Program-made: the position numbers and the translations under genes | Shown here: positions 1 to 64,000 of the stretch, piece after piece | Layout: each line of letters begins with the position of its first letter | Position numbering within the stretch: position 1 is the first letter of the stretch | The notes under the pieces: model-generated | Database searches by the model: none | The model's input: the letters and a program-made list of their open reading frames with translations, nothing else | What the model was told of the DNA's origin: nothing | Assembly: GCA_963663895.2 (NCBI GenBank) | Contig: CAXXRD010000002.1 | Location: 1 to 64,000 of the forward strand | Length of the DNA: 64,000 nucleotides | Reading direction: 5' to 3' | Origin: Dehalococcoidia bacterium | Lineage (GTDB): Bacteria; Chloroflexota; Dehalococcoidia; Bin125

Positions 1-1
1 C

Positions 2-220
2 CACACCGAGCCGGTCATGACCGCCGGCCCCACTGACTCCCTAGAAAAGATCGTGCCGCTGGCGGCGCGGACGGAGCATCCGATCGCCGTGATCGACGAC
101 CAGGGGCGCCTGGTGGGCGAAGTCCATCGCAGCGCCTTGCTCGCAGGCATGGTCGAAGGGGGCGCGGACGCCGCCCACGCTGGCAGCGATGAGGAGAACG
201 GCCCATGGGAGAAGAAGTAG
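2..220 (+). CDS. proV: C-terminal CBS region of a glycine betaine/proline ABC transporter ATP-binding subunit (partial, runs off the 5' edge)
   Basis: CBS-like segment HPIAVIDDQGRLVGEV. It overlaps the start of a ProW-type permease and precedes a ProX-type SBP. Confidence 0.7.
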   Translation, partial: HTEPVMTAGPTDSLEKIVPLAARTEHPIAVIDDQGRLVGEVHRSALLAGMVEGGADAAHAGSDEENGPWEKK

Positions 221-1260
221 ACCGGTCCACGCCGGCGGTTGCCGGCGCAGGCAGGCGATCGGCGAGCGGAGACCCGGCCGCACTCATGGAACGGCTCGGC
301 CGTCTGCGGTGGTACATCGGCGGCGGCATTGCGCTAGTGGCGTGCCTGGCCGCGTGCCTTGCCGTGTGGGGTCCTGAAATGGAATTTCCCGCCGAATGGG
401 GCAAGCCGATCGGGACCAAGATCGACGAGTGGACCCTCTGGCTGACCGTCGAAGCTTCCTGGCTTTTCGACGGGATCAAGACGATCGTCACCAAGGTACT
501 CGTGGCAATCGAGGACTTCCTGCTGTGGCTGCCGTGGCCCGTGATCATCCTGGCAGTGGCACTCATCGCCTGGAAACTCTCCGGCCGCACGATCGCCGTA
601 CTTTCGGTCGTGTCTCTGCTCCTCATCGGGCTGATGGGTCGGCTCCCGGGAGGCACCAACACGCTCTGGGAAGGGTCCATGGAAACCCTGGCGCTCATCG
701 TCGTGTCGGTGGCGATATCCCTCCTGATCGGAGTGCCGATCGGCATCCTCACCTCGCGCAGCTCGCTGGCCGACTCCTTCGCGCGTCCCGTCCTGGACGG
801 GATGCAGACCATGCCGAGCTTCGTCTATCTCGTGCCGGGCATCCTCTTCTTCGGACTCGGCAACGTCCCGGCCGTCATGGCGACGGTGATCTATGCCATG
901 CCGCCGGCGATCCGGTTGACCAACCTGGGAATCCGTCAGGTGTCGTCCGACGCAGTCGAGTCGGCGCGGTCGTTCGGGACCACTCCCTTTCAGTTGCTTA
1001 TAAAGGTGCAGATCCCGCTGGCGTTGCCGACCATCATGGCGGGCATCAATCAGACCACGATGATGGCCTTGGCGATGGTCGTCGTGGCTTCGTTGGTCGG
1101 ATCGGGCGGCTTGGGCGAGGCCGTGCTGCGGGCGCTTGGCAGGCAGGAGGCCGGAAACAGCGCGATCGCAGGCCTGGCCATCGTGGCGATCGCGATCATG
1201 ATCGACCGCATTACGCAAGCAGTCGCCAAGGAGCGGCAGCGCGTCTTACTTGGCGGCTAA
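205..1260 (+). CDS. proW: Glycine betaine/proline ABC transporter permease
   Basis: Multiple TM helices; PVLDGMQTMPSFVYLVP and IRLTNLGIRQV...ESARSFG (EAA loop) typical of ProW/OpuAB; GAGGAG SD upstream. Confidence 0.9.
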   Translation: MGEEVDRSTPAVAGAGRRSASGDPAALMERLGRLRWYIGGGIALVACLAACLAVWGPEMEFPAEWGKPIGTKIDEWTLWLTVEASWLFDGIKTIVTKVLVAIEDFLLWLPWPVIILAVALIAWKLSGRTIAVLSVVSLLLIGLMGRLPGGTNTLWEGSMETLALIVVSVAISLLIGVPIGILTSRSSLADSFARPVLDGMQTMPSFVYLVPGILFFGLGNVPAVMATVIYAMPPAIRLTNLGIRQVSSDAVESARSFGTTPFQLLIKVQIPLALPTIMAGINQTTMMALAMVVVASLVGSGGLGEAVLRALGRQEAGNSAIAGLAIVAIAIMIDRITQAVAKERQRVLLGG

Positions 1261-1356
1261 GGAGGTGCAGACGAGTCGCGGGCGAAAGGGACTTTCTACT
1301 GCTTTCTGGTTTTCCAGTACTCTGCGGAAGAACAGGAATATCTGAGGAAAAAGGGA

Positions 1357-2394
1357 ATGAGAATGAGAAATCGCCGCACGAAGTCGCTACTGATGGTGGG
1401 GACGCTGCTGGCAACCGTGGCGCTGGCGGCTGCCGCTTGCTCGTCCGGCGCGGACGATGCTGGGGCCGATGCGGAAGAGGCTTCACCGAAGGAGACAATC
1501 ATCTTCTCCGACCTCAACTGGACGAGCGCACAGGTCCAGAACCGGGTCGCCCAATACATCGTCGAACATGGATACGGCTACCCGACCGACGTCATCTTCG
1601 GGGGGACGCTGCCCAACTTCCAGGGTCTGCAGACAGGAGATATCCACGTCACGCTCGAGATCTGGCTGCCGAACCAGGAGCTGGGCTGGGAAAAGGCTCT
1701 CGAAGTAGGCGACGTGGTGGAGGTCGGCACCAGCCTCGTGGGCGACTGGCAGAGCACGTTCGTCATTCCCAAGTACATCGCCGACGCGCACCCGGACCTG
1801 AGAACCCCGCAGGATCTGATGAAACCCGAGTACCAGGAACTTTTCGCTACACCCGACAGCCGCGGCAAGGCGCGTCTGGTCGCGTGCGTGCCGACGTGGT
1901 CTTGCTCGCTGGTCAACACCGAGCAGATCGAGAGCTACGGACTGGCCGACCACCTCCACGTGATCAACCCCGGCGATCAGAGTGCGCTCTACGCCGACAT
2001 CTACGCCGCCTACGAGAAACGGGAGCCATGGCTCGGGTACATGTGGGGCACGGGCGACCCGGGCTTGAAACTCGACCTGGTTCGCCTGGAAGAGGAGCCC
2101 TACAGCGAGGAGTGCTGGGCAGCCGACAAGGCCTGTGCCTTCGACGATTCGCTCGTTCTCGTCGCGGTGCACAAGAGTCTGCCGCCCCGTGCTCCCGAGG
2201 TGATCGAAATGTTTGAGAACTGGGAGTTCACGGTCGATCTCTACAAGAGCATCTTCCTGTACATCGACGCCAACGAGGGCACCGAAGCCTCCGACGCGGC
2301 TCGCTGGTTCCTCAACAACAACAAGGTTTGGGAGAGCTGGGTGACGCCGGAAGCCGCAGCGGCGGTGAACGCCGCGCTGGCGTCGGAAACTTAA
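1357..2394 (+). CDS. proX: Glycine betaine ABC transporter substrate-binding lipoprotein
   Basis: Lipobox-like AAAC; IFSDLNWTS, EIWLPN and ACVPTWSC motifs of ProX/OpuAC; follows proW. Confidence 0.88.
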   Translation: MRMRNRRTKSLLMVGTLLATVALAAAACSSGADDAGADAEEASPKETIIFSDLNWTSAQVQNRVAQYIVEHGYGYPTDVIFGGTLPNFQGLQTGDIHVTLEIWLPNQELGWEKALEVGDVVEVGTSLVGDWQSTFVIPKYIADAHPDLRTPQDLMKPEYQELFATPDSRGKARLVACVPTWSCSLVNTEQIESYGLADHLHVINPGDQSALYADIYAAYEKREPWLGYMWGTGDPGLKLDLVRLEEEPYSEECWAADKACAFDDSLVLVAVHKSLPPRAPEVIEMFENWEFTVDLYKSIFLYIDANEGTEASDAARWFLNNNKVWESWVTPEAAAAVNAALASET

Positions 2395-2471
2395 GGAAAG
2401 GGGTGGAGCAGCCGCACCGGCGGGTTCCGGGCAGCCCCTGCCTCGGCTTGCGCAGCGGGGATGAGTCGCGG

Positions 2472-4052
2472 CTAGGTCGATTCACTCACCCGAATCGGCC
2501 GGACGTGGTATCCCGTAGCGCCCTCGGGGAGGGGGTCGCGCCGCTCCATGATCTGCGGGACGCCGTCGCCGTCGATGGCGCGCACAACGAAACGATACGG
2601 CCCCGGCGACGCGGTGTAGTCGTACTCCCAACGCACCCAGCTGTAGTCAGAAAGCGCAGGATGGACGCGGGCGGCCCGCCATGTTTCGCCCCCGTCGAGA
2701 CTCACCTCGACGGCCTGGATGCCCCGGTCGCCGCCGAAGGCGACGCCTCGAAGACCCGCCGGCCCGGCCTGCACCTCCGCCATGCGGGCCGGAACGTCGA
2801 AGCGCGACATCGTCTGAATGAAGGCCGTCGACGACCAGCCGCGTTCGACCCAATAACCTGCGTGATCCTGGTCGAGAAGCGTGAGGTCGGTGATCCATTT
2901 CGGATTCTTCATGCCGTAGCGGCCCGGCACGATGGCCCGCAGGGGATATCCGTGCTTCCGCGTGAGCGGCTCATCGTTCATCAGCCAGACAAGGCGGACA
3001 TCCGGATCCATCGCCGCCGCCAAGGGCAGGCTCTCCGTGTAGTCGTCCGCGGACGTGAACCGCAGATGCGTCGCCTCCGGTAGCGGCCCCGCCAGCGCAA
3101 GCACATCGCGCAGGGCGGCGCCGGTCCAGCTCGCATTGCTGATGAGGCGCCCGCCGATGCGGTAGCTGATACACATCAACGTGTTGTAATCCCTGGTCAT
3201 GGGCAACGCCTGAAGATCCCCGAGTCGCAGCGTGCGCTCTTCCGATACGAGCCCATCGACCCGCAGGCGCCACGTCTGCAGATCCACATCGGGATCGAAC
3301 CCGTCGAGGTTCTTGGAGACGACGTAGAAATCGGGGGTAGGCGTAATCTCCGGCGACCAGATGCCGTCCAGGGCGCGCAGCACCCCCGTGCGGGCGGTCG
3401 CCGCAACCGACTTGCCGAGGTACCAGGCCGGCGCGCCGGCGGCGATGACCAGCGCCCAGGCCGCGCCGCCTGCGAGAAGCCGGCGCCGACTGAGCACCCG
3501 CGTGAGATCCGCCGCAGCCGGCTGTGGAGCCATCCCCGGAGTGCGCCGCCAGACCAGTGCGCGGCTGATCAGCTCTGCGAGCCCGCAGAACAGCACCGCT
3601 CCCACGCCGGTGAGCCCGACGAACGCCGCCCACTGCCAGCCCCGAACCGACGCGGTGTCCGCGGCGAGGGCGAAGAAGCCCGCGATCACGAGGAAAACCG
3701 CCGCGACGATCGCGGAGCAGCTCAGCGCGCGGCGAACCGTCATCCCGGCATCGTCCGGCTGGCGCCAGCGCATCGCCAGCAGCCATGCCGCGACGAAGAT
3801 CACGAACTGGAGCGCCAGGATCCCAGCGAAGGTGAACGCTTTGCCAAGTTCACCGACAAAGCTCATCAACCGTGACAGACCGCCGGGTGACAACACCGAG
3901 CTCGTGGCGTCGATCGCCTGGCTGGGGAGGTAGGGGATCTGGTAACTCTCCGCAACGTACAGCGTTATTGCCAGAACGGCCGTCGCCGCCGCCGCCGCGG
4001 GAATCGCGTCGCGCAGCGTCTCAAGAGAAACGAGGGAGCGAATGTGGCCCAT
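2472..4052 (-). CDS. Membrane-anchored molybdopterin-dependent oxidoreductase (sulfite oxidase/MsrP-like family)
   Basis: N-terminal TM helices, SRRRLL twin-Arg-like motif, Mo-ligand Cys in TLMCIS, HGYPLRAIVPGRYGMKNPKW and a C-terminal dimerisation domain (VEVSLDGGETW). Confidence 0.88.
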   Translation of the reverse strand: MGHIRSLVSLETLRDAIPAAAAATAVLAITLYVAESYQIPYLPSQAIDATSSVLSPGGLSRLMSFVGELGKAFTFAGILALQFVIFVAAWLLAMRWRQPDDAGMTVRRALSCSAIVAAVFLVIAGFFALAADTASVRGWQWAAFVGLTGVGAVLFCGLAELISRALVWRRTPGMAPQPAAADLTRVLSRRRLLAGGAAWALVIAAGAPAWYLGKSVAATARTGVLRALDGIWSPEITPTPDFYVVSKNLDGFDPDVDLQTWRLRVDGLVSEERTLRLGDLQALPMTRDYNTLMCISYRIGGRLISNASWTGAALRDVLALAGPLPEATHLRFTSADDYTESLPLAAAMDPDVRLVWLMNDEPLTRKHGYPLRAIVPGRYGMKNPKWITDLTLLDQDHAGYWVERGWSSTAFIQTMSRFDVPARMAEVQAGPAGLRGVAFGGDRGIQAVEVSLDGGETWRAARVHPALSDYSWVRWEYDYTASPGPYRFVVRAIDGDGVPQIMERRDPLPEGATGYHVRPIRVSEST

Positions 4053-4089
4053 GTCGTCTGCCCTCTATCAGGAAAGCACAGCCGCACTG

Positions 4090-4121
4090 TCAACGTGCAC
4101 TTGTCTTGTTAACGAAGGCAA
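4090..4121 (-). promoter_or_regulatory. Putative promoter of the Mo-oxidoreductase gene (TTGCCT-N18-CACGTTGA)
   Basis: Minus strand reads TTGCCT, an 18-nt spacer, then CACGTTGA, about 38 nt before the ATG. The same CACGTTGA element occurs at 19197 and 47779. Confidence 0.4.
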
Positions 4122-4316
4122 CCTGCTCTTGGATCTTCGCATTGAACCACGCTGATGCACGCTGATCCTCACGTACTGGCTAGTCTGCGATCATCGGTAC
4201 CTGCCGGAGTTCTCTCCGAACCCTGCGCCAGGCCAAGCCAAGGTGCACTGGAAGAGTAGACCGCCGCGCGGAAGTTGTCCCCGGACCGGAGATTGGGAAG
4301 CCGCAAGGAGGCAGGC

Positions 4317-5777
4317 GTGGCGAAGGTATTGGTCCTAGGCGCCTCCGGATACGTGGGAAGCCATCTCGTTCCGCGGCTGGTGGAGCGTGGCCACGCGGTT
4401 CGTGCAGCGGGACGCCACCGGGAAACGATCGAGTCGCGCGGATGGAGGGGCGTCGAGATCGTGCGCGCCGACGCCCTGAACCCGGACACGCTGACCGCCG
4501 CCTTCGACGGGGTCGATTTCGTCTACTACCTCGTTCATTCGATGGCGGCCGGGGCGGACTTCCCGCAGCGCGACCGTCGTGCAGCGGAGCACGCACGCCG
4601 TGCGGCCGAGCGGGCCGGAGTGCAGCGCACCATCTATCTCGGCGGTCTGCAGCCAAAGGAGGCCGCCTCGGCGCATCTCGCCTCGCGCCGCGAGACCGGC
4701 GCCGTGCTGCGCGCGGGCCCTGTGCCGGTGACCGAGGTGCGCGCCGGCATCGTCGTGGGGCCGGGCTCCGCCGCCTTCGAGGTCATCCGTGATCTCGTCT
4801 ACCACCTGCCGGTGATGGTGACTCCGCGCTGGGTTCGCTCGTTGACGCAGCCAATCGCCCTCGACGATCTGATCGAGTACCTCCTGCGCCTCCCGGAAAC
4901 CGCGCCGCCGGGAAGTCAGCAATACGATGCCGGCGGCCCCGAGGTCGTACGCTACCAGGACCTCCTGACCCGCTTCGCGCACGTGGTCAACCGGCGAGTG
5001 CGCATCATCCCGGTACCCGTCCTCAGCCCGCGTCTTTCCTCGTACTGGCTGGACTTGGTGACCGCCGTCCCATCAAGTATCGCCCGACCGCTCATCGACG
5101 GTCTGAAGCATGACCTGATCATTGATCCCGGCGCCGACCTTGGGACCTTGATCCCGATCGAGCTGCACACGTACGAGGAAGCGGTACGCGCCGCCCTCGA
5201 CGCCGAGCGCCGTGCGCGATTGCCGGCGCGCTGGACCGAAGGCTCGTTCGCGATGCGCGACTATCGCGCGGATGTCTCCTTCTACAGCCGCGGCGAACGC
5301 GTCGAGCGGATCTGCGAGGCGTCCCCCGACGCGGTCTGGCGAGTCGTCTCCTCGATCGGCGGCGCCAACGGCTGGTATTACGCCGACCTGCTATGGAACC
5401 TGCGCGGCCTCCTCGACCGCCTGCTCGGAGGTACCGGCCGGCGGCGGGGAAGACGGCATCCAACCCAGCTACGCGTCGGCGACGCCCTCGACTTCTGGCG
5501 CGTCGCCGGGATCCAGCCGGGGCGGCGTTTAACCCTCCTGGCGGAGATGCGGCTTCCCGGCATCGCCGTCCTCGAATTCGAGGTCGCGCCCGAAGGCACC
5601 GGCACGCGCATCACCACCGCAGCGCACTTCCATCCAGCGGGCACCCTCGGCCTCCTCTATTGGTATGCGCTGTGGCCGGTCCACAAACGCATCTTCACCG
5701 GCATCACGGACGCGATCGCCGTCCGCGCGATGCAGGCGACGCGCACCGCGCCGAGGAAGTCCTCAACCGCTCGCTAG
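4317..5777 (+). CDS. NAD(P)-binding SDR-family oxidoreductase with C-terminal DUF2867/SRPBCC-like domain (YbjT-like)
   Basis: GASGYVG Rossmann motif, YYLVHSM and C-terminal IGGANGWYY...DFWRV...AEMRLPG. GTG start at 4317 follows AAGGAGG. Confidence 0.88.
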   Translation: MAKVLVLGASGYVGSHLVPRLVERGHAVRAAGRHRETIESRGWRGVEIVRADALNPDTLTAAFDGVDFVYYLVHSMAAGADFPQRDRRAAEHARRAAERAGVQRTIYLGGLQPKEAASAHLASRRETGAVLRAGPVPVTEVRAGIVVGPGSAAFEVIRDLVYHLPVMVTPRWVRSLTQPIALDDLIEYLLRLPETAPPGSQQYDAGGPEVVRYQDLLTRFAHVVNRRVRIIPVPVLSPRLSSYWLDLVTAVPSSIARPLIDGLKHDLIIDPGADLGTLIPIELHTYEEAVRAALDAERRARLPARWTEGSFAMRDYRADVSFYSRGERVERICEASPDAVWRVVSSIGGANGWYYADLLWNLRGLLDRLLGGTGRRRGRRHPTQLRVGDALDFWRVAGIQPGRRLTLLAEMRLPGIAVLEFEVAPEGTGTRITTAAHFHPAGTLGLLYWYALWPVHKRIFTGITDAIAVRAMQATRTAPRKSSTAR

Positions 5778-6149
5778 CGGCCTTGGCCCGTCCCTGCCGT
5801 TCCGAGGGACAAGCTCCCCTCACAACCGACAGTCGCAGAGCCATCGGATGCAGAAGATCGCGCGTCGCTCTCACGAGCGAGTCGCCGCAACATCGCCACC
5901 AACCCAAACACCCACTCAGCAGATCGGCTGGCCTATCACGCAGCCAATCGGATACGCATCAGAATCGCCCACCCATCCGCCGAGGAGGAATCATCGCACT
6001 ATCAATTCAAGAGTGATACGCTCGACCGCAGGATGATGCTGCCAAATCAAGAACTTCAGATTGTGATCTAGATCGATCCGGGATGATTCTTAGGCTAGCA
6101 ATTCTATTTAGCAGCGGGTTCGGCGCGGGGGATATGGTGGAGGAATCTG

Positions 6150-7934
6150 TTGGTGAACAAATTACGCGAACGTAAGAGAGTAGGGCCATCTACCTATCGG
6201 GTAGTATGGATCGGGATAGTTGGCTTACTAACCGTTGCCTTGTTATCGGCATGTGGTGACGGATCACAATCCGCTCCCTCAGAGCAGCCGACCGACACAC
6301 CCGTGCCGACGTCAGAACCCCCGCCGGAGCCACCAGACTCCACACCAGCAGCGTCGTCTCTTCCTGCGACCCCGGAACCAGCCAGCGCTCCGCTCGATCG
6401 CGACTTCGTCATCGGAATGAACACCGTTTGGCAAGACCTGTTCGACAAGTTCACCACCTCCGAACAATCTTGCATTCGCACCGCGCTGGGGAATGAACTG
6501 CTGGCATCCGTGCTCGATCAACCTGTGATGGCCGCTCCCGAAACGCAGCCGTGGGAGGTGTCGATATTCGGCTGCCTGGAGCCGGAGGCAGCCTCCGATC
6601 TATTCCTGGCCGCCTTCACAAGCGAGTTGGAGGGGTTGAGCGAAGAGAACGAAGCTTGCTTGCAGGACTTACTCATTGATGCCGACATCGCCGGCATGAT
6701 CGCCAGCACGCTGCCGGACGCCGGTCCCGCCGACGCCCTGGCAGTGCAGGATCTCATGTTCGGCCTCTTGACTTGTCTTCCCGATCCATTCCTATTAGAT
6801 AGCTTCGCCCCGTCGCCGACTGATGATTCCTTGCTCTGGCAGTACTCCACCGATGGTTGGGTGGTTAATGCGCCAACCGTGGCCGGCGGCGTGGTATATG
6901 TTGGCTCGGACGACAATCATGTATACGCCATAGACGCGGAAACCGGCGCGCTATTGTGGAGCTTCCAGACAGGAGATGTCATCAGATCTACCCCAACCGT
7001 GACCGGCGGAGCGGTCTATATAGGATCCAACGACAATCTTATATATGCCCTCGATGCAGTCACGGGAGCGTTACTGTGGCAGCACGATACCGGCGACTGG
7101 GTGCAGTACTCCCCCACCGTCCGTGAAGGAATCGTCTATCTCGGCGCCCTGGCGGAGGGGGATCACAAGATCCACGCGCTCGACGCGGTAACCGGAGAGC
7201 CTTTGTGGGTCGCCGAGATGCCGCATCCCTTCACCCCCGAGTTCACCCCAACGGTCGCGGGCAGCCACCTCTACGTTCCCGGCGCGTTCGGCGAATTCCA
7301 CGCCCTCGACGCGGCAACCGGAGCGCTGGCCTGGAGCTTCGATACCGGGAGTGGCAGTACGGATCTCGCCCCCACGGTTTCGGGAGGAGTCGTCTATCTG
7401 ACGGTCGTTAATACGGCCTACGCGCTGGAGGAGTCGACCGGAGCGCTCATCTGGAGCTACGGAACGGAGAGGTTTCCCGCCAGGAGCTTCCCAGCCGTCG
7501 TCGCGGACGGCATCTACTACTTCTCGCCGGATGACCATCTGTACGCTCTCGACGCCGCGACGGGAGAAGTGCTCTGGTCCTACCAAGCGGACGCCATGAT
7601 CAGCACAAGCCCTCTCGCCGCCGATGGCATGGTGTACGCGGGATCGGAGGCAGGCAGCTTCTATGCCTGGGACGCCGCCAGCGGCGATCTGATCTGGAGC
7701 CATCAGGCAGGGGAGCCGGCGTTGGATTCACCGACGGTCGCCGATGGCATCCTGTACGCCGAATCCACCGACGGTCATCTTCGCGCCCTGCACGCCGCAA
7801 GCGGGGAGCTGAACTGGAGCTTCCAGAAAGGCTATTTCTCGGGCATCCAAGCCTACACCGTCACCGGAGGCGTGTTGTACGTGAGCGCTCTGGACGGCGG
7901 CGTCTATGCATTCACCGCCCCAGTTGGAAAGTAG
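6150..7934 (+). CDS. Lipoprotein with Cys-patterned helical N-domain and PQQ-like (BamB-type) beta-propeller repeats
   Basis: Lipobox LSAC, Pro-rich linker, and about 9 repeats of PTV.GG.VY.GS.D...YALDA.TG...W. Confidence 0.85.
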   Translation: MVNKLRERKRVGPSTYRVVWIGIVGLLTVALLSACGDGSQSAPSEQPTDTPVPTSEPPPEPPDSTPAASSLPATPEPASAPLDRDFVIGMNTVWQDLFDKFTTSEQSCIRTALGNELLASVLDQPVMAAPETQPWEVSIFGCLEPEAASDLFLAAFTSELEGLSEENEACLQDLLIDADIAGMIASTLPDAGPADALAVQDLMFGLLTCLPDPFLLDSFAPSPTDDSLLWQYSTDGWVVNAPTVAGGVVYVGSDDNHVYAIDAETGALLWSFQTGDVIRSTPTVTGGAVYIGSNDNLIYALDAVTGALLWQHDTGDWVQYSPTVREGIVYLGALAEGDHKIHALDAVTGEPLWVAEMPHPFTPEFTPTVAGSHLYVPGAFGEFHALDAATGALAWSFDTGSGSTDLAPTVSGGVVYLTVVNTAYALEESTGALIWSYGTERFPARSFPAVVADGIYYFSPDDHLYALDAATGEVLWSYQADAMISTSPLAADGMVYAGSEAGSFYAWDAASGDLIWSHQAGEPALDSPTVADGILYAESTDGHLRALHAASGELNWSFQKGYFSGIQAYTVTGGVLYVSALDGGVYAFTAPVGK

Positions 7935-8036
7935 GGCCGTGGCTGCACGACCAAGACCTTCATATCGCACGGCGCCGATGCAGATGAAATGGCGTGCCGA
8001 CCAGCAGCGTTCTACCGTTCACTCCAGGAAAGCGCT

Positions 8037-9860
8037 ATGAAATCTCGCCCATCCCCAGACGGATCTGATCCCTTGCGCTTCGCGAAAACCCGTCTCAGAT
8101 TCGCCTTGGCGCCCGCCCTCCTGGCGCTGCTCTTGTTCACCGCCTGCGGCGAATCCACGCCGGAGCCGCCCGCAGACCCGCCTGCCGCACCTGCGCCGGA
8201 AACGACGCCCGCGCCGACGGACGCCGACGAGGAAACGAAGAGTCTGACCATCCTCTACTGGCAGGCTCCTTCCCTGCCGATCCCCTACCTCTCCGGCGGC
8301 ACCAAGGACACCGATGCCGCCGCCGTCACCCTGGAGCCCCTGGCCAACTACGGCCCAGATGGCCAGTTGGTGCCCAAGCTCGCCGCCGAGATCCCCACGC
8401 TCGAGAACGGCGGCTTCTCCCCGAACCTGACGTCGATCACCTGGGAGCTGAGAGAGGGGCTCAAGTGGTCCGACGGCAGCGACATGACGGCCGACGATGT
8501 CGTCTTCACCTGGCGCTACTGCGTGGACGAGGAGACGGGCTGCACCGCCGAGAGCGCCTTCACGGGCATCCAATCCGTTCAATCCCTCGACAGCCGCACC
8601 GTGCAGATCACCTTCGACGCGCCAACCTCCTATCCCTACACCGCCTTCGTGGGCGCCGGGCTGCCCATCATCAGCGGCCAGCAGTTCGCCGGCTGCATCG
8701 GCCGAGCCGCCGTGACCTGCGAAGCGCAAAATACCGCTCCCCTCGGCACCGGCCCCTACCGCATCGTCGAGTTCACGCCCAACGATCGGGCCGTCTACGA
8801 GCGCAACCCCTTCTATTGGGGCCCGGCGCCGTACTTCGACCGGGTCGTCCTCAAGGGCGGCGGCGACGCGGTTTCGGCGGCCCGCGCCGTGCTGGAGACC
8901 GGGCAAGCGGACTACGCCTGGAATCTGCAAGTGGAGCCCGAGATCCTCGCCGAGATGGAGGCGGCGGGACGGGGCACGATCGTCTCCGCATTCGCCAGCC
9001 TGGTGGAGCGCATCGTCGTCAATCAGACGAACCCCGACCCGGCCCTCGGCGACGACCGCGCCGAGTACCTGGACGGGGGCAACCCGCACCCGTTCCTGAC
9101 CTTCACGCCGATCCCGCAGGCGATGTCGATGGCGATCGACCGCAACCTCATCGCCGAGCAGCTCTACGGCTTCGCCGGCCAGCCCGCCTGCAACCTGATC
9201 ACGGCGCCCCCAAGCTATGTGTCAACCGCGAACGACGGCTGCCTCTCCCAGGACCTCGCGGGCGCCAACCGGCTGCTGGACGAGAGCGGCGTCCTCGACA
9301 GCGACGGCGACGGCGTCCGCGAATACAACGGCATGCCGCTGCGCATCGCCTTCCAAACCTCCACCAACGCCATCCGGCAGAGCACGCAGATGCTGATCCG
9401 CGATTGGTGGCGCCAGATCGGGATCGCGACCGAGCTGATCGACCACGACGCGGCACTCTTCTTCGGGGACGACCTGGGCACCAGCTCCTATCGCCGCTTC
9501 TTCGCGGACGTGCAGATGTACGCCTCGGACTCCGGCATCGACCCCCAGCAGTCCCTGACCGGTCTGACCTGCGAGCATATTCCGACGCGGGCCAACAACT
9601 GGGCCGATAGCAACATCGCCCGCGCCTGCAACCCCGAGTACGACGGTCGCATCGACCAGCTGGCCCAAACGGGGCCAGGGCCGGAGCGCGAGGCGCTGAT
9701 CAAGCAGCTCAACGACATCCACGTGCAGAGCTACTACGAGATCCCGCTCGTCAACCGGGGCCGGGTTTCCGCTCACCTCAACACCCTGCAGGGCGTCCGG
9801 CTCAGCGGCTGGGACAGCGATATGTGGAATATCGCCGAGTGGCGCCGGGAGGCTCCCTGA
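8037..9860 (+). CDS. Peptide/nickel ABC transporter substrate-binding lipoprotein (SBP family 5), orphan
   Basis: Lipobox FTAC; LREGLKWSDG..MTADDVVFTW and GTGPY motifs. No adjacent permease or ATPase genes. Confidence 0.88.
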   Translation: MKSRPSPDGSDPLRFAKTRLRFALAPALLALLLFTACGESTPEPPADPPAAPAPETTPAPTDADEETKSLTILYWQAPSLPIPYLSGGTKDTDAAAVTLEPLANYGPDGQLVPKLAAEIPTLENGGFSPNLTSITWELREGLKWSDGSDMTADDVVFTWRYCVDEETGCTAESAFTGIQSVQSLDSRTVQITFDAPTSYPYTAFVGAGLPIISGQQFAGCIGRAAVTCEAQNTAPLGTGPYRIVEFTPNDRAVYERNPFYWGPAPYFDRVVLKGGGDAVSAARAVLETGQADYAWNLQVEPEILAEMEAAGRGTIVSAFASLVERIVVNQTNPDPALGDDRAEYLDGGNPHPFLTFTPIPQAMSMAIDRNLIAEQLYGFAGQPACNLITAPPSYVSTANDGCLSQDLAGANRLLDESGVLDSDGDGVREYNGMPLRIAFQTSTNAIRQSTQMLIRDWWRQIGIATELIDHDAALFFGDDLGTSSYRRFFADVQMYASDSGIDPQQSLTGLTCEHIPTRANNWADSNIARACNPEYDGRIDQLAQTGPGPEREALIKQLNDIHVQSYYEIPLVNRGRVSAHLNTLQGVRLSGWDSDMWNIAEWRREAP

Positions 9861-9988
9861 CGGTACCCGTTTCCATCTGGAGAGCACGAAGGAGTCAGGG
9901 AAGCGGAGACAGAGTACGATCTGTGGCCGATGATCAGATGTCGGCCTAAGCGCGATCTCCATTAGGCCATGTACGGTGGTGCCGGGTA

Positions 9989-10855
9989 TCAGTTGGGGTG
10001 TGCATCGTGTGCCCGACGAATGAGGTCGAGCAAAGTTTCCCTGTGAGTGTCAATATCCTGCTGAGTGAGGCGGACTCCGTAGCGTCTGGAGTATTGGCTA
10101 TACCCCATGGTGTCGATCCCAACGCTTTCAAGTGTTTCATCGAGCTCCGTCGTATGGGGAATGCGGAACTGAGCGATTACGTGCTGCTTGCGAGGCCGGA
10201 ACGTGATGAAATTGCGAGACACGTAGTTGTTCTTCAGTCCGACGTAGTGCTTGTTGAAGTTGGGTTCCAGATCCGCTTCGACTAGCCGAATGAGTTCCAT
10301 CAATGCGTCGAGAACTTGCAGCGATTTCGTGGAACCCCGTCCTTTCTCCCAGTACGCGCGATCGACAACCGTGCCTTCGTCCTCTTCTTCCGTCGCAAGG
10401 CTCATGTGGTCGACTACGCGTGTTGCCACCAAAGTGAGGGCACCTTCGACCTTTAGCGCTTGGAGCTGAATGGCGACGATTGGGATGAAGCCGTTGAACA
10501 AGCTAATGACGTGGAGGAAGCGGCTCGTCACGTCCTCGGCGACGAGCACGGCGACATGCTCGTACTGCGGGTAGCGGCGCCGCTCGAGATCCCAGTATTC
10601 GATCGTGCGGATGATATGGGTTTCGTCCGTCGCGCCAAGTTGGATCTCGACTTCATAGCGTGTTGCGCTTTCCGGATCCGTGAGTAGCAAGTCGAGCCGA
10701 CCAGCTCCCGGCTGACGGCGCTCTACGTCCCGGACCGTCAGGTCGCCGAAACCAAGGATGGAAGGATCTTCGGTGAGTTGCCGCTGAAGCCAACGTTCAT
10801 TCAGTTCGTTGGAGCCCTTGAGACTTACTGGTATGGCGCGGTGGAGTTTCGTCAT
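9989..10855 (-). CDS. PD-(D/E)XK-like (NucS/EndoMS-like) nuclease domain fused to a DUF5655-like C-terminal domain
   Basis: ERWLQ...GRLDLLL...YEVEIQLG..DETHIIRTIEYW; C-terminal KHYVGLK...NFITFRPRK. Lower GC than neighbours. An alternative TTG start lies at 10870. Confidence 0.65.
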   Translation of the reverse strand: MTKLHRAIPVSLKGSNELNERWLQRQLTEDPSILGFGDLTVRDVERRQPGAGRLDLLLTDPESATRYEVEIQLGATDETHIIRTIEYWDLERRRYPQYEHVAVLVAEDVTSRFLHVISLFNGFIPIVAIQLQALKVEGALTLVATRVVDHMSLATEEEDEGTVVDRAYWEKGRGSTKSLQVLDALMELIRLVEADLEPNFNKHYVGLKNNYVSRNFITFRPRKQHVIAQFRIPHTTELDETLESVGIDTMGYSQYSRRYGVRLTQQDIDTHRETLLDLIRRAHDAHPN

Positions 10856-11078
10856 ATCGCCTCGATCCAAACAAGAGCCGGAACTGATTCTCCGACGATG
10901 AAGGTACCTGATCTAGCTGAACACACCGCCGCGACCTTCTCGCTGGCCTCGCGCCGCATGTCTAGGAAGGACCGTGCGAGTGGAGATCGCTCGTTGCCGG
11001 CAACTGCGTGTGGCCCGGATATCCATGACGGCCTGCATCAGCACGCCAGCGGAGAGCACGGCGGTCGCCGCGCCGCCG

Positions 11079-11549
11079 CTACGGAGTCCTAGCCCAGCGC
11101 GCCAGCGCCTTCTGGGGCGCGGTGATCTCCTCCACCGCCGTGTAGTAGGAGTCCTGCCAGCCATCCTCGGGCAGCCCCGTGAAGAGCATCAGGTTCAGCG
11201 GATATTTATCGCCCTCCGCCACGCGGCGCAGGTCGTCCCGAAACAGGAACGTCGGCTTCTTGCAGGCGATCGCCATCCCCAGCTCGACCATCACGCCCTC
11301 GTCGGGCGGGACGCCGTTGACGACGGCGAAGATCGCATCCGACTGCACCACATCGCGGAAGTCGGCCCGGCCGATGCGGTACTCCCACCCTGTCTTCTGA
11401 AAGTCGGCGGGGTTATTGCGGGCGAAGGGCTCCCAGACCTCCAACCCAAGCGCCTCCAGCGCCGCCACGATCGGCGGCAGGAGCAGGGTCCGCTGCTGGG
11501 CGGAAAATCCGTACGGATTCGCCAAGTAGATCGTCTTCGCCATGGTCAT
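11079..11549 (-). CDS. Nucleoside 2-deoxyribosyltransferase family protein
   Basis: IYLANPYGFS, DFRDVVQSDAIFA, PPDEGVMVELGMA (catalytic Glu) and NLML motifs. Confidence 0.85.
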   Translation of the reverse strand: MTMAKTIYLANPYGFSAQQRTLLLPPIVAALEALGLEVWEPFARNNPADFQKTGWEYRIGRADFRDVVQSDAIFAVVNGVPPDEGVMVELGMAIACKKPTFLFRDDLRRVAEGDKYPLNLMLFTGLPEDGWQDSYYTAVEEITAPQKALARWARTP

Positions 11550-11730
11550 GCTTCCCGCACGATGAGCGCCTTGTAGCGGCTCGCCCCCTCGACCAATGCA
11601 CAGGCAGATCGGGGACGGCTTCGCGAGACGCGCTCCGCCTCAACTACCTGAATCGCCGGTGGCGACGTACCGGGCCGGGCCGTCCAGGGCAGTGCTGCGC
11701 TGTCACCGGGCCCTCTCGGTACGCTGGGAA

Positions 11731-13149
11731 TCAGTCGTCGTCGCCGTACTCTTCCGGCATCAGCACGAACTCGGGATAGGCCTCGAGTCCCAGCTCTCCG
11801 GCATCCTGACCGAGACGCTCGACCTGCTCCGAGACCCGGACGCTGATGGTCACGTCCAGCAATCGCCACAGCAGGAACGACACCGTGAACACGAACGCTC
11901 CGATCGCCAAGATGCCGACCAGCTGCACGCCGAAGTCGCCGCCGGCGGCGATACAGACCGCCAGGGTGCCCCAGATGCCGGCGAAGAGGTGGGCCGGCAC
12001 CGCGCCGACGACGTCGTCCAGCTTGACCTTCTCGAAGAGCTTGAGCCCGGCGACGACGATCAAGCCGCCGATGGCGCCGATGACGATCGCCCAGTAGTGG
12101 TCGACGATGTCGGGACCGGCGGTAATCGAGACGAGTCCCGCGATCGCGCCGTTCAGGCCGGCGAAGAGGTCGGTGCGCCCGAGGATGTAGCGCGAGACGG
12201 CGAGCGCGGCCATGACGCCGGCCGCCGCCGCCAGGTTGGTGTTCACGAGCACGTGGCTCATCGCCACCGCGTCGCCCGCGCTCCCCAGCGCCAGCTGCGA
12301 GCCGCCGTTGAAGCCGAACCAGCCCAGCCAGAGGATGAAGACGCCCAGCGTCACCACCAGAATGTTGGAGGGAGGCGTGGGCTTGACCGAGCCGTCGCGG
12401 CGGAACTTCCCCAGCCGCGGCCCGACGACCAGAATGCCCGCAAGCGCGGCCCAGCCGCCGGTGCTGTGCACGATCGTCGAGCCGGCGAAGTCCTGGAACC
12501 CCATCTCGGCCAGCCAGCCGCCGCCCCACGTCCAGGCGCCCACGATCGGATAGATGATCGCGGTCAGCACCAGCACGAAGGCGAAGAACGACCACATCTT
12601 GACCCGCTCGGCGAGGGCGCCGGAGACGATGGAGGCCGCGGTCGCCACGAAGACCATCTGGAAGAACCAGTCCGACATGGTGGAGTACGAGGAATCGGCC
12701 AGGACGGCGTCCACCGCGCCCTCCTCCCCATCGAGCAGCGCGATCTCGGCGGCCGACGGTCCGTAGAGGAGGTCGAAGGAGCCGATGAAGCCCCCGACGA
12801 TGTCGCCGTACATGAAGTTGTAACCGATGATGAAATAGGCCAGCCCGGCGATCGAGTAGAGCCCCACGTTCTTGAGGCAGATCATTGAGGCGTTCTTGGT
12901 GCGCACCGAGCCGGATTCGAGCATGGTGAATCCGGCGCACATCCACATCACCAGCGCGCCCCAGACCAGGAACGAGAACGTGTTGAAGATGAACGCGCTC
13001 TCCTCCTCGACCCCCGCCGCGTGCGCCACGGCGGGACGAGCCAAGAGGAGGACGACCGTCGCGAGGCCCGTGGCCGCCAGCATGGCGGCGAGGCGGCGCT
13101 TCAAAAGGAAATTGGTTAGCACTCTCAAAGCAGCTTTTCGATCGACCAA
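11731..13149 (-). CDS. amtB: Ammonium transporter (Amt family)
   Basis: About 11 TM helices; FFQMVF, SGALAER, DFAGSTIVH, WFGFNGGS and DDVVGAVPAH motifs. The start could instead be ATG 13083. Confidence 0.93.
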   Translation of the reverse strand: MVDRKAALRVLTNFLLKRRLAAMLAATGLATVVLLLARPAVAHAAGVEEESAFIFNTFSFLVWGALVMWMCAGFTMLESGSVRTKNASMICLKNVGLYSIAGLAYFIIGYNFMYGDIVGGFIGSFDLLYGPSAAEIALLDGEEGAVDAVLADSSYSTMSDWFFQMVFVATAASIVSGALAERVKMWSFFAFVLVLTAIIYPIVGAWTWGGGWLAEMGFQDFAGSTIVHSTGGWAALAGILVVGPRLGKFRRDGSVKPTPPSNILVVTLGVFILWLGWFGFNGGSQLALGSAGDAVAMSHVLVNTNLAAAAGVMAALAVSRYILGRTDLFAGLNGAIAGLVSITAGPDIVDHYWAIVIGAIGGLIVVAGLKLFEKVKLDDVVGAVPAHLFAGIWGTLAVCIAAGGDFGVQLVGILAIGAFVFTVSFLLWRLLDVTISVRVSEQVERLGQDAGELGLEAYPEFVLMPEEYGDDD

Positions 13150-13305
13150 CGCTGTCCCTCGATTTGGAATGACGATACGGAATGACCAGCTTGGAGCAGG
13201 GTGATGCCCCCTGCATCAATCGCCGAGTCCCTCGCGCGGGATCGACGGGCCGAGACTGACGGAAGGGCGGCATGCGGTCAAGCCATTGGAGGGTGAGAAT
13301 CCGAG

Positions 13306-13337
13306 ATGTCGACCAAGGCCGCGCCCTTGGTCGACAT
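13306..13337. repeat. Perfect 13-bp inverted repeat in the amt / MBL-hydrolase divergent intergenic region
   Basis: ATGTCGACCAAGG-ccgcgc-CCTTGGTCGACAT. Confidence 0.75.
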
Positions 13338-13493
13338 AGTGGCTAGCACTGCGCGCGTTTGGACGGGATCTCCCTGCGTTTCTGGCGGCAGCAAGCCCGC
13401 TCATTTCCGAGCCAGCGTTCTCAGACAAGCGCGACCGCAGCAACTCTGCGAGCATGCGCCACTCCGGCGCGCGCGCCAGCAAGCGAGGACCCC

Positions 13494-14270
13494 ATGCCCA
13501 GCGACCCCTCCCCCACCATCGAGACCCTGCTCCCCGGCATGTCCTGGTTCACCGATATCGGACGCGTCTCCTTCTGCTCCATCCTCCTCATCACCTCGGA
13601 AGACAAGCGCATTCTCGTCGACACGGGGCACGCCGGCCGCCGCGTCGCCACGCTGGAAGCGCTCCGAGTGCGCGGCATTAAATCCACGGAGATCGACTAC
13701 ATCTTCCAGACGCACGCCCACTTCGACCACGTCCAGAACTTCGATCTCTTCCCCGACGCTCCCGTCCTCCTCACCCCCGCGGAGCTCCAGTACGTGCAGC
13801 GCCCGCATCCCAACGACTTCGGCACGCCCCTCTGGACCGCCGCCGCCCTCGCCACGACCCGCACGCAAGAGGTCAGTGAAGGCGATGAGATCGCGCGCGG
13901 CGTCCGCGTCATCGAGCTCCCCGGACACTCCGCCGGTAGCGCCGGCCTCCTCCTCGAAACAGAAGCCGGCCGCATCGGCGTCGCCGGCGACGCCGTCGCC
14001 GCCGGCTGGTCCGCTCGCGATCGCATGCCCGCCATCGTCTTCTGGAACGAGCAACAGTCCCGGGAAAGCATCGACAAGCTCCTGGCCAGCGCCGATCTCA
14101 TCTACCCGGGCCACGACCGGCCTTTCCGCCTCGTCGACGGCGAGATCATCTACCACGAGCCTTTCCAGCTCACCATCGGCAACCTCGACCCGGCCCGGGA
14201 AGGTCTCCGCTTCGACCCGACCCCGCCTACCACGTTCGTCATGCCCGGCATCGAAACGCAGAAGCTCTAG
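13494..14270 (+). CDS. Metallo-beta-lactamase-fold hydrolase (AHL-lactonase-like)
   Basis: LVDTG, THAHFDH, PGHSAG, AGDAV and YPGHD motifs. GAGGA SD precedes ATG 13494. Confidence 0.88.
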   Translation: MPSDPSPTIETLLPGMSWFTDIGRVSFCSILLITSEDKRILVDTGHAGRRVATLEALRVRGIKSTEIDYIFQTHAHFDHVQNFDLFPDAPVLLTPAELQYVQRPHPNDFGTPLWTAAALATTRTQEVSEGDEIARGVRVIELPGHSAGSAGLLLETEAGRIGVAGDAVAAGWSARDRMPAIVFWNEQQSRESIDKLLASADLIYPGHDRPFRLVDGEIIYHEPFQLTIGNLDPAREGLRFDPTPPTTFVMPGIETQKL

Positions 14271-14439
14271 CCTGCGCGGCGGGCTTCCAAATCCGAGGCG
14301 GGGAGATCCCCCGTCCTCCCGGCCATCAAATCCTGAGGCTGGGCCTCTCTCGGACTATCACACGCCCCCAGGGCGGGACCGCCGGGCTCTCCGAGGCCGG
14401 GCGCGGTCCACTCCGTGGACCGTACCGGACCGACTATAC

Positions 14440-15933
14440 CTACCCCGGCGGCGGCGGCGGGAACGCCTCCAGGCGAAGCTCCTCCGATTCCTCGACATCT
14501 TCCACTTGCATCAGCAAGGCCGGCAGGATGGCGACCAAGGCCAGGAACCCCGCGATCGTGAAGAGGTTCTGGAATACGGTCACGCCGGCTTCGATCAAGG
14601 GGGCCTCGGTCTCCTCGAACGTGTCGCCGAGCGTTACGTGGCCGGTCAGGCTGTAGAAGCGCTCGATCCCCCAAGCGGACAAGGCCGCCAGCCCCAGCGC
14701 CATCCCCATCATTCGCGAGGCGGTGACCAATGAGGCCGCGGCGCCCCAATAGTGACTCGGCGCCGCGCTCAAAGCGCTGACGTGTATGGGAGGAATGACC
14801 AGCCCAAATCCAAAACCCGCCATGACTAGGGGCAACGTGAGCCTCGGTTCCGCCACCTCCGTTTCCCAACTGCTCATGACCAGCAAACCCGCTCCTATGA
14901 GCGCAAGGCCGGCTACGCACACCGGTCTCACTCCCGTCCAACGCAGAACGTAGCCTCCTACCAGCGCCCCCACCGGAATGCAGGCCGTAAGACGGAATAG
15001 GTGGAGGGCGCTCTCCCAGGCCTCCTTCTCCATGACAGTGGCGGCCATGAGAGGTACGGCAACCAAGGAGATAATGAGGGCGACCCCCACGAGAAACTGG
15101 GTCATGTTGGATGATGCGAAAGCCTTGGAGCTGTACAGAAACGACGCGAACAGCGGCTGGATCGCCCGCCTCTGGACGACCACAAACACGCCGACCAAGA
15201 AAATCCCAAACGCGATCAACAGATAGGGGACGATCGACTCCCCTGTAAAGACGCTTCTTTGGGCCAGCGCCATGGTGAGAACGGTGAGGGCGCCTGCCAG
15301 CGCCAGCGCCCCGAAGTAGTCCATTTTGGCCCCAGGATTGACGCGGTTCGGCAAGATGGCCAGAAGGCCTATCAGAAAGAAGCTCTGGGGGATGTCCAGC
15401 CAGAAAATCCAGCGCCAGCCAATCCACTCGATGATGGCTCCGCCATAGAGGGGGCCCAAAACGGATCCCGCTTCAGCCGAGGCGGCCACGAGTCCGAGTG
15501 CCACTCCCCTTTTCTCCGGCGAGACGGCTCCCACCGCCATCGCCAGACCGATGGGAACCGTGGCCCCGCCGCCGATGGCTTGGAGCACCCTGGCAGATAC
15601 GATCCAAGAGAAGTCCGGCGCAATCGCCACCAACGCCGACCCGATGGAGAACAGAACCAGCGCGGCTTGGAACATCCTGACGCGGCCGCGGACATCGGAC
15701 AGGCGCCCCGCCAACGGCATGGCCACGGTGTAGGCGATCAGATAGCCGGTTACGATCCACGCCGCCGTGTCCAGGTCCGTCAGGGGGATCTCCAAGTCCA
15801 CCATGACGGCGGGCAGCGCGGCGACTACCACGGTCTGGTCCAGGGCGGTCGAGAATACCCCCAGGCACAGAATCCCTAGGACGACCGACTGGGAAGACCC
15901 TAGGGATCTGAAGCCGGACCGAGCAGCGTTCAT
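14440..15933 (-). CDS. MFS transporter, DHA2/14-TM type (Rv1410c/P55-like)
   Basis: LDQTVV..ALP, GRLSDVRGR, ARVLQAIGGG and GWRWIFW motifs. Coupled by a 4-bp overlap to the upstream lipoprotein. Confidence 0.88.
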   Translation of the reverse strand: MNAARSGFRSLGSSQSVVLGILCLGVFSTALDQTVVVAALPAVMVDLEIPLTDLDTAAWIVTGYLIAYTVAMPLAGRLSDVRGRVRMFQAALVLFSIGSALVAIAPDFSWIVSARVLQAIGGGATVPIGLAMAVGAVSPEKRGVALGLVAASAEAGSVLGPLYGGAIIEWIGWRWIFWLDIPQSFFLIGLLAILPNRVNPGAKMDYFGALALAGALTVLTMALAQRSVFTGESIVPYLLIAFGIFLVGVFVVVQRRAIQPLFASFLYSSKAFASSNMTQFLVGVALIISLVAVPLMAATVMEKEAWESALHLFRLTACIPVGALVGGYVLRWTGVRPVCVAGLALIGAGLLVMSSWETEVAEPRLTLPLVMAGFGFGLVIPPIHVSALSAAPSHYWGAAASLVTASRMMGMALGLAALSAWGIERFYSLTGHVTLGDTFEETEAPLIEAGVTVFQNLFTIAGFLALVAILPALLMQVEDVEESEELRLEAFPPPPPG

Positions 15934-16664
15934 GGCCCAGCGGCGATATCCGGAAGTTGAATGTCAACGGGGGCGTTCACGCCCGAGATAGTCACCAGAC
16001 GCTTCGTTCCCGGCGCGTCGTCGTTGTATAGGCGGCCATCGATTCTCATCTGCCGCAAAATGTGCTCACTCTCGTCAATCCACAGGGTCAACGTGATCGG
16101 ATGACCCGGATCCAAGGACGTGATGAGGGCCGACAGATCTTCCGACACGATATCGCCAACTACCAGGATCGTCTGCGCGTCCGCCACAACCTCCCGGCCT
16201 GTAATGGCCGCGTCCCTCATCAAGGGCAGCGCTTCGCTCAACGCCGGGCCTACCCTCCCGAAATTGAAGGGTACCTGCTCGAGGGGCAGGGGAAGCCACG
16301 GCGCGTCCTCGGAGAACTTCATGTATGCCTGCTCTCCCACCGCCACCATTTCGATCTCCACGAATCCCATGGCAGCAGCCACTACCTCCACCAGCATCCG
16401 GAATCCGTCGGGAGACTTTATCTCCGCTTCCATGCTCTTGAACGTCGTCCCGAAGAATTGGGCTCCCGAGTCCGTTTCATCGATCATCGCGACCTTGGCC
16501 GTCGACATGGCGGCTAACTCTTCGCCCGCACTCACGAGCAGCTCATCCACCGACAGATCATCGGTAGATGTGGATTCCCCCCCGCATGCGGCTGCCAAGA
16601 ACAGGAACCCGATCGCCAACACGGTGATGGATAGTTTGAGACGCAACATCTTGGCCCAGTTCAT
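15930..16664 (-). CDS. LppX/LprAFG-like lipoprotein
   Basis: Lipobox AAAC, LolA/LppX-like beta pattern and terminal NAPVDIQLP. The operon arrangement with a DHA2 MFS mirrors lprG-P55. Confidence 0.7.
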   Translation of the reverse strand: MNWAKMLRLKLSITVLAIGFLFLAAACGGESTSTDDLSVDELLVSAGEELAAMSTAKVAMIDETDSGAQFFGTTFKSMEAEIKSPDGFRMLVEVVAAAMGFVEIEMVAVGEQAYMKFSEDAPWLPLPLEQVPFNFGRVGPALSEALPLMRDAAITGREVVADAQTILVVGDIVSEDLSALITSLDPGHPITLTLWIDESEHILRQMRIDGRLYNDDAPGTKRLVTISGVNAPVDIQLPDIAAGP

Positions 16665-17150
16665 CTGCCTATCTCCCTGACCCGCAGCCTGCGGCGAGAT
16701 GGCGATCGCACGAGGAACTGGGCCTTCTTCCAATCACCCGCGCGCGGTCTCCGTCGGGCGAAGACCCGCTCCAAGGCGCTCTTCCAGCAGCGTGAAGAGC
16801 GGCCTCGGGCGATGCTGCGTTGGACGGTGCGCCCGCCATCCCTACACCATCTATCGGCCTACCGACGCCAGGGGAGTATCTCCCAACCAACGGTTGAGGG
16901 CGTCTGGCCATTGATGGTATCACCGTACGCGCCCTCGTCGTCGTACGGTTACGAGGGCCGCAAGTGACGATACGCCATTCGATGAGCGGGCCGGCGGCGT
17001 TGGGTCTGTCCGGGCGGATCGACCGGCACCGCGAACGGGAGAACCTCTACGGGCGTAGAGTCTGTCCAGTTGCGACCTGAAACACAGAGGCTCTAGACCA
17101 ATAGAAGATCCACGGGCATTCCCACTGCCGAGCCCCCCAAAGGCCGTCGT

Positions 17151-17543
17151 GTGACCCGCCTGATCATCGACGGCATGAACGTGATCGGATCCCGGCCCGA
17201 CGGCTGGTGGCGCGACCGCAAAAGCGCCGCCCGCCGTCTCGTGGCGCAGCTCCAAGCGCTGGCCGCTTCCAGTGACGACGCGCTGGCCGTCGTCCTCGAC
17301 GGCCGTCCCCTCCCCGGCCTGCCCGAGGGTGCGCACCAAGGCGTCACCGTCTACTACGCCACCCGGCCCGGTCCCAACGCCGCCGACGACCGCATCGTCG
17401 ATCTCATCGCCGCCGATGCCGACCCCGGCTCGCTCACGGTCGTCACCTCCGACCGCACCCTCCGCGAGCGCGCCCTGCATCTCCGCGCCGAGGTCGTCGG
17501 CGCCGGCGCCCTGCTACGACGCCTCGACGCCCTTGAAGGCTAG
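17151..17543 (+). CDS. NYN/PIN-domain RNase (YacP/Rae1-like)
   Basis: IIDGMNVIG, VVLDG, ADDRI and VVTSD acidic motifs. Confidence 0.85.
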   Translation: MTRLIIDGMNVIGSRPDGWWRDRKSAARRLVAQLQALAASSDDALAVVLDGRPLPGLPEGAHQGVTVYYATRPGPNAADDRIVDLIAADADPGSLTVVTSDRTLRERALHLRAEVVGAGALLRRLDALEG

Positions 17544-17725
17544 CCCGCGTCCGGCGGCTCGATCTTGGGCAAGCTCCCGGACCAGACGCCACCGCGCCCG
17601 TCCCGCACCTCCACGTAGATCAGGGTATCCGTACGGCCGATCAGCTCCACCCGCCATGCCTCGGCGGGCTCACGGCTTGCCGAGTCAGCGGCTTCATCAC
17701 GATTTCGAGAGGTCGCGTCGCTCAT
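17540..17725 (-). CDS. Small hypothetical protein
   Basis: GC3-rich frame, GAGGG SD before ATG 17725, beta-rich WRVELIGRTDTLIYVEV segment. Confidence 0.4.
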   Translation of the reverse strand: MSDATSRNRDEAADSASREPAEAWRVELIGRTDTLIYVEVRDGRGGVWSGSLPKIEPPDAG

Positions 17726-18059
17726 CCTGCCCTCGCATCCCGCCGGATCCCGCAACCGGCACCGGCGTCGGCGTCCGCACGGGCGGCTCCCTCATGGGAG
17801 GCAGCCCCGGCCTCGGACGCGCTTCGGCGCGCGCGCGGTTCCGCAGCCGCCGGTAGCGCCATATCGCCCCGGCCAGCACCGTCACGATCATCCCACCGAC
17901 CACGAAATACACCAGCGCCGCCACCCCAAGCGTGCCCGTGAGTCCGAATGGGAGCCAGATCGCTCCCCCAAGCAGCACTCCCATCGACGCCGGAAATCGC
18001 ACGAGCCGCTGCACCACCCGCTGCCCATACGACCGACGACTGACTCCTCGCCACTCCAT
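17697..18059 (-). CDS. Hypothetical membrane protein
   Basis: Two hydrophobic helices followed by a basic, Pro-rich tail. Confidence 0.5.
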   Translation of the reverse strand: MEWRGVSRRSYGQRVVQRLVRFPASMGVLLGGAIWLPFGLTGTLGVAALVYFVVGGMIVTVLAGAIWRYRRLRNRARAEARPRPGLPPMREPPVRTPTPVPVAGSGGMRGQDERRDLSKS

Positions 18060-18213
18060 CCTGCGATGCTACCAGTCGATCGATCCAAGCCGTCGCCAGC
18101 CTGCGGTAGGCTCTGCCGGGCAGCGGCAGCCGACCGCGCTGCGTGCCCGCGCCGGCGCCCATGCCGCGCCGTCCCATACCGCCGTCCACCCTGTTCAGAC
18201 GTCGGAGAGCGAA

Positions 18214-18888
18214 ATGACACCCAAGCTGTTGCGCAAACTGCTCCGCCGCAGCGACGCCGGCCCGGGCAAGCCTCCGCCCTTCGTTCGCGCCCTCGCCGAC
18301 GCCCTGCCGGCCAGCGGCCTCACCGTCTTGCTGATGCCACCCGATGCCCCCGAGCACGCCCTCGGCCGCCTCCCAGACGCTCGGGCGCGGGGGCTTCTTC
18401 AGATCGGCGACGGCCCTCCCGACCTGATCAATTGCACCAGCGTCGGCGTCGGCCAAGGGCACCTCAGCCAAGGCGAGAGCACCGGCTTCCACTGGCTCAT
18501 GCGCACCAGCCGTCTCTCTCCCACCTGGTCCAGCGCCCGTGTCGATGCCCGCCGCGAGTTCAGCGCGAGCGACATCGGCAGCGCGCGCCACTTCCGCTGG
18601 ATCTCCCTCGATAGCGCCGCCACCTCCCGCGCCGCCGCCGCTCTCCTGCAAGAGCGTGGCAACGCCCGCGCGCCCAACGCCGAATCCCTGAACGACCGCA
18701 TCCTTCACCTCCTCCAGCAACCGGAGCTGCTCTCGCTCCAGCTCGAGCCGGAAACGGACGCCTGGTACCGCTGCTCGCTCTACCTCGGCTATGAGCGCGC
18801 CCTTGGAGGCGACGAGATCGCAACTCTCCGCGACCTCTGCCGTCTTCTGTCCACCCGCGATCCGGCATCCGCAACGACAGACCCCTAA
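18214..18888 (+). CDS. Hypothetical protein
   Basis: GGAGAG SD before ATG 18214, host-like codon usage, no recognised family. Confidence 0.6.
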   Translation: MTPKLLRKLLRRSDAGPGKPPPFVRALADALPASGLTVLLMPPDAPEHALGRLPDARARGLLQIGDGPPDLINCTSVGVGQGHLSQGESTGFHWLMRTSRLSPTWSSARVDARREFSASDIGSARHFRWISLDSAATSRAAAALLQERGNARAPNAESLNDRILHLLQQPELLSLQLEPETDAWYRCSLYLGYERALGGDEIATLRDLCRLLSTRDPASATTDP

Positions 18889-19173
18889 GACGGCTCTCGC
18901 TCAGAGGGCACAAGACCCCCTGCATCGATCCCTCCGACCGCGGCGCAATCCTCTGACCCAGCATGCACCCCGACCGGCCGATCGACGCCAAGCAAGGCTT
19001 CCAACGATCAAACGATCCATTGATTCGAACGACTGTGATCCGAACGATCGCGCCGCATGGAGCAGGGCTCCCCAAAGACTCAGGAGCAGCCTTTATCGCT
19101 TGCATCCCAATTGCTCCTGCAACGCGCTGCACCAGCCCATACTTTCTCTGTTGCGAACCCCACAGCGACTGCG

Positions 19174-19204
19174 TTGACAACCCCGGCGTTCCGGCGCACG
19201 TTGA
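19174..19204 (+). promoter_or_regulatory. Putative promoter TTGACA-N17-CACGTTGA of the peroxiredoxin gene
   Basis: Perfect -35 TTGACA (19174-19179), 17-nt spacer and CACGTT (19197-19202). Identical architecture at 47756. Confidence 0.6.
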
Positions 19205-19239
19205 ACCAAACGCTTCAACAGGAAAGGGGAGTGGGCGAC

Positions 19240-19872
19240 ATGGCCATTCGACTCGGCGACACCGTCCCAGACTTCACGGCGCAGACCACCGAAGGGGAGA
19301 TCCGCTTCCACCACTGGCTCGGCGAGAGCTGGGGTGTCCTCTTCTCTCATCCCGCAGACTTCACCCCCGTCTGCACTACCGAGCTCGGCGCCGTCGCCAA
19401 GCTCAAGCCCGAGTTCGAGAAGCGCAACACGAAGATCATCGGCCTCAGCGTCGATCCCCTCGAAAGCCACAAAGGCTGGATCGAGGACATCAACGACACC
19501 CAGAACACGACCGTGAACTTCCCCATGATCGCGGACGCCGATCGCCACGTCGCCTTGACCTATGACATGATCCAGCCCAACGCCGACGCGACCGCCACCG
19601 TCCGCTCCGTCTTCATCATCGACCCGGCCAAAAAGCTGCGCCTCACCCTCACCTATCCCGCCTCCACCGGCCGCAACTTCGCCGAGATCCTCCGCGTCAT
19701 CGATTCCCTCCAGCTCACCGAATACGAAAAGGTCGCCACTCCCGCCGACTGGCAGCAAGGTGACGACGTCGTCATTCTCCCCTCCATCCCAGATGAAGAG
19801 GCCCAGCAGCTGTTCCCTCAGGGGTTCAAGACCCAGCGCCCCTACCTGCGCACGACGGCCGCCCCCCGTTGA
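19240..19872 (+). CDS. 1-Cys peroxiredoxin (Prx6 family)
   Basis: FSHPADFTPVCTTE, YPASTGRNFAEILRVIDSLQ and ATPADW motifs. Confidence 0.95.
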   Translation: MAIRLGDTVPDFTAQTTEGEIRFHHWLGESWGVLFSHPADFTPVCTTELGAVAKLKPEFEKRNTKIIGLSVDPLESHKGWIEDINDTQNTTVNFPMIADADRHVALTYDMIQPNADATATVRSVFIIDPAKKLRLTLTYPASTGRNFAEILRVIDSLQLTEYEKVATPADWQQGDDVVILPSIPDEEAQQLFPQGFKTQRPYLRTTAAPR

Positions 19873-19968
19873 GCCGCCTCCGCTAAGCTGCCTTCGTCAC
19901 CTCACCTCGGTAGCCGTGCCGGGGTCGCAGATCGGCCCGAACCGGGGCGAAACGGAAGCAACAACGTC

Positions 19969-20406
19969 ATGCCTCTCTTCGACACCAGCCGGAAAAGCGG
20001 CGCCGCCGCCGAAGCCCGCCTCGTAAAAGACCAGGCCGCCTGGCTCGTCACCGTCTCTCCGGACGGCGTCCCGCAGCCTAGCCCCATCTGGTACCTCTGG
20101 GACGGGGAGACGTTCCTCATCTACAGCGAGCCCAACAAGCCCAAGATCCGCAACATTCAAGCCAACTCCCGCGTCGCCCTCCACCTCGACGGCGACCGCG
20201 CCGGCCGCGACATCGTCGTCGTGGAAGGCACCGCCGAGATCGGCGGTCCCCCGGCCGACACCATTCCCGCATACGTCCAGAAATACAGCGAGGGCTTCAA
20301 GCGCATCGGCATGGACGCCGCCAAGTTCGCGGCCGCCTACGCCGTCCCCATCCGCGTCCGTCCCGATCGCACCCGCGCCTGGCTCGTCACCAACCCGAAC
20401 GACTGA
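19969..20406 (+). CDS. PPOX-class F420-dependent oxidoreductase (Rv3369-like)
   Basis: AWLVTVSPDGVPQPSPIWY and KIRNIQANSRVALHL motifs. Confidence 0.82.
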   Translation: MPLFDTSRKSGAAAEARLVKDQAAWLVTVSPDGVPQPSPIWYLWDGETFLIYSEPNKPKIRNIQANSRVALHLDGDRAGRDIVVVEGTAEIGGPPADTIPAYVQKYSEGFKRIGMDAAKFAAAYAVPIRVRPDRTRAWLVTNPND

Positions 20407-20496
20407 CAACCCCTGACGCGAGGCGACCGGCGCCCGCACCGGTCCCGTGGGCAGCACAGCCGCCCGAATATCCCCCGCCGCTACCATGCAGGGAAC

Positions 20497-21009
20497 ATGC
20501 ACCTCTACCGGATCGAGGAGCGCCAGACCGTCCCCGCCGACCTCCCAAACGCCTGGGATTTCTTCTCCAATCCCACCAACCTGGCCCGCATCACCCCGCC
20601 CGACATGGGCTTCGAGGTCACCGTTTCCCCACCCGAACGCATCTATCCCGGCCTCATCATTAGCTATCGCGTCCGCCCTCTTCTCGGCATCCCCGTCGAA
20701 TGGGTCACCGAGATTACGCACATCGACGCGCCCCACTACTTCGTCGATGTCCAGCGTGGCGGCCCCTACGCCTTCTGGCATCACGAGCACCAGTTCCGTG
20801 CCGTGCCGGGCGGTACCGAGGTCCACGACCGCGTCAGCTACGCCCTGCCCTTCGACCCCCTCTCCCGCCCTCTCCACGACCACCTCATCCACCCCCGCCT
20901 CCGCACGATCTTCGAGTATCGCCGCCGCGCACTCGAGCGCATCTTCGGTCCGCCGCCTCCCGCCCGGACAACGAACCTCGAGCCGCCAACAAACGATGCG
21001 GGAGAATAG
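20497..21009 (+). CDS. SRPBCC family protein
   Basis: WDFFSNPTNLARITP, WVTEIT and FVDVQRGGPYAFWHHEH motifs. Confidence 0.87.
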   Translation: MHLYRIEERQTVPADLPNAWDFFSNPTNLARITPPDMGFEVTVSPPERIYPGLIISYRVRPLLGIPVEWVTEITHIDAPHYFVDVQRGGPYAFWHHEHQFRAVPGGTEVHDRVSYALPFDPLSRPLHDHLIHPRLRTIFEYRRRALERIFGPPPPARTTNLEPPTNDAGE

Positions 21010-21022
21010 CCGGGCGAGTCGG

Positions 21023-21583
21023 CTAGTTGGGAGGCGTCCACGGCTGCATCCTGCCACCCAGCCGTTTGATCGCCTGATACCACAAGGCCGACGGCACAGC
21101 CGTCACCACGTCCCCGGGCTCGCTCTCCGCCACCATCCAGGCCCCGGAGTTCAACTCCGATTCCAGCTGCCCTCCCGCCCAGCCCGCGTGTCCGCTGAAC
21201 ACTCGCACGCCGCGCACCCGCGAGCCCAACGACTCCGGATCGCCCCGTAGGTCCACCATTCCCACCTGGGCAACGATCGGCCGCCAGCCCTCCTCTTCCT
21301 CTTCCTCTTCCGTCCCCAGCTCCGCCTCCGCCAGATCAACCAGAGCCAGCGCCGCCTCCCGTGACATCGGTCCTCCGATAAACACGACCCGCGGCGTGGA
21401 TGCCACGTCTGCCCATTGCGCCAGCGTCGTCTCCACGGCCATGTCGCTCGGCCGGTTCAACACCACCCCCAGCGCTCCCCGTTCGCTGTGATCCAGCAGC
21501 AGCACCACTGCCACGAAAAAGTTCGGGTCCCCCAAGGCGGGCGTTGCGACCAGCAGCTTCCCCTTCAACGACTCGTCAGCCAC
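21023..21583 (-). CDS. YqgE/AlgH family protein
   Basis: LLVATPALGDPNF, GALGVVLNRP, GGP and GHAGWAGGQLESEL motifs. GTG start at 21583. Confidence 0.9.
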   Translation of the reverse strand: MADESLKGKLLVATPALGDPNFFVAVVLLLDHSERGALGVVLNRPSDMAVETTLAQWADVASTPRVVFIGGPMSREAALALVDLAEAELGTEEEEEEEGWRPIVAQVGMVDLRGDPESLGSRVRGVRVFSGHAGWAGGQLESELNSGAWMVAESEPGDVVTAVPSALWYQAIKRLGGRMQPWTPPN

Positions 21584-21857
21584 GCCGATTCCGCCTTCGT
21601 ACCCGACCCTCCGCGGGCCCCATAGACCCCTGTCACCGGCAACGACGCACGTATCCCCATCGCCGACGCCCCGTCGCCAACGCCTAGAGTCTACCGTCGT
21701 CTCCCGCGCTCCTGCGCTCTCCCCCATAGGCCCCGCCGGTTGCTAGCCCAACACCCCACTCACTAGCATGCCGCCGGGCTCGCGCGCCCCAGCCGCCGCG
21801 TGCCAAGTAGCCACCGGCGATCCCGACCGAGAGACCCCAGCGGAGACGAGGCACAGC

Positions 21858-23951
21858 ATGGCGTCCGATACTCGCTACAAAATATCCGTCGACACCGGAG
21901 GCACCTTCACGGACCTTGTCCTCGCCAACCAGCAATCCGTCCTCGGCCTGTACAAATCTCCCACCACCGCCGCCGACATGTTCCACGGCATCAAGAGCGC
22001 CATGGACCTCGCCGCCGAGTCCAACGGTCTCAGCCTCCACGACCTGCTGGCCGCCACCGACGCCTTCGTCTATTCCACCACCGTCTCCACCAACGCCATC
22101 CTCGAAGGCAAGATCGCCAAGACCGCCTTCTTCGCAACCAAGGGCCATCCGGACAGTCTGCTCTACCGCGAGGGCGGTAAGTTCCAGTCCCACAATCTCG
22201 CCATGCCCTTCCCGGAGCCCTATGTGCCCCGCAGCCGCACCTTCGAGATCGAAGAGCGCATCCTCGCGGACGGCACCGTCTATCAGGAGATCGATGAGGA
22301 GCAGGTCAAGCGACAGATCCAGCGCCTGCATGACATGGGCATTGAGGCCGTCGGCGTCTGCCTCCTCTGGTCCCCCGTCAACCAAGACCATGAAAAGCGT
22401 GTCGGCGCCCTGCTCAATGAGTACGCCCCCAATATGGAGGTTACCCTCAGCCACCAGCTCAACCCCATCATCCGGGAATATCGCCGCGCCTCCGCCACCT
22501 GCATCGACGCCTCCATCAAGGCGCTCATGCGCGAGCACCTCACGAAAATCGACTCGCAGCTCCGCGAACTCGGCTTCCAGGGCGACCCGCTCATGGTCAC
22601 CCACATGTCCGGCGGCGTCCTCAATCTTGAGGAGATGGTCGTGCGCCCTCTCCACACTGTCGACTCCGGCCCCGCCCTCGCCCCCGTCGCCGGTCTCGCA
22701 TACGCCGAAGCCGATATCGACACCGACTACTCCGACCTTCTCGTCGTCGATGCCGGCGGCACCTCCTTCGACGTCAGCCTCACCCGTAACGGCTCCATCC
22801 TCTACACGCGCGAGAAGTGGCTCGGCGAAAAGTGGTCCGGCCACATGACCGGCCTGCCCGCCGTCGATACCCGCTCCGTGGGCGCGGGGGGCGGCTCCCT
22901 CGCCTATGTCGATGCCGGCGGCCTCCTCCAAGTCGGCCCGGAAAGCGCCGGCGCGAACCCCGGCCCCGCCTCCTACGACCTCGGCGGCGACCGCCCAACC
23001 GTCACTGACGCCGCCGTCGTCCTCGGCCATATCGACCCGGCCTACTTTCTCGGCGGCCGCATGACCCTAGACCCTGCTCTCGCGAAAACCGCCATCGATA
23101 CCCACGTCGCCGCCCCCCTCAACCTCTCCACCGAAGCCGCCGCCCAGGCCATCATCACCGTCTCCTCGGAGCGCATGCGCGGCTTCATCAGCGAGATGAC
23201 CATCTCCCAAGGGCTCGACCCCCGCGAATCGCTGATGATCGCCGGCGGCGGCTCCGCCGGCCTCACCATCGTCGGCATCGCCCGTGAGCTCGGCGTCTCC
23301 CACGTCCTCATCCCCAAGCTCGCCGCCGGCCTCAGCGCCATGGGCGGCCAGTACTCGGACCTCATGGCCACCTTCTCGCGCGGCTGGCACTCCACCTCCA
23401 AGGACTTCGACGCCGAGGGCGTCAACAACGCTCTCCGGGATATCGCCAACGACATGGACGACTTCTTCCAGCGCGTCAACATGGAGGGCGAGCAGATCCG
23501 GCAGTTCATCTGCGAGGCCCGCTACGTGCACCAAGTCTGGGAACTCGACGTCAGCCTCGGCGGCAAGGGCCGTATCGAAGGCGACGCGGACCTCAAAGCG
23601 CTCCAGGACGAGTTTGACCGCGTGCACATGGAGCTCTTCCACGTCAACCAGCCCGGCCACGAGATCGAAATGATCAACTGGCGCGGGGAGGCTCGCGTCC
23701 GCCTCCCCCGCCCCGAGCTCCTCGGCAGCAGCGGCGGCGACGGCGGAGGCGGGCAGGCCAGCCAGCGCACGGCCTACTTTGAGGGCCAAGCCCTCGACAC
23801 CGCGATCTACACCGGCGCCTCTCTCGCCCCCGGCACCACGATCGACGGCCCCGCCATCATCGAAGAGCCCACCACCACCATCGTCGTCATCCCCGGCGCC
23901 CAAGTCACCGTGCGCCCCGCGCACTATCTCGTCCGCGTCGGCTCGGACTAG
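21858..23951 (+). CDS. Hydantoinase A / 5-oxoprolinase ATP-binding subunit (HyuA/OplA-like)
   Basis: DTGGTFTD, STTVSTNAILE, SGPA, DAGGTSFD, VGAGGGS, VGPESAGA.PGP and GPAIIEEPTTT motifs. Confidence 0.93.
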   Translation: MASDTRYKISVDTGGTFTDLVLANQQSVLGLYKSPTTAADMFHGIKSAMDLAAESNGLSLHDLLAATDAFVYSTTVSTNAILEGKIAKTAFFATKGHPDSLLYREGGKFQSHNLAMPFPEPYVPRSRTFEIEERILADGTVYQEIDEEQVKRQIQRLHDMGIEAVGVCLLWSPVNQDHEKRVGALLNEYAPNMEVTLSHQLNPIIREYRRASATCIDASIKALMREHLTKIDSQLRELGFQGDPLMVTHMSGGVLNLEEMVVRPLHTVDSGPALAPVAGLAYAEADIDTDYSDLLVVDAGGTSFDVSLTRNGSILYTREKWLGEKWSGHMTGLPAVDTRSVGAGGGSLAYVDAGGLLQVGPESAGANPGPASYDLGGDRPTVTDAAVVLGHIDPAYFLGGRMTLDPALAKTAIDTHVAAPLNLSTEAAAQAIITVSSERMRGFISEMTISQGLDPRESLMIAGGGSAGLTIVGIARELGVSHVLIPKLAAGLSAMGGQYSDLMATFSRGWHSTSKDFDAEGVNNALRDIANDMDDFFQRVNMEGEQIRQFICEARYVHQVWELDVSLGGKGRIEGDADLKALQDEFDRVHMELFHVNQPGHEIEMINWRGEARVRLPRPELLGSSGGDGGGGQASQRTAYFEGQALDTAIYTGASLAPGTTIDGPAIIEEPTTTIVVIPGAQVTVRPAHYLVRVGSD

Positions 23952-24064
23952 CGAGCGAACCCCGTGCCGCCAACGTCCAGCGACGCGTCCGATTCGCCCC
24001 ATGCCGATGAGCAATGACCGCCCGCGCGCAGCAACCGTCCGGCGGCCCCGCCTCAGGAGAAGTC

Positions 24065-25867
24065 ATGTCTGACCACGACGCGCGAACGATCGACCCGGTG
24101 CAACTCCTGGTCATGGCCAACCGCATCGACGGCATCACCCGCGAGATGACCAACACCCTCGTCCGCACGGCTCGCTCCACCACCCTCGCCGTCCGCGACT
24201 TCTCCACCTCCATCTCCGACGTCAACCATCAACTCTTTGCCGCCCCCGAAGGCATACCTTGCCATGTCTACGGTTCCGGCCTCCTCTGCGAAACCATGGC
24301 CGAATACCACCCCGACTTCAAAGAGGGAGACGCCTTTCTCCACAACGACCCTTACCTCGGCAACTCCCACCCGGCCGACCACACCATCCTCGTCCCCGTC
24401 TTCTTCGAAGGCGAGCACGTCTTCACCACCTGCATCAAGGCGCATCAAGCCGACTGCGGCAACGCCCTGCCCACCACCTACATGCCCAAAGCCATTGATG
24501 TCTACGCCGAGGGCGCGCTCATCTTCCCTTGCGTCAAGATCCAAGAGGATTACCAGGATGTGGGCGATATCGTCCGCATGTGCCAGAAGCGCATCCGCGT
24601 CCCCGAGATCTGGTACGGCGACTATCTCGCCATGCTCGCCGCCGGCCGCGTCGGCGAGCAACGCATCAAGGAGTTCTGCCAGAAGTACGGCCTCGAGACC
24701 GTCAAGCGCTTTCAGAGGGAATGGCTCGACTACTCCGAGCGCATGGCCGATGCCGAGATCCGCAAGCTCCCCAAGGGCACGGTCCACGGCGAAACCGCGC
24801 TCGATCCCTTCCCCACGCTCCCCGACGGCGTCCCCATGCAGGTCGATATCGAGGTCGATCCGGACGCCGGCTTCGTCCACGTCGACCTCACCGACAACAT
24901 CGATTGCACCCCCGCCGGCATCAACCTCAGTGAATCCACTGCCATCAACTGCGGCGTCACCGGCGTCCTCAGCGTTCTGAACTCCAAGCCGGAAGCCAGG
25001 AACGTCACCGTCCCCAACAACGCCGGTGCTTTCCGCCGCATCCCCGTCCAGGTCCGCGAGAACTGCGTCGTCGGCATCCCCCGTCACCCCTCCTCCTGCT
25101 CCATGGCCACCAACACCGTCGCCGACCGTTGCCTGGGCATGGTGTACTCCAGCATGAGCCAGCTCGGCGACGGCATCGGCCTGGCCGAGCCTTGCTTCGG
25201 CTCCGGCCCCTACCAGGGGGTCGTCTCCGGCTATAACCGCAAGCGCGATGAGCCCTTCGTTCTCCAGATCTTTTCCGGCACGGCCGGCGGCCCCGCCGGC
25301 CCCCAATCCGACGGCTGGCTCACTTTCCTCATCGCCAACGCCGGCGGCATGGCCTACTTCGATGAAACCGAGGTCATCGAGCAGAAATATCCCTTCGTCG
25401 TTTGGGACTCCTACGTCCGCGTCGATTCCGAAGGCGCCGGCCGCCAGCGCGGGGCTCCCGGCAACGTCTGCGTCTACGGGCCGCTCCCGGACCAGAACGC
25501 CATCGAGGTGCACTACTCCCTGGACGGCATGATCACCCCGCCCAAGGGCGTCCGCGGCGGCGGCGACGCTCTCGGCAACGAGGTCTGGCTGCAAGGGCCG
25601 GACGGGAGCGAGCGGCATCTCCCCGACATGGTCGGCGAGCAGATCGTCGACTCCGGCGAGCGCCTCATCTCCCTCTCCACCGGAGCAGGCGGCTACGGCG
25701 ACCCCAAGACTCGCGACCCGCAAGCCGTCCTCACCGACGTCGCCGAGGGCTACGTCACCCCCGAGCGCGCCCGCACGATCTACGGCGTGGCCCTGGCGGG
25801 GGACGCGAGCAAGGTTGAAACCCTGCGGATCGATGAGGCGGCCACCGTTGCCCTGCGCCCCCGCTAA
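24065..25867 (+). CDS. Hydantoinase B / oxoprolinase catalytic subunit, paralog B1
   Basis: NDPYLGNSHPADH, KAHQAD, EG..FP, DSEGAGRQRG and GGYGDP motifs. AGGAGA SD before ATG 24065. Confidence 0.93.
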   Translation: MSDHDARTIDPVQLLVMANRIDGITREMTNTLVRTARSTTLAVRDFSTSISDVNHQLFAAPEGIPCHVYGSGLLCETMAEYHPDFKEGDAFLHNDPYLGNSHPADHTILVPVFFEGEHVFTTCIKAHQADCGNALPTTYMPKAIDVYAEGALIFPCVKIQEDYQDVGDIVRMCQKRIRVPEIWYGDYLAMLAAGRVGEQRIKEFCQKYGLETVKRFQREWLDYSERMADAEIRKLPKGTVHGETALDPFPTLPDGVPMQVDIEVDPDAGFVHVDLTDNIDCTPAGINLSESTAINCGVTGVLSVLNSKPEARNVTVPNNAGAFRRIPVQVRENCVVGIPRHPSSCSMATNTVADRCLGMVYSSMSQLGDGIGLAEPCFGSGPYQGVVSGYNRKRDEPFVLQIFSGTAGGPAGPQSDGWLTFLIANAGGMAYFDETEVIEQKYPFVVWDSYVRVDSEGAGRQRGAPGNVCVYGPLPDQNAIEVHYSLDGMITPPKGVRGGGDALGNEVWLQGPDGSERHLPDMVGEQIVDSGERLISLSTGAGGYGDPKTRDPQAVLTDVAEGYVTPERARTIYGVALAGDASKVETLRIDEAATVALRPR

Positions 25868-25976
25868 GCCGGCCCCGCGCGCCGGCCTGCCGAGGCGGCG
25901 CCGGTTCCGCCGCGCCGAATAGCGCCGCCGCCAGGGCCAGCCCGGCCGCGCCCGCCGCTAGGACACTGGTAGATTC

Positions 25977-28665
25977 TCACGGGGCGTTAGGCGGCTCGAA
26001 GAGACTGCGGGCGATGGCAATCATGTTGTCGATATTGCTTCCAGAGAGAGAAGTGTTAAGCCCATAGAGCTCGTATTCGCTCTGGGTGGCGGGGTCATAG
26101 ACCCACAGCAAGGTGATGCTACGGGGGTCACTCGTTGGCCCCGGTGGGCTGTAGAACACCTGCGCGGGGCGGCCAGCGATCACCCGGGTTTCAGTGACCG
26201 TCAAATTGGCACCGGCGTTGGGTCGCTGGGCCGCCTCCCTTACCCAGCCCGAACTACTGAGATGACTAGCCGTGATTTCGAGACCAGTGCCGCCTTGGGG
26301 AGAGCGGTAGTAGGCGCGGTATCCGTAGAGGTTGATCTCCGAAGTCTGCACGACCCCGGCGAAGGTCCAGCCCTCGGGCAGGGCGGGTACCCGCCAGTAG
26401 GGGAGTTGGCGCGCGGCGGCCACGGTCGTCGCCCGGACGGCCTCGTAGGGGTTCTGCGCCGGGGGAAGGCCATGGTACGTGTAGTACTCGGTCTCGCCCG
26501 TCCAGCCTTCAGGCACGATCTGGAAAGGCCCATGCCGGATGGGCACGGTCAGGCTCTCCCCCCCAGATCGGGGAGCCCCTCCCACTGCCAGGTCGCGGGG
26601 GCGGCCGCGATGGGGCCGCTGCAGCCGGTGAAGGCGTAGGTCATCCAGGCCACGCCGATCTCCCGATAGGCCGTGCTCGCGGCCGGATCGGGGGCGGCCG
26701 TCACCTGGTAGCGCACGAAGCAGTCGGCGGCCTGCTTCCACTCGACCAGGTCGCCGGGCTGGACGGCGGCGTAGAGGGCGGCCCGGTCGGCGCCGCCAGC
26801 GTCGGCTGGGTGGATCCGCAGGGTCGTGGCCGTGCCGTCGCGCAGCCCCTCGTAGGTCGTGATCACGCTGGCCGGATCGGCTGCATCCGCCAGGAAGGCG
26901 TAATGCCCCGGCTCCACCACCGCCCCGATGAGATCGTAGGTGTCGTAGCGGAAGGACCGGGGTGCGGGCTCTCCCGGCGCGGGCGGCTCCGGGATGGGGG
27001 CTTCGGGCGGCGTGGTGGGAGGTTGCGGCGTCTCCGCCGGCGGGGGCGACACGGCCGCCAGGAACTTGCGGATGAGCGCGATCAGCTCGGTCGGGTCGTT
27101 GCCTTGCGATCGCCGGCCGCCGGTGGCCGCGATGATGAGGTCGGTGGCCTCGTCGTACACGATGACACTATTGACTGCGTGGGAGGTGATGTCCCACTCG
27201 CGGTCGTGTCCTACCCAGGCCGGCCGGCCGTCGAGGAGGAAAAACTCCTGGACCCAATCGGTGGCCGCGTTATCGATGAAGCCGACGCGGAAGGGCGAGA
27301 CCAGCAGCGGGTAGATACTCACCATCAGGGTGCCGCCGTCGCTGTGGCTGTAGAACCCCCGCAGGTTCACCTCGTACTCTCCTGGCACGACATTCCCGGT
27401 CCAGCCCGGGCCCAGGTCGGGATCGGGCATCTCGTCCATCGCTGGGGGCCAGGGGCCGGTATCCGGGATCCTGGGCGTCGGCTCGGGCAGGGTGGTCGCG
27501 GTCCACCCCGTGGGCGCAACCACAACGGGCCCGTGCCAGATGGGGACGGTGATGTTGCCGCGCTGGACCAGGGTCGGCGTCCAGGTGAAGGCGGGGCTGC
27601 CGGTGGCGCGGATGGCGCCGCTGCAGCCGGTGTAGGCGTGGGAGTAGGCCTTGACGGCCAGCAGCTTGCGCGGCGGTGAGCCGCTGGGATCATCCTTGAC
27701 TTCAGCCACCTGATAGCGCACCCAGCAGTCGGCGGCCTGGCGCCACTCGACCAGATCGCCCGCCTGCACGAGGGCGTAGAAGTCGGCCTGCGAGGTGCCG
27801 GCGCCGTCGTTCTGGTGGATCACGAGGCCCGTGGTGGTGCCGTCGCGCAGCCCCTCGTAGGTGGTGACCAGGGTCGTGAGGTCGGCGGGATCGGAGAGGA
27901 AGGCGTAATCGCCGTCGTCCGTGACGCTCCCCGTCGTCGTGGGCGCGCCGTAGGACAGGGTCTCGGACCGCAGATCGCAGGGATCCAGGTTGAGCTGGGC
28001 CACGTCGTTGCGCGTCACCTGGGTCAGATCCCGGGGCAGGCAGCCCGTGAGGTCGTTCTCGGAGAGGAAGAGGTCGGTCAGGGGGAGATCGGCCAGAGCC
28101 CGGGCGGGATCGCGCCCGTGAGGCGGTTGTTGTAGAGGAAGAGCCCCTGCAAATGGGTCAGGGTCGCCAGCTCCGCCGGGATCGCGCCCGCCAGGTAGTT
28201 GCCGTCCAGCGTCAACTCCCGCAGCCCCGTCAGGCTCCCCAGCTCGGCCGGAATGGCCCCCGTCAGCTGCCGCGTCCGCAGGTCGAGCCCGGTCACCCGC
28301 TGGGGCGTGCCGCCCAGGGTGACGCCGGCCCAGCTGGTCAGGGCGGTGGCCGCGTTCCAGTTGAGCGCGCCCGTACCGCGCAGCGTGTCCTTGGCCGCCA
28401 GCAGGGCGGCGCAGTCCGCCCCCAGGCCGGTGTTGGTAGCGGGGTCGGCGCCCAGCGTGGTTTCCGTGCAGGTCGCCGGTGGGGGTTCGGGCTCGGGCTC
28501 CGGCTCGGGTTCGGCAGGCGTGCTGGCCGAGGCCGTGCCGGCCGAGGCCGTCGCGGGCGGCTCGCCCGGCGTGCCGGCCGGCGCCGGGGCGGGCGGGCTC
28601 TCCGGGGGCGGCAGGCCGAGGCCGGCGGCGAGCAGGAGGATCGTCCAACGGCGGGCGCGTGTCAT
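25977..28665 (-). pseudogene. Secreted LRR surface protein with two tandem repeat modules, split by two frameshifts (pseudogene, phase-variable gene or assembly error)
   Basis: Signal peptide, Pro-rich linker and plant-type LRRs (LTGAIPAELGSLTGLRELTLDGN) in frame 28665-28100. Continues in the 26549 frame (LADLPLTDLFLSENDLTGCLP) and then in the 25977 frame. The shifts fall at CCCGGG ~28100 and at a G7 run (C7 on + strand, 26558-26564). Confidence 0.8.
26614..27952 (-). repeat. Two homologous ~110-aa domains within the LRR protein (~27617-27952 and ~26614-26954)
   Basis: Both copies contain G.YAFL.D.AD....TTYEGLRDGT, GDLVEW.QAADC.VRYQV and TGCSG, each followed by TVPI.HGP...P.GWT. Confidence 0.85.
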
Positions 28666-28918
28666 GGCATGGTGCCCCCGCGGTCTTATCCAGCTTAACG
28701 CCGCCGCCGAGGGTGGGGTTCCGCCCGTCCCACCCGACCGGATGCCGGGGGCCGCACGGCGGGTTGGAGGGCTCGCAGAGGCCGCGGGCGATGGCGAGAA
28801 CGGCGCCGCCGTTGGGCTCCCGCTTCCCTATCGCGAACCCGGCCAGCGGAACGTTCGCGGTACGGTAGGATTGGCCCACTCAGCGGCGCGCGGTGCGCCA
28901 TCACGATCGAGGAAGGCC

Positions 28919-29317
28919 ATGCCCGTCCCCAAGCAGATCATCATCCCCGACCAGCTCCGCCTGCCCGCCGAGCGCTTCAACTACTCCCCCGGCATCAAGG
29001 TCGGCAACACCCTGTACATGGCCGGCCAGGTCGGCCGCGATGCCGAGATGCACGTCGTCGAAGAGACCGAAGCGCAGTTCGTCCAAGCCCTGGAGAACGT
29101 CGGCTCCATCCTCAAGGAGGCCGGGGGAGACTTCTCCGACGTCGTCGAGCTGGAAACCTGGTTCGTCGATATTGAGCGCGACTTCCCCATCTTCCTCCCC
29201 ATCAAGGACCGCTACTTCACCGGCCCCCACTACCCCACCTGGACCGCCTTCGAAGTCGGGGATCTCGTCATGGGCCTCAAGATCGAGATCAAGTGCATCG
29301 CCGTCCTGGATGGCTAG
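28919..29317 (+). CDS. Rid (YjgF/RidA) family protein, non-Arg subtype
   Basis: YSPGIKVGNTLYMAGQVG, LKEAGGDFSDVV and PTWT..V..L....IEI. Trp occupies the RidA catalytic Arg position. Confidence 0.88.
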   Translation: MPVPKQIIIPDQLRLPAERFNYSPGIKVGNTLYMAGQVGRDAEMHVVEETEAQFVQALENVGSILKEAGGDFSDVVELETWFVDIERDFPIFLPIKDRYFTGPHYPTWTAFEVGDLVMGLKIEIKCIAVLDG

Positions 29318-29327
29318 AAGATCCCCC

Positions 29328-29726
29328 ATGAGCACGATCCGGCGCGAATTCATCGTTCCCGACGACCTCAAAGCCGTCCACGACCGTTTCCACTACTCTC
29401 CCGGCGTCCTCGTCGGCGACACCCTGTACATCGCCGGGCAGCTCGGCCGCGACCAAGATCTGAATCCCATCCGCGACCGCGCGGCGCAGTTCAGCGCCGC
29501 CTTCGAGAACGTCGGCAAAGTCCTCCATGCCGCCGGCGCCGACTTTCGCCACGTCGTCGAGCTCGAAACCTACTTCACCCACTTCCAGGAGGATTTCCCG
29601 ATCGTTCTCGCCATCAAGAACCGCTACTTCCCCACGGACGGCCCGCACTGGACCGGCTGGGAAGCCCGCAAACTCGTCATGGGCCTCCGCTTGGAAGTCA
29701 AATGCACCGCCGTTCTCACGGACTAA
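29328..29726 (+). CDS. Rid (YjgF/RidA) family protein, non-Arg subtype (tandem paralog)
   Basis: YSPGVLVGDTLYIAGQLG, AAGADFRHVV and PHWT....LEVK. Clear paralog of 28919-29317. Confidence 0.87.
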   Translation: MSTIRREFIVPDDLKAVHDRFHYSPGVLVGDTLYIAGQLGRDQDLNPIRDRAAQFSAAFENVGKVLHAAGADFRHVVELETYFTHFQEDFPIVLAIKNRYFPTDGPHWTGWEARKLVMGLRLEVKCTAVLTD

Positions 29727-29862
29727 GGGCGGGGGGCGGCGGCACGGCCGATGGCTTTGGCAGGCCGGAGATGACCCGGTGGGCCAGCCGCTCGTGTGGC
29801 CGCTTCGGCAATGCTTCCATCCCGCCCCAACGACACGCCCCAAGCAGCGGACGCGCCTAGCG

Positions 29863-31641
29863 ATGGACCCCATCCAACTGCTCGTCATGGCCAACCGCAT
29901 CGACGGCATCACCCGCGAGATGACCAACACCCTCGTACGCACCGCCCGCTCCACCACCCTCGTCGCCCGCGACTTCTCCACCTCTATCTCCACCGCAGAC
30001 CACGAGCTCTTCGCCGCGCCGGAGGGCGCTCCCGTCCACGTCTACGGCTCCGGCCTCCTCTGCCAAACCATGGCCGACCTGCACCCCGACTTCCAAGAGG
30101 GCGACGCCTTCCTCCACAACGACCCCTACCTCGGCAACACCCACCCCGCCGACCACACCATCATCGTCCCCGTCTTCTACGAAGGCGCACACGTCTTCAC
30201 GACCTGCGTCAAGGCGCACCAGGCCGATATCGGCAACGCCCTCCCCACCACCTACATGCCCAACGCCGTCGATGTTTACGCCGAAGGCGCCCTCATCTTC
30301 CCCTGCGTCAAGATCCAGGAGCACTACCGGGACGTGGGCGACATCGTCCGCATGTGCCGCAAGCGCATCCGCGCACCCGAGATCTGGTACGGCGATTACC
30401 TCAGCATGCTCGCCGGCGCCCGCGTCGGCGAGCAGCGCCTCAAAGAGCTCTGCGCGAAGTACGGCCCCGAAACCGTCCAGACCTTCGTCCAGGAATGGAT
30501 GGACTACGCCGAGCGCATGGCCATCGCGGAGATCAGGCGTCTTCCCGCCGGCCGCATCCAAGCCGAAACCACCATGGACGCCTTCCCCCGCCTGCCGGAC
30601 GGCCTCCACATCGAAGCCGCCATCGACGTTGACCCCGCCGCCGGCCAGGTCACCGTCGACCTGCGCGACAACCCGGACTGCACTCCCACCGGCCTCAATC
30701 TCAGCGAAGCGACCGCCATGAACTGCGGCATCACCGGCGTTCTCACCGTCCTCAACTCCAAGCGCAGCGCCAAGGCCCCCATCGTTCCCCAGTGCGCAGG
30801 CTCCTTCCGCCCCATCAAGGTCCTCCTGCGCGAGAACTGCGTCGTCGGCATTCCCCAGCATCCCGTCTCCTGCTCCATGGCCACCAACACCGTCTGCGAC
30901 CGCGCTCTCGCCATGGTCTACTCCGGCTTCTCCCAGCTCGCCGACGGCATCGGCCTCGCCGAACCTTGCTGGGGATCGCCTCCCTTCCAGGCCGTCGTCT
31001 CCGGCTATAACCACAAGCGTGGTGAGCCCTATGTCGCTCAACTCTTCTCCGGCACCGCCGGCGGCGCCGCCTCCGCCGAGTCCGACGGCTGGCTCACCTA
31101 CCTGCTTCCCAACGGCGGCGGCCTCAACTACGTCGACGAATGCGAAGTCGTCGAGCAGAAATATCCCTTCGTCCACTGGGACTGCCGCGTCCGTCTCGAC
31201 TCCGAAGGCGCCGGCCGCACCCGCGGCGCCCCCGGCAACGTCAGCACCTTCGGTCCCCTCCGCAACCCCATGGACGTCCACTACTCGCTGGAGGGCCGCA
31301 CCAACGTCCCCCGCGGCGTTCGCGGCGGCGGCCCCTCCCTCGGCCCCGCCGCCGCCATCTACCGCGCCGGCGGCGCCTTCGAGCCCCTCCCCAATATGGT
31401 GGGCGAGCAGACCGTCCAGCCCAACGAGCGCATCGTCTCCTACTCCGCCGGCGGCGGCGGCTACGGCGATCCGCACCAGCGCCCGGCCCAGGCCGTCCTC
31501 AACGACGTCGTCGAGGGCTACGTCTCCGTCCGTCGCGCCCGCGAGATCTACGGCGTCGCCCTCACAGGCGACCCCACCAAAGTGGAAACCCTCCAGATCG
31601 ACGGCAGGGCGACCACCGATCTGCGTGCGAGATCGCCATGA
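29863..31641 (+). CDS. Hydantoinase B / oxoprolinase subunit, paralog B2
   Basis: Same motif set as B1 (NDPYLGNTHPADH, KAHQAD, DSEGAG, GGGYGDP). ATG at 29863. Confidence 0.93.
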   Translation: MDPIQLLVMANRIDGITREMTNTLVRTARSTTLVARDFSTSISTADHELFAAPEGAPVHVYGSGLLCQTMADLHPDFQEGDAFLHNDPYLGNTHPADHTIIVPVFYEGAHVFTTCVKAHQADIGNALPTTYMPNAVDVYAEGALIFPCVKIQEHYRDVGDIVRMCRKRIRAPEIWYGDYLSMLAGARVGEQRLKELCAKYGPETVQTFVQEWMDYAERMAIAEIRRLPAGRIQAETTMDAFPRLPDGLHIEAAIDVDPAAGQVTVDLRDNPDCTPTGLNLSEATAMNCGITGVLTVLNSKRSAKAPIVPQCAGSFRPIKVLLRENCVVGIPQHPVSCSMATNTVCDRALAMVYSGFSQLADGIGLAEPCWGSPPFQAVVSGYNHKRGEPYVAQLFSGTAGGAASAESDGWLTYLLPNGGGLNYVDECEVVEQKYPFVHWDCRVRLDSEGAGRTRGAPGNVSTFGPLRNPMDVHYSLEGRTNVPRGVRGGGPSLGPAAAIYRAGGAFEPLPNMVGEQTVQPNERIVSYSAGGGGYGDPHQRPAQAVLNDVVEGYVSVRRAREIYGVALTGDPTKVETLQIDGRATTDLRARSP

Positions 31642-31743
31642 GGCCCACGAACCCAACCACCGTGTACTCCGACCCGTCCGCCCGCGCGGGCCGCGACGCA
31701 TCCCCGATCACGGAGCGTCCTCGGTGAGCACGACCAGCTAGCG

Positions 31744-33510
31744 ATGGACCCCGTCCAGCTCCTCGTCATGGCCAATCGCGTCGACGGGATCACCCGCGAC
31801 ATGACCAACACCATCATCTGGACCACTCGCTCCGCCACCCTCGCCGCCCGCGACCTCTCGACCTCCATCTGTACCGCCCAGCATGAGCTTTTCGTCGCCC
31901 CCGAGGGGCTCCCCGTCCACGTCTACGGCTCCGGGCTGCTCTGCGAAGCGATGGCCGACCTCCACCCGGACTTCCAAGAGGGCGACGCTTTCCTCCACAA
32001 CGATCCCTATCTCGGTAACACGCACGCCGCCGACCACACCGTCCTGGTGCCCGTCTTCTTCGAAGGCAAGCACGTTTTCACGACCTGCGTCAAAGCGCAT
32101 CAGGCCGACATCGGCGACGCCATCCCTACCACGTACATGCCCAAAGCCCGCGACGTCTACGAAGAGGGCGCCCTGATCTTTCCCTGCGTGAAAGTGCAAG
32201 AGAGCTACCAAGACGTGGGCGACATCATCCGCATGTGCCAGAAGCGCATCCGCGTCCCCGAGGTCTGGTACGGCGACTACCTCGCCATGATCGCCGCCGC
32301 CCGCGTCGGTGAGCAGGGGCTCAAGGATCTCTGCGCCAAGTTCGGCCTCGACACGGTCAAGACATTCGTCCGTGAATGGCTCGACTACCAGGAGCGCGTC
32401 ATCGACGCCGCCATCCGCAAGCTGCCACCCGGCCGGCTCCACGCCCACACGACCTTCGACCCCTTCCCCTATCTTCCCGACGGCGTCCCTCTCCAAGCCG
32501 GCATCGACATCGACCCCGCCGCCGGCCGCGTCACCGTCGACATGCGCGACAATCCGGACACCACCCCCACCGGCCTCAATCTCAGCCGCGCCACCGCCAC
32601 CAACGCCGGCATCTCCGCCGTCCTCGCCGTCCTCAACTCGCTCCCCACCGTCGACACCGAGGTCAAGAACAACGCCGGCAGCTTCCGCCGCATCCAGGTC
32701 CTCCTGCGCGAGAACTGCGTCGTCGGCATCCCTCGCCACCCCACCTCCTGCTCCATGGCCACCACCGGCATCGCCGACCGGGTACAAGCGATGATTCACG
32801 CCGCCTTCGGCCGCCACGCCGACGGGATCGGTCTGGCCGAGTCCGGCCGTGGTCAAGGGCCCTACATGGCCGTCGTCTCCGGCTACGACCGGCGCCGCGA
32901 CGAGCCCTACATGCTCTCCCTCTTCAGCGGAACCGCCGGCGGTCCCGGCACCCCCAACACCGATGGCTGGCTCACCTTCCTCATGGCCGCCGGCGCCGGC
33001 CTGCTCTACATCGATCAGTCCGAAGTGATTGAGCAGAAATATCCGATGGTGGTGATCGAGATGCGTGTCCGCCTCGACTCGGAAGGCGCCGGCCGCCAGC
33101 GCGGCGCTCCCGGATCTATCACCGTCTTCGGCCCCATCGACCATACGATGGAGGTCCACTACTCCCTCGACGGCATGATCAATGTCCCTCTCGGGGTGCA
33201 GGGCGGAGGCCCTGCCCTCGGCCCCGCCGCTCAGCTCATCGACGCCGACGGCGCCACCCGCGACTTACCCGACATCGTCGGCGAGCAGCCCCTGCAAGCC
33301 GGTGAGCACATCGTCTCCCTCTCCGCCGGCGGGGGCGGCTACGGTCACCCCCACCAGCGCCCGGCTCAAGCCGTCCTCAGCGACGTCGTCGAGGGCTACA
33401 TCTCTCCCCGCCGCGCCCGCGAGACTTACGGCGTCGCCCTCGCAGGCGATCCCGCCAAGGTCGAGACCTTGCGGGTGGACGAGACGGCCACCGCGACGCT
33501 GCGCGCCTAA
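31744..33510 (+). CDS. Hydantoinase B / oxoprolinase subunit, paralog B3
   Basis: NDPYLGNTHAADH, KAHQAD, DSEGAG and GGGYGHP motifs. Confidence 0.93.
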   Translation: MDPVQLLVMANRVDGITRDMTNTIIWTTRSATLAARDLSTSICTAQHELFVAPEGLPVHVYGSGLLCEAMADLHPDFQEGDAFLHNDPYLGNTHAADHTVLVPVFFEGKHVFTTCVKAHQADIGDAIPTTYMPKARDVYEEGALIFPCVKVQESYQDVGDIIRMCQKRIRVPEVWYGDYLAMIAAARVGEQGLKDLCAKFGLDTVKTFVREWLDYQERVIDAAIRKLPPGRLHAHTTFDPFPYLPDGVPLQAGIDIDPAAGRVTVDMRDNPDTTPTGLNLSRATATNAGISAVLAVLNSLPTVDTEVKNNAGSFRRIQVLLRENCVVGIPRHPTSCSMATTGIADRVQAMIHAAFGRHADGIGLAESGRGQGPYMAVVSGYDRRRDEPYMLSLFSGTAGGPGTPNTDGWLTFLMAAGAGLLYIDQSEVIEQKYPMVVIEMRVRLDSEGAGRQRGAPGSITVFGPIDHTMEVHYSLDGMINVPLGVQGGGPALGPAAQLIDADGATRDLPDIVGEQPLQAGEHIVSLSAGGGGYGHPHQRPAQAVLSDVVEGYISPRRARETYGVALAGDPAKVETLRVDETATATLRA

Positions 33511-33633
33511 GCCGGCTCGGCCTGCCCCCCTCTTTCCAGCGGGGATCAGGAAACCGGGCGCGACTCCTGAGACGGCGGCGCCCCTACGGCAGCCCCCAAG
33601 GCCAAGACAGCCTCCGCATCAACGCCGCCGCGC

Positions 33634-33717
33634 GCGCTACCCTGCCCCCAAGGCCGCGTGAACCCACCGCAAGGATCGGACGAAGGACTTAGCCGCATGC
33701 CACCCGAGACTCCCGCC
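33634..33717 (+). repeat. Duplicated promoter/leader shared by B4 and B5
   Basis: GCGCTACCCTGCC (TACCCT -10 at 33638 and 35554) and CGAAGGA.T.AGCCGCATGCCACCCGAGACTCCC occur upstream of both genes. Confidence 0.7.
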
Positions 33718-35493
33718 ATGGATCCGGTACAGATGCTCGTCATGGCCAACCGCATCGACGGCATCACCCGCGAGATGACCAACACCCTCGTACGCACCGC
33801 CCGCTCCACCACCCTCGTCGCCCGCGACTTCTCCACCTCCATCTCCGACGCCGACCACCAGCTCTTCGCCGCGCCCGAGGGCGTCCCCTGCCACGTCTAC
33901 GGATCCGGCCTCCTCTGCGAAGCGATGGCCGACCTGCACCCCGACTTCCAAGAGGGCGACGCCTTCCTCCACAACGACCCCTACCTCGGAAACTCCCACG
34001 CCGCCGACCACACCATCCTGGTGCCCGTTTTCTTCGAAGGCACACACATCTTCACCACCTGCGTGAAGGCGCACCAGGCCGACTGCGGCAACGCCATCCC
34101 CTCCACCTACACCCCCAAAGCGATCGACGTCTACCAGGAGGGCGCCCTCATCTTCCCCTGCGTTCGCATCCAGCGACGCTATCAAGATGTCGGCGACATC
34201 GTCCGCATGTGCCAGAAGCGCATCCGCGTCCCCGAGATCTGGTACGGCGACTACCTGGCCATGCTGGCCGCCGCCCGCGTGGGCGAGCAACGCATCAAGG
34301 ACCTCTGCCGCAAGTTCGGGCTCGAAACCGTGCAACGCTTCGTCCAGGAATGGAAGAGCTACTGCGAGCGGCTGGCAACCGACGCCATTTCCAAGCTGCC
34401 TCCCGGCCGTATCCATGCCCAAACCGCCCTCGATCCCTTTCCCAACGTCCCCGACGGCATCCCGCTCCAAGCCGCCATCGAAGTCCGGCCCGGCGACGGC
34501 CAGGTCACCGTCGACCTGCGCGACAACCCGGACTGCACCCCCACCGGCCTCAACCTCTCCCAGTCCACCGCCGTCAACTGCGGCATCTCCGGCGTCCTCA
34601 CCGTGCTCAACTCCAAGCGCCGGGCCAAGGCCGCCCTCGTCCCCAACAATGCCGGCAGCTTCCGCCGCGTCACCGTCCACGTCCGCGAGAACTGCGTCGT
34701 CGGCATCCCCCAGCACCCCGCCTCCTGCTCCATGGCCACCAACACCGTCGCCGACCGCGCCCTGGGCATGATCTACGCCGCCTTCGCGGAGCTCGGCGAC
34801 GGCGTCGGTCTCGCCCAGCCCTGCTGGGGCTCCGGTCCCTACCAAGGCGTCGCCTCCGGCTATCACCGCAAGCGCGACGAACGCTACGTGCTCCAGCTCT
34901 TCGCCGGCACCGCCGGCGGCCCCGCCTCGGCCGAGTCCGACGGCTGGCTCACCCTGCTCATCGCCAACGGTGGCGGCCTCAACTACTTCGACCAAGCCGA
35001 GGTCGTCGAGCAGAAGTATCCCTTCGTCATCTGGCGCACCTGCGTTCGCCCGGACTCCGAAGGCGCCGGGCGGCAGCGCGGCGGCCCCGGCAACATCTGC
35101 ATCTACGGACCCCTCGCCGACGAAGAGCCGATGGTCGTCCACTACTCCCAAGACGGCATGATCACCTCGCCCAAAGGCGTCCGCGCCGGCGGCCCCGCCC
35201 TCGGCTCGCAGGTCTGGCTGCGCCGCGCCGGCGGCCGCGATCACTACCTCCCCAGCATCGTGGGCGAGCAAACCGTCGGTCCCGACGAGCGCCTTATCTC
35301 CCTTTCCGCCGGCGGCGGCGGCTACGGCCATCCCCACCAGCGTCCGCCGCAAGCCGTCCTCACCGACGTCGTCGAGGGCTACATCTCCCCCCAGCGCGCC
35401 CGCGCCGTCTACGGCGTCGCCCTCGCAGGAGACGCCACCAGGGTCGAAACCCTGCGGGTGGACGAGGCCGTCACCGCGACCCTGCGCGCCTAG
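33697..35493 (+). CDS. Hydantoinase B / oxoprolinase subunit, paralog B4
   Basis: Same motif set as B1-B3. GAAGGA SD before ATG 33697. Confidence 0.93.
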   Translation: MPPETPAMDPVQMLVMANRIDGITREMTNTLVRTARSTTLVARDFSTSISDADHQLFAAPEGVPCHVYGSGLLCEAMADLHPDFQEGDAFLHNDPYLGNSHAADHTILVPVFFEGTHIFTTCVKAHQADCGNAIPSTYTPKAIDVYQEGALIFPCVRIQRRYQDVGDIVRMCQKRIRVPEIWYGDYLAMLAAARVGEQRIKDLCRKFGLETVQRFVQEWKSYCERLATDAISKLPPGRIHAQTALDPFPNVPDGIPLQAAIEVRPGDGQVTVDLRDNPDCTPTGLNLSQSTAVNCGISGVLTVLNSKRRAKAALVPNNAGSFRRVTVHVRENCVVGIPQHPASCSMATNTVADRALGMIYAAFAELGDGVGLAQPCWGSGPYQGVASGYHRKRDERYVLQLFAGTAGGPASAESDGWLTLLIANGGGLNYFDQAEVVEQKYPFVIWRTCVRPDSEGAGRQRGGPGNICIYGPLADEEPMVVHYSQDGMITSPKGVRAGGPALGSQVWLRRAGGRDHYLPSIVGEQTVGPDERLISLSAGGGGYGHPHQRPPQAVLTDVVEGYISPQRARAVYGVALAGDATRVETLRVDEAVTATLRA

Positions 35494-35611
35494 GCCGGAT
35501 CGTCGCACCGCCAGCCCCGCAACTCTCCTCCGTATGGATGACGCCGCGAGCGCTACCCTGCCAAGCGGATCACGGGAGCCCGAGCACTAAACGACCGAAG
35601 GATTGAGCCGC

Positions 35612-37432
35612 ATGCCACCCGAGACTCCCACCATGGACCCGGTCCAGCTGCTCGTCATGGCCAACCGCGTCGACGGCATCGTCCGCGAGATGACCGAAAC
35701 CCTGGTCCGCACCGGCCGCTCCGCCCAGCTCGCCGCCCGCGACCTCTCCTGCTCCCTCTCCACCGCCCAGCACGAACTCTTCGCCGCCCCCGACGGCTGT
35801 CCCGTCCACGTCTACGGCTCCGGCCTGCTCTGCGAGGCGATGGCCGATCTCCACCCCGACTTTGAGGAGGGCGACGCCTTCCTGCACAACGACCCCTACC
35901 TGGGCAACACCCACGCCGCCGACCACACCGTGATGGTCCCCGTCTTCTTCAAGGGCGAGCACATCTTCACCACCTGCGCCAAGGCCCACCTCTCCGACAC
36001 GGGCAACGCCATCGCCACCACTTACTCGCCCGAATCCATCGACGTCTACGCCGAGGGCGCCCTCATCTTCCCCTGCGTCAAGATCCAGGAGCACTACACC
36101 GACCGAAACGACATCATCCGCATGTGCCGCAAGCGCATCCGCGTCCCCGAGATCTGGTACGGCGACTATCTCGCCATGCTGGCCGCCGCCCGCGTCGGCG
36201 AGCGCCGCATCCAGCAGTTCTGTGAGAAGTTCGGCCTCGACACCGTCAAGACCTTCGTGCGGGAATGGCTCGACTACTCCGAGCGCATGACCATCGCCGC
36301 CATCCGCGACCTCCCCGCCGGCCGGGCCGAAGCCACCAGCACCGTCGATCCCTTCCCCGGCGTCCCCGACGGCATCCCGCTCCAGACCGAAGTCATCGTC
36401 GATCCCGCAGCCGCCCGCGTCACGGTCGATTTCCGCGACAATCCCGATTGCACGCCCACCGGCCTCAACCAAAGCCGAGCCACGGCGACCACCGCCGGCA
36501 TCTCCGGCATCCTGCACATCCTCAACGGCCACCCCGAAGCCAAGTCCGAGATCGCTCCCAACAACGGCGGCAGCTTCCGCCGCTTCGACATCCTCCTGCG
36601 GGAAAACTGTGTCCTCGGCATCCCCGTGCACCCCACCTCTTGCTCAATGGCCACCACCACCGTCTTCGAACGGGCCGTCAGCATGATCTTTTCCGCCTTC
36701 GCCAAGCTGGCCGACGGCGTCGGCTTCGGTGAGCCCTGCTGGGGCCTCGCCCCCCTCGACGGCGTGGTCTCCGGCTTCGACCGGCGGCGCGGCGAGCCCT
36801 ACATCTTCCAGATCTTCAGCGGCACCGCCGGCGGGCCCGCCGGCCCGCGCAACGACGGCTGGCTCACCCTCCTCGGCCCCGGCGCCGCCGGCTGCCTCTA
36901 CCTCGACTCCGCCGAAGTCATCGAGCAGAAATACCCCATGGCCGTCTACGAGCGGCGCGTGCGCCTCGACTCCGAGGGCGCCGGCCGCACCCGCGGCGCT
37001 CCCGGCAACATCTGCGCCTACGGCCCTCTCCTCGACCCGCAGGTCGTCTACTACTCCCTCGACGGCATGTTCAACCCGCCCCGCGGCGTCCGCGCCGGCG
37101 GTCCGCCCCTCGGTCCCAGCGCCCAGCTTCGCACGGCCGGGGGCGACGTCCGCGTCCTTCCCAACCTCGTGGGCGAGCAATGGCTCCAGCGCGGCGAGCA
37201 GATCGTCTCCATCTCCGCCGGGGGCGGCGGCTACGGCCACCCCCATCAACGCTCGGCCCAAGCCGTCCTCCACGACGCGGTCGAGGGCTACATCTCTCCC
37301 GGACGCGCCCGCGCGCTCTACGGCGTCGTCCTCGCGGGCAACCCGGACAAGGCCGAAACCCTCCGCATCGACGAAGCCGCCACCCAGGCCCTGCGCTCCG
37401 GCTCGACCACAGCCGCTCGCCCGGCCGGATAG
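35612..37432 (+). CDS. Hydantoinase B / oxoprolinase subunit, paralog B5
   Basis: Same motif set with a KAHLSD variant. GAAGGA SD before ATG 35612. Confidence 0.93.
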   Translation: MPPETPTMDPVQLLVMANRVDGIVREMTETLVRTGRSAQLAARDLSCSLSTAQHELFAAPDGCPVHVYGSGLLCEAMADLHPDFEEGDAFLHNDPYLGNTHAADHTVMVPVFFKGEHIFTTCAKAHLSDTGNAIATTYSPESIDVYAEGALIFPCVKIQEHYTDRNDIIRMCRKRIRVPEIWYGDYLAMLAAARVGERRIQQFCEKFGLDTVKTFVREWLDYSERMTIAAIRDLPAGRAEATSTVDPFPGVPDGIPLQTEVIVDPAAARVTVDFRDNPDCTPTGLNQSRATATTAGISGILHILNGHPEAKSEIAPNNGGSFRRFDILLRENCVLGIPVHPTSCSMATTTVFERAVSMIFSAFAKLADGVGFGEPCWGLAPLDGVVSGFDRRRGEPYIFQIFSGTAGGPAGPRNDGWLTLLGPGAAGCLYLDSAEVIEQKYPMAVYERRVRLDSEGAGRTRGAPGNICAYGPLLDPQVVYYSLDGMFNPPRGVRAGGPPLGPSAQLRTAGGDVRVLPNLVGEQWLQRGEQIVSISAGGGGYGHPHQRSAQAVLHDAVEGYISPGRARALYGVVLAGNPDKAETLRIDEAATQALRSGSTTAARPAG

Positions 37433-37552
37433 CGCGCTCCGCGCCGGCGATCAGCGGCAGAGCGCGATCTGAAGTAGACTCCCGCCGACCAGCCAGCCGA
37501 CGCGAGCCGCGCCCCCGCGCGGCGGCGCACCGTCCCGAACGCGAGTAGCTCA

Positions 37553-37966
37553 ATGACCCTCCACGCCCGCTCCGCCATCAATCCCGACGGCCTCCTCAAG
37601 TTTCCCGGCCCGGTCTCCCAAGGGATGCGCGCCAAGGCCGACGAGTACATCTTCGTCGCCGGCCAGGTCGCCCTCGGTCCCGACGGCGCCGTCGTCGCCC
37701 CGCACGACATGGACGGCCAGGCCCGCAAGGTGCTCGAGAACATCGACATCCTCCTCAAGGAGGCCGGCGCCGACTGGGACAACATCGTCGACTTCACCAC
37801 CTACATCGTCGGCTCCCAGCACATGACCACCTTCATGCAGGTCCGCAACGAGCTCTTCCCCACCTACTTCAAGAGCGGCGTCTACCCGCCCAACACGCTC
37901 ATCTTCGTCAGCGGCCTCTTCAAGCCCGATCTCGTGCTCGAGATCCACGTCACCATCGGCGTCTGA
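37553..37966 (+). CDS. Rid (YjgF/RidA) family protein, non-Arg subtype
   Basis: IFVAGQVAL, QARKVLENI..LLKEAGA and YPPNTLIFVSGL...LVLEI. Asn occupies the catalytic Arg position. Confidence 0.87.
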   Translation: MTLHARSAINPDGLLKFPGPVSQGMRAKADEYIFVAGQVALGPDGAVVAPHDMDGQARKVLENIDILLKEAGADWDNIVDFTTYIVGSQHMTTFMQVRNELFPTYFKSGVYPPNTLIFVSGLFKPDLVLEIHVTIGV

Positions 37967-38051
37967 GGAGCTATCCGAGAAGCCGCCCGGCACGTCCACG
38001 AGCCACACAGCCAACCCAGCAAAGCGCGGCGCAGCCACCCGAGGCAGAACC

Positions 38052-39845
38052 ATGTCCACCCGCGACGAGCGAACGATCGACCCGGTGCAACTCCTGGTCA
38101 TGGCCAACCGCATCGACGGAATCACCCGCGAGATGACCAACACCCTAGTGCGCACGGCCCGATCCGCCACCCTCGTCGCCCGCGACTTCTCCTGCTCGAT
38201 CGCCGACGCCGACCACCAGCTCTTCTCCGCGCCCGAGGGCATCCCCGTCCACGTCTTCGGCACCGGCCTCCTCTGCGAGGCGATGGCCGACCTGCACCCC
38301 GACTTCCAGGAGGGCGACGCCTTCCTCCACAACGATCCCTACCTGGGCAACTCCCACCCGGCCGACCACACGGTCATGGTCCCCGTCTTCGTCGAGGGGC
38401 AGCACGTCTTCACCTGCTGCGTCAAGGCGCACCAGGCCGACATCGGCAACAGCATCCCCACCACCTACACGCCCAAGGCGATCGACGTCTACCAGGAGGG
38501 CGCCCTGATCTTCCCCTGCGTCAAGGTGCAGGAGCGCTACCAGGACGTGGGCGACGTCATCCGCATGTGCCAGAAGCGCATCCGCGTGCCCCAGGTCTGG
38601 TACGGCGACTATCTGGGCATGCTGGCCGCCGCCCGCGTGGGCGAGGAGCGCGTCAAGGACTTCTGCCAGAAGTTCGGGCTGGAAACCGTGCAGCGCTTCA
38701 TCCAGGAGTGGAAGGACTACTGCGAGCGGCTGGCCGACTCCGCCATCCGCCAGCTCCCGGCCGGGCGCGTCCACGCCCAGACGGCCCTCGACCCCTTCCC
38801 CAACGTTCCCGACGGCATCCCCCTCCAGGCCGAGATCGCGATCGAGCCCGACCAGGGCCAGATCACGATCGACATGCGCGACAACCCGGACTGCACCCCC
38901 ACCGGGCTCAACCTCTCCCAGTCGACCGCCACCAACGCCGCCATCTCCGGCGTGCTGATGGTGCTCAACTCGGACCGCGAGGCCAAGGCGCCGGTGGTCT
39001 TCAACAACGCCGGCAGCTTCCGCCGCTTCAACGTCCTCCTGCGCGAGAACTGCGTGATCGGCATCCCCCGCCACCCTCACTCCTGCTCCATGGCCACCAA
39101 CACCGTGGCCGACCGGGCCATGTCGATGATCTACTCGGCCTTCGCCCAGCTCGGCGACGGCTACGGCCTGGCCGAGCCCTGCTTCGGCTCCGGCCCCTTC
39201 CAGGGCGTCGTCTCCGGCTACAACCACAGGCGCCGGGAGCCCTACGTGCTGCAGCTCTTCTCCGGCACGGCCGGCGGTCCCGGCGGCCCCCAGTCCGACG
39301 GCTGGCTCACCCTCTTCATCCCCGCCGGCAACGGCCTCCTCTACATGGACGAGGCCGAGGTGATCGAGCAGAAGTACCCCTTCATGATCTGGGACAACCG
39401 CGTGCGCCCCGACTCGGAGGGCGCCGGCCGCCACCGCGGCGCCCCCGGTAACGTCTGCATCTACGGCACCCTGGACGAGGACATGGAGGTTCACTACTCC
39501 CTGGACGGCTCCATCAACCCGCCCAAGGGCGTCCTGGGCGGCGGCCCCGCCCTGGGCCCGGCCGCCCTGCTGCAGAACCCCGACGGCAGCCAGACCGACC
39601 TGCCCGAGATCGTGGGCGAGCAGGTGGTCCCGCCGCGCCACGCCATCGTCAGCCTCTCGGCCGGCGGCGGCGGCTACGGCCCCGCGCACGAGCGCGACCC
39701 CGGAGCCGTGCTCACGGACGTGGTCGAGGGCTACGTCTCCTATGAACGGGCGCGCGATGCCTACGGAGTGGCGCTGGCGGGCGAGCCGGACAAGGTGGAG
39801 ACGCTACGGGTGGATCGGGCAGAGACCGCCGCGCTGCGCGCTTAA
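38052..39845 (+). CDS. Hydantoinase B / oxoprolinase subunit, paralog B6
   Basis: Same motif set. Its N-terminus RTIDPVQLL is identical to that of B1. Confidence 0.93.
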   Translation: MSTRDERTIDPVQLLVMANRIDGITREMTNTLVRTARSATLVARDFSCSIADADHQLFSAPEGIPVHVFGTGLLCEAMADLHPDFQEGDAFLHNDPYLGNSHPADHTVMVPVFVEGQHVFTCCVKAHQADIGNSIPTTYTPKAIDVYQEGALIFPCVKVQERYQDVGDVIRMCQKRIRVPQVWYGDYLGMLAAARVGEERVKDFCQKFGLETVQRFIQEWKDYCERLADSAIRQLPAGRVHAQTALDPFPNVPDGIPLQAEIAIEPDQGQITIDMRDNPDCTPTGLNLSQSTATNAAISGVLMVLNSDREAKAPVVFNNAGSFRRFNVLLRENCVIGIPRHPHSCSMATNTVADRAMSMIYSAFAQLGDGYGLAEPCFGSGPFQGVVSGYNHRRREPYVLQLFSGTAGGPGGPQSDGWLTLFIPAGNGLLYMDEAEVIEQKYPFMIWDNRVRPDSEGAGRHRGAPGNVCIYGTLDEDMEVHYSLDGSINPPKGVLGGGPALGPAALLQNPDGSQTDLPEIVGEQVVPPRHAIVSLSAGGGGYGPAHERDPGAVLTDVVEGYVSYERARDAYGVALAGEPDKVETLRVDRAETAALRA

Positions 39846-39862
39846 CCTGGCAAGGGGACCGC

Positions 39863-40468
39863 GTGACTCCATCAGGCGACTTCCACGACATCGAACTGCC
39901 GCAAGGTCTTACCAAAGCAGCGATTCGCAAAGCGATCGACTACGTCGAGCGCGAACTGGCCGAATTAACGGAAATCTACTTCGAGCAAGCCAACCTCTTC
40001 AGCGGACTGGTAAGCGTCTTCGCCACGAAAGGGCTCGATCGCACGAGCATCTACGAAAAGCGCCGACACTCGGACCTAGCTCAAACCAGGTTTCCTGATC
40101 TTCGCCGCCGCGGAAGCCCAGACCCACCTCCAGCGGAGCACTCCCTTGAGTGCAAGGCGAGCAAGCGACCTTGGGCCGTTCAATCTCACTACGACCATCC
40201 TGGCTGGTACATCGTCTGGAGATACTTGGTCGACGACACCCAAACCCTTGAGCCGGGTAAATCGCTCATCATCTGGCGAGTCGACGTCGCATACATCAAC
40301 CGAGACGACTGGAAGTACGAGAAAAGCACGGCGAGTTCCGAGGGTGGGGGTCGGACAGAAACGTTCGGCTTGAAACGTCCCGCCACGAAGCTACGCGGCA
40401 AGGCCGTCTACACGCGATCAGACGTCGTCATCTCCAAAGGGAAGGCCGTACCCGCCAACGGAGACTGA
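39863..40468 (+). CDS. Putative type II restriction endonuclease (PD-(D/E)XK fold)
   Basis: RFPDL...SLECKAS motif, lower GC, and a convergent 3' overlap with a DNA methyltransferase. Confidence 0.65.
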   Translation: MTPSGDFHDIELPQGLTKAAIRKAIDYVERELAELTEIYFEQANLFSGLVSVFATKGLDRTSIYEKRRHSDLAQTRFPDLRRRGSPDPPPAEHSLECKASKRPWAVQSHYDHPGWYIVWRYLVDDTQTLEPGKSLIIWRVDVAYINRDDWKYEKSTASSEGGGRTETFGLKRPATKLRGKAVYTRSDVVISKGKAVPANGD

Positions 40469-41614
40469 CTCCAGCGGCCCCGGGTCGCGGATAATCGTGC
40501 CCCGGAACGACTCGTAAGTCCCGACTTGCAGCGTCGCGAGTTGGGGAATTGCAGACTTCGCAATGTCAAAGAATCTCTTGTCGAGTTCCACACCCACGCT
40601 CTCATATCCGTTTGCTTCCGCAGCAGCAAGCGTCGAGCCGGACCCGGCAAAGGGATCAAGGATTCGTCCCTCACCGAGCGGCAGAATCGCTCTCACGACC
40701 TGACGCAGGAACGCTTGCGGTTTCAGGCTCGGATGAGGCGCGATCTCACGTTCCGAAGCCCGAGTCGGCCTTGAGACGATCACATCGCCGAACGGCCTCT
40801 CGTCCGAGACGCGGCGGAGTCCACCTGCTTTCCATTTCCGGAGATTATCTTGGACGCGTCCCTCGATCGGCTTGCGGAACAGCAGCCACGGCTCCCACAT
40901 TGATCGGGGCATGACCGTCACATCGGAGAACTCTTCATGTGCGTTCTTCGGGCGATCTCCCCCTCGCATTGTCATGACGAGCCGCGCGATCTCCCCCCGA
41001 CGCTCGAATCCCGCGCCTATCACCATCGCCGCTACGCGGTAGGAGACGAGTGGATTCGAAGCAATGAGCACGTGGGCGCCTGGCACGAGGACTGGAAGAA
41101 GTCGTGTCGCCCACTCGCCGAAGAAGTCGTCCAAAGCAGCCAGATCTCGCTTGCTCAGCGTTGTGAAGCGCGGCACCGGGGACCGCTCGTGTCCGTCAAA
41201 GGATGGGGGGATGCGCCAAACGCCGCCTCTGCCATTCCGGCGCTTCTCTTGCTCTTTCGCGGTGTACTCCACTAGCCCGTAAGGCGGATCGGTGACAACA
41301 CCGTGCACACTGTTCGGTAGCTGCTCAGACAGCCATTCCAAGCAATTCGCCTGAACGAGTTCAGCGCTGCCGAATCGGTAGATCTCTGCCGCCCATCCCG
41401 GACGGAGCCGGTACCGTCCGTGGCCCGCTCGCTCGAACACGTCTCTAGAATTCAACCGGAGGTACGACCTCACGGATGACGGCGCCACTACTCCTCCCAA
41501 TTTTCTCTCGACATGCGCGCGAATATCACCTACCGGCGCTTCACCACCAAGGTCGCGCAACGACTCGATGATCGCGTCGCGTACTTCACCAGGGCGTCGA
41601 GATTTTTGTGTCAT
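40418..41614 (-). CDS. Beta-class N4C/N6A DNA methyltransferase with N-terminal winged-HTH domain
   Basis: Motif IV VTDPPY precedes HPSLKP and motif I ILDPFAGSGST. The first ~70 aa are wHTH-like (PSSVRSYL...FERAGHGRYRL). Confidence 0.88.
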   Translation of the reverse strand: MTQKSRRPGEVRDAIIESLRDLGGEAPVGDIRAHVERKLGGVVAPSSVRSYLRLNSRDVFERAGHGRYRLRPGWAAEIYRFGSAELVQANCLEWLSEQLPNSVHGVVTDPPYGLVEYTAKEQEKRRNGRGGVWRIPPSFDGHERSPVPRFTTLSKRDLAALDDFFGEWATRLLPVLVPGAHVLIASNPLVSYRVAAMVIGAGFERRGEIARLVMTMRGGDRPKNAHEEFSDVTVMPRSMWEPWLLFRKPIEGRVQDNLRKWKAGGLRRVSDERPFGDVIVSRPTRASEREIAPHPSLKPQAFLRQVVRAILPLGEGRILDPFAGSGSTLAAAEANGYESVGVELDKRFFDIAKSAIPQLATLQVGTYESFRGTIIRDPGPLESVSVGGYGLPFGDDDV

Positions 41615-41622
41615 CGCGTATG

Positions 41623-41643
41623 AAGATAGACGTCTAGACGTCG
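41623..41643 (-). promoter_or_regulatory. Palindromic operator overlapping the putative leaderless MTase promoter
   Basis: Perfect palindrome GACGTCTAGACGTC (41629-41642) abuts TATCTT (-10, minus strand 41628-41623), 8 nt from the ATG. Confidence 0.6.
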
Positions 41644-41850
41644 GCCTTCAAACGCGGCGCGCACTGCGGCCGAGTGTGTTTATACTCAGTATGCCGATAG
41701 CCCAAAAATCCAGTGTCGTTGTCCTCTCCGATCAAGGATCATCCCGTCATCCAATGAACTGTTAAAGAGCCGTCATCTACCTGTCGCTTCATTTATCTAC
41801 CAATCTCTGTCCGCCTGCCTCCCCTTCCGACCCGCTATCATCCCCCGACC

Positions 41851-43632
41851 ATGCCGCTCGACCCCGTGCAGCTCCTGGTCATGGCCAACCGTCTCGACGG
41901 GATCACCCGCGAGATGACCAACACCCTGGTGCGCACGGCCCGTTCCACCACCCTGGTCGCCCGCGACTTCTCCACCTCCGTCACCGACCACGAGCACCAG
42001 CTCCTGGCCGCCCCCGAGGGCATCCCCGTCCACGTTTACGGCTCGGGGCTGGTCTGCGAGTCGATGGCCGATCTGCACCCCGACTTCCAGGAGGGCGACG
42101 CCTTCCTCCACAACGACCCCTACCTGGGCAACTCCCATCCCGCCGATCACACCATCCTCGTGCCCGTCTTCGTGGAGGGCGCGCACATCTTCACCTGCTG
42201 CGTCAAGGCGCACCAATCCGACATCGGCAACAGCATCCCCACCACCTACACGCCCAAGGCGATCGACGTCTACCAGGAGGGCGCGCTGATCTTCCCTTGC
42301 GTCAAGGTGCAGGAGGACTACACGGACGTGGGCGACATCATCCGCATGTGCCTCAAGCGCATCCGCGTGCCCGAGATCTGGTACGGCGACTACCTGGCCA
42401 TGATCGCGGCCGCCCGCGTGGGCGAAGAGCGGCTCAAGGACCTCTGCCGCAAGTTCGGCCTCGAAACCGTGCGGGACTTCATCCAGGAGTGGAAGGACTA
42501 CTGCGAGCGGCTGGCCGAGGACGCGATCAAGGAGCTGCCCTCGGGCCGCATCCACGCCACCACGGCCCTCGATCCCTTTCCCGGCGTCCCCGACGGCATC
42601 CCCCTCCAGGCAGATATCGACGTGGACACGGAGCAGGGGCGCGTCACCATCGACCTGCGCGACAACCCGGACTGCACCCCCACCGGCCTCAACCTCTCCG
42701 AGTCCTGCTCGATCAACGCCGGCATCTCCGGCGTCCTCACCGTGCTCAACTCCAAACGCGACGCCACCCACTCGCTCGTCCCCAACAACGCCGGCAGCTT
42801 CCGCCGCATCGAGGTCCTGCTGCGCGAGAACTGCGTGGTCGGCATCCCCCGCCATCCCGCCAGCTGCTCCATGGCCACCAACACCGTGGCCGACCGCGCC
42901 CTGGGGATGATCTACTCCGCCTTCGGCCGCCTGGCCGACGGCATCGGCCTGGCCGAGCCCTGCTGGGGCTCCCCCGTCTTCGAGGCGGTCGTCTCCGGCT
43001 GGAACCGCGCCCGCCGGGAGCCCTTCGTGCTGCAGCTCTTCTCCGGCACGGCCGGGGGCCCCGCCACGGCCGAGTCCGACGGTTGGCTGACCTTCTCGAT
43101 CCCCGCCGGCGGCGGCCTCTCCTACATCGACGAGACCGAGGTGATCGAGCAGAAATACCCCTTCGTCGTCTGGGAGACGCGCGTCCGCCCCGACTCGGAA
43201 GGGGCGGGCCGCACCCGCGGCGCCCCCGGCAACATCGCCGTCTACGGCCCCCTGGCCGGCGCCGACCCGATCGAGGCCCACTACTCGCTGGACGGATCGT
43301 TCAACGTGCCCAAGGGGGTCCAGGGCGGCGGCCCCGCCCTCGGTCCCGCCGCCTACCTGATCGATCGCGACGGCGCCACCGTCCACCTGCCCGAGATCGT
43401 GGGCGAGCAGCGCATCGAGCCGGGGCAGAACATCCTCTCCCACTCGGCCGGCGGCGGCGGCTACGGCCACCCCCACCAGCGCCCGGCCCAAGCCGTCCTC
43501 ACGGACGTCGTCGAGGGCTACGTCTCCGTCGCGCGCGCCCGCGAGGCCTATGGGGTGGCGCTGACGGGCGACCCCGACCGGGTCGAAACCTTGCGGGTGG
43601 ACGAGGCCGCCACGGCGGCGCTGCGGGCCTAG
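41851..43632 (+). CDS. Hydantoinase B / oxoprolinase subunit, paralog B7
   Basis: Same motif set with KAHQSD. TATCAT -10 lies 9 nt before the ATG and there is no SD. Confidence 0.93.
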   Translation: MPLDPVQLLVMANRLDGITREMTNTLVRTARSTTLVARDFSTSVTDHEHQLLAAPEGIPVHVYGSGLVCESMADLHPDFQEGDAFLHNDPYLGNSHPADHTILVPVFVEGAHIFTCCVKAHQSDIGNSIPTTYTPKAIDVYQEGALIFPCVKVQEDYTDVGDIIRMCLKRIRVPEIWYGDYLAMIAAARVGEERLKDLCRKFGLETVRDFIQEWKDYCERLAEDAIKELPSGRIHATTALDPFPGVPDGIPLQADIDVDTEQGRVTIDLRDNPDCTPTGLNLSESCSINAGISGVLTVLNSKRDATHSLVPNNAGSFRRIEVLLRENCVVGIPRHPASCSMATNTVADRALGMIYSAFGRLADGIGLAEPCWGSPVFEAVVSGWNRARREPFVLQLFSGTAGGPATAESDGWLTFSIPAGGGLSYIDETEVIEQKYPFVVWETRVRPDSEGAGRTRGAPGNIAVYGPLAGADPIEAHYSLDGSFNVPKGVQGGGPALGPAAYLIDRDGATVHLPEIVGEQRIEPGQNILSHSAGGGGYGHPHQRPAQAVLTDVVEGYVSVARAREAYGVALTGDPDRVETLRVDEAATAALRA

Positions 43633-43772
43633 GGCCTACGAGCGCGAAGGGCGCCCGGCCCGTTCGGCGGACGATCCCGCCCCGATCTCCCGCCCGATCT
43701 TTCGCGCCGATCCGCGTTCGGGCGCGCTAGTATCGGATCGTCAGTCGCACGCACGAACCGCGGGAGTCCGCC

Positions 43773-45716
43773 ATGACCACCACCCACCCCGCCCCGGCCC
43801 CCATCGCTACCGCCATCCCCCACCCGCTGGACCCGCTCACTCCGGACGAGATCCGGGCCGCCGCCCAGATCATCCGCGAGGCGCGGCCCCTCGGCGACTC
43901 CGGCCGCTTCGTCACGATCGAGCTGCACGAGCCCTCCAAGGAGGCGCTCACCGCGCCCTCGCCGAACGGCGCCATCCCCCGCGAGGCCTTCGTCATCCTC
44001 CTCGACCGCGACTCCAACACCACCCACGAGGCCGTCGTCGACCTCAGCGCCCAGACCCTCCGCTCCTGGAGCGAGCGCCCCGGCATCCAGCCCTACTTCC
44101 TCTTCGAGGAGTTCGGCGACGCCGTGTCGATCACCCGCAACCATCCCGAATGGCGCGCCGCCGCCGAGCGCCGAGGCGCCGACCCGGACAAGGTCCACCT
44201 CGAGTCCCAGCCCGCCGGGCTCTACGACCACCCGGACGAGGAGGGCAAGCGCATCCTGCGCGTGATCGCCTACCGCCAGCCCAACAAGGACGACGCGCCC
44301 TGGGCGCAGCCGATCGAGGGGCTCATCTGTCTCGTCGACGTGCACAAGCGCGAGGTCGTGCGCCTCGTCGATGAGGAGATCGCCCCCATCCCCAGCGGCT
44401 CCGGCAACTACGACCTCGACGCCGCCGGCCCCGTCCGCGCCGACCTCAAGCCCCTCGACATCGTCCAGCCCGAGGGCGTGAGCTTCAGCCTGAACGGCTA
44501 CGAGCTTGCCTGGCAGCGCTGGCGCATGCGTGTCGGCTTCACCCCCCGCGAGGGCCTCGTCCTCTACCAGATCGCCTATCAAGACCCCGCTCAAGGGACG
44601 GAGGCAAACCCGCGCTCCGTCTGCTACCGCGCCTCCCTAGGCGAGCTGGTGGTCCCCTACGGCAGCACCGGCCCCGGCCAGTACTGGCGCAACTTCTTCG
44701 ACTCCGGGGAGGCCGGCATCGGCCGCTTCGCCAACTCCCTGGAGCTGGGCTGCGACTGCCTGGGCTCTATCACCTACCTCGACGCCGTCTGGACCAACGA
44801 CCGGGGCGAGCCCGTTACCGTCAGCAACGCCATCTGCATCCACGAGGAGGACTTCGGCGTCCTCTGGAAGCACAACGACATCTTCCAGGACGGCAACGGC
44901 TCCGCCGTGCGCCGCTCCCGCCGCCTCGTCCTCTCCTACTTCGCCACCGTCGGCAACTACGACTACGGCTTCTACTGGTACTTCTACCAGGACGGATCGA
45001 TCGAGGTGGAGATCAAGCTCACCGGCGTCGTCCTCACCCAGGGCGTCCCCGACGGCGTCCAGCCCCAGACCGCGACGCTCATCGACCAGAATCTCTCCGC
45101 TCCCAACCATCAACACCTCTTCTGCTTCCGCCTCGACCTGGACATCGACGGCCCCGCCAACACCGTCCACGAGATCCACAGCGAGCCCCTGCCCGCCGGT
45201 CCCGAGAACCCGCACGGCAACGCCTTCCGTAGCGTCGCCACTCCGCTCACCTCCGAGCAGGGCGCCATCCGCGACGCCGACCCCGCCTGCGCCCGCTACT
45301 GGAAGGTCATCAACCCCGCCCGCGCCAACGCCGCCGGCTTGCCCACCGGCTACGCGCTCATTCCCGGCGAGACCGTCGCCATGATGGCCGCGCCCGACTC
45401 CAGCCCCGGCCGCCGCGCCGGTTTCGCCCGTCACCAGCTCTGGGTCACTCCCAACGCCGAGGACGAACGCTATCCCGCCGGCGACTATCCCAACCTCCAC
45501 CCCGGCGGCGACGGCCTGCCCCGCTGGACCCAGGCCGACCGCCCCCTCGAAAACCAGGACGTGGTCCTCTGGTACACGGTCGGCGTCAACCACATCGTCC
45601 GTCCCGAGGAGTGGCCCGTCTCCCCAGTCCACCGCGCCGGCTTCGCCCTCAAGCCCTGGGCCTTCTTCGACCGCAATCCCGCCCTCGACGTCGCTCCGCC
45701 CAGCCACTGCCACTAG
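43773..45716 (+). CDS. tynA: Copper-containing (TPQ) primary amine oxidase
   Basis: HPLDPLT, FFDSGE catalytic Asp, LGCDC, TVGNYDY TPQ motif, HQH copper ligands and NHIVRPEEWPV. Confidence 0.93.
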   Translation: MTTTHPAPAPIATAIPHPLDPLTPDEIRAAAQIIREARPLGDSGRFVTIELHEPSKEALTAPSPNGAIPREAFVILLDRDSNTTHEAVVDLSAQTLRSWSERPGIQPYFLFEEFGDAVSITRNHPEWRAAAERRGADPDKVHLESQPAGLYDHPDEEGKRILRVIAYRQPNKDDAPWAQPIEGLICLVDVHKREVVRLVDEEIAPIPSGSGNYDLDAAGPVRADLKPLDIVQPEGVSFSLNGYELAWQRWRMRVGFTPREGLVLYQIAYQDPAQGTEANPRSVCYRASLGELVVPYGSTGPGQYWRNFFDSGEAGIGRFANSLELGCDCLGSITYLDAVWTNDRGEPVTVSNAICIHEEDFGVLWKHNDIFQDGNGSAVRRSRRLVLSYFATVGNYDYGFYWYFYQDGSIEVEIKLTGVVLTQGVPDGVQPQTATLIDQNLSAPNHQHLFCFRLDLDIDGPANTVHEIHSEPLPAGPENPHGNAFRSVATPLTSEQGAIRDADPACARYWKVINPARANAAGLPTGYALIPGETVAMMAAPDSSPGRRAGFARHQLWVTPNAEDERYPAGDYPNLHPGGDGLPRWTQADRPLENQDVVLWYTVGVNHIVRPEEWPVSPVHRAGFALKPWAFFDRNPALDVAPPSHCH

Positions 45717-45720
45717 GCCG

Positions 45721-46695
45721 ATGACGCAGTCCCAGGACCTTCCTGCTGAGGAAACGCGAAGCGACAGTCGAGTTTCCCAGCCCGTCTATCGACCGAACGA
45801 AACGGTTTCGAGGGAGATCGACACTCGCTCTGCCGATTTCTTTGATGTCCTCGAACCGCAAGACCTTGATGAAGCTCTTGCTGAAGTCGCGGACGGAAGC
45901 CCGCTTCATTGGGGCATCGTGCTACAACTCGCCAGACCAGGACCAGAGGTAAACACCGAATTTATCGGGGCTGACTGGCAAATCACCATCATCACCGACA
46001 AGCCGTTTGAACTCCCTCGCTTCAAAAACAATCAGAGCGGGGTGAGTGACCGTATCGACCCACCACTCGCCCTCATAGAGGCGAGGACTGGAGAAACGAC
46101 TGTCAATGCAGCGCGCGATATTGGCAGGCCCCGGGCGCGGGCGTTAGTCGGCTACGTGCGACTGGTGCACCCACTGTTTACCGGAGCTTCGTTAGCGTGG
46201 GAAGGCTTTGTACGCCCGACCAATACACCTGGGGAAGCTGTTTATGGAACAGGGACTAAGGATTTTCACCTCGAAGTTTCAGCCGCAGCGCTCGAGAGAG
46301 TTCGCCCACTCTTACCACCACATCTAAACATCGGTGACCTCTGCGAAGCCGACCGCCTAGCGCTTGAGTGGGTGACTGAAGCGTGGTTGTCAACGTCGAC
46401 CCAAGCGCGATTCACGAACCTCTGGTTCGCGGTGGTCGCCACGGTTGACGCACGTCTCACAAAGAAAGAAAAGGGCGCTATCGGCGGTCAGATGGCTCGG
46501 ATACGATGTCACCTGTTGAAATTGCCGATCTCGACCGCCAGCCTAGAGAACTTACGCGAGGCATTTACTAGGGCCTACGATCTTCGAAACAAGGTTGTCC
46601 ACGAGGGGTACCGTGGCGTAAATCAGCAGGACGTAGCCAACCTCTATGACGCACTCTCCAACTTTCTTCGAGCCGAGATAGGACGCTCCAAATAG
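45721..46695 (+). CDS. HEPN-domain protein (ApeA/MauJ-like C-terminus)
   Basis: ARFTNLWFAV...AYDLRNKVVHEG (R-X4-H). Markedly lower GC. Starts 4 bp after the amine oxidase stop. Confidence 0.6.
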   Translation: MTQSQDLPAEETRSDSRVSQPVYRPNETVSREIDTRSADFFDVLEPQDLDEALAEVADGSPLHWGIVLQLARPGPEVNTEFIGADWQITIITDKPFELPRFKNNQSGVSDRIDPPLALIEARTGETTVNAARDIGRPRARALVGYVRLVHPLFTGASLAWEGFVRPTNTPGEAVYGTGTKDFHLEVSAAALERVRPLLPPHLNIGDLCEADRLALEWVTEAWLSTSTQARFTNLWFAVVATVDARLTKKEKGAIGGQMARIRCHLLKLPISTASLENLREAFTRAYDLRNKVVHEGYRGVNQQDVANLYDALSNFLRAEIGRSK

Positions 46696-46738
46696 CCCGC
46701 CACCTTTGTCACGCCGTCCCGCATGGAGGGTGTCATCC

Positions 46739-47704
46739 ATGAATCTCTTGACGAACAAGAAGTACCTCGCGCTCGGCGGGGGCGTGCTGGCCGTGGCCGT
46801 CGCGGTCATCGTGGTCGCCGTGTGGTACTTCGCCCTCCGCAGCGACGCGCCGCCGCCCGTCAGTCTGGAAGAGGCCGCCACCGTCGCCACGGAGGACCCC
46901 AGCCCGTACGAGGCGGAGACTGTTTCCGAGGTACAAGCTCCTTCCGAGCCGCAAGCTCCCTCCGACCCACAGGCCGCTCCCGAATCGCAAGCCCCGGTCG
47001 AGCCGCAAGCCGGCGCCTACTCGGCCTACCCGGACGCCGACCCGCCGCCCCAAACCGACGCCGGCGCGCAGCCCGAAGAAGAAAGCGTCGCGATAAGCGA
47101 CGGCGAGCCGGCGAGTGCAGAGGCCGCGGCGAGCGACCTTCCCGCCCCCGATCCAAGCGAGCCTCCAGGCCTGATCGGCACCTGGACCGTCATCGCCGAC
47201 GAGCGCTCCTTCGCCGGCTACCGCGTCGACGAGGAGCTCGGCGGGATCGGCACCAACACAGCGGTCGGCCGCACGAGCGACGTCAGCGGACGCCTCACCT
47301 TCGACGGCGCCGCCATCACCGCCGTCGAGATCGAGGTCGACCTCACGACCCTGCGAAGCGACGACAGCCGCCGCGACCGCGCCCTGCGCAGCCGCGGCCT
47401 CGAATGGGGCACCTTCCCCACGGCCAGCTTCGTCCTGAGCGAACCGATCGACATCGGCACGGTGCCCGGGGAAGGGGAGCCGCGCACCTTCACCGTCAGC
47501 GGCGCCTTCACCCTCCACGGCGTCACGCAGGAAGTGCGCATCGATCTCGAAGGCCAGCTCATCGGCGACGTCGTCGCCGTGGTCGGATCGCTCGACATCC
47601 AATTCGCGGACTACGAGATCGTCCCGCCCACGTCCTTCGTGGTCATCTCCATTGAGGACCACGGCGTGATGGAGTTCCAACTGCTCTTCGAGCGCGCCTC
47701 CTGA
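46739..47704 (+). CDS. Membrane-anchored YceI family protein
   Basis: N-terminal TM, P/Q/A-rich linker, AGYRVDE, LRSDDSRRD, FPTASF and TLHGVT motifs. Confidence 0.88.
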   Translation: MNLLTNKKYLALGGGVLAVAVAVIVVAVWYFALRSDAPPPVSLEEAATVATEDPSPYEAETVSEVQAPSEPQAPSDPQAAPESQAPVEPQAGAYSAYPDADPPPQTDAGAQPEEESVAISDGEPASAEAAASDLPAPDPSEPPGLIGTWTVIADERSFAGYRVDEELGGIGTNTAVGRTSDVSGRLTFDGAAITAVEIEVDLTTLRSDDSRRDRALRSRGLEWGTFPTASFVLSEPIDIGTVPGEGEPRTFTVSGAFTLHGVTQEVRIDLEGQLIGDVVAVVGSLDIQFADYEIVPPTSFVVISIEDHGVMEFQLLFERAS

Positions 47705-47755
47705 GCCACCCGCGGCAAGCCGACCGCGCTTGCGAAAGTCCCCACAATCACAATG

Positions 47756-47786
47756 TTGACACCCGCGACGCGGTAGTCCACGTTGA
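47756..47786 (+). promoter_or_regulatory. Putative promoter TTGACA-N17-CACGTTGA
   Basis: Same spacing and elements as the peroxiredoxin promoter. Upstream TTGCGAA...CCCCACA is also shared. Confidence 0.55.
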
Positions 47787-47820
47787 TCCTGCGGCGGCCA
47801 TCGGCCGCAGGAGGTCCGCG

Positions 47821-48042
47821 ATGGAATCCGGTCCGCACGGGGACATGCTCGACATCCTCGGTGCGCAGCGCCCCACGCTGCGGCATCTGCACGAGGAACG
47901 AAGCGTCTCCGTGCCACGCGCTCGCTACCTCGCCAAGCTCGAGCGCCCCGGTCGTCCCGGCCCCTGCCCAAGCGATGGCTTCGCCGCTCCATACCTCGAT
48001 CGCGGCGCGTTTCCACACCCGAACGCCAACCGCGATCGCTGA
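47821..48042 (+). CDS. Small hypothetical protein (73 aa)
   Basis: AGGAGG SD, its own promoter and host-like GC3 codon usage. Confidence 0.45.
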   Translation: MESGPHGDMLDILGAQRPTLRHLHEERSVSVPRARYLAKLERPGRPGPCPSDGFAAPYLDRGAFPHPNANRDR

Positions 48043-48321
48043 AAAGGAAAGGGGGCGCCGCATGCTCGACGACAGTCCACCGCGGGACGCAGAGGCCGCG
48101 CTCTCCCGGCGCTCGCGCATCCGTCGCGATCGTCCTTCCCCATCAAACGGGGAGCGATCCACGTAAGAGCGACCTCACGCTCGGCCATGCCCCGGGGGAG
48201 CGCGGCGACTTTTCCCAGCCTAAGACGCCCGCGCCGCTGCCTGCTCAAGCCGCAAGCCTACTCGGCGCTGGAGAGGCAATGCCTCGAACGGGGGGCGCCG
48301 CCCGAACGTGAGGCATCAGCA

Positions 48322-48915
48322 ATGACAGGCGAAATCCACCTCAACTTCCACGCCAAGCGCGACGCGCACCCCGGCGGTCCCGGCTCCCAACTCTGTACCT
48401 CCACCGCCTGCCTCGCGGATATCGGCCGCGAGCCTCATAAAATCATGCTCGCCACCGACGACGACCGCGACAAGGATCTCACGCGCATCCGCGCAATGGT
48501 CGCCGAAGCCGCCGCCGATCACGACGCCGCCGTCATCCTCTACGATCTCTCCGAGCCCGCCGTCGCCCAAGACTTCGAGTGCACCGACGACTGGAAGCTT
48601 CCCGCCACCAGGGAGCGCCTGGCCGCCCTCGGCCGCGATTTTCTTATCGAGCAGTTCCAAGCCTTCGACACCCACGGCATCGACTGCGCCGCCGCCATCC
48701 CTGCCCAGCACGATCTCGAAACCATGGCTCGCTGGGCCGCCCGGGAAGAAGTCGACCTCATCGTCGTCCCCGGCACCTGGGCCCATCCCTCCATGGCCGA
48801 GCGGCTGCGCGGCCACGTCCTCGCCCGCCTCACGGACCACACCCACGTCCCCGTCGCCGTCTACGAATCCGACGGCTCCTCCTGGCTCGCCAACGCCGCC
48901 GCCGTCCACGCCTGA
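48322..48915 (+). CDS. Universal stress protein-like protein
   Basis: KIMLATD, AAREEVDLIVVP and RLTDHTHVPVAV motifs. Confidence 0.65.
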   Translation: MTGEIHLNFHAKRDAHPGGPGSQLCTSTACLADIGREPHKIMLATDDDRDKDLTRIRAMVAEAAADHDAAVILYDLSEPAVAQDFECTDDWKLPATRERLAALGRDFLIEQFQAFDTHGIDCAAAIPAQHDLETMARWAAREEVDLIVVPGTWAHPSMAERLRGHVLARLTDHTHVPVAVYESDGSSWLANAAAVHA

Positions 48916-49192
48916 CGCCGCCCTCTCAGCCTGCGCGTACGGTAGCCATCCAGATCGCGAAATCGGTGCCGCCGTGCAGAGGGGCTAAGCCAAACTCACG
49001 CGTTGGCTCGTCCGCCTGGCCGAATCCTGCCGACTGAATACAGTGATCGAATGCCTTCGATACAGTGCCGCCTTTGGCGTGCGTAAAAGAGACTTCAATG
49101 CTCCCTTCGATCGATCCTGTGCAGCGACGGTGCCTCTTCAAGGCCATCAAGCATGGTTTGCGGAAGATGGTAAAGTTCGCCGATCCGTAGTC

Positions 49193-49570
49193 ATGTCAAA
49201 GCACGAAACACCGCTCACACGACGCTATTGGCAAGAGATCGGTGGGACCCTGGTCGAGGAATTTCTAGCCGTCCGTGGAGGTCCAAAGCAAGGCTATCGG
49301 CGGCTTGATGGGATCGTAATCTTGGATTCACCACGCAAAATTGCGAATCATCGAGAAGTTGAAATCGAGAATCGAGATATTGTGGTGATTCAAACAAAAG
49401 TCGGCAGGTTAGGCATGCCTCTCCTCGGCCAAGCGCTATTCTCGCGGCATCTGATGAAGTCGTTTCGGCCCAGTAGCGTGGAAACAGTTGCGATTTGTAC
49501 AAAGGGCGATGCCGTACTGGAACCTTTGGCTGCGGAATATGGAGTTAAAGTGGTGGTTTACGCGGACTAG
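49193..49570 (+). CDS. Small PD-(D/E)XK-like nuclease-fold protein
   Basis: EEF...RRLDGIVI...VIQTK...LGQA pattern. Lower GC. Confidence 0.5.
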   Translation: MSKHETPLTRRYWQEIGGTLVEEFLAVRGGPKQGYRRLDGIVILDSPRKIANHREVEIENRDIVVIQTKVGRLGMPLLGQALFSRHLMKSFRPSSVETVAICTKGDAVLEPLAAEYGVKVVVYAD

Positions 49571-49776
49571 CGCCATAGGCCACCTGATTGAGAGTGGATT
49601 CGCTCATCTCAAGGGGGAGCAGATTGGCCGGTGGGACATCACCGGCTGCGAGTACGGCACTGAAACCTTGCGGAACGGGGCTTCTGTAGGTCGCTAGTCT
49701 CCCATCTTGCTCCTAATTAGAGCTGGACTCGGCTCTCGGTGGATGGAAGCGCAGTATAACGGGTTCCCGATTCGGT

Positions 49777-60329: not shown

Positions 60330-61391
60330 ATGACCGGGCGAAAGTACCTAGAGGACATCCGGATCCAGCTGGAGTCGGGGCGCTACCAACACAGGATGGG
60401 CGAGAACGTACTTCGCGCCTTTGGGTACGTTAGGCGGAGGGCCACAGCCATCGAGGAGATCAACGAAACGCTGAGGGACCTCGGGCTGGTAGCTGATCCT
60501 CCCGTCGACGCAGAGATGCCACTCAGAGTTCCTCGCATCCGTTTCTCGCTTAGGCCCGAGACCGAGCCCATCGATCATCAGTCTGAGACGCTGGTCTCCG
60601 ACGACTTCGACGTTCCATCGCAAGACACAGAGGACAAGGACAGTAATCTTCCTGAGCCCGCCTTCAGCATTTCCGAACTGGCATCCGCAAACAGAGCTGT
60701 CGAGAGCGTGACCCCCGATGCGTCGATCCAAGAAGCCTATACCAGGATGACTCTGCACAAATATTCTCAACTGGTGGTTGCAAGCTCTGCGAGACCCAGG
60801 CAACAGGACATCAAGGGAATCGTGTCGTTCCAATCGATTGCGAAAGCACTGATGAACGGCAAGCCTGCGATTGTGCGTGATTGTCTCGACGAAGACGTGC
60901 CCTTCGCGGCGAGCGATGCTGATCTGAAATCAGTTGTCCGTCAGTTGAGCGGGAACGATGTCGTCTTAGTGATTGGGAAAGACAAAAGGCTGCAAGGAAT
61001 CGTTACAGCTTGGGACTTGGCTGAAGAGTTCGCCGACCTCGTTAATCCCTTCAAGCGGATAGGCGAAATCGAAGAGCGCCTTCGGACTCTAGTTGCCACG
61101 CGGCTAGGAAAATCCAAAGTAGCTCAGTTTCTAAGCGATCACAGGCTGTCGAGCGATGACTCAGAGACCGAGATCGAAGAATTGACAATGGGAGAGTTGC
61201 AGAGAGTGCTGGAGGTCCCAGCGCATTGGGAGGCACTCGAACTGGTTTTCGACCGGGGTGCCTTCATCCAAGCCTTGAGCGAAGCTCGGGGGTATCGCAA
61301 CCGTCTAATGCACTTCGGGGACCCACTCACCGAGGTCGAGAGGAAGCGCCTCACCAACTTTTGCGACATGGTGCGCGAAATCCAGTTGTAG
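60330..61391 (+). CDS. CBS-pair + C-terminal HEPN (Swt1-like) protein
   Basis: CBS repeats (VTPDASIQEAY...YSQLVV...GIVSF; VLVIGKDKRLQGIVTAWDL) followed by IGEIEERLR...LTMGEL...ARGYRNRLMHF (R-X4-H). Confidence 0.78.
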   Translation: MTGRKYLEDIRIQLESGRYQHRMGENVLRAFGYVRRRATAIEEINETLRDLGLVADPPVDAEMPLRVPRIRFSLRPETEPIDHQSETLVSDDFDVPSQDTEDKDSNLPEPAFSISELASANRAVESVTPDASIQEAYTRMTLHKYSQLVVASSARPRQQDIKGIVSFQSIAKALMNGKPAIVRDCLDEDVPFAASDADLKSVVRQLSGNDVVLVIGKDKRLQGIVTAWDLAEEFADLVNPFKRIGEIEERLRTLVATRLGKSKVAQFLSDHRLSSDDSETEIEELTMGELQRVLEVPAHWEALELVFDRGAFIQALSEARGYRNRLMHFGDPLTEVERKRLTNFCDMVREIQL

Positions 61392-61836
61392 CGGCCTCAC
61401 TGCTATGAGAACAGGCCGTACCGTATGACCTAGATTGCGACATCGCAGCGAGAAGTCCGCAGTACAGAGCACTTAGACCCCCATACTGGGCAAGTTCAAG
61501 AACCGCCGAGTTGAGGTCCGTTCCGGTGAGCGAGTCTGGCGTTCGCCCGGCCCTCGCCTCCCTGCGCGGGCTCCCCTTATCGTGATCGTCGATCACGCCC
61601 CGGAAACACCCCGACTCGTGGACGCTCTCCCGGCCGCCTCTGGGATGCTCACGCAAGACGCCGTCCACAGCGCTGGCTGCCGTGACGAGGGTGACACGTC
61701 CTTCGTGACAATCGAGGACGTGCAGTGCCTGCATGGCCGCGGGTCTTTGCCCGCTGGCACCAAGCGCTGCGCCCTTGATGCCTGAACTCAGTGAGAAGTA
61801 CGGGTACCCTTGGGCCGGGCAAGGGGCAACGATCGC

Positions 61837-63921
61837 ATGAACGTCCGGACCCATACGGAACTCGCGACCTTCATCTGGAGCATCTGCAACCTCCTGCGCG
61901 GCCCCTACAAGCGCAACGAGTATCGCAAGGTCATCCTTCCGCTCACGGTGCTGCGGCGCTTCGACTGTCTGCTCGCGCCCACCAAAGCGACTGTCCTCCA
62001 CACCAGCGAAACCAACCGCCATCGTGAGCCGAGCGTCGTCCACGCCCTGCTCCAGCAGGCGTCCGGGCAGCTCTTCTACAACACCTCGCCGCTGAAGTTT
62101 GAGCGGCTCCTGGACGACCCGAACCAGATCGCGCAGAACCTCAGCACTTACATCAAGGATTTCTCGCCCAACGTGCGCGAGATCATGGAGCGCTTCGCCT
62201 TCGACGTGCAGATCGCGCGCATGGACGAGCGGAACCTGCTGTTCCAGGTGGTGCAAGCATTCGCCAACGTCGACCTCTCGCCGGAGAACGTCGACAACAT
62301 CCAGATGGGCTACGTCTTCGAGGAGCTGATCCGCATCGGCGCCGAGCAGGCCAACGAGGAGGCCGGGGAGCACTTCACCCCGCGCGAGGTGATCCGGCTG
62401 ATGGTCGGCTTGCTCCTCTCGCCCGAGCCCGACCTGGGCAAAGCACACGTCGTCAAGACGATCTACGACCCGGCCTGCGGCACGGGCGGCATGCTTTCGG
62501 TCGCCGAAGAATATCTGCGGGAGCACAACAGCGAGGCGCGGCCACACCTGTACGGCCAGGACCTCAACGACGACGCCTGGGCGGTCTGCAAATCGGACAT
62601 GCTCATCAAAAGGGCAGAGGCCGGCAGCATCATTCGTGGCGACACCTTCACTGAGGACGGCTACGCGCGCCGCTCCGACGGCCGCAAGTGGACCTTCGAT
62701 TACATGCTGGCTAATCCACCGTTCGGCGTGGAGTGGAAGCAGCAGGAGCAGACGATCAAGCGAGAGCGGAACACGCTGGGGCACGAAGGGCGCTTCGGCG
62801 CGGGACTGCCGCGCATCAACGACGGCTCCCTGCTCTTCCTGCAGCACATGCTGTCGAAGATGCAGCCCGCCGAGAAAGGCGGCAGCCGCATCGCCATCGT
62901 CTTCACCGGCGACGCCGGCAGCGGCGAGAGCGAGATCCGCCGCTGGATCATCGAGAACGACTGGCTGGAAGCGATGGTGGCGCTGCCCGACCAGCTCTTC
63001 TACAACACCGGCATCTCCACCTATGTCTGGGTGCTGAGCAACCGCAAGGAGCCGCGGCGGCAGGGAAAGGTGCAGCTGATCGACGGGCGTCAGTTCTTCG
63101 TGAAGATGCGCAAGAGCCTCGGCAACAAGCGCAACGAGCTGTCCCAAGAGCAAATCGACGACCTGACGCGCATCCACGGCAACTTCGAGGATGGCGAAAC
63201 GCGCGACCTCACGGACGAGGACCCGATCACGCATCAGCCACGCACCCGGCCGCGCGTGGTGAGCAAGGTGTTCACCAACGAAGACTTCGGCTACCGCAAG
63301 GTCACCGTCGAGCGGCCGCTGCGCCTCAACTTCGCTGCTACTCAGGAGCGCATCGCCCGGATCGAGGAGGAGAAGTCGTTCCAGAACCTGGCGAAGAGCA
63401 AGAAGCGCGCCGGCCCGGCTCACGATGCCGAGATCGCTGAGGGGCAAGCCCGGCAGGAGACGATCCGTGGCCTGCTCCGCGCGCTCGGCAAGGCGATGGG
63501 CGCTAAGGTCGTCCCCGATCGGGAGGCCTTCGGCGCGGCGCTGGACGCCGCAACGGAGGCGGTGGATCTTCGGCTGTCTGCCCCGGAGCGAAAGGCCGTG
63601 CTGGCGGCGCTAGGGAAGCGCGACCCCGAGGCCGCCATCTGTCGCGACCGGCGCGGCGATCCCGAGCCGGATCCCGAGCTGCGCGACACGGAAACGGTTC
63701 CGCTGCGCGAGGATGTCGGCGTCTACGTCTCGCGCGAGGTGACGCCGCACGTCCCCGACGCCTGGGTGGACGCGAGCAAGACGAAGATCGGCTACGAGAT
63801 CCCGCTCAACCGGCACTTCTACGTCTACGAGCCGCCGCGCCCGCTCGATGAGATCGAGGCCGACCTGCAGACGCTGGAGCACGAGATCGCGGGGCTCCTG
63901 TCGGATGTCGTGCGGAGCTGA
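61837..63921 (+). CDS. hsdM: Type I restriction-modification methyltransferase subunit M
   Basis: [39 protein letters not shown] and FYNTGI motifs. Confidence 0.95.
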   Translation: [694 protein letters not shown]

Positions 63922-63970
63922 CGGCGCGGCTGTGGAGCACCGGCCCGGCATGAATCGAGCTGCGTGAGCC

Positions 63971-64000
63971 ATGCCGAAGGTGCAGGATGCGATCCGACTC
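63971..64000 (+). CDS. Possible start of a HicA-like toxin (truncated by window edge)
   Basis: MPKVQDAIRL resembles HicA N-termini (MKVRD.IRL). Only 10 codons are visible. Confidence 0.25.
   Translation, partial: MPKVQDAIRL

Follow-up and report, generated by a model that had tools for sequence, protein, structure and literature searches.

Can one ATP-binding subunit of a two-subunit amidohydrolase serve a whole series of catalytic subunits? The question is raised by a locus in a 64,000-nucleotide stretch of a Dehalococcoidia genome (the window), in which Pfam profiles detected a single HyuA gene and seven full-length HyuB genes on the plus strand between positions 21768 and 43632. The array and its neighbors are composed as follows:

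21768..23951, plus strand: A_X, HyuA-type ATP-binding subunit, 727 aa; Hydant_A_N, Hydantoinase_A and Hydant_A_C domains (Pfam)
24014..25867, plus strand: B1, HyuB paralog; PF02538 1-519/519; 62 bp 3′ of A
28922..29317, plus strand: Rid1, Rid-family (YjgF/L-PSP) protein; PF01042; upstream of B2
29863..31641, plus strand: B2, HyuB paralog; PF02538 1-519/519
31744..33510, plus strand: B3, HyuB paralog; PF02538 1-519/519
33697..35493, plus strand: B4, HyuB paralog; PF02538 1-519/519
35612..37432, plus strand: B5, HyuB paralog; PF02538 1-519/519
37478..37966, plus strand: Rid2, Rid-family protein; PF01042; between B5 and B6
38052..39845, plus strand: B6, HyuB paralog; PF02538 1-518/519
41851..43632, plus strand: B7, HyuB paralog; PF02538 1-519/519
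43773..45716, plus strand: copper primary-amine oxidase; Pfam Cu_amine_oxid with N2 and N3; 140 bp 3′ of B7

The array contains one A gene and seven intact B paralogs

The three-domain architecture of A_X and its ASKHA ATP motifs DxGGTxTD, DxGGT and GxxPGP, defined in section 2.1 of PMC8453981 and present here as DTGGTFTD (position 42), DAGGT (328) and GANPGP (395), place the protein in the Hydantoinase A family (PF01968 with PF05378 and PF19278). The seven B proteins (588-617 aa) all matched PF02538 over its full length, with E values of 1e-109 to 5e-116 and 368-389 bits (cut-off 26.8), and neither frameshifts nor internal stops were found in the seven ORFs. In every one of the seven, N111-D112-P113-Y114, H119..D122-H123 and K142-A143-H144..D147 (B1 numbering) occur without variation. 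The same is true of the metal ligands D62, H119, D122 and H144, the equivalents of CapB Asp41, His99, Asp102 and His124 as mapped by hand from a PDB alignment and the available text of PMC8453981; they are also invariant in 23/23 sequences of the clade to which the array belongs (clade X, see below) and in 24/24 full-length B proteins of the genome. An earlier note on this DNA had described one A gene followed by seven intact same-strand B paralogs with the NDPY, H..DH and KAH..D motifs, which the Pfam matches and the alignment bear out. Its start sites for B2 to B7 agree with ours, but 21858 for A, a second possible in-frame start, and 24065 for B1 are in-frame alternatives to 21768 and 24014.

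The array is not continuous, as the two Rid-family genes and an unrelated minus-strand ORF (26549 to about 28048) lie among the B genes, together with a low-GC insert of ~2 kb carrying a DNA methylase gene (40418-41614, minus strand). An eighth HyuB gene of the window, at 53031-54845, belongs to a different clade and is 27-29% identical to B1-B7. Among themselves the array proteins share 63-76% identity, B5 being the most diverged (63-70% to the other six); B1-B7 are therefore diverged paralogs and not strain variants.

In a separately deposited sister metagenome-assembled genome (MAG) the array is collinear (L001/L003) at about 95% DNA identity, and each of B1-B7 has an intact ortholog there, with no stops or frameshifts. 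Contigs from independent public runs span the B2/B3, B3/B4, B4/B5 and B5/Rid2/B6 junctions; in the third genome of the genus, contigs end within B1 and shortly upstream of B2. Comparison with the sister MAG gave dN/dS values of 0.077 for A, 0.079 for B1, 0.097 for B2, 0.117 for B3, 0.104 for B4, 0.137 for B5, 0.081 for B6 and 0.064 for B7. All seven B genes are undamaged and evolve under purifying selection. Mis-assembly of the array, which the earlier note had listed as a possible refutation, thus did not come true: the array is real. Nor are B2-B7 decaying, their dN/dS values lying between 0.06 and 0.14. Expression of the array is weakly hinted at.

B genes outnumber A genes in the genome

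The genome contains 30 PF02538 matches, corresponding to 24 full-length B genes and 3 broken or partial ones, and 6 PF01968 matches representing A genes. Searches with the Hydant_A_N profile and with the A protein found no more A genes in this genome, which is 91% complete, so that an additional one could lie in the missing part. A_X is the sole gene of its type in the genome and is 34-36% identical to the remaining A genes. The ATP motifs are kept in all five full-length A genes examined, which comprise every A match but C2:293172-294005.

Two clades of B genes are expanded: clade X with 8 members (the array seven and C1:623427-625250) and clade Y with 14. Their proteins are 27-29% identical between clades, and to each belongs a single A gene, which adjoins clade members. 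Clade-Y B genes have amidases, luciferase-like monooxygenases, SDRs, family III CoA-transferases and ABC transporters as neighbors. Since a canonical A/B pair, whose B scores 657 bits compared to 368-389 bits for the array B, is located elsewhere (C1:104103-108203), the array is not the housekeeping oxoprolinase.

The B expansion is confined to two genera

An excess of B was present in 4 of the 41 relatives searched (G000, G001, G002 and G011), which belong to only two genera. G000, G001 and G002 each have 6 A alongside 27 B or more. In G011, from the other genus, 27 of the 40 B candidates were scored, A matches numbered 4, and 17 clade-X B face a single A_X. Each of the remaining 20 family genomes contains 1-3 B with 0-3 A. 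Because the ratios by clade are 8:1 and 14:1, and 17:1 in the other genus, the 1:7 array is the local part of a wider pattern. In the tree, the B genes of Chloroflexota group in a single clade, and B2, B3 and B5 each group with B genes of the other genus (B3 with that of L006). The expansion of B is older than the split of the two genera.

Elsewhere the two subunits usually occur as pairs. At 29 loci outside the two Chloroflexota records, A adjoins a B homolog in 23, being intact in 22 and split into three pieces in L031. In 21 of these 23 the arrangement is one-to-one; L024 has two near-identical B, and L026 has a second, more distant A-B pair. The remaining six loci are short, cut by a contig end, or lack an A in the flanking sequence (L028, L033). 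In genomes rich in these genes A and B stay near 1:1 (23:18 in G044, 37:33 in G045), and in a sample of the class B candidates and A matches numbered 23:19 (G095) and 18:11 (G055). Given such near-equal counts in other gene-rich genomes, the usual course of diversification is duplication of both subunits.

These data also bear on predictions made from the sequence of the array alone. The paralogs had been expected to be monophyletic and to lack matching A partners elsewhere. The first prediction agrees with the tree and the second with the genome-wide count, the 34-36% identity of the other A genes, and the 6 A matches in each of the other two congeneric genomes. The earlier note named no described system with a 1:7 architecture. 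The ratio is unusual in being so extreme, but one unrelated genome has smaller runs of A-B-B and A-B-B-B, and more than one B per A is not new in principle.

A model of the A-B contact resembles CapAB

A_X modeled with residues 1-250 of B5 (the N-domain) gave a median ipSAE of 0.81, with the best of 3 controls at 0.00; 58 of 80 solved complexes attain this ipSAE mark, as do 2 of 110 mismatched pairs. The model runs, for which our own alignments were used, share at least 90% of contacts, with a partner pLDDT of at least 87, and the modeled contact involves the same helices as in CapAB. The model may have passed through likeness to the solved CapAB and Apc complexes (6YRA, 5L9W and 5M45), B5 being 63% identical to B1, and it therefore reports likeness rather than binding. 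Of the earlier proposal that A pairs interchangeably with the array B, the model supports contact with one member, B5, and gene order suggests it for B1; interchangeable pairing itself remains inferred. The predicted interface, invariant among the paralogs at 21/38 positions, is no more conserved than the rest of the N-domain (111/204), and it is conserved family-wide too. CapB Arg21 lines the tunnel from A to B, and an arginine is kept at its position in all seven array B and in 22/23 clade-X sequences. As the region of the B-B core interface is about as conserved as the remaining N-domain, mixed A-B-B′-A tetramers may form.

Positions equivalent to the CapB substrate pocket, taken from the residues given in sections 2.7-2.8 of PMC8453981, vary among the seven paralogs at 10/14 sites and mostly agree between orthologs. 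The excess over background variability was not significant (invariant at 4/14 versus 259/588 positions; Fisher p = 0.29).

Rid-family and amine oxidase genes accompany the array

Rid1 and Rid2 have P-T-W and P-P-N, respectively, at the site of P-A-R in solved homologs (PDB alignment). The canonical active-site arginine, which we take to be Arg105 in E. coli RidA numbering, is absent from both. Assignment of either protein as a canonical RidA-type 2-iminoacid deaminase was therefore rejected, and they are Rid-family members only; Rid2 scored 56 bits with TIGR00004, under the 106-bit cut-off. Both genes are conserved relative to the sister MAG (dN/dS 0.068 for Rid1 and 0.090 for Rid2), and a Rid2 homolog (52% identical) lies upstream of three consecutive B genes at L004 in the other genus.

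The gene at 43773-45716 encodes a copper primary-amine oxidase according to NCBIfam NF008559 (865.9 bits, cut-off 651) and has a dN/dS of 0.171 compared to the sister MAG. It was the last gene within the coordinates of the earlier note and stands outside the A/B set. Copper amine oxidase genes are also found 3′ of the B runs at L003 and L004.

One A subunit may serve many B subunits

The enzyme is of the hydantoinase/oxoprolinase/caprolactamase kind, and the array is a variation on this known enzyme. Our main reading, to which we give about an even chance (roughly 0.5), is that the array reflects a lineage-specific expansion in which only the B subunit of an ATP-dependent two-subunit amidohydrolase multiplied, while its A subunit was left unduplicated and serves many B. 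The single A would phosphorylate substrates using ATP and would dock on any B paralog, one at a time, via conserved helices of the N-domain, in the manner of the (αβ)2 tetramer of CapAB. One ATPase would in this way be linked to a set of ring-opening specificities toward different cyclic amides or lactams. From the gene neighborhood it may be conjectured that the Rid-like proteins and the copper amine oxidase act on the amino acid or amine products, with ammonia being freed. A more far-reaching form, which we hold tentatively and with somewhat less confidence, is a hub-and-spoke arrangement in which one A is shared in trans by 8 to 17 B of its clade and a second A serves the 14 of the other clade. 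The substrate range would then have been widened by duplicating the catalytic half alone, enabling uncultured Chloroflexota of sponge and coral metagenomes to mine cyclic amides for nitrogen.

With 8 and 14 selected B per single A, and 17 in the second genus, these genomes offer a natural test of the modularity of ATPase and catalytic subunits. If the system is modular, many different catalytic subunits could be coupled to a single ATPase, which is relevant to the biocatalytic hydrolysis of lactams and nylon monomers. The expansion also bears on the catabolic breadth of Chloroflexota with a small genome (2.4 Mb), and a true hub-and-spoke arrangement would constitute a new route of diversification for a multi-subunit enzyme family.

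The most serious alternative, although an unlikely one in our view, is that the extra B proteins function independently of A, either alone or as B-B dimers acting as ATP-independent metal hydrolases, or together with some unrecognised partner, for which the Rid-like proteins are candidates, since a gene of this kind stands beside B runs in both genera. By our own gene calls, 19 of the 24 full-length B genes neither adjoin an A gene nor sit one B away from it. Many clade-X B of G011 are scattered over at least five contigs besides that of A_X, and the clade-Y B adjoin the catabolic and transport genes named above and not A genes. Ratios of 17:1 or 14:1 are moreover hard to square with a 1:1 complex if many B are co-expressed. 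On the other hand, all characterised or proposed members in the available text of PMC8453981 contain an A part and a B part, either as separate subunits or as a fusion, and the N-domain helices at the modeled A interface show no relaxation in B2-B7. The retained tunnel arginine likewise argues against independence, as does the A of the matching clade, which each of the four expanded genomes retains in one copy under purifying selection. If the extra B do act alone, an ATP-independent activity would have gone unrecognised in a very large protein family.

A second alternative appears rather improbable: the B paralogs could pair with any A of the genome, including that of the other clade or the canonical one, so that A_X would not be a dedicated hub. 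Although this would fit the largely family-wide conservation of the modeled interface positions and the ATP motifs in all five full-length A genes examined, the low identities of A_X to the other A and of clade X to clade Y oppose it, and clade-X B and A_X have lineage-specific residues at modeled contacts, an observation that is descriptive.

It is very improbable that B1, the only B directly 3′ of A, is the sole working partner and B2-B7 are redundant or decaying, because their dN/dS values (0.064-0.137) are as low as that of B1, their reading frames are undamaged, their metal ligands are all present, and several paralog lineages are common to the two genera. That strain variants of one gene were mis-assembled into an array can practically be dismissed, since, although tandem similar genes are a recognised hazard in MAGs and contigs of the third genome break off at B1 and before B2, the paralogs differ by 24-37% in protein, gene order is identical in a separate MAG, and contigs of independent runs bridge junctions between B2 and B6.

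Comparison with known systems

The closest solved relative of B1 is the B subunit of CapAB from Pseudomonas jessenii (PDB 6YRA, PMC8453981; 6yra_B, E 7e-52). CapA and CapB are the best NCBIfam models for the array A and B, and the ASKHA ATP site in A and the Asp-His-Asp-His metal site in B, as described in the available text of that paper, are common to both systems. The equivalog cut-off of 1000 bits (NF050156/NF050157) was missed by A (531.5), B1 (229.4) and B7 (241.9), which are thus relatives and not orthologs. According to the same text, one B gene is followed by one A gene in CapAB, and the product is an (αβ)2 tetramer; here, in contrast, 7 B (8 clade-wide in the genome) are present per A. 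The vicinal Cys410-Cys411 of the CapB pocket are replaced in the array by N/A/G and A/G, and caprolactam is therefore unlikely as a substrate.

The ATP-dependent hydantoinase/N-methylhydantoinase HyuAB and the fused 5-oxoprolinase OPLAH have the same PF01968 and PF02538 domains (7hk5_A of PDB 7HK5, a fused N-methylhydantoinase, matched B1 with E 5e-45) and open cyclic amides by means of ATP, but their A and B are strictly paired or fused, unlike in the array. The acetone/acetophenone carboxylases possess subunits homologous to the array A and B. Apc, for which section 2.1 of PMC8453981 gives two distinct A-like subunits per B-like subunit, is an instance of unequal subunit numbers in this superfamily, with the opposite imbalance to that of the array. 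The B subunits of these carboxylases have 684 and 776 aa, with longer ends and C-terminal arms that bind the γ subunit, as stated in the available text of PMC8453981. A carboxylase identity was rejected, as the NCBIfam Apc models gave 84-320 bits against cut-offs of 1250-1500 and the array B have only 588-617 aa.

The nearest named records to this genome are MAGs of Chloroflexota and Dehalococcoidia. None of the literature found by our searches describes a B-only expansion, and neither 'hydantoinase' nor 'oxoprolinase' occurs in three SAR202 papers. Luciferase-like monooxygenases, SDRs and family III CoA-transferases are typical of SAR202 expansions, and the clade-Y B neighbors are of the kinds typical of these catabolic paralog expansions in SAR202-type Dehalococcoidia. 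Slaby et al. (PMC5649159) reported COG0145 and COG0146 as enriched in sponge symbionts; in the available portion of that study hyuA and hyuB are handled jointly, whereas B alone is expanded here.

Gene content of the array

The window covers the initial 64 kb of contig C2, in a genome of 2.37 Mb with 67% G+C, 5 contigs and a completeness of 91%. A single gene for a HyuA-type ATP-binding subunit (A; family PF01968) is followed on the same strand by seven genes for HyuB paralogs (B1 to B7; family PF02538), with non-Hyu genes located inside and at the end of the array. The A protein matched the Pfam profiles Hydant_A_N, Hydantoinase_A and Hydant_A_C, and each of the seven B proteins matched the whole Hydantoinase_B profile.

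Features of the array and its surroundings, with dN/dS versus the sister genome for the array genes
21768-23951 (+), A, HyuA-type gene, dN/dS 0.077
24014-25867 (+), B1, dN/dS 0.079
26549-about 28048 (-), ORF unrelated to Hyu, open to 28879, coding-like GC3
28922-29317 (+), Rid1, Rid-family gene before B2 (PDB search), dN/dS 0.068
29863-31641 (+), B2, dN/dS 0.097
31744-33510 (+), B3, dN/dS 0.117
33697-35493 (+), B4, dN/dS 0.104
35612-37432 (+), B5, dN/dS 0.137
37478-37966 (+), Rid2, Rid-family gene between B5 and B6 (family match), dN/dS 0.090
38052-39845 (+), B6, dN/dS 0.081
39846-41826, low-GC (~60%) insert of ~2 kb between B6 and B7
39863-40468, ORF without family match, within this insert
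40418-41614 (-), N6_N4 DNA methylase, within this insert
41851-43632 (+), B7, dN/dS 0.064
43773-45716 (+), copper primary-amine oxidase after B7 (family match), dN/dS 0.171
61795-63921 (+), type I restriction-modification methylase HsdM, at the window's end

The A protein contains all three ATP motifs of the ASKHA type, DTGGTFTD, DAGGT and GANPGP, as defined in section 2.1 of the study on the caprolactamase CapAB of Pseudomonas jessenii (PDB 6YRA; PMC8453981). The seven B proteins share 63-76% pairwise identity, and the NDPY, H..DH and KAH..D motifs that the earlier note had ascribed to all of them are indeed invariant (7/7). Based on an alignment of structural homologs and the ligand list in section 2.7 of the same study, the metal ligands of CapB, the metal subunit of CapAB, correspond to D62, H119, D122 and H144 of B1. 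These four residues are invariant in the seven array genes, in 23/23 sequences of the clade to which they belong (clade X) and in 24/24 full-length B proteins of the genome. A search of positions 21000-40900 gave no promoter-like sites and 7 terminator-like sites versus 7.5 expected, and was thus uninformative on operon structure.

For the minus-strand ORF at 26549-28048 no Pfam or NCBIfam family was matched. Its product contains an internally duplicated module of ~65 residues (..TTYEGLRDGT..LVEW[RK]QAADC[WF]VRYQV) and a leucine-rich-repeat-like stretch, and the B1-B2 spacer that houses it exceeds that of the sister genome by ~1.4 kb. At the B6-B7 site the sister genome carries only ~1.1 kb of sequence, which is unrelated to the insert found here. 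Between 18000 and 46000 the coding strand is strongly C-rich, with a GC skew of about -0.15 to -0.28 over the plus-strand genes and a switch to +0.10 across the minus-strand ORF at 26-28 kb. Upstream of the A gene, at a distance of 6-10 kb (11731-13215 (-)), are genes for an ammonium transporter, an MBL-fold hydrolase and an MFS transporter.

At the position where solved homologs have P-A-R, Rid1 reads P-T-W and Rid2 reads P-P-N. The arginine of this motif, the canonical RidA residue, is absent from both proteins, which argues that they are not ordinary imine deaminases. Since a Rid2 homolog and an amine oxidase gene also lie beside a B-B-B run in a record of another genus (L004), a functional link of Rid2 and the amine oxidase with the B genes is suggested. 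Conjecturally, lactam ring opening would yield an amino acid with a free amine, which a primary-amine oxidase could oxidize.

Integrity of the array and selection on its genes

The earlier note had considered that the array might be a mis-assembly of strain variants, which is contradicted by a collinear sister genome and by contigs bridging the junctions. In the sister MAG, which was deposited separately (Chloroflexota bacterium, L001/L003), the order A, B1, Rid1, B2-B5, Rid2, B6, B7, amine oxidase is identical, the collinear blocks show 94-98% DNA identity, and the differences are confined to two non-Hyu inserts. Contigs from independent public runs span the B2/B3, B3/B4, B4/B5 and B5/Rid2/B6 junctions. 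This read evidence consists of Logan contigs from four runs, whose depth cannot rank genes; none of them covers 39836-41827, which is not a sign of absence. The numerous "skip" joints whose sides are 21 letters long most likely reflect matching of one paralog to another. Of the 24 runs listed, 9 (8 studies) contained a share of 0.50-0.91 of the sampled array words, and the runs holding most of these words may represent the source sample. One RNA-library run (X20) contained contigs on B3, B4, B5 and B6 at ~90-97% likeness; these do not establish transcription, as DNA can contaminate such a library.

For every gene of the array, the sister genome contains an intact ortholog. Together with the dN/dS values listed in the table, this shows that B2-B7 are under selection as strong as B1. 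A genome of the same genus (G002) carries A and B2-B7 on separate contigs, which was considered as a case of pairing in trans. Both contigs end at this place, inside B1 and just upstream of B2, so that the split is an assembly break and no evidence for such pairing.

Numbers of A and B genes in the genome and its relatives

A genome-wide count, as proposed in the earlier note, gave 30 PF02538 matches versus 6 PF01968 matches, the former representing 24 full-length genes and 3 broken or partial ones. A matching A paralog elsewhere, which would have undermined the idea of a shared subunit, did not turn up: the A gene of the window is only 34-36% identical to the other A genes, and neither a Hydant_A_N search nor a search with the A protein revealed further ones in the genome. 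Four groups can be distinguished among the 24 full-length B genes. Clade X consists of 8 genes, B1-B7 and C1:623427-625250. A second expanded clade, clade Y, has 14 members with 60-79% identity, including an eighth HyuB gene of the window (53031-54845 (+)), and one A gene adjoins two of them (C2:540377-546383). The remaining two B genes are singletons, each with its own A gene beside it.

Among the 41 genomes compared, in which the B counts of expanded genomes are lower bounds, the three genomes of the genus have at least 27 B and 6 A genes each. A genome of a second genus (G011) also shows a B excess (best 27 of 40 candidates scored) with 4 A matches, including one of 26 bits; of clade X it has 17 B genes, 65-75% identical to B1, with a single A gene. 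In the remaining 20 genomes of the family, B genes number 1-3 and A genes 0-3; for the 16 genomes from other families in the class, the ranges are 0-11 and 0-15. Across 201 genomes sampled from the class, the number of first-look B candidates, of which up to 6 per genome were scored, was highest in the genome of the window (32). The genomes ranking next have A counts to match: B candidates and A matches numbered 23 and 19 in G095, 18 and 11 in G055, 11 and 7 in G074, 10 and 5 in G101, and 10 and 11 (some of them fragments) in G214. Two unrelated genomes rich in HyuA and HyuB are near 1:1 (23:18 in G044 and 37:33 in G045); short A-B-B and A-B-B-B runs are present in G044. We conclude that the B-only expansion is real, selected and lineage-specific.

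In the genome of the window, two A-like genes at C2:292607-298854 are followed by a B gene matched in three frames, which is possibly frameshifted or very divergent, and at C1:428209-429784 a clade-Y B gene is split into two pieces next to an intact B gene. All four genomes of another genus, g9 (G010, G016, G020, G023), have a single in-frame TAG in an otherwise full-length canonical HyuB match, which might mark a pseudogene, a sequencing feature or a recoded codon.

Origin of the expansion

According to the record titles, the closest homologs outside the lineage (45-62% identity) belong to Paenarthrobacter, Ca. Poriferisodalis, Thermoleophilia, Alphaproteobacteria, Gammaproteobacteria and others. 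An A gene lies beside the B homolog at 23 of 29 such loci; it is broken into three pieces at one of them (L031) and intact at the other 22, and 21 of the 23 are one-to-one. The two exceptions have two near-identical B genes (L024) or a second, more distant A-B pair (L026). The remaining six loci are short, cut by a contig end, or have no A gene within the flank (L028, L033). In an alphaproteobacterial MAG (L017:7886-11785), the homologous A and B seem to form one open frame of ~1300 residues, a fused form resembling eukaryotic oxoprolinase.

In a phylogeny computed for 66 B proteins (quick IQ-TREE run, LG+G4, SH-aLRT support only), the 23 Chloroflexota sequences of clade X form one clade (support 97), in line with the monophyly that the earlier note had expected. 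B2, B3 and B5 each group with a B protein of the other genus. The sister group of the Chloroflexota clade X consists of paired A-B loci. The pairing outside the lineage and the tree indicate a paired A-B ancestor, from which a set of many B genes with one A gene arose before the split of the two genera, with the paralogs retained since.

A shared A subunit as a possible mechanism

In caprolactamase, an A-B-B-A tetramer, ATP is bound by the A subunit, which presumably phosphorylates the substrate; a 40 Å tunnel then leads the substrate to the metal site in B for ring opening (PMC8453981). An arginine is found at the position of the tunnel residue Arg21 of CapB in 22/23 clade-X sequences. When A was modelled together with residues 1-250 of B5, which is the array member that has diverged most, our own alignments gave a median ipSAE of 0.81 versus 0.00 for the best of three controls. 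Of 80 solved complexes 58 attained this mark, as did 2 of 110 mismatched pairs. The runs agreed in at least 90% of contacts with a partner pLDDT of at least 87, and the modelled contacts map to the same two helices as the A-B contact of CapAB. Because like complexes have already been solved, the model shows likeness to these and not binding of B5.

The earlier note had suggested modelling A with each B as a test of interface conservation. The interface of the A-B5 model is about as conserved among the paralogs as the rest of the N-domain, with 21/38 versus 111/204 positions invariant. Family-wide these positions are conserved, and neither relaxation nor special constraint was seen. Fourteen positions could be mapped to the pocket of CapB; 10 of them differ between the seven paralogs and are mostly the same in orthologs. 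Position 370, for example, is occupied by alanine in B1, by cysteine in the B2 group, and by phenylalanine or leucine in the B5 group, and the loop 438-449 is a hot spot. Relative to the background, the pocket positions show no significant excess of variability (p = 0.29).

We consider it plausible, with a probability of roughly 0.5, that one A subunit would be common to the B paralogs of its clade and that each paralog would have its own substrate, a mechanism that is testable. The main alternative is that the extra B subunits act without A. By gene calls, 19 of the 24 full-length B genes are neither beside an A gene nor one B gene away from it, clade-Y B genes adjoin genes for amidases, luciferase-like monooxygenases, SDRs, family III CoA-transferases, FAD oxidases and ABC transporter ATPases, and ratios of 14-17 to 1 are hard to reconcile with a 1:1 complex. 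We regard this alternative as less likely than an A subunit shared within the clade.

Comparison with known systems

HyuA and HyuB COGs were reported to be enriched in sponge symbionts (Slaby et al. 2017, PMC5649159), and N-methylhydantoinase genes were discussed for sponge microbiomes (Botté et al. 2019); the passages concerned make no distinction between A and B. We found no description of a B-only expansion in the literature searched; supplementary tables of sponge-symbiont and SAR202 papers could contain HyuA/HyuB counts. The nearest system is caprolactamase (6yra_B, E 7e-52; NCBIfam CapA 531 bits, CapB 229-242 bits). As these scores are far below the equivalog cut-off of 1000 and the vicinal cysteines of CapB are missing from the array B proteins, the array genes are relatives rather than orthologs. 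An identity as acetone or acetophenone carboxylase was ruled out by comparison with the B subunits described in the CapAB study and by the NCBIfam scores. Acetophenone carboxylase, with two A-like subunits per B (PMC8453981), also has an unequal subunit set, but its imbalance is opposite, with an excess of A-like subunits there and of B here.
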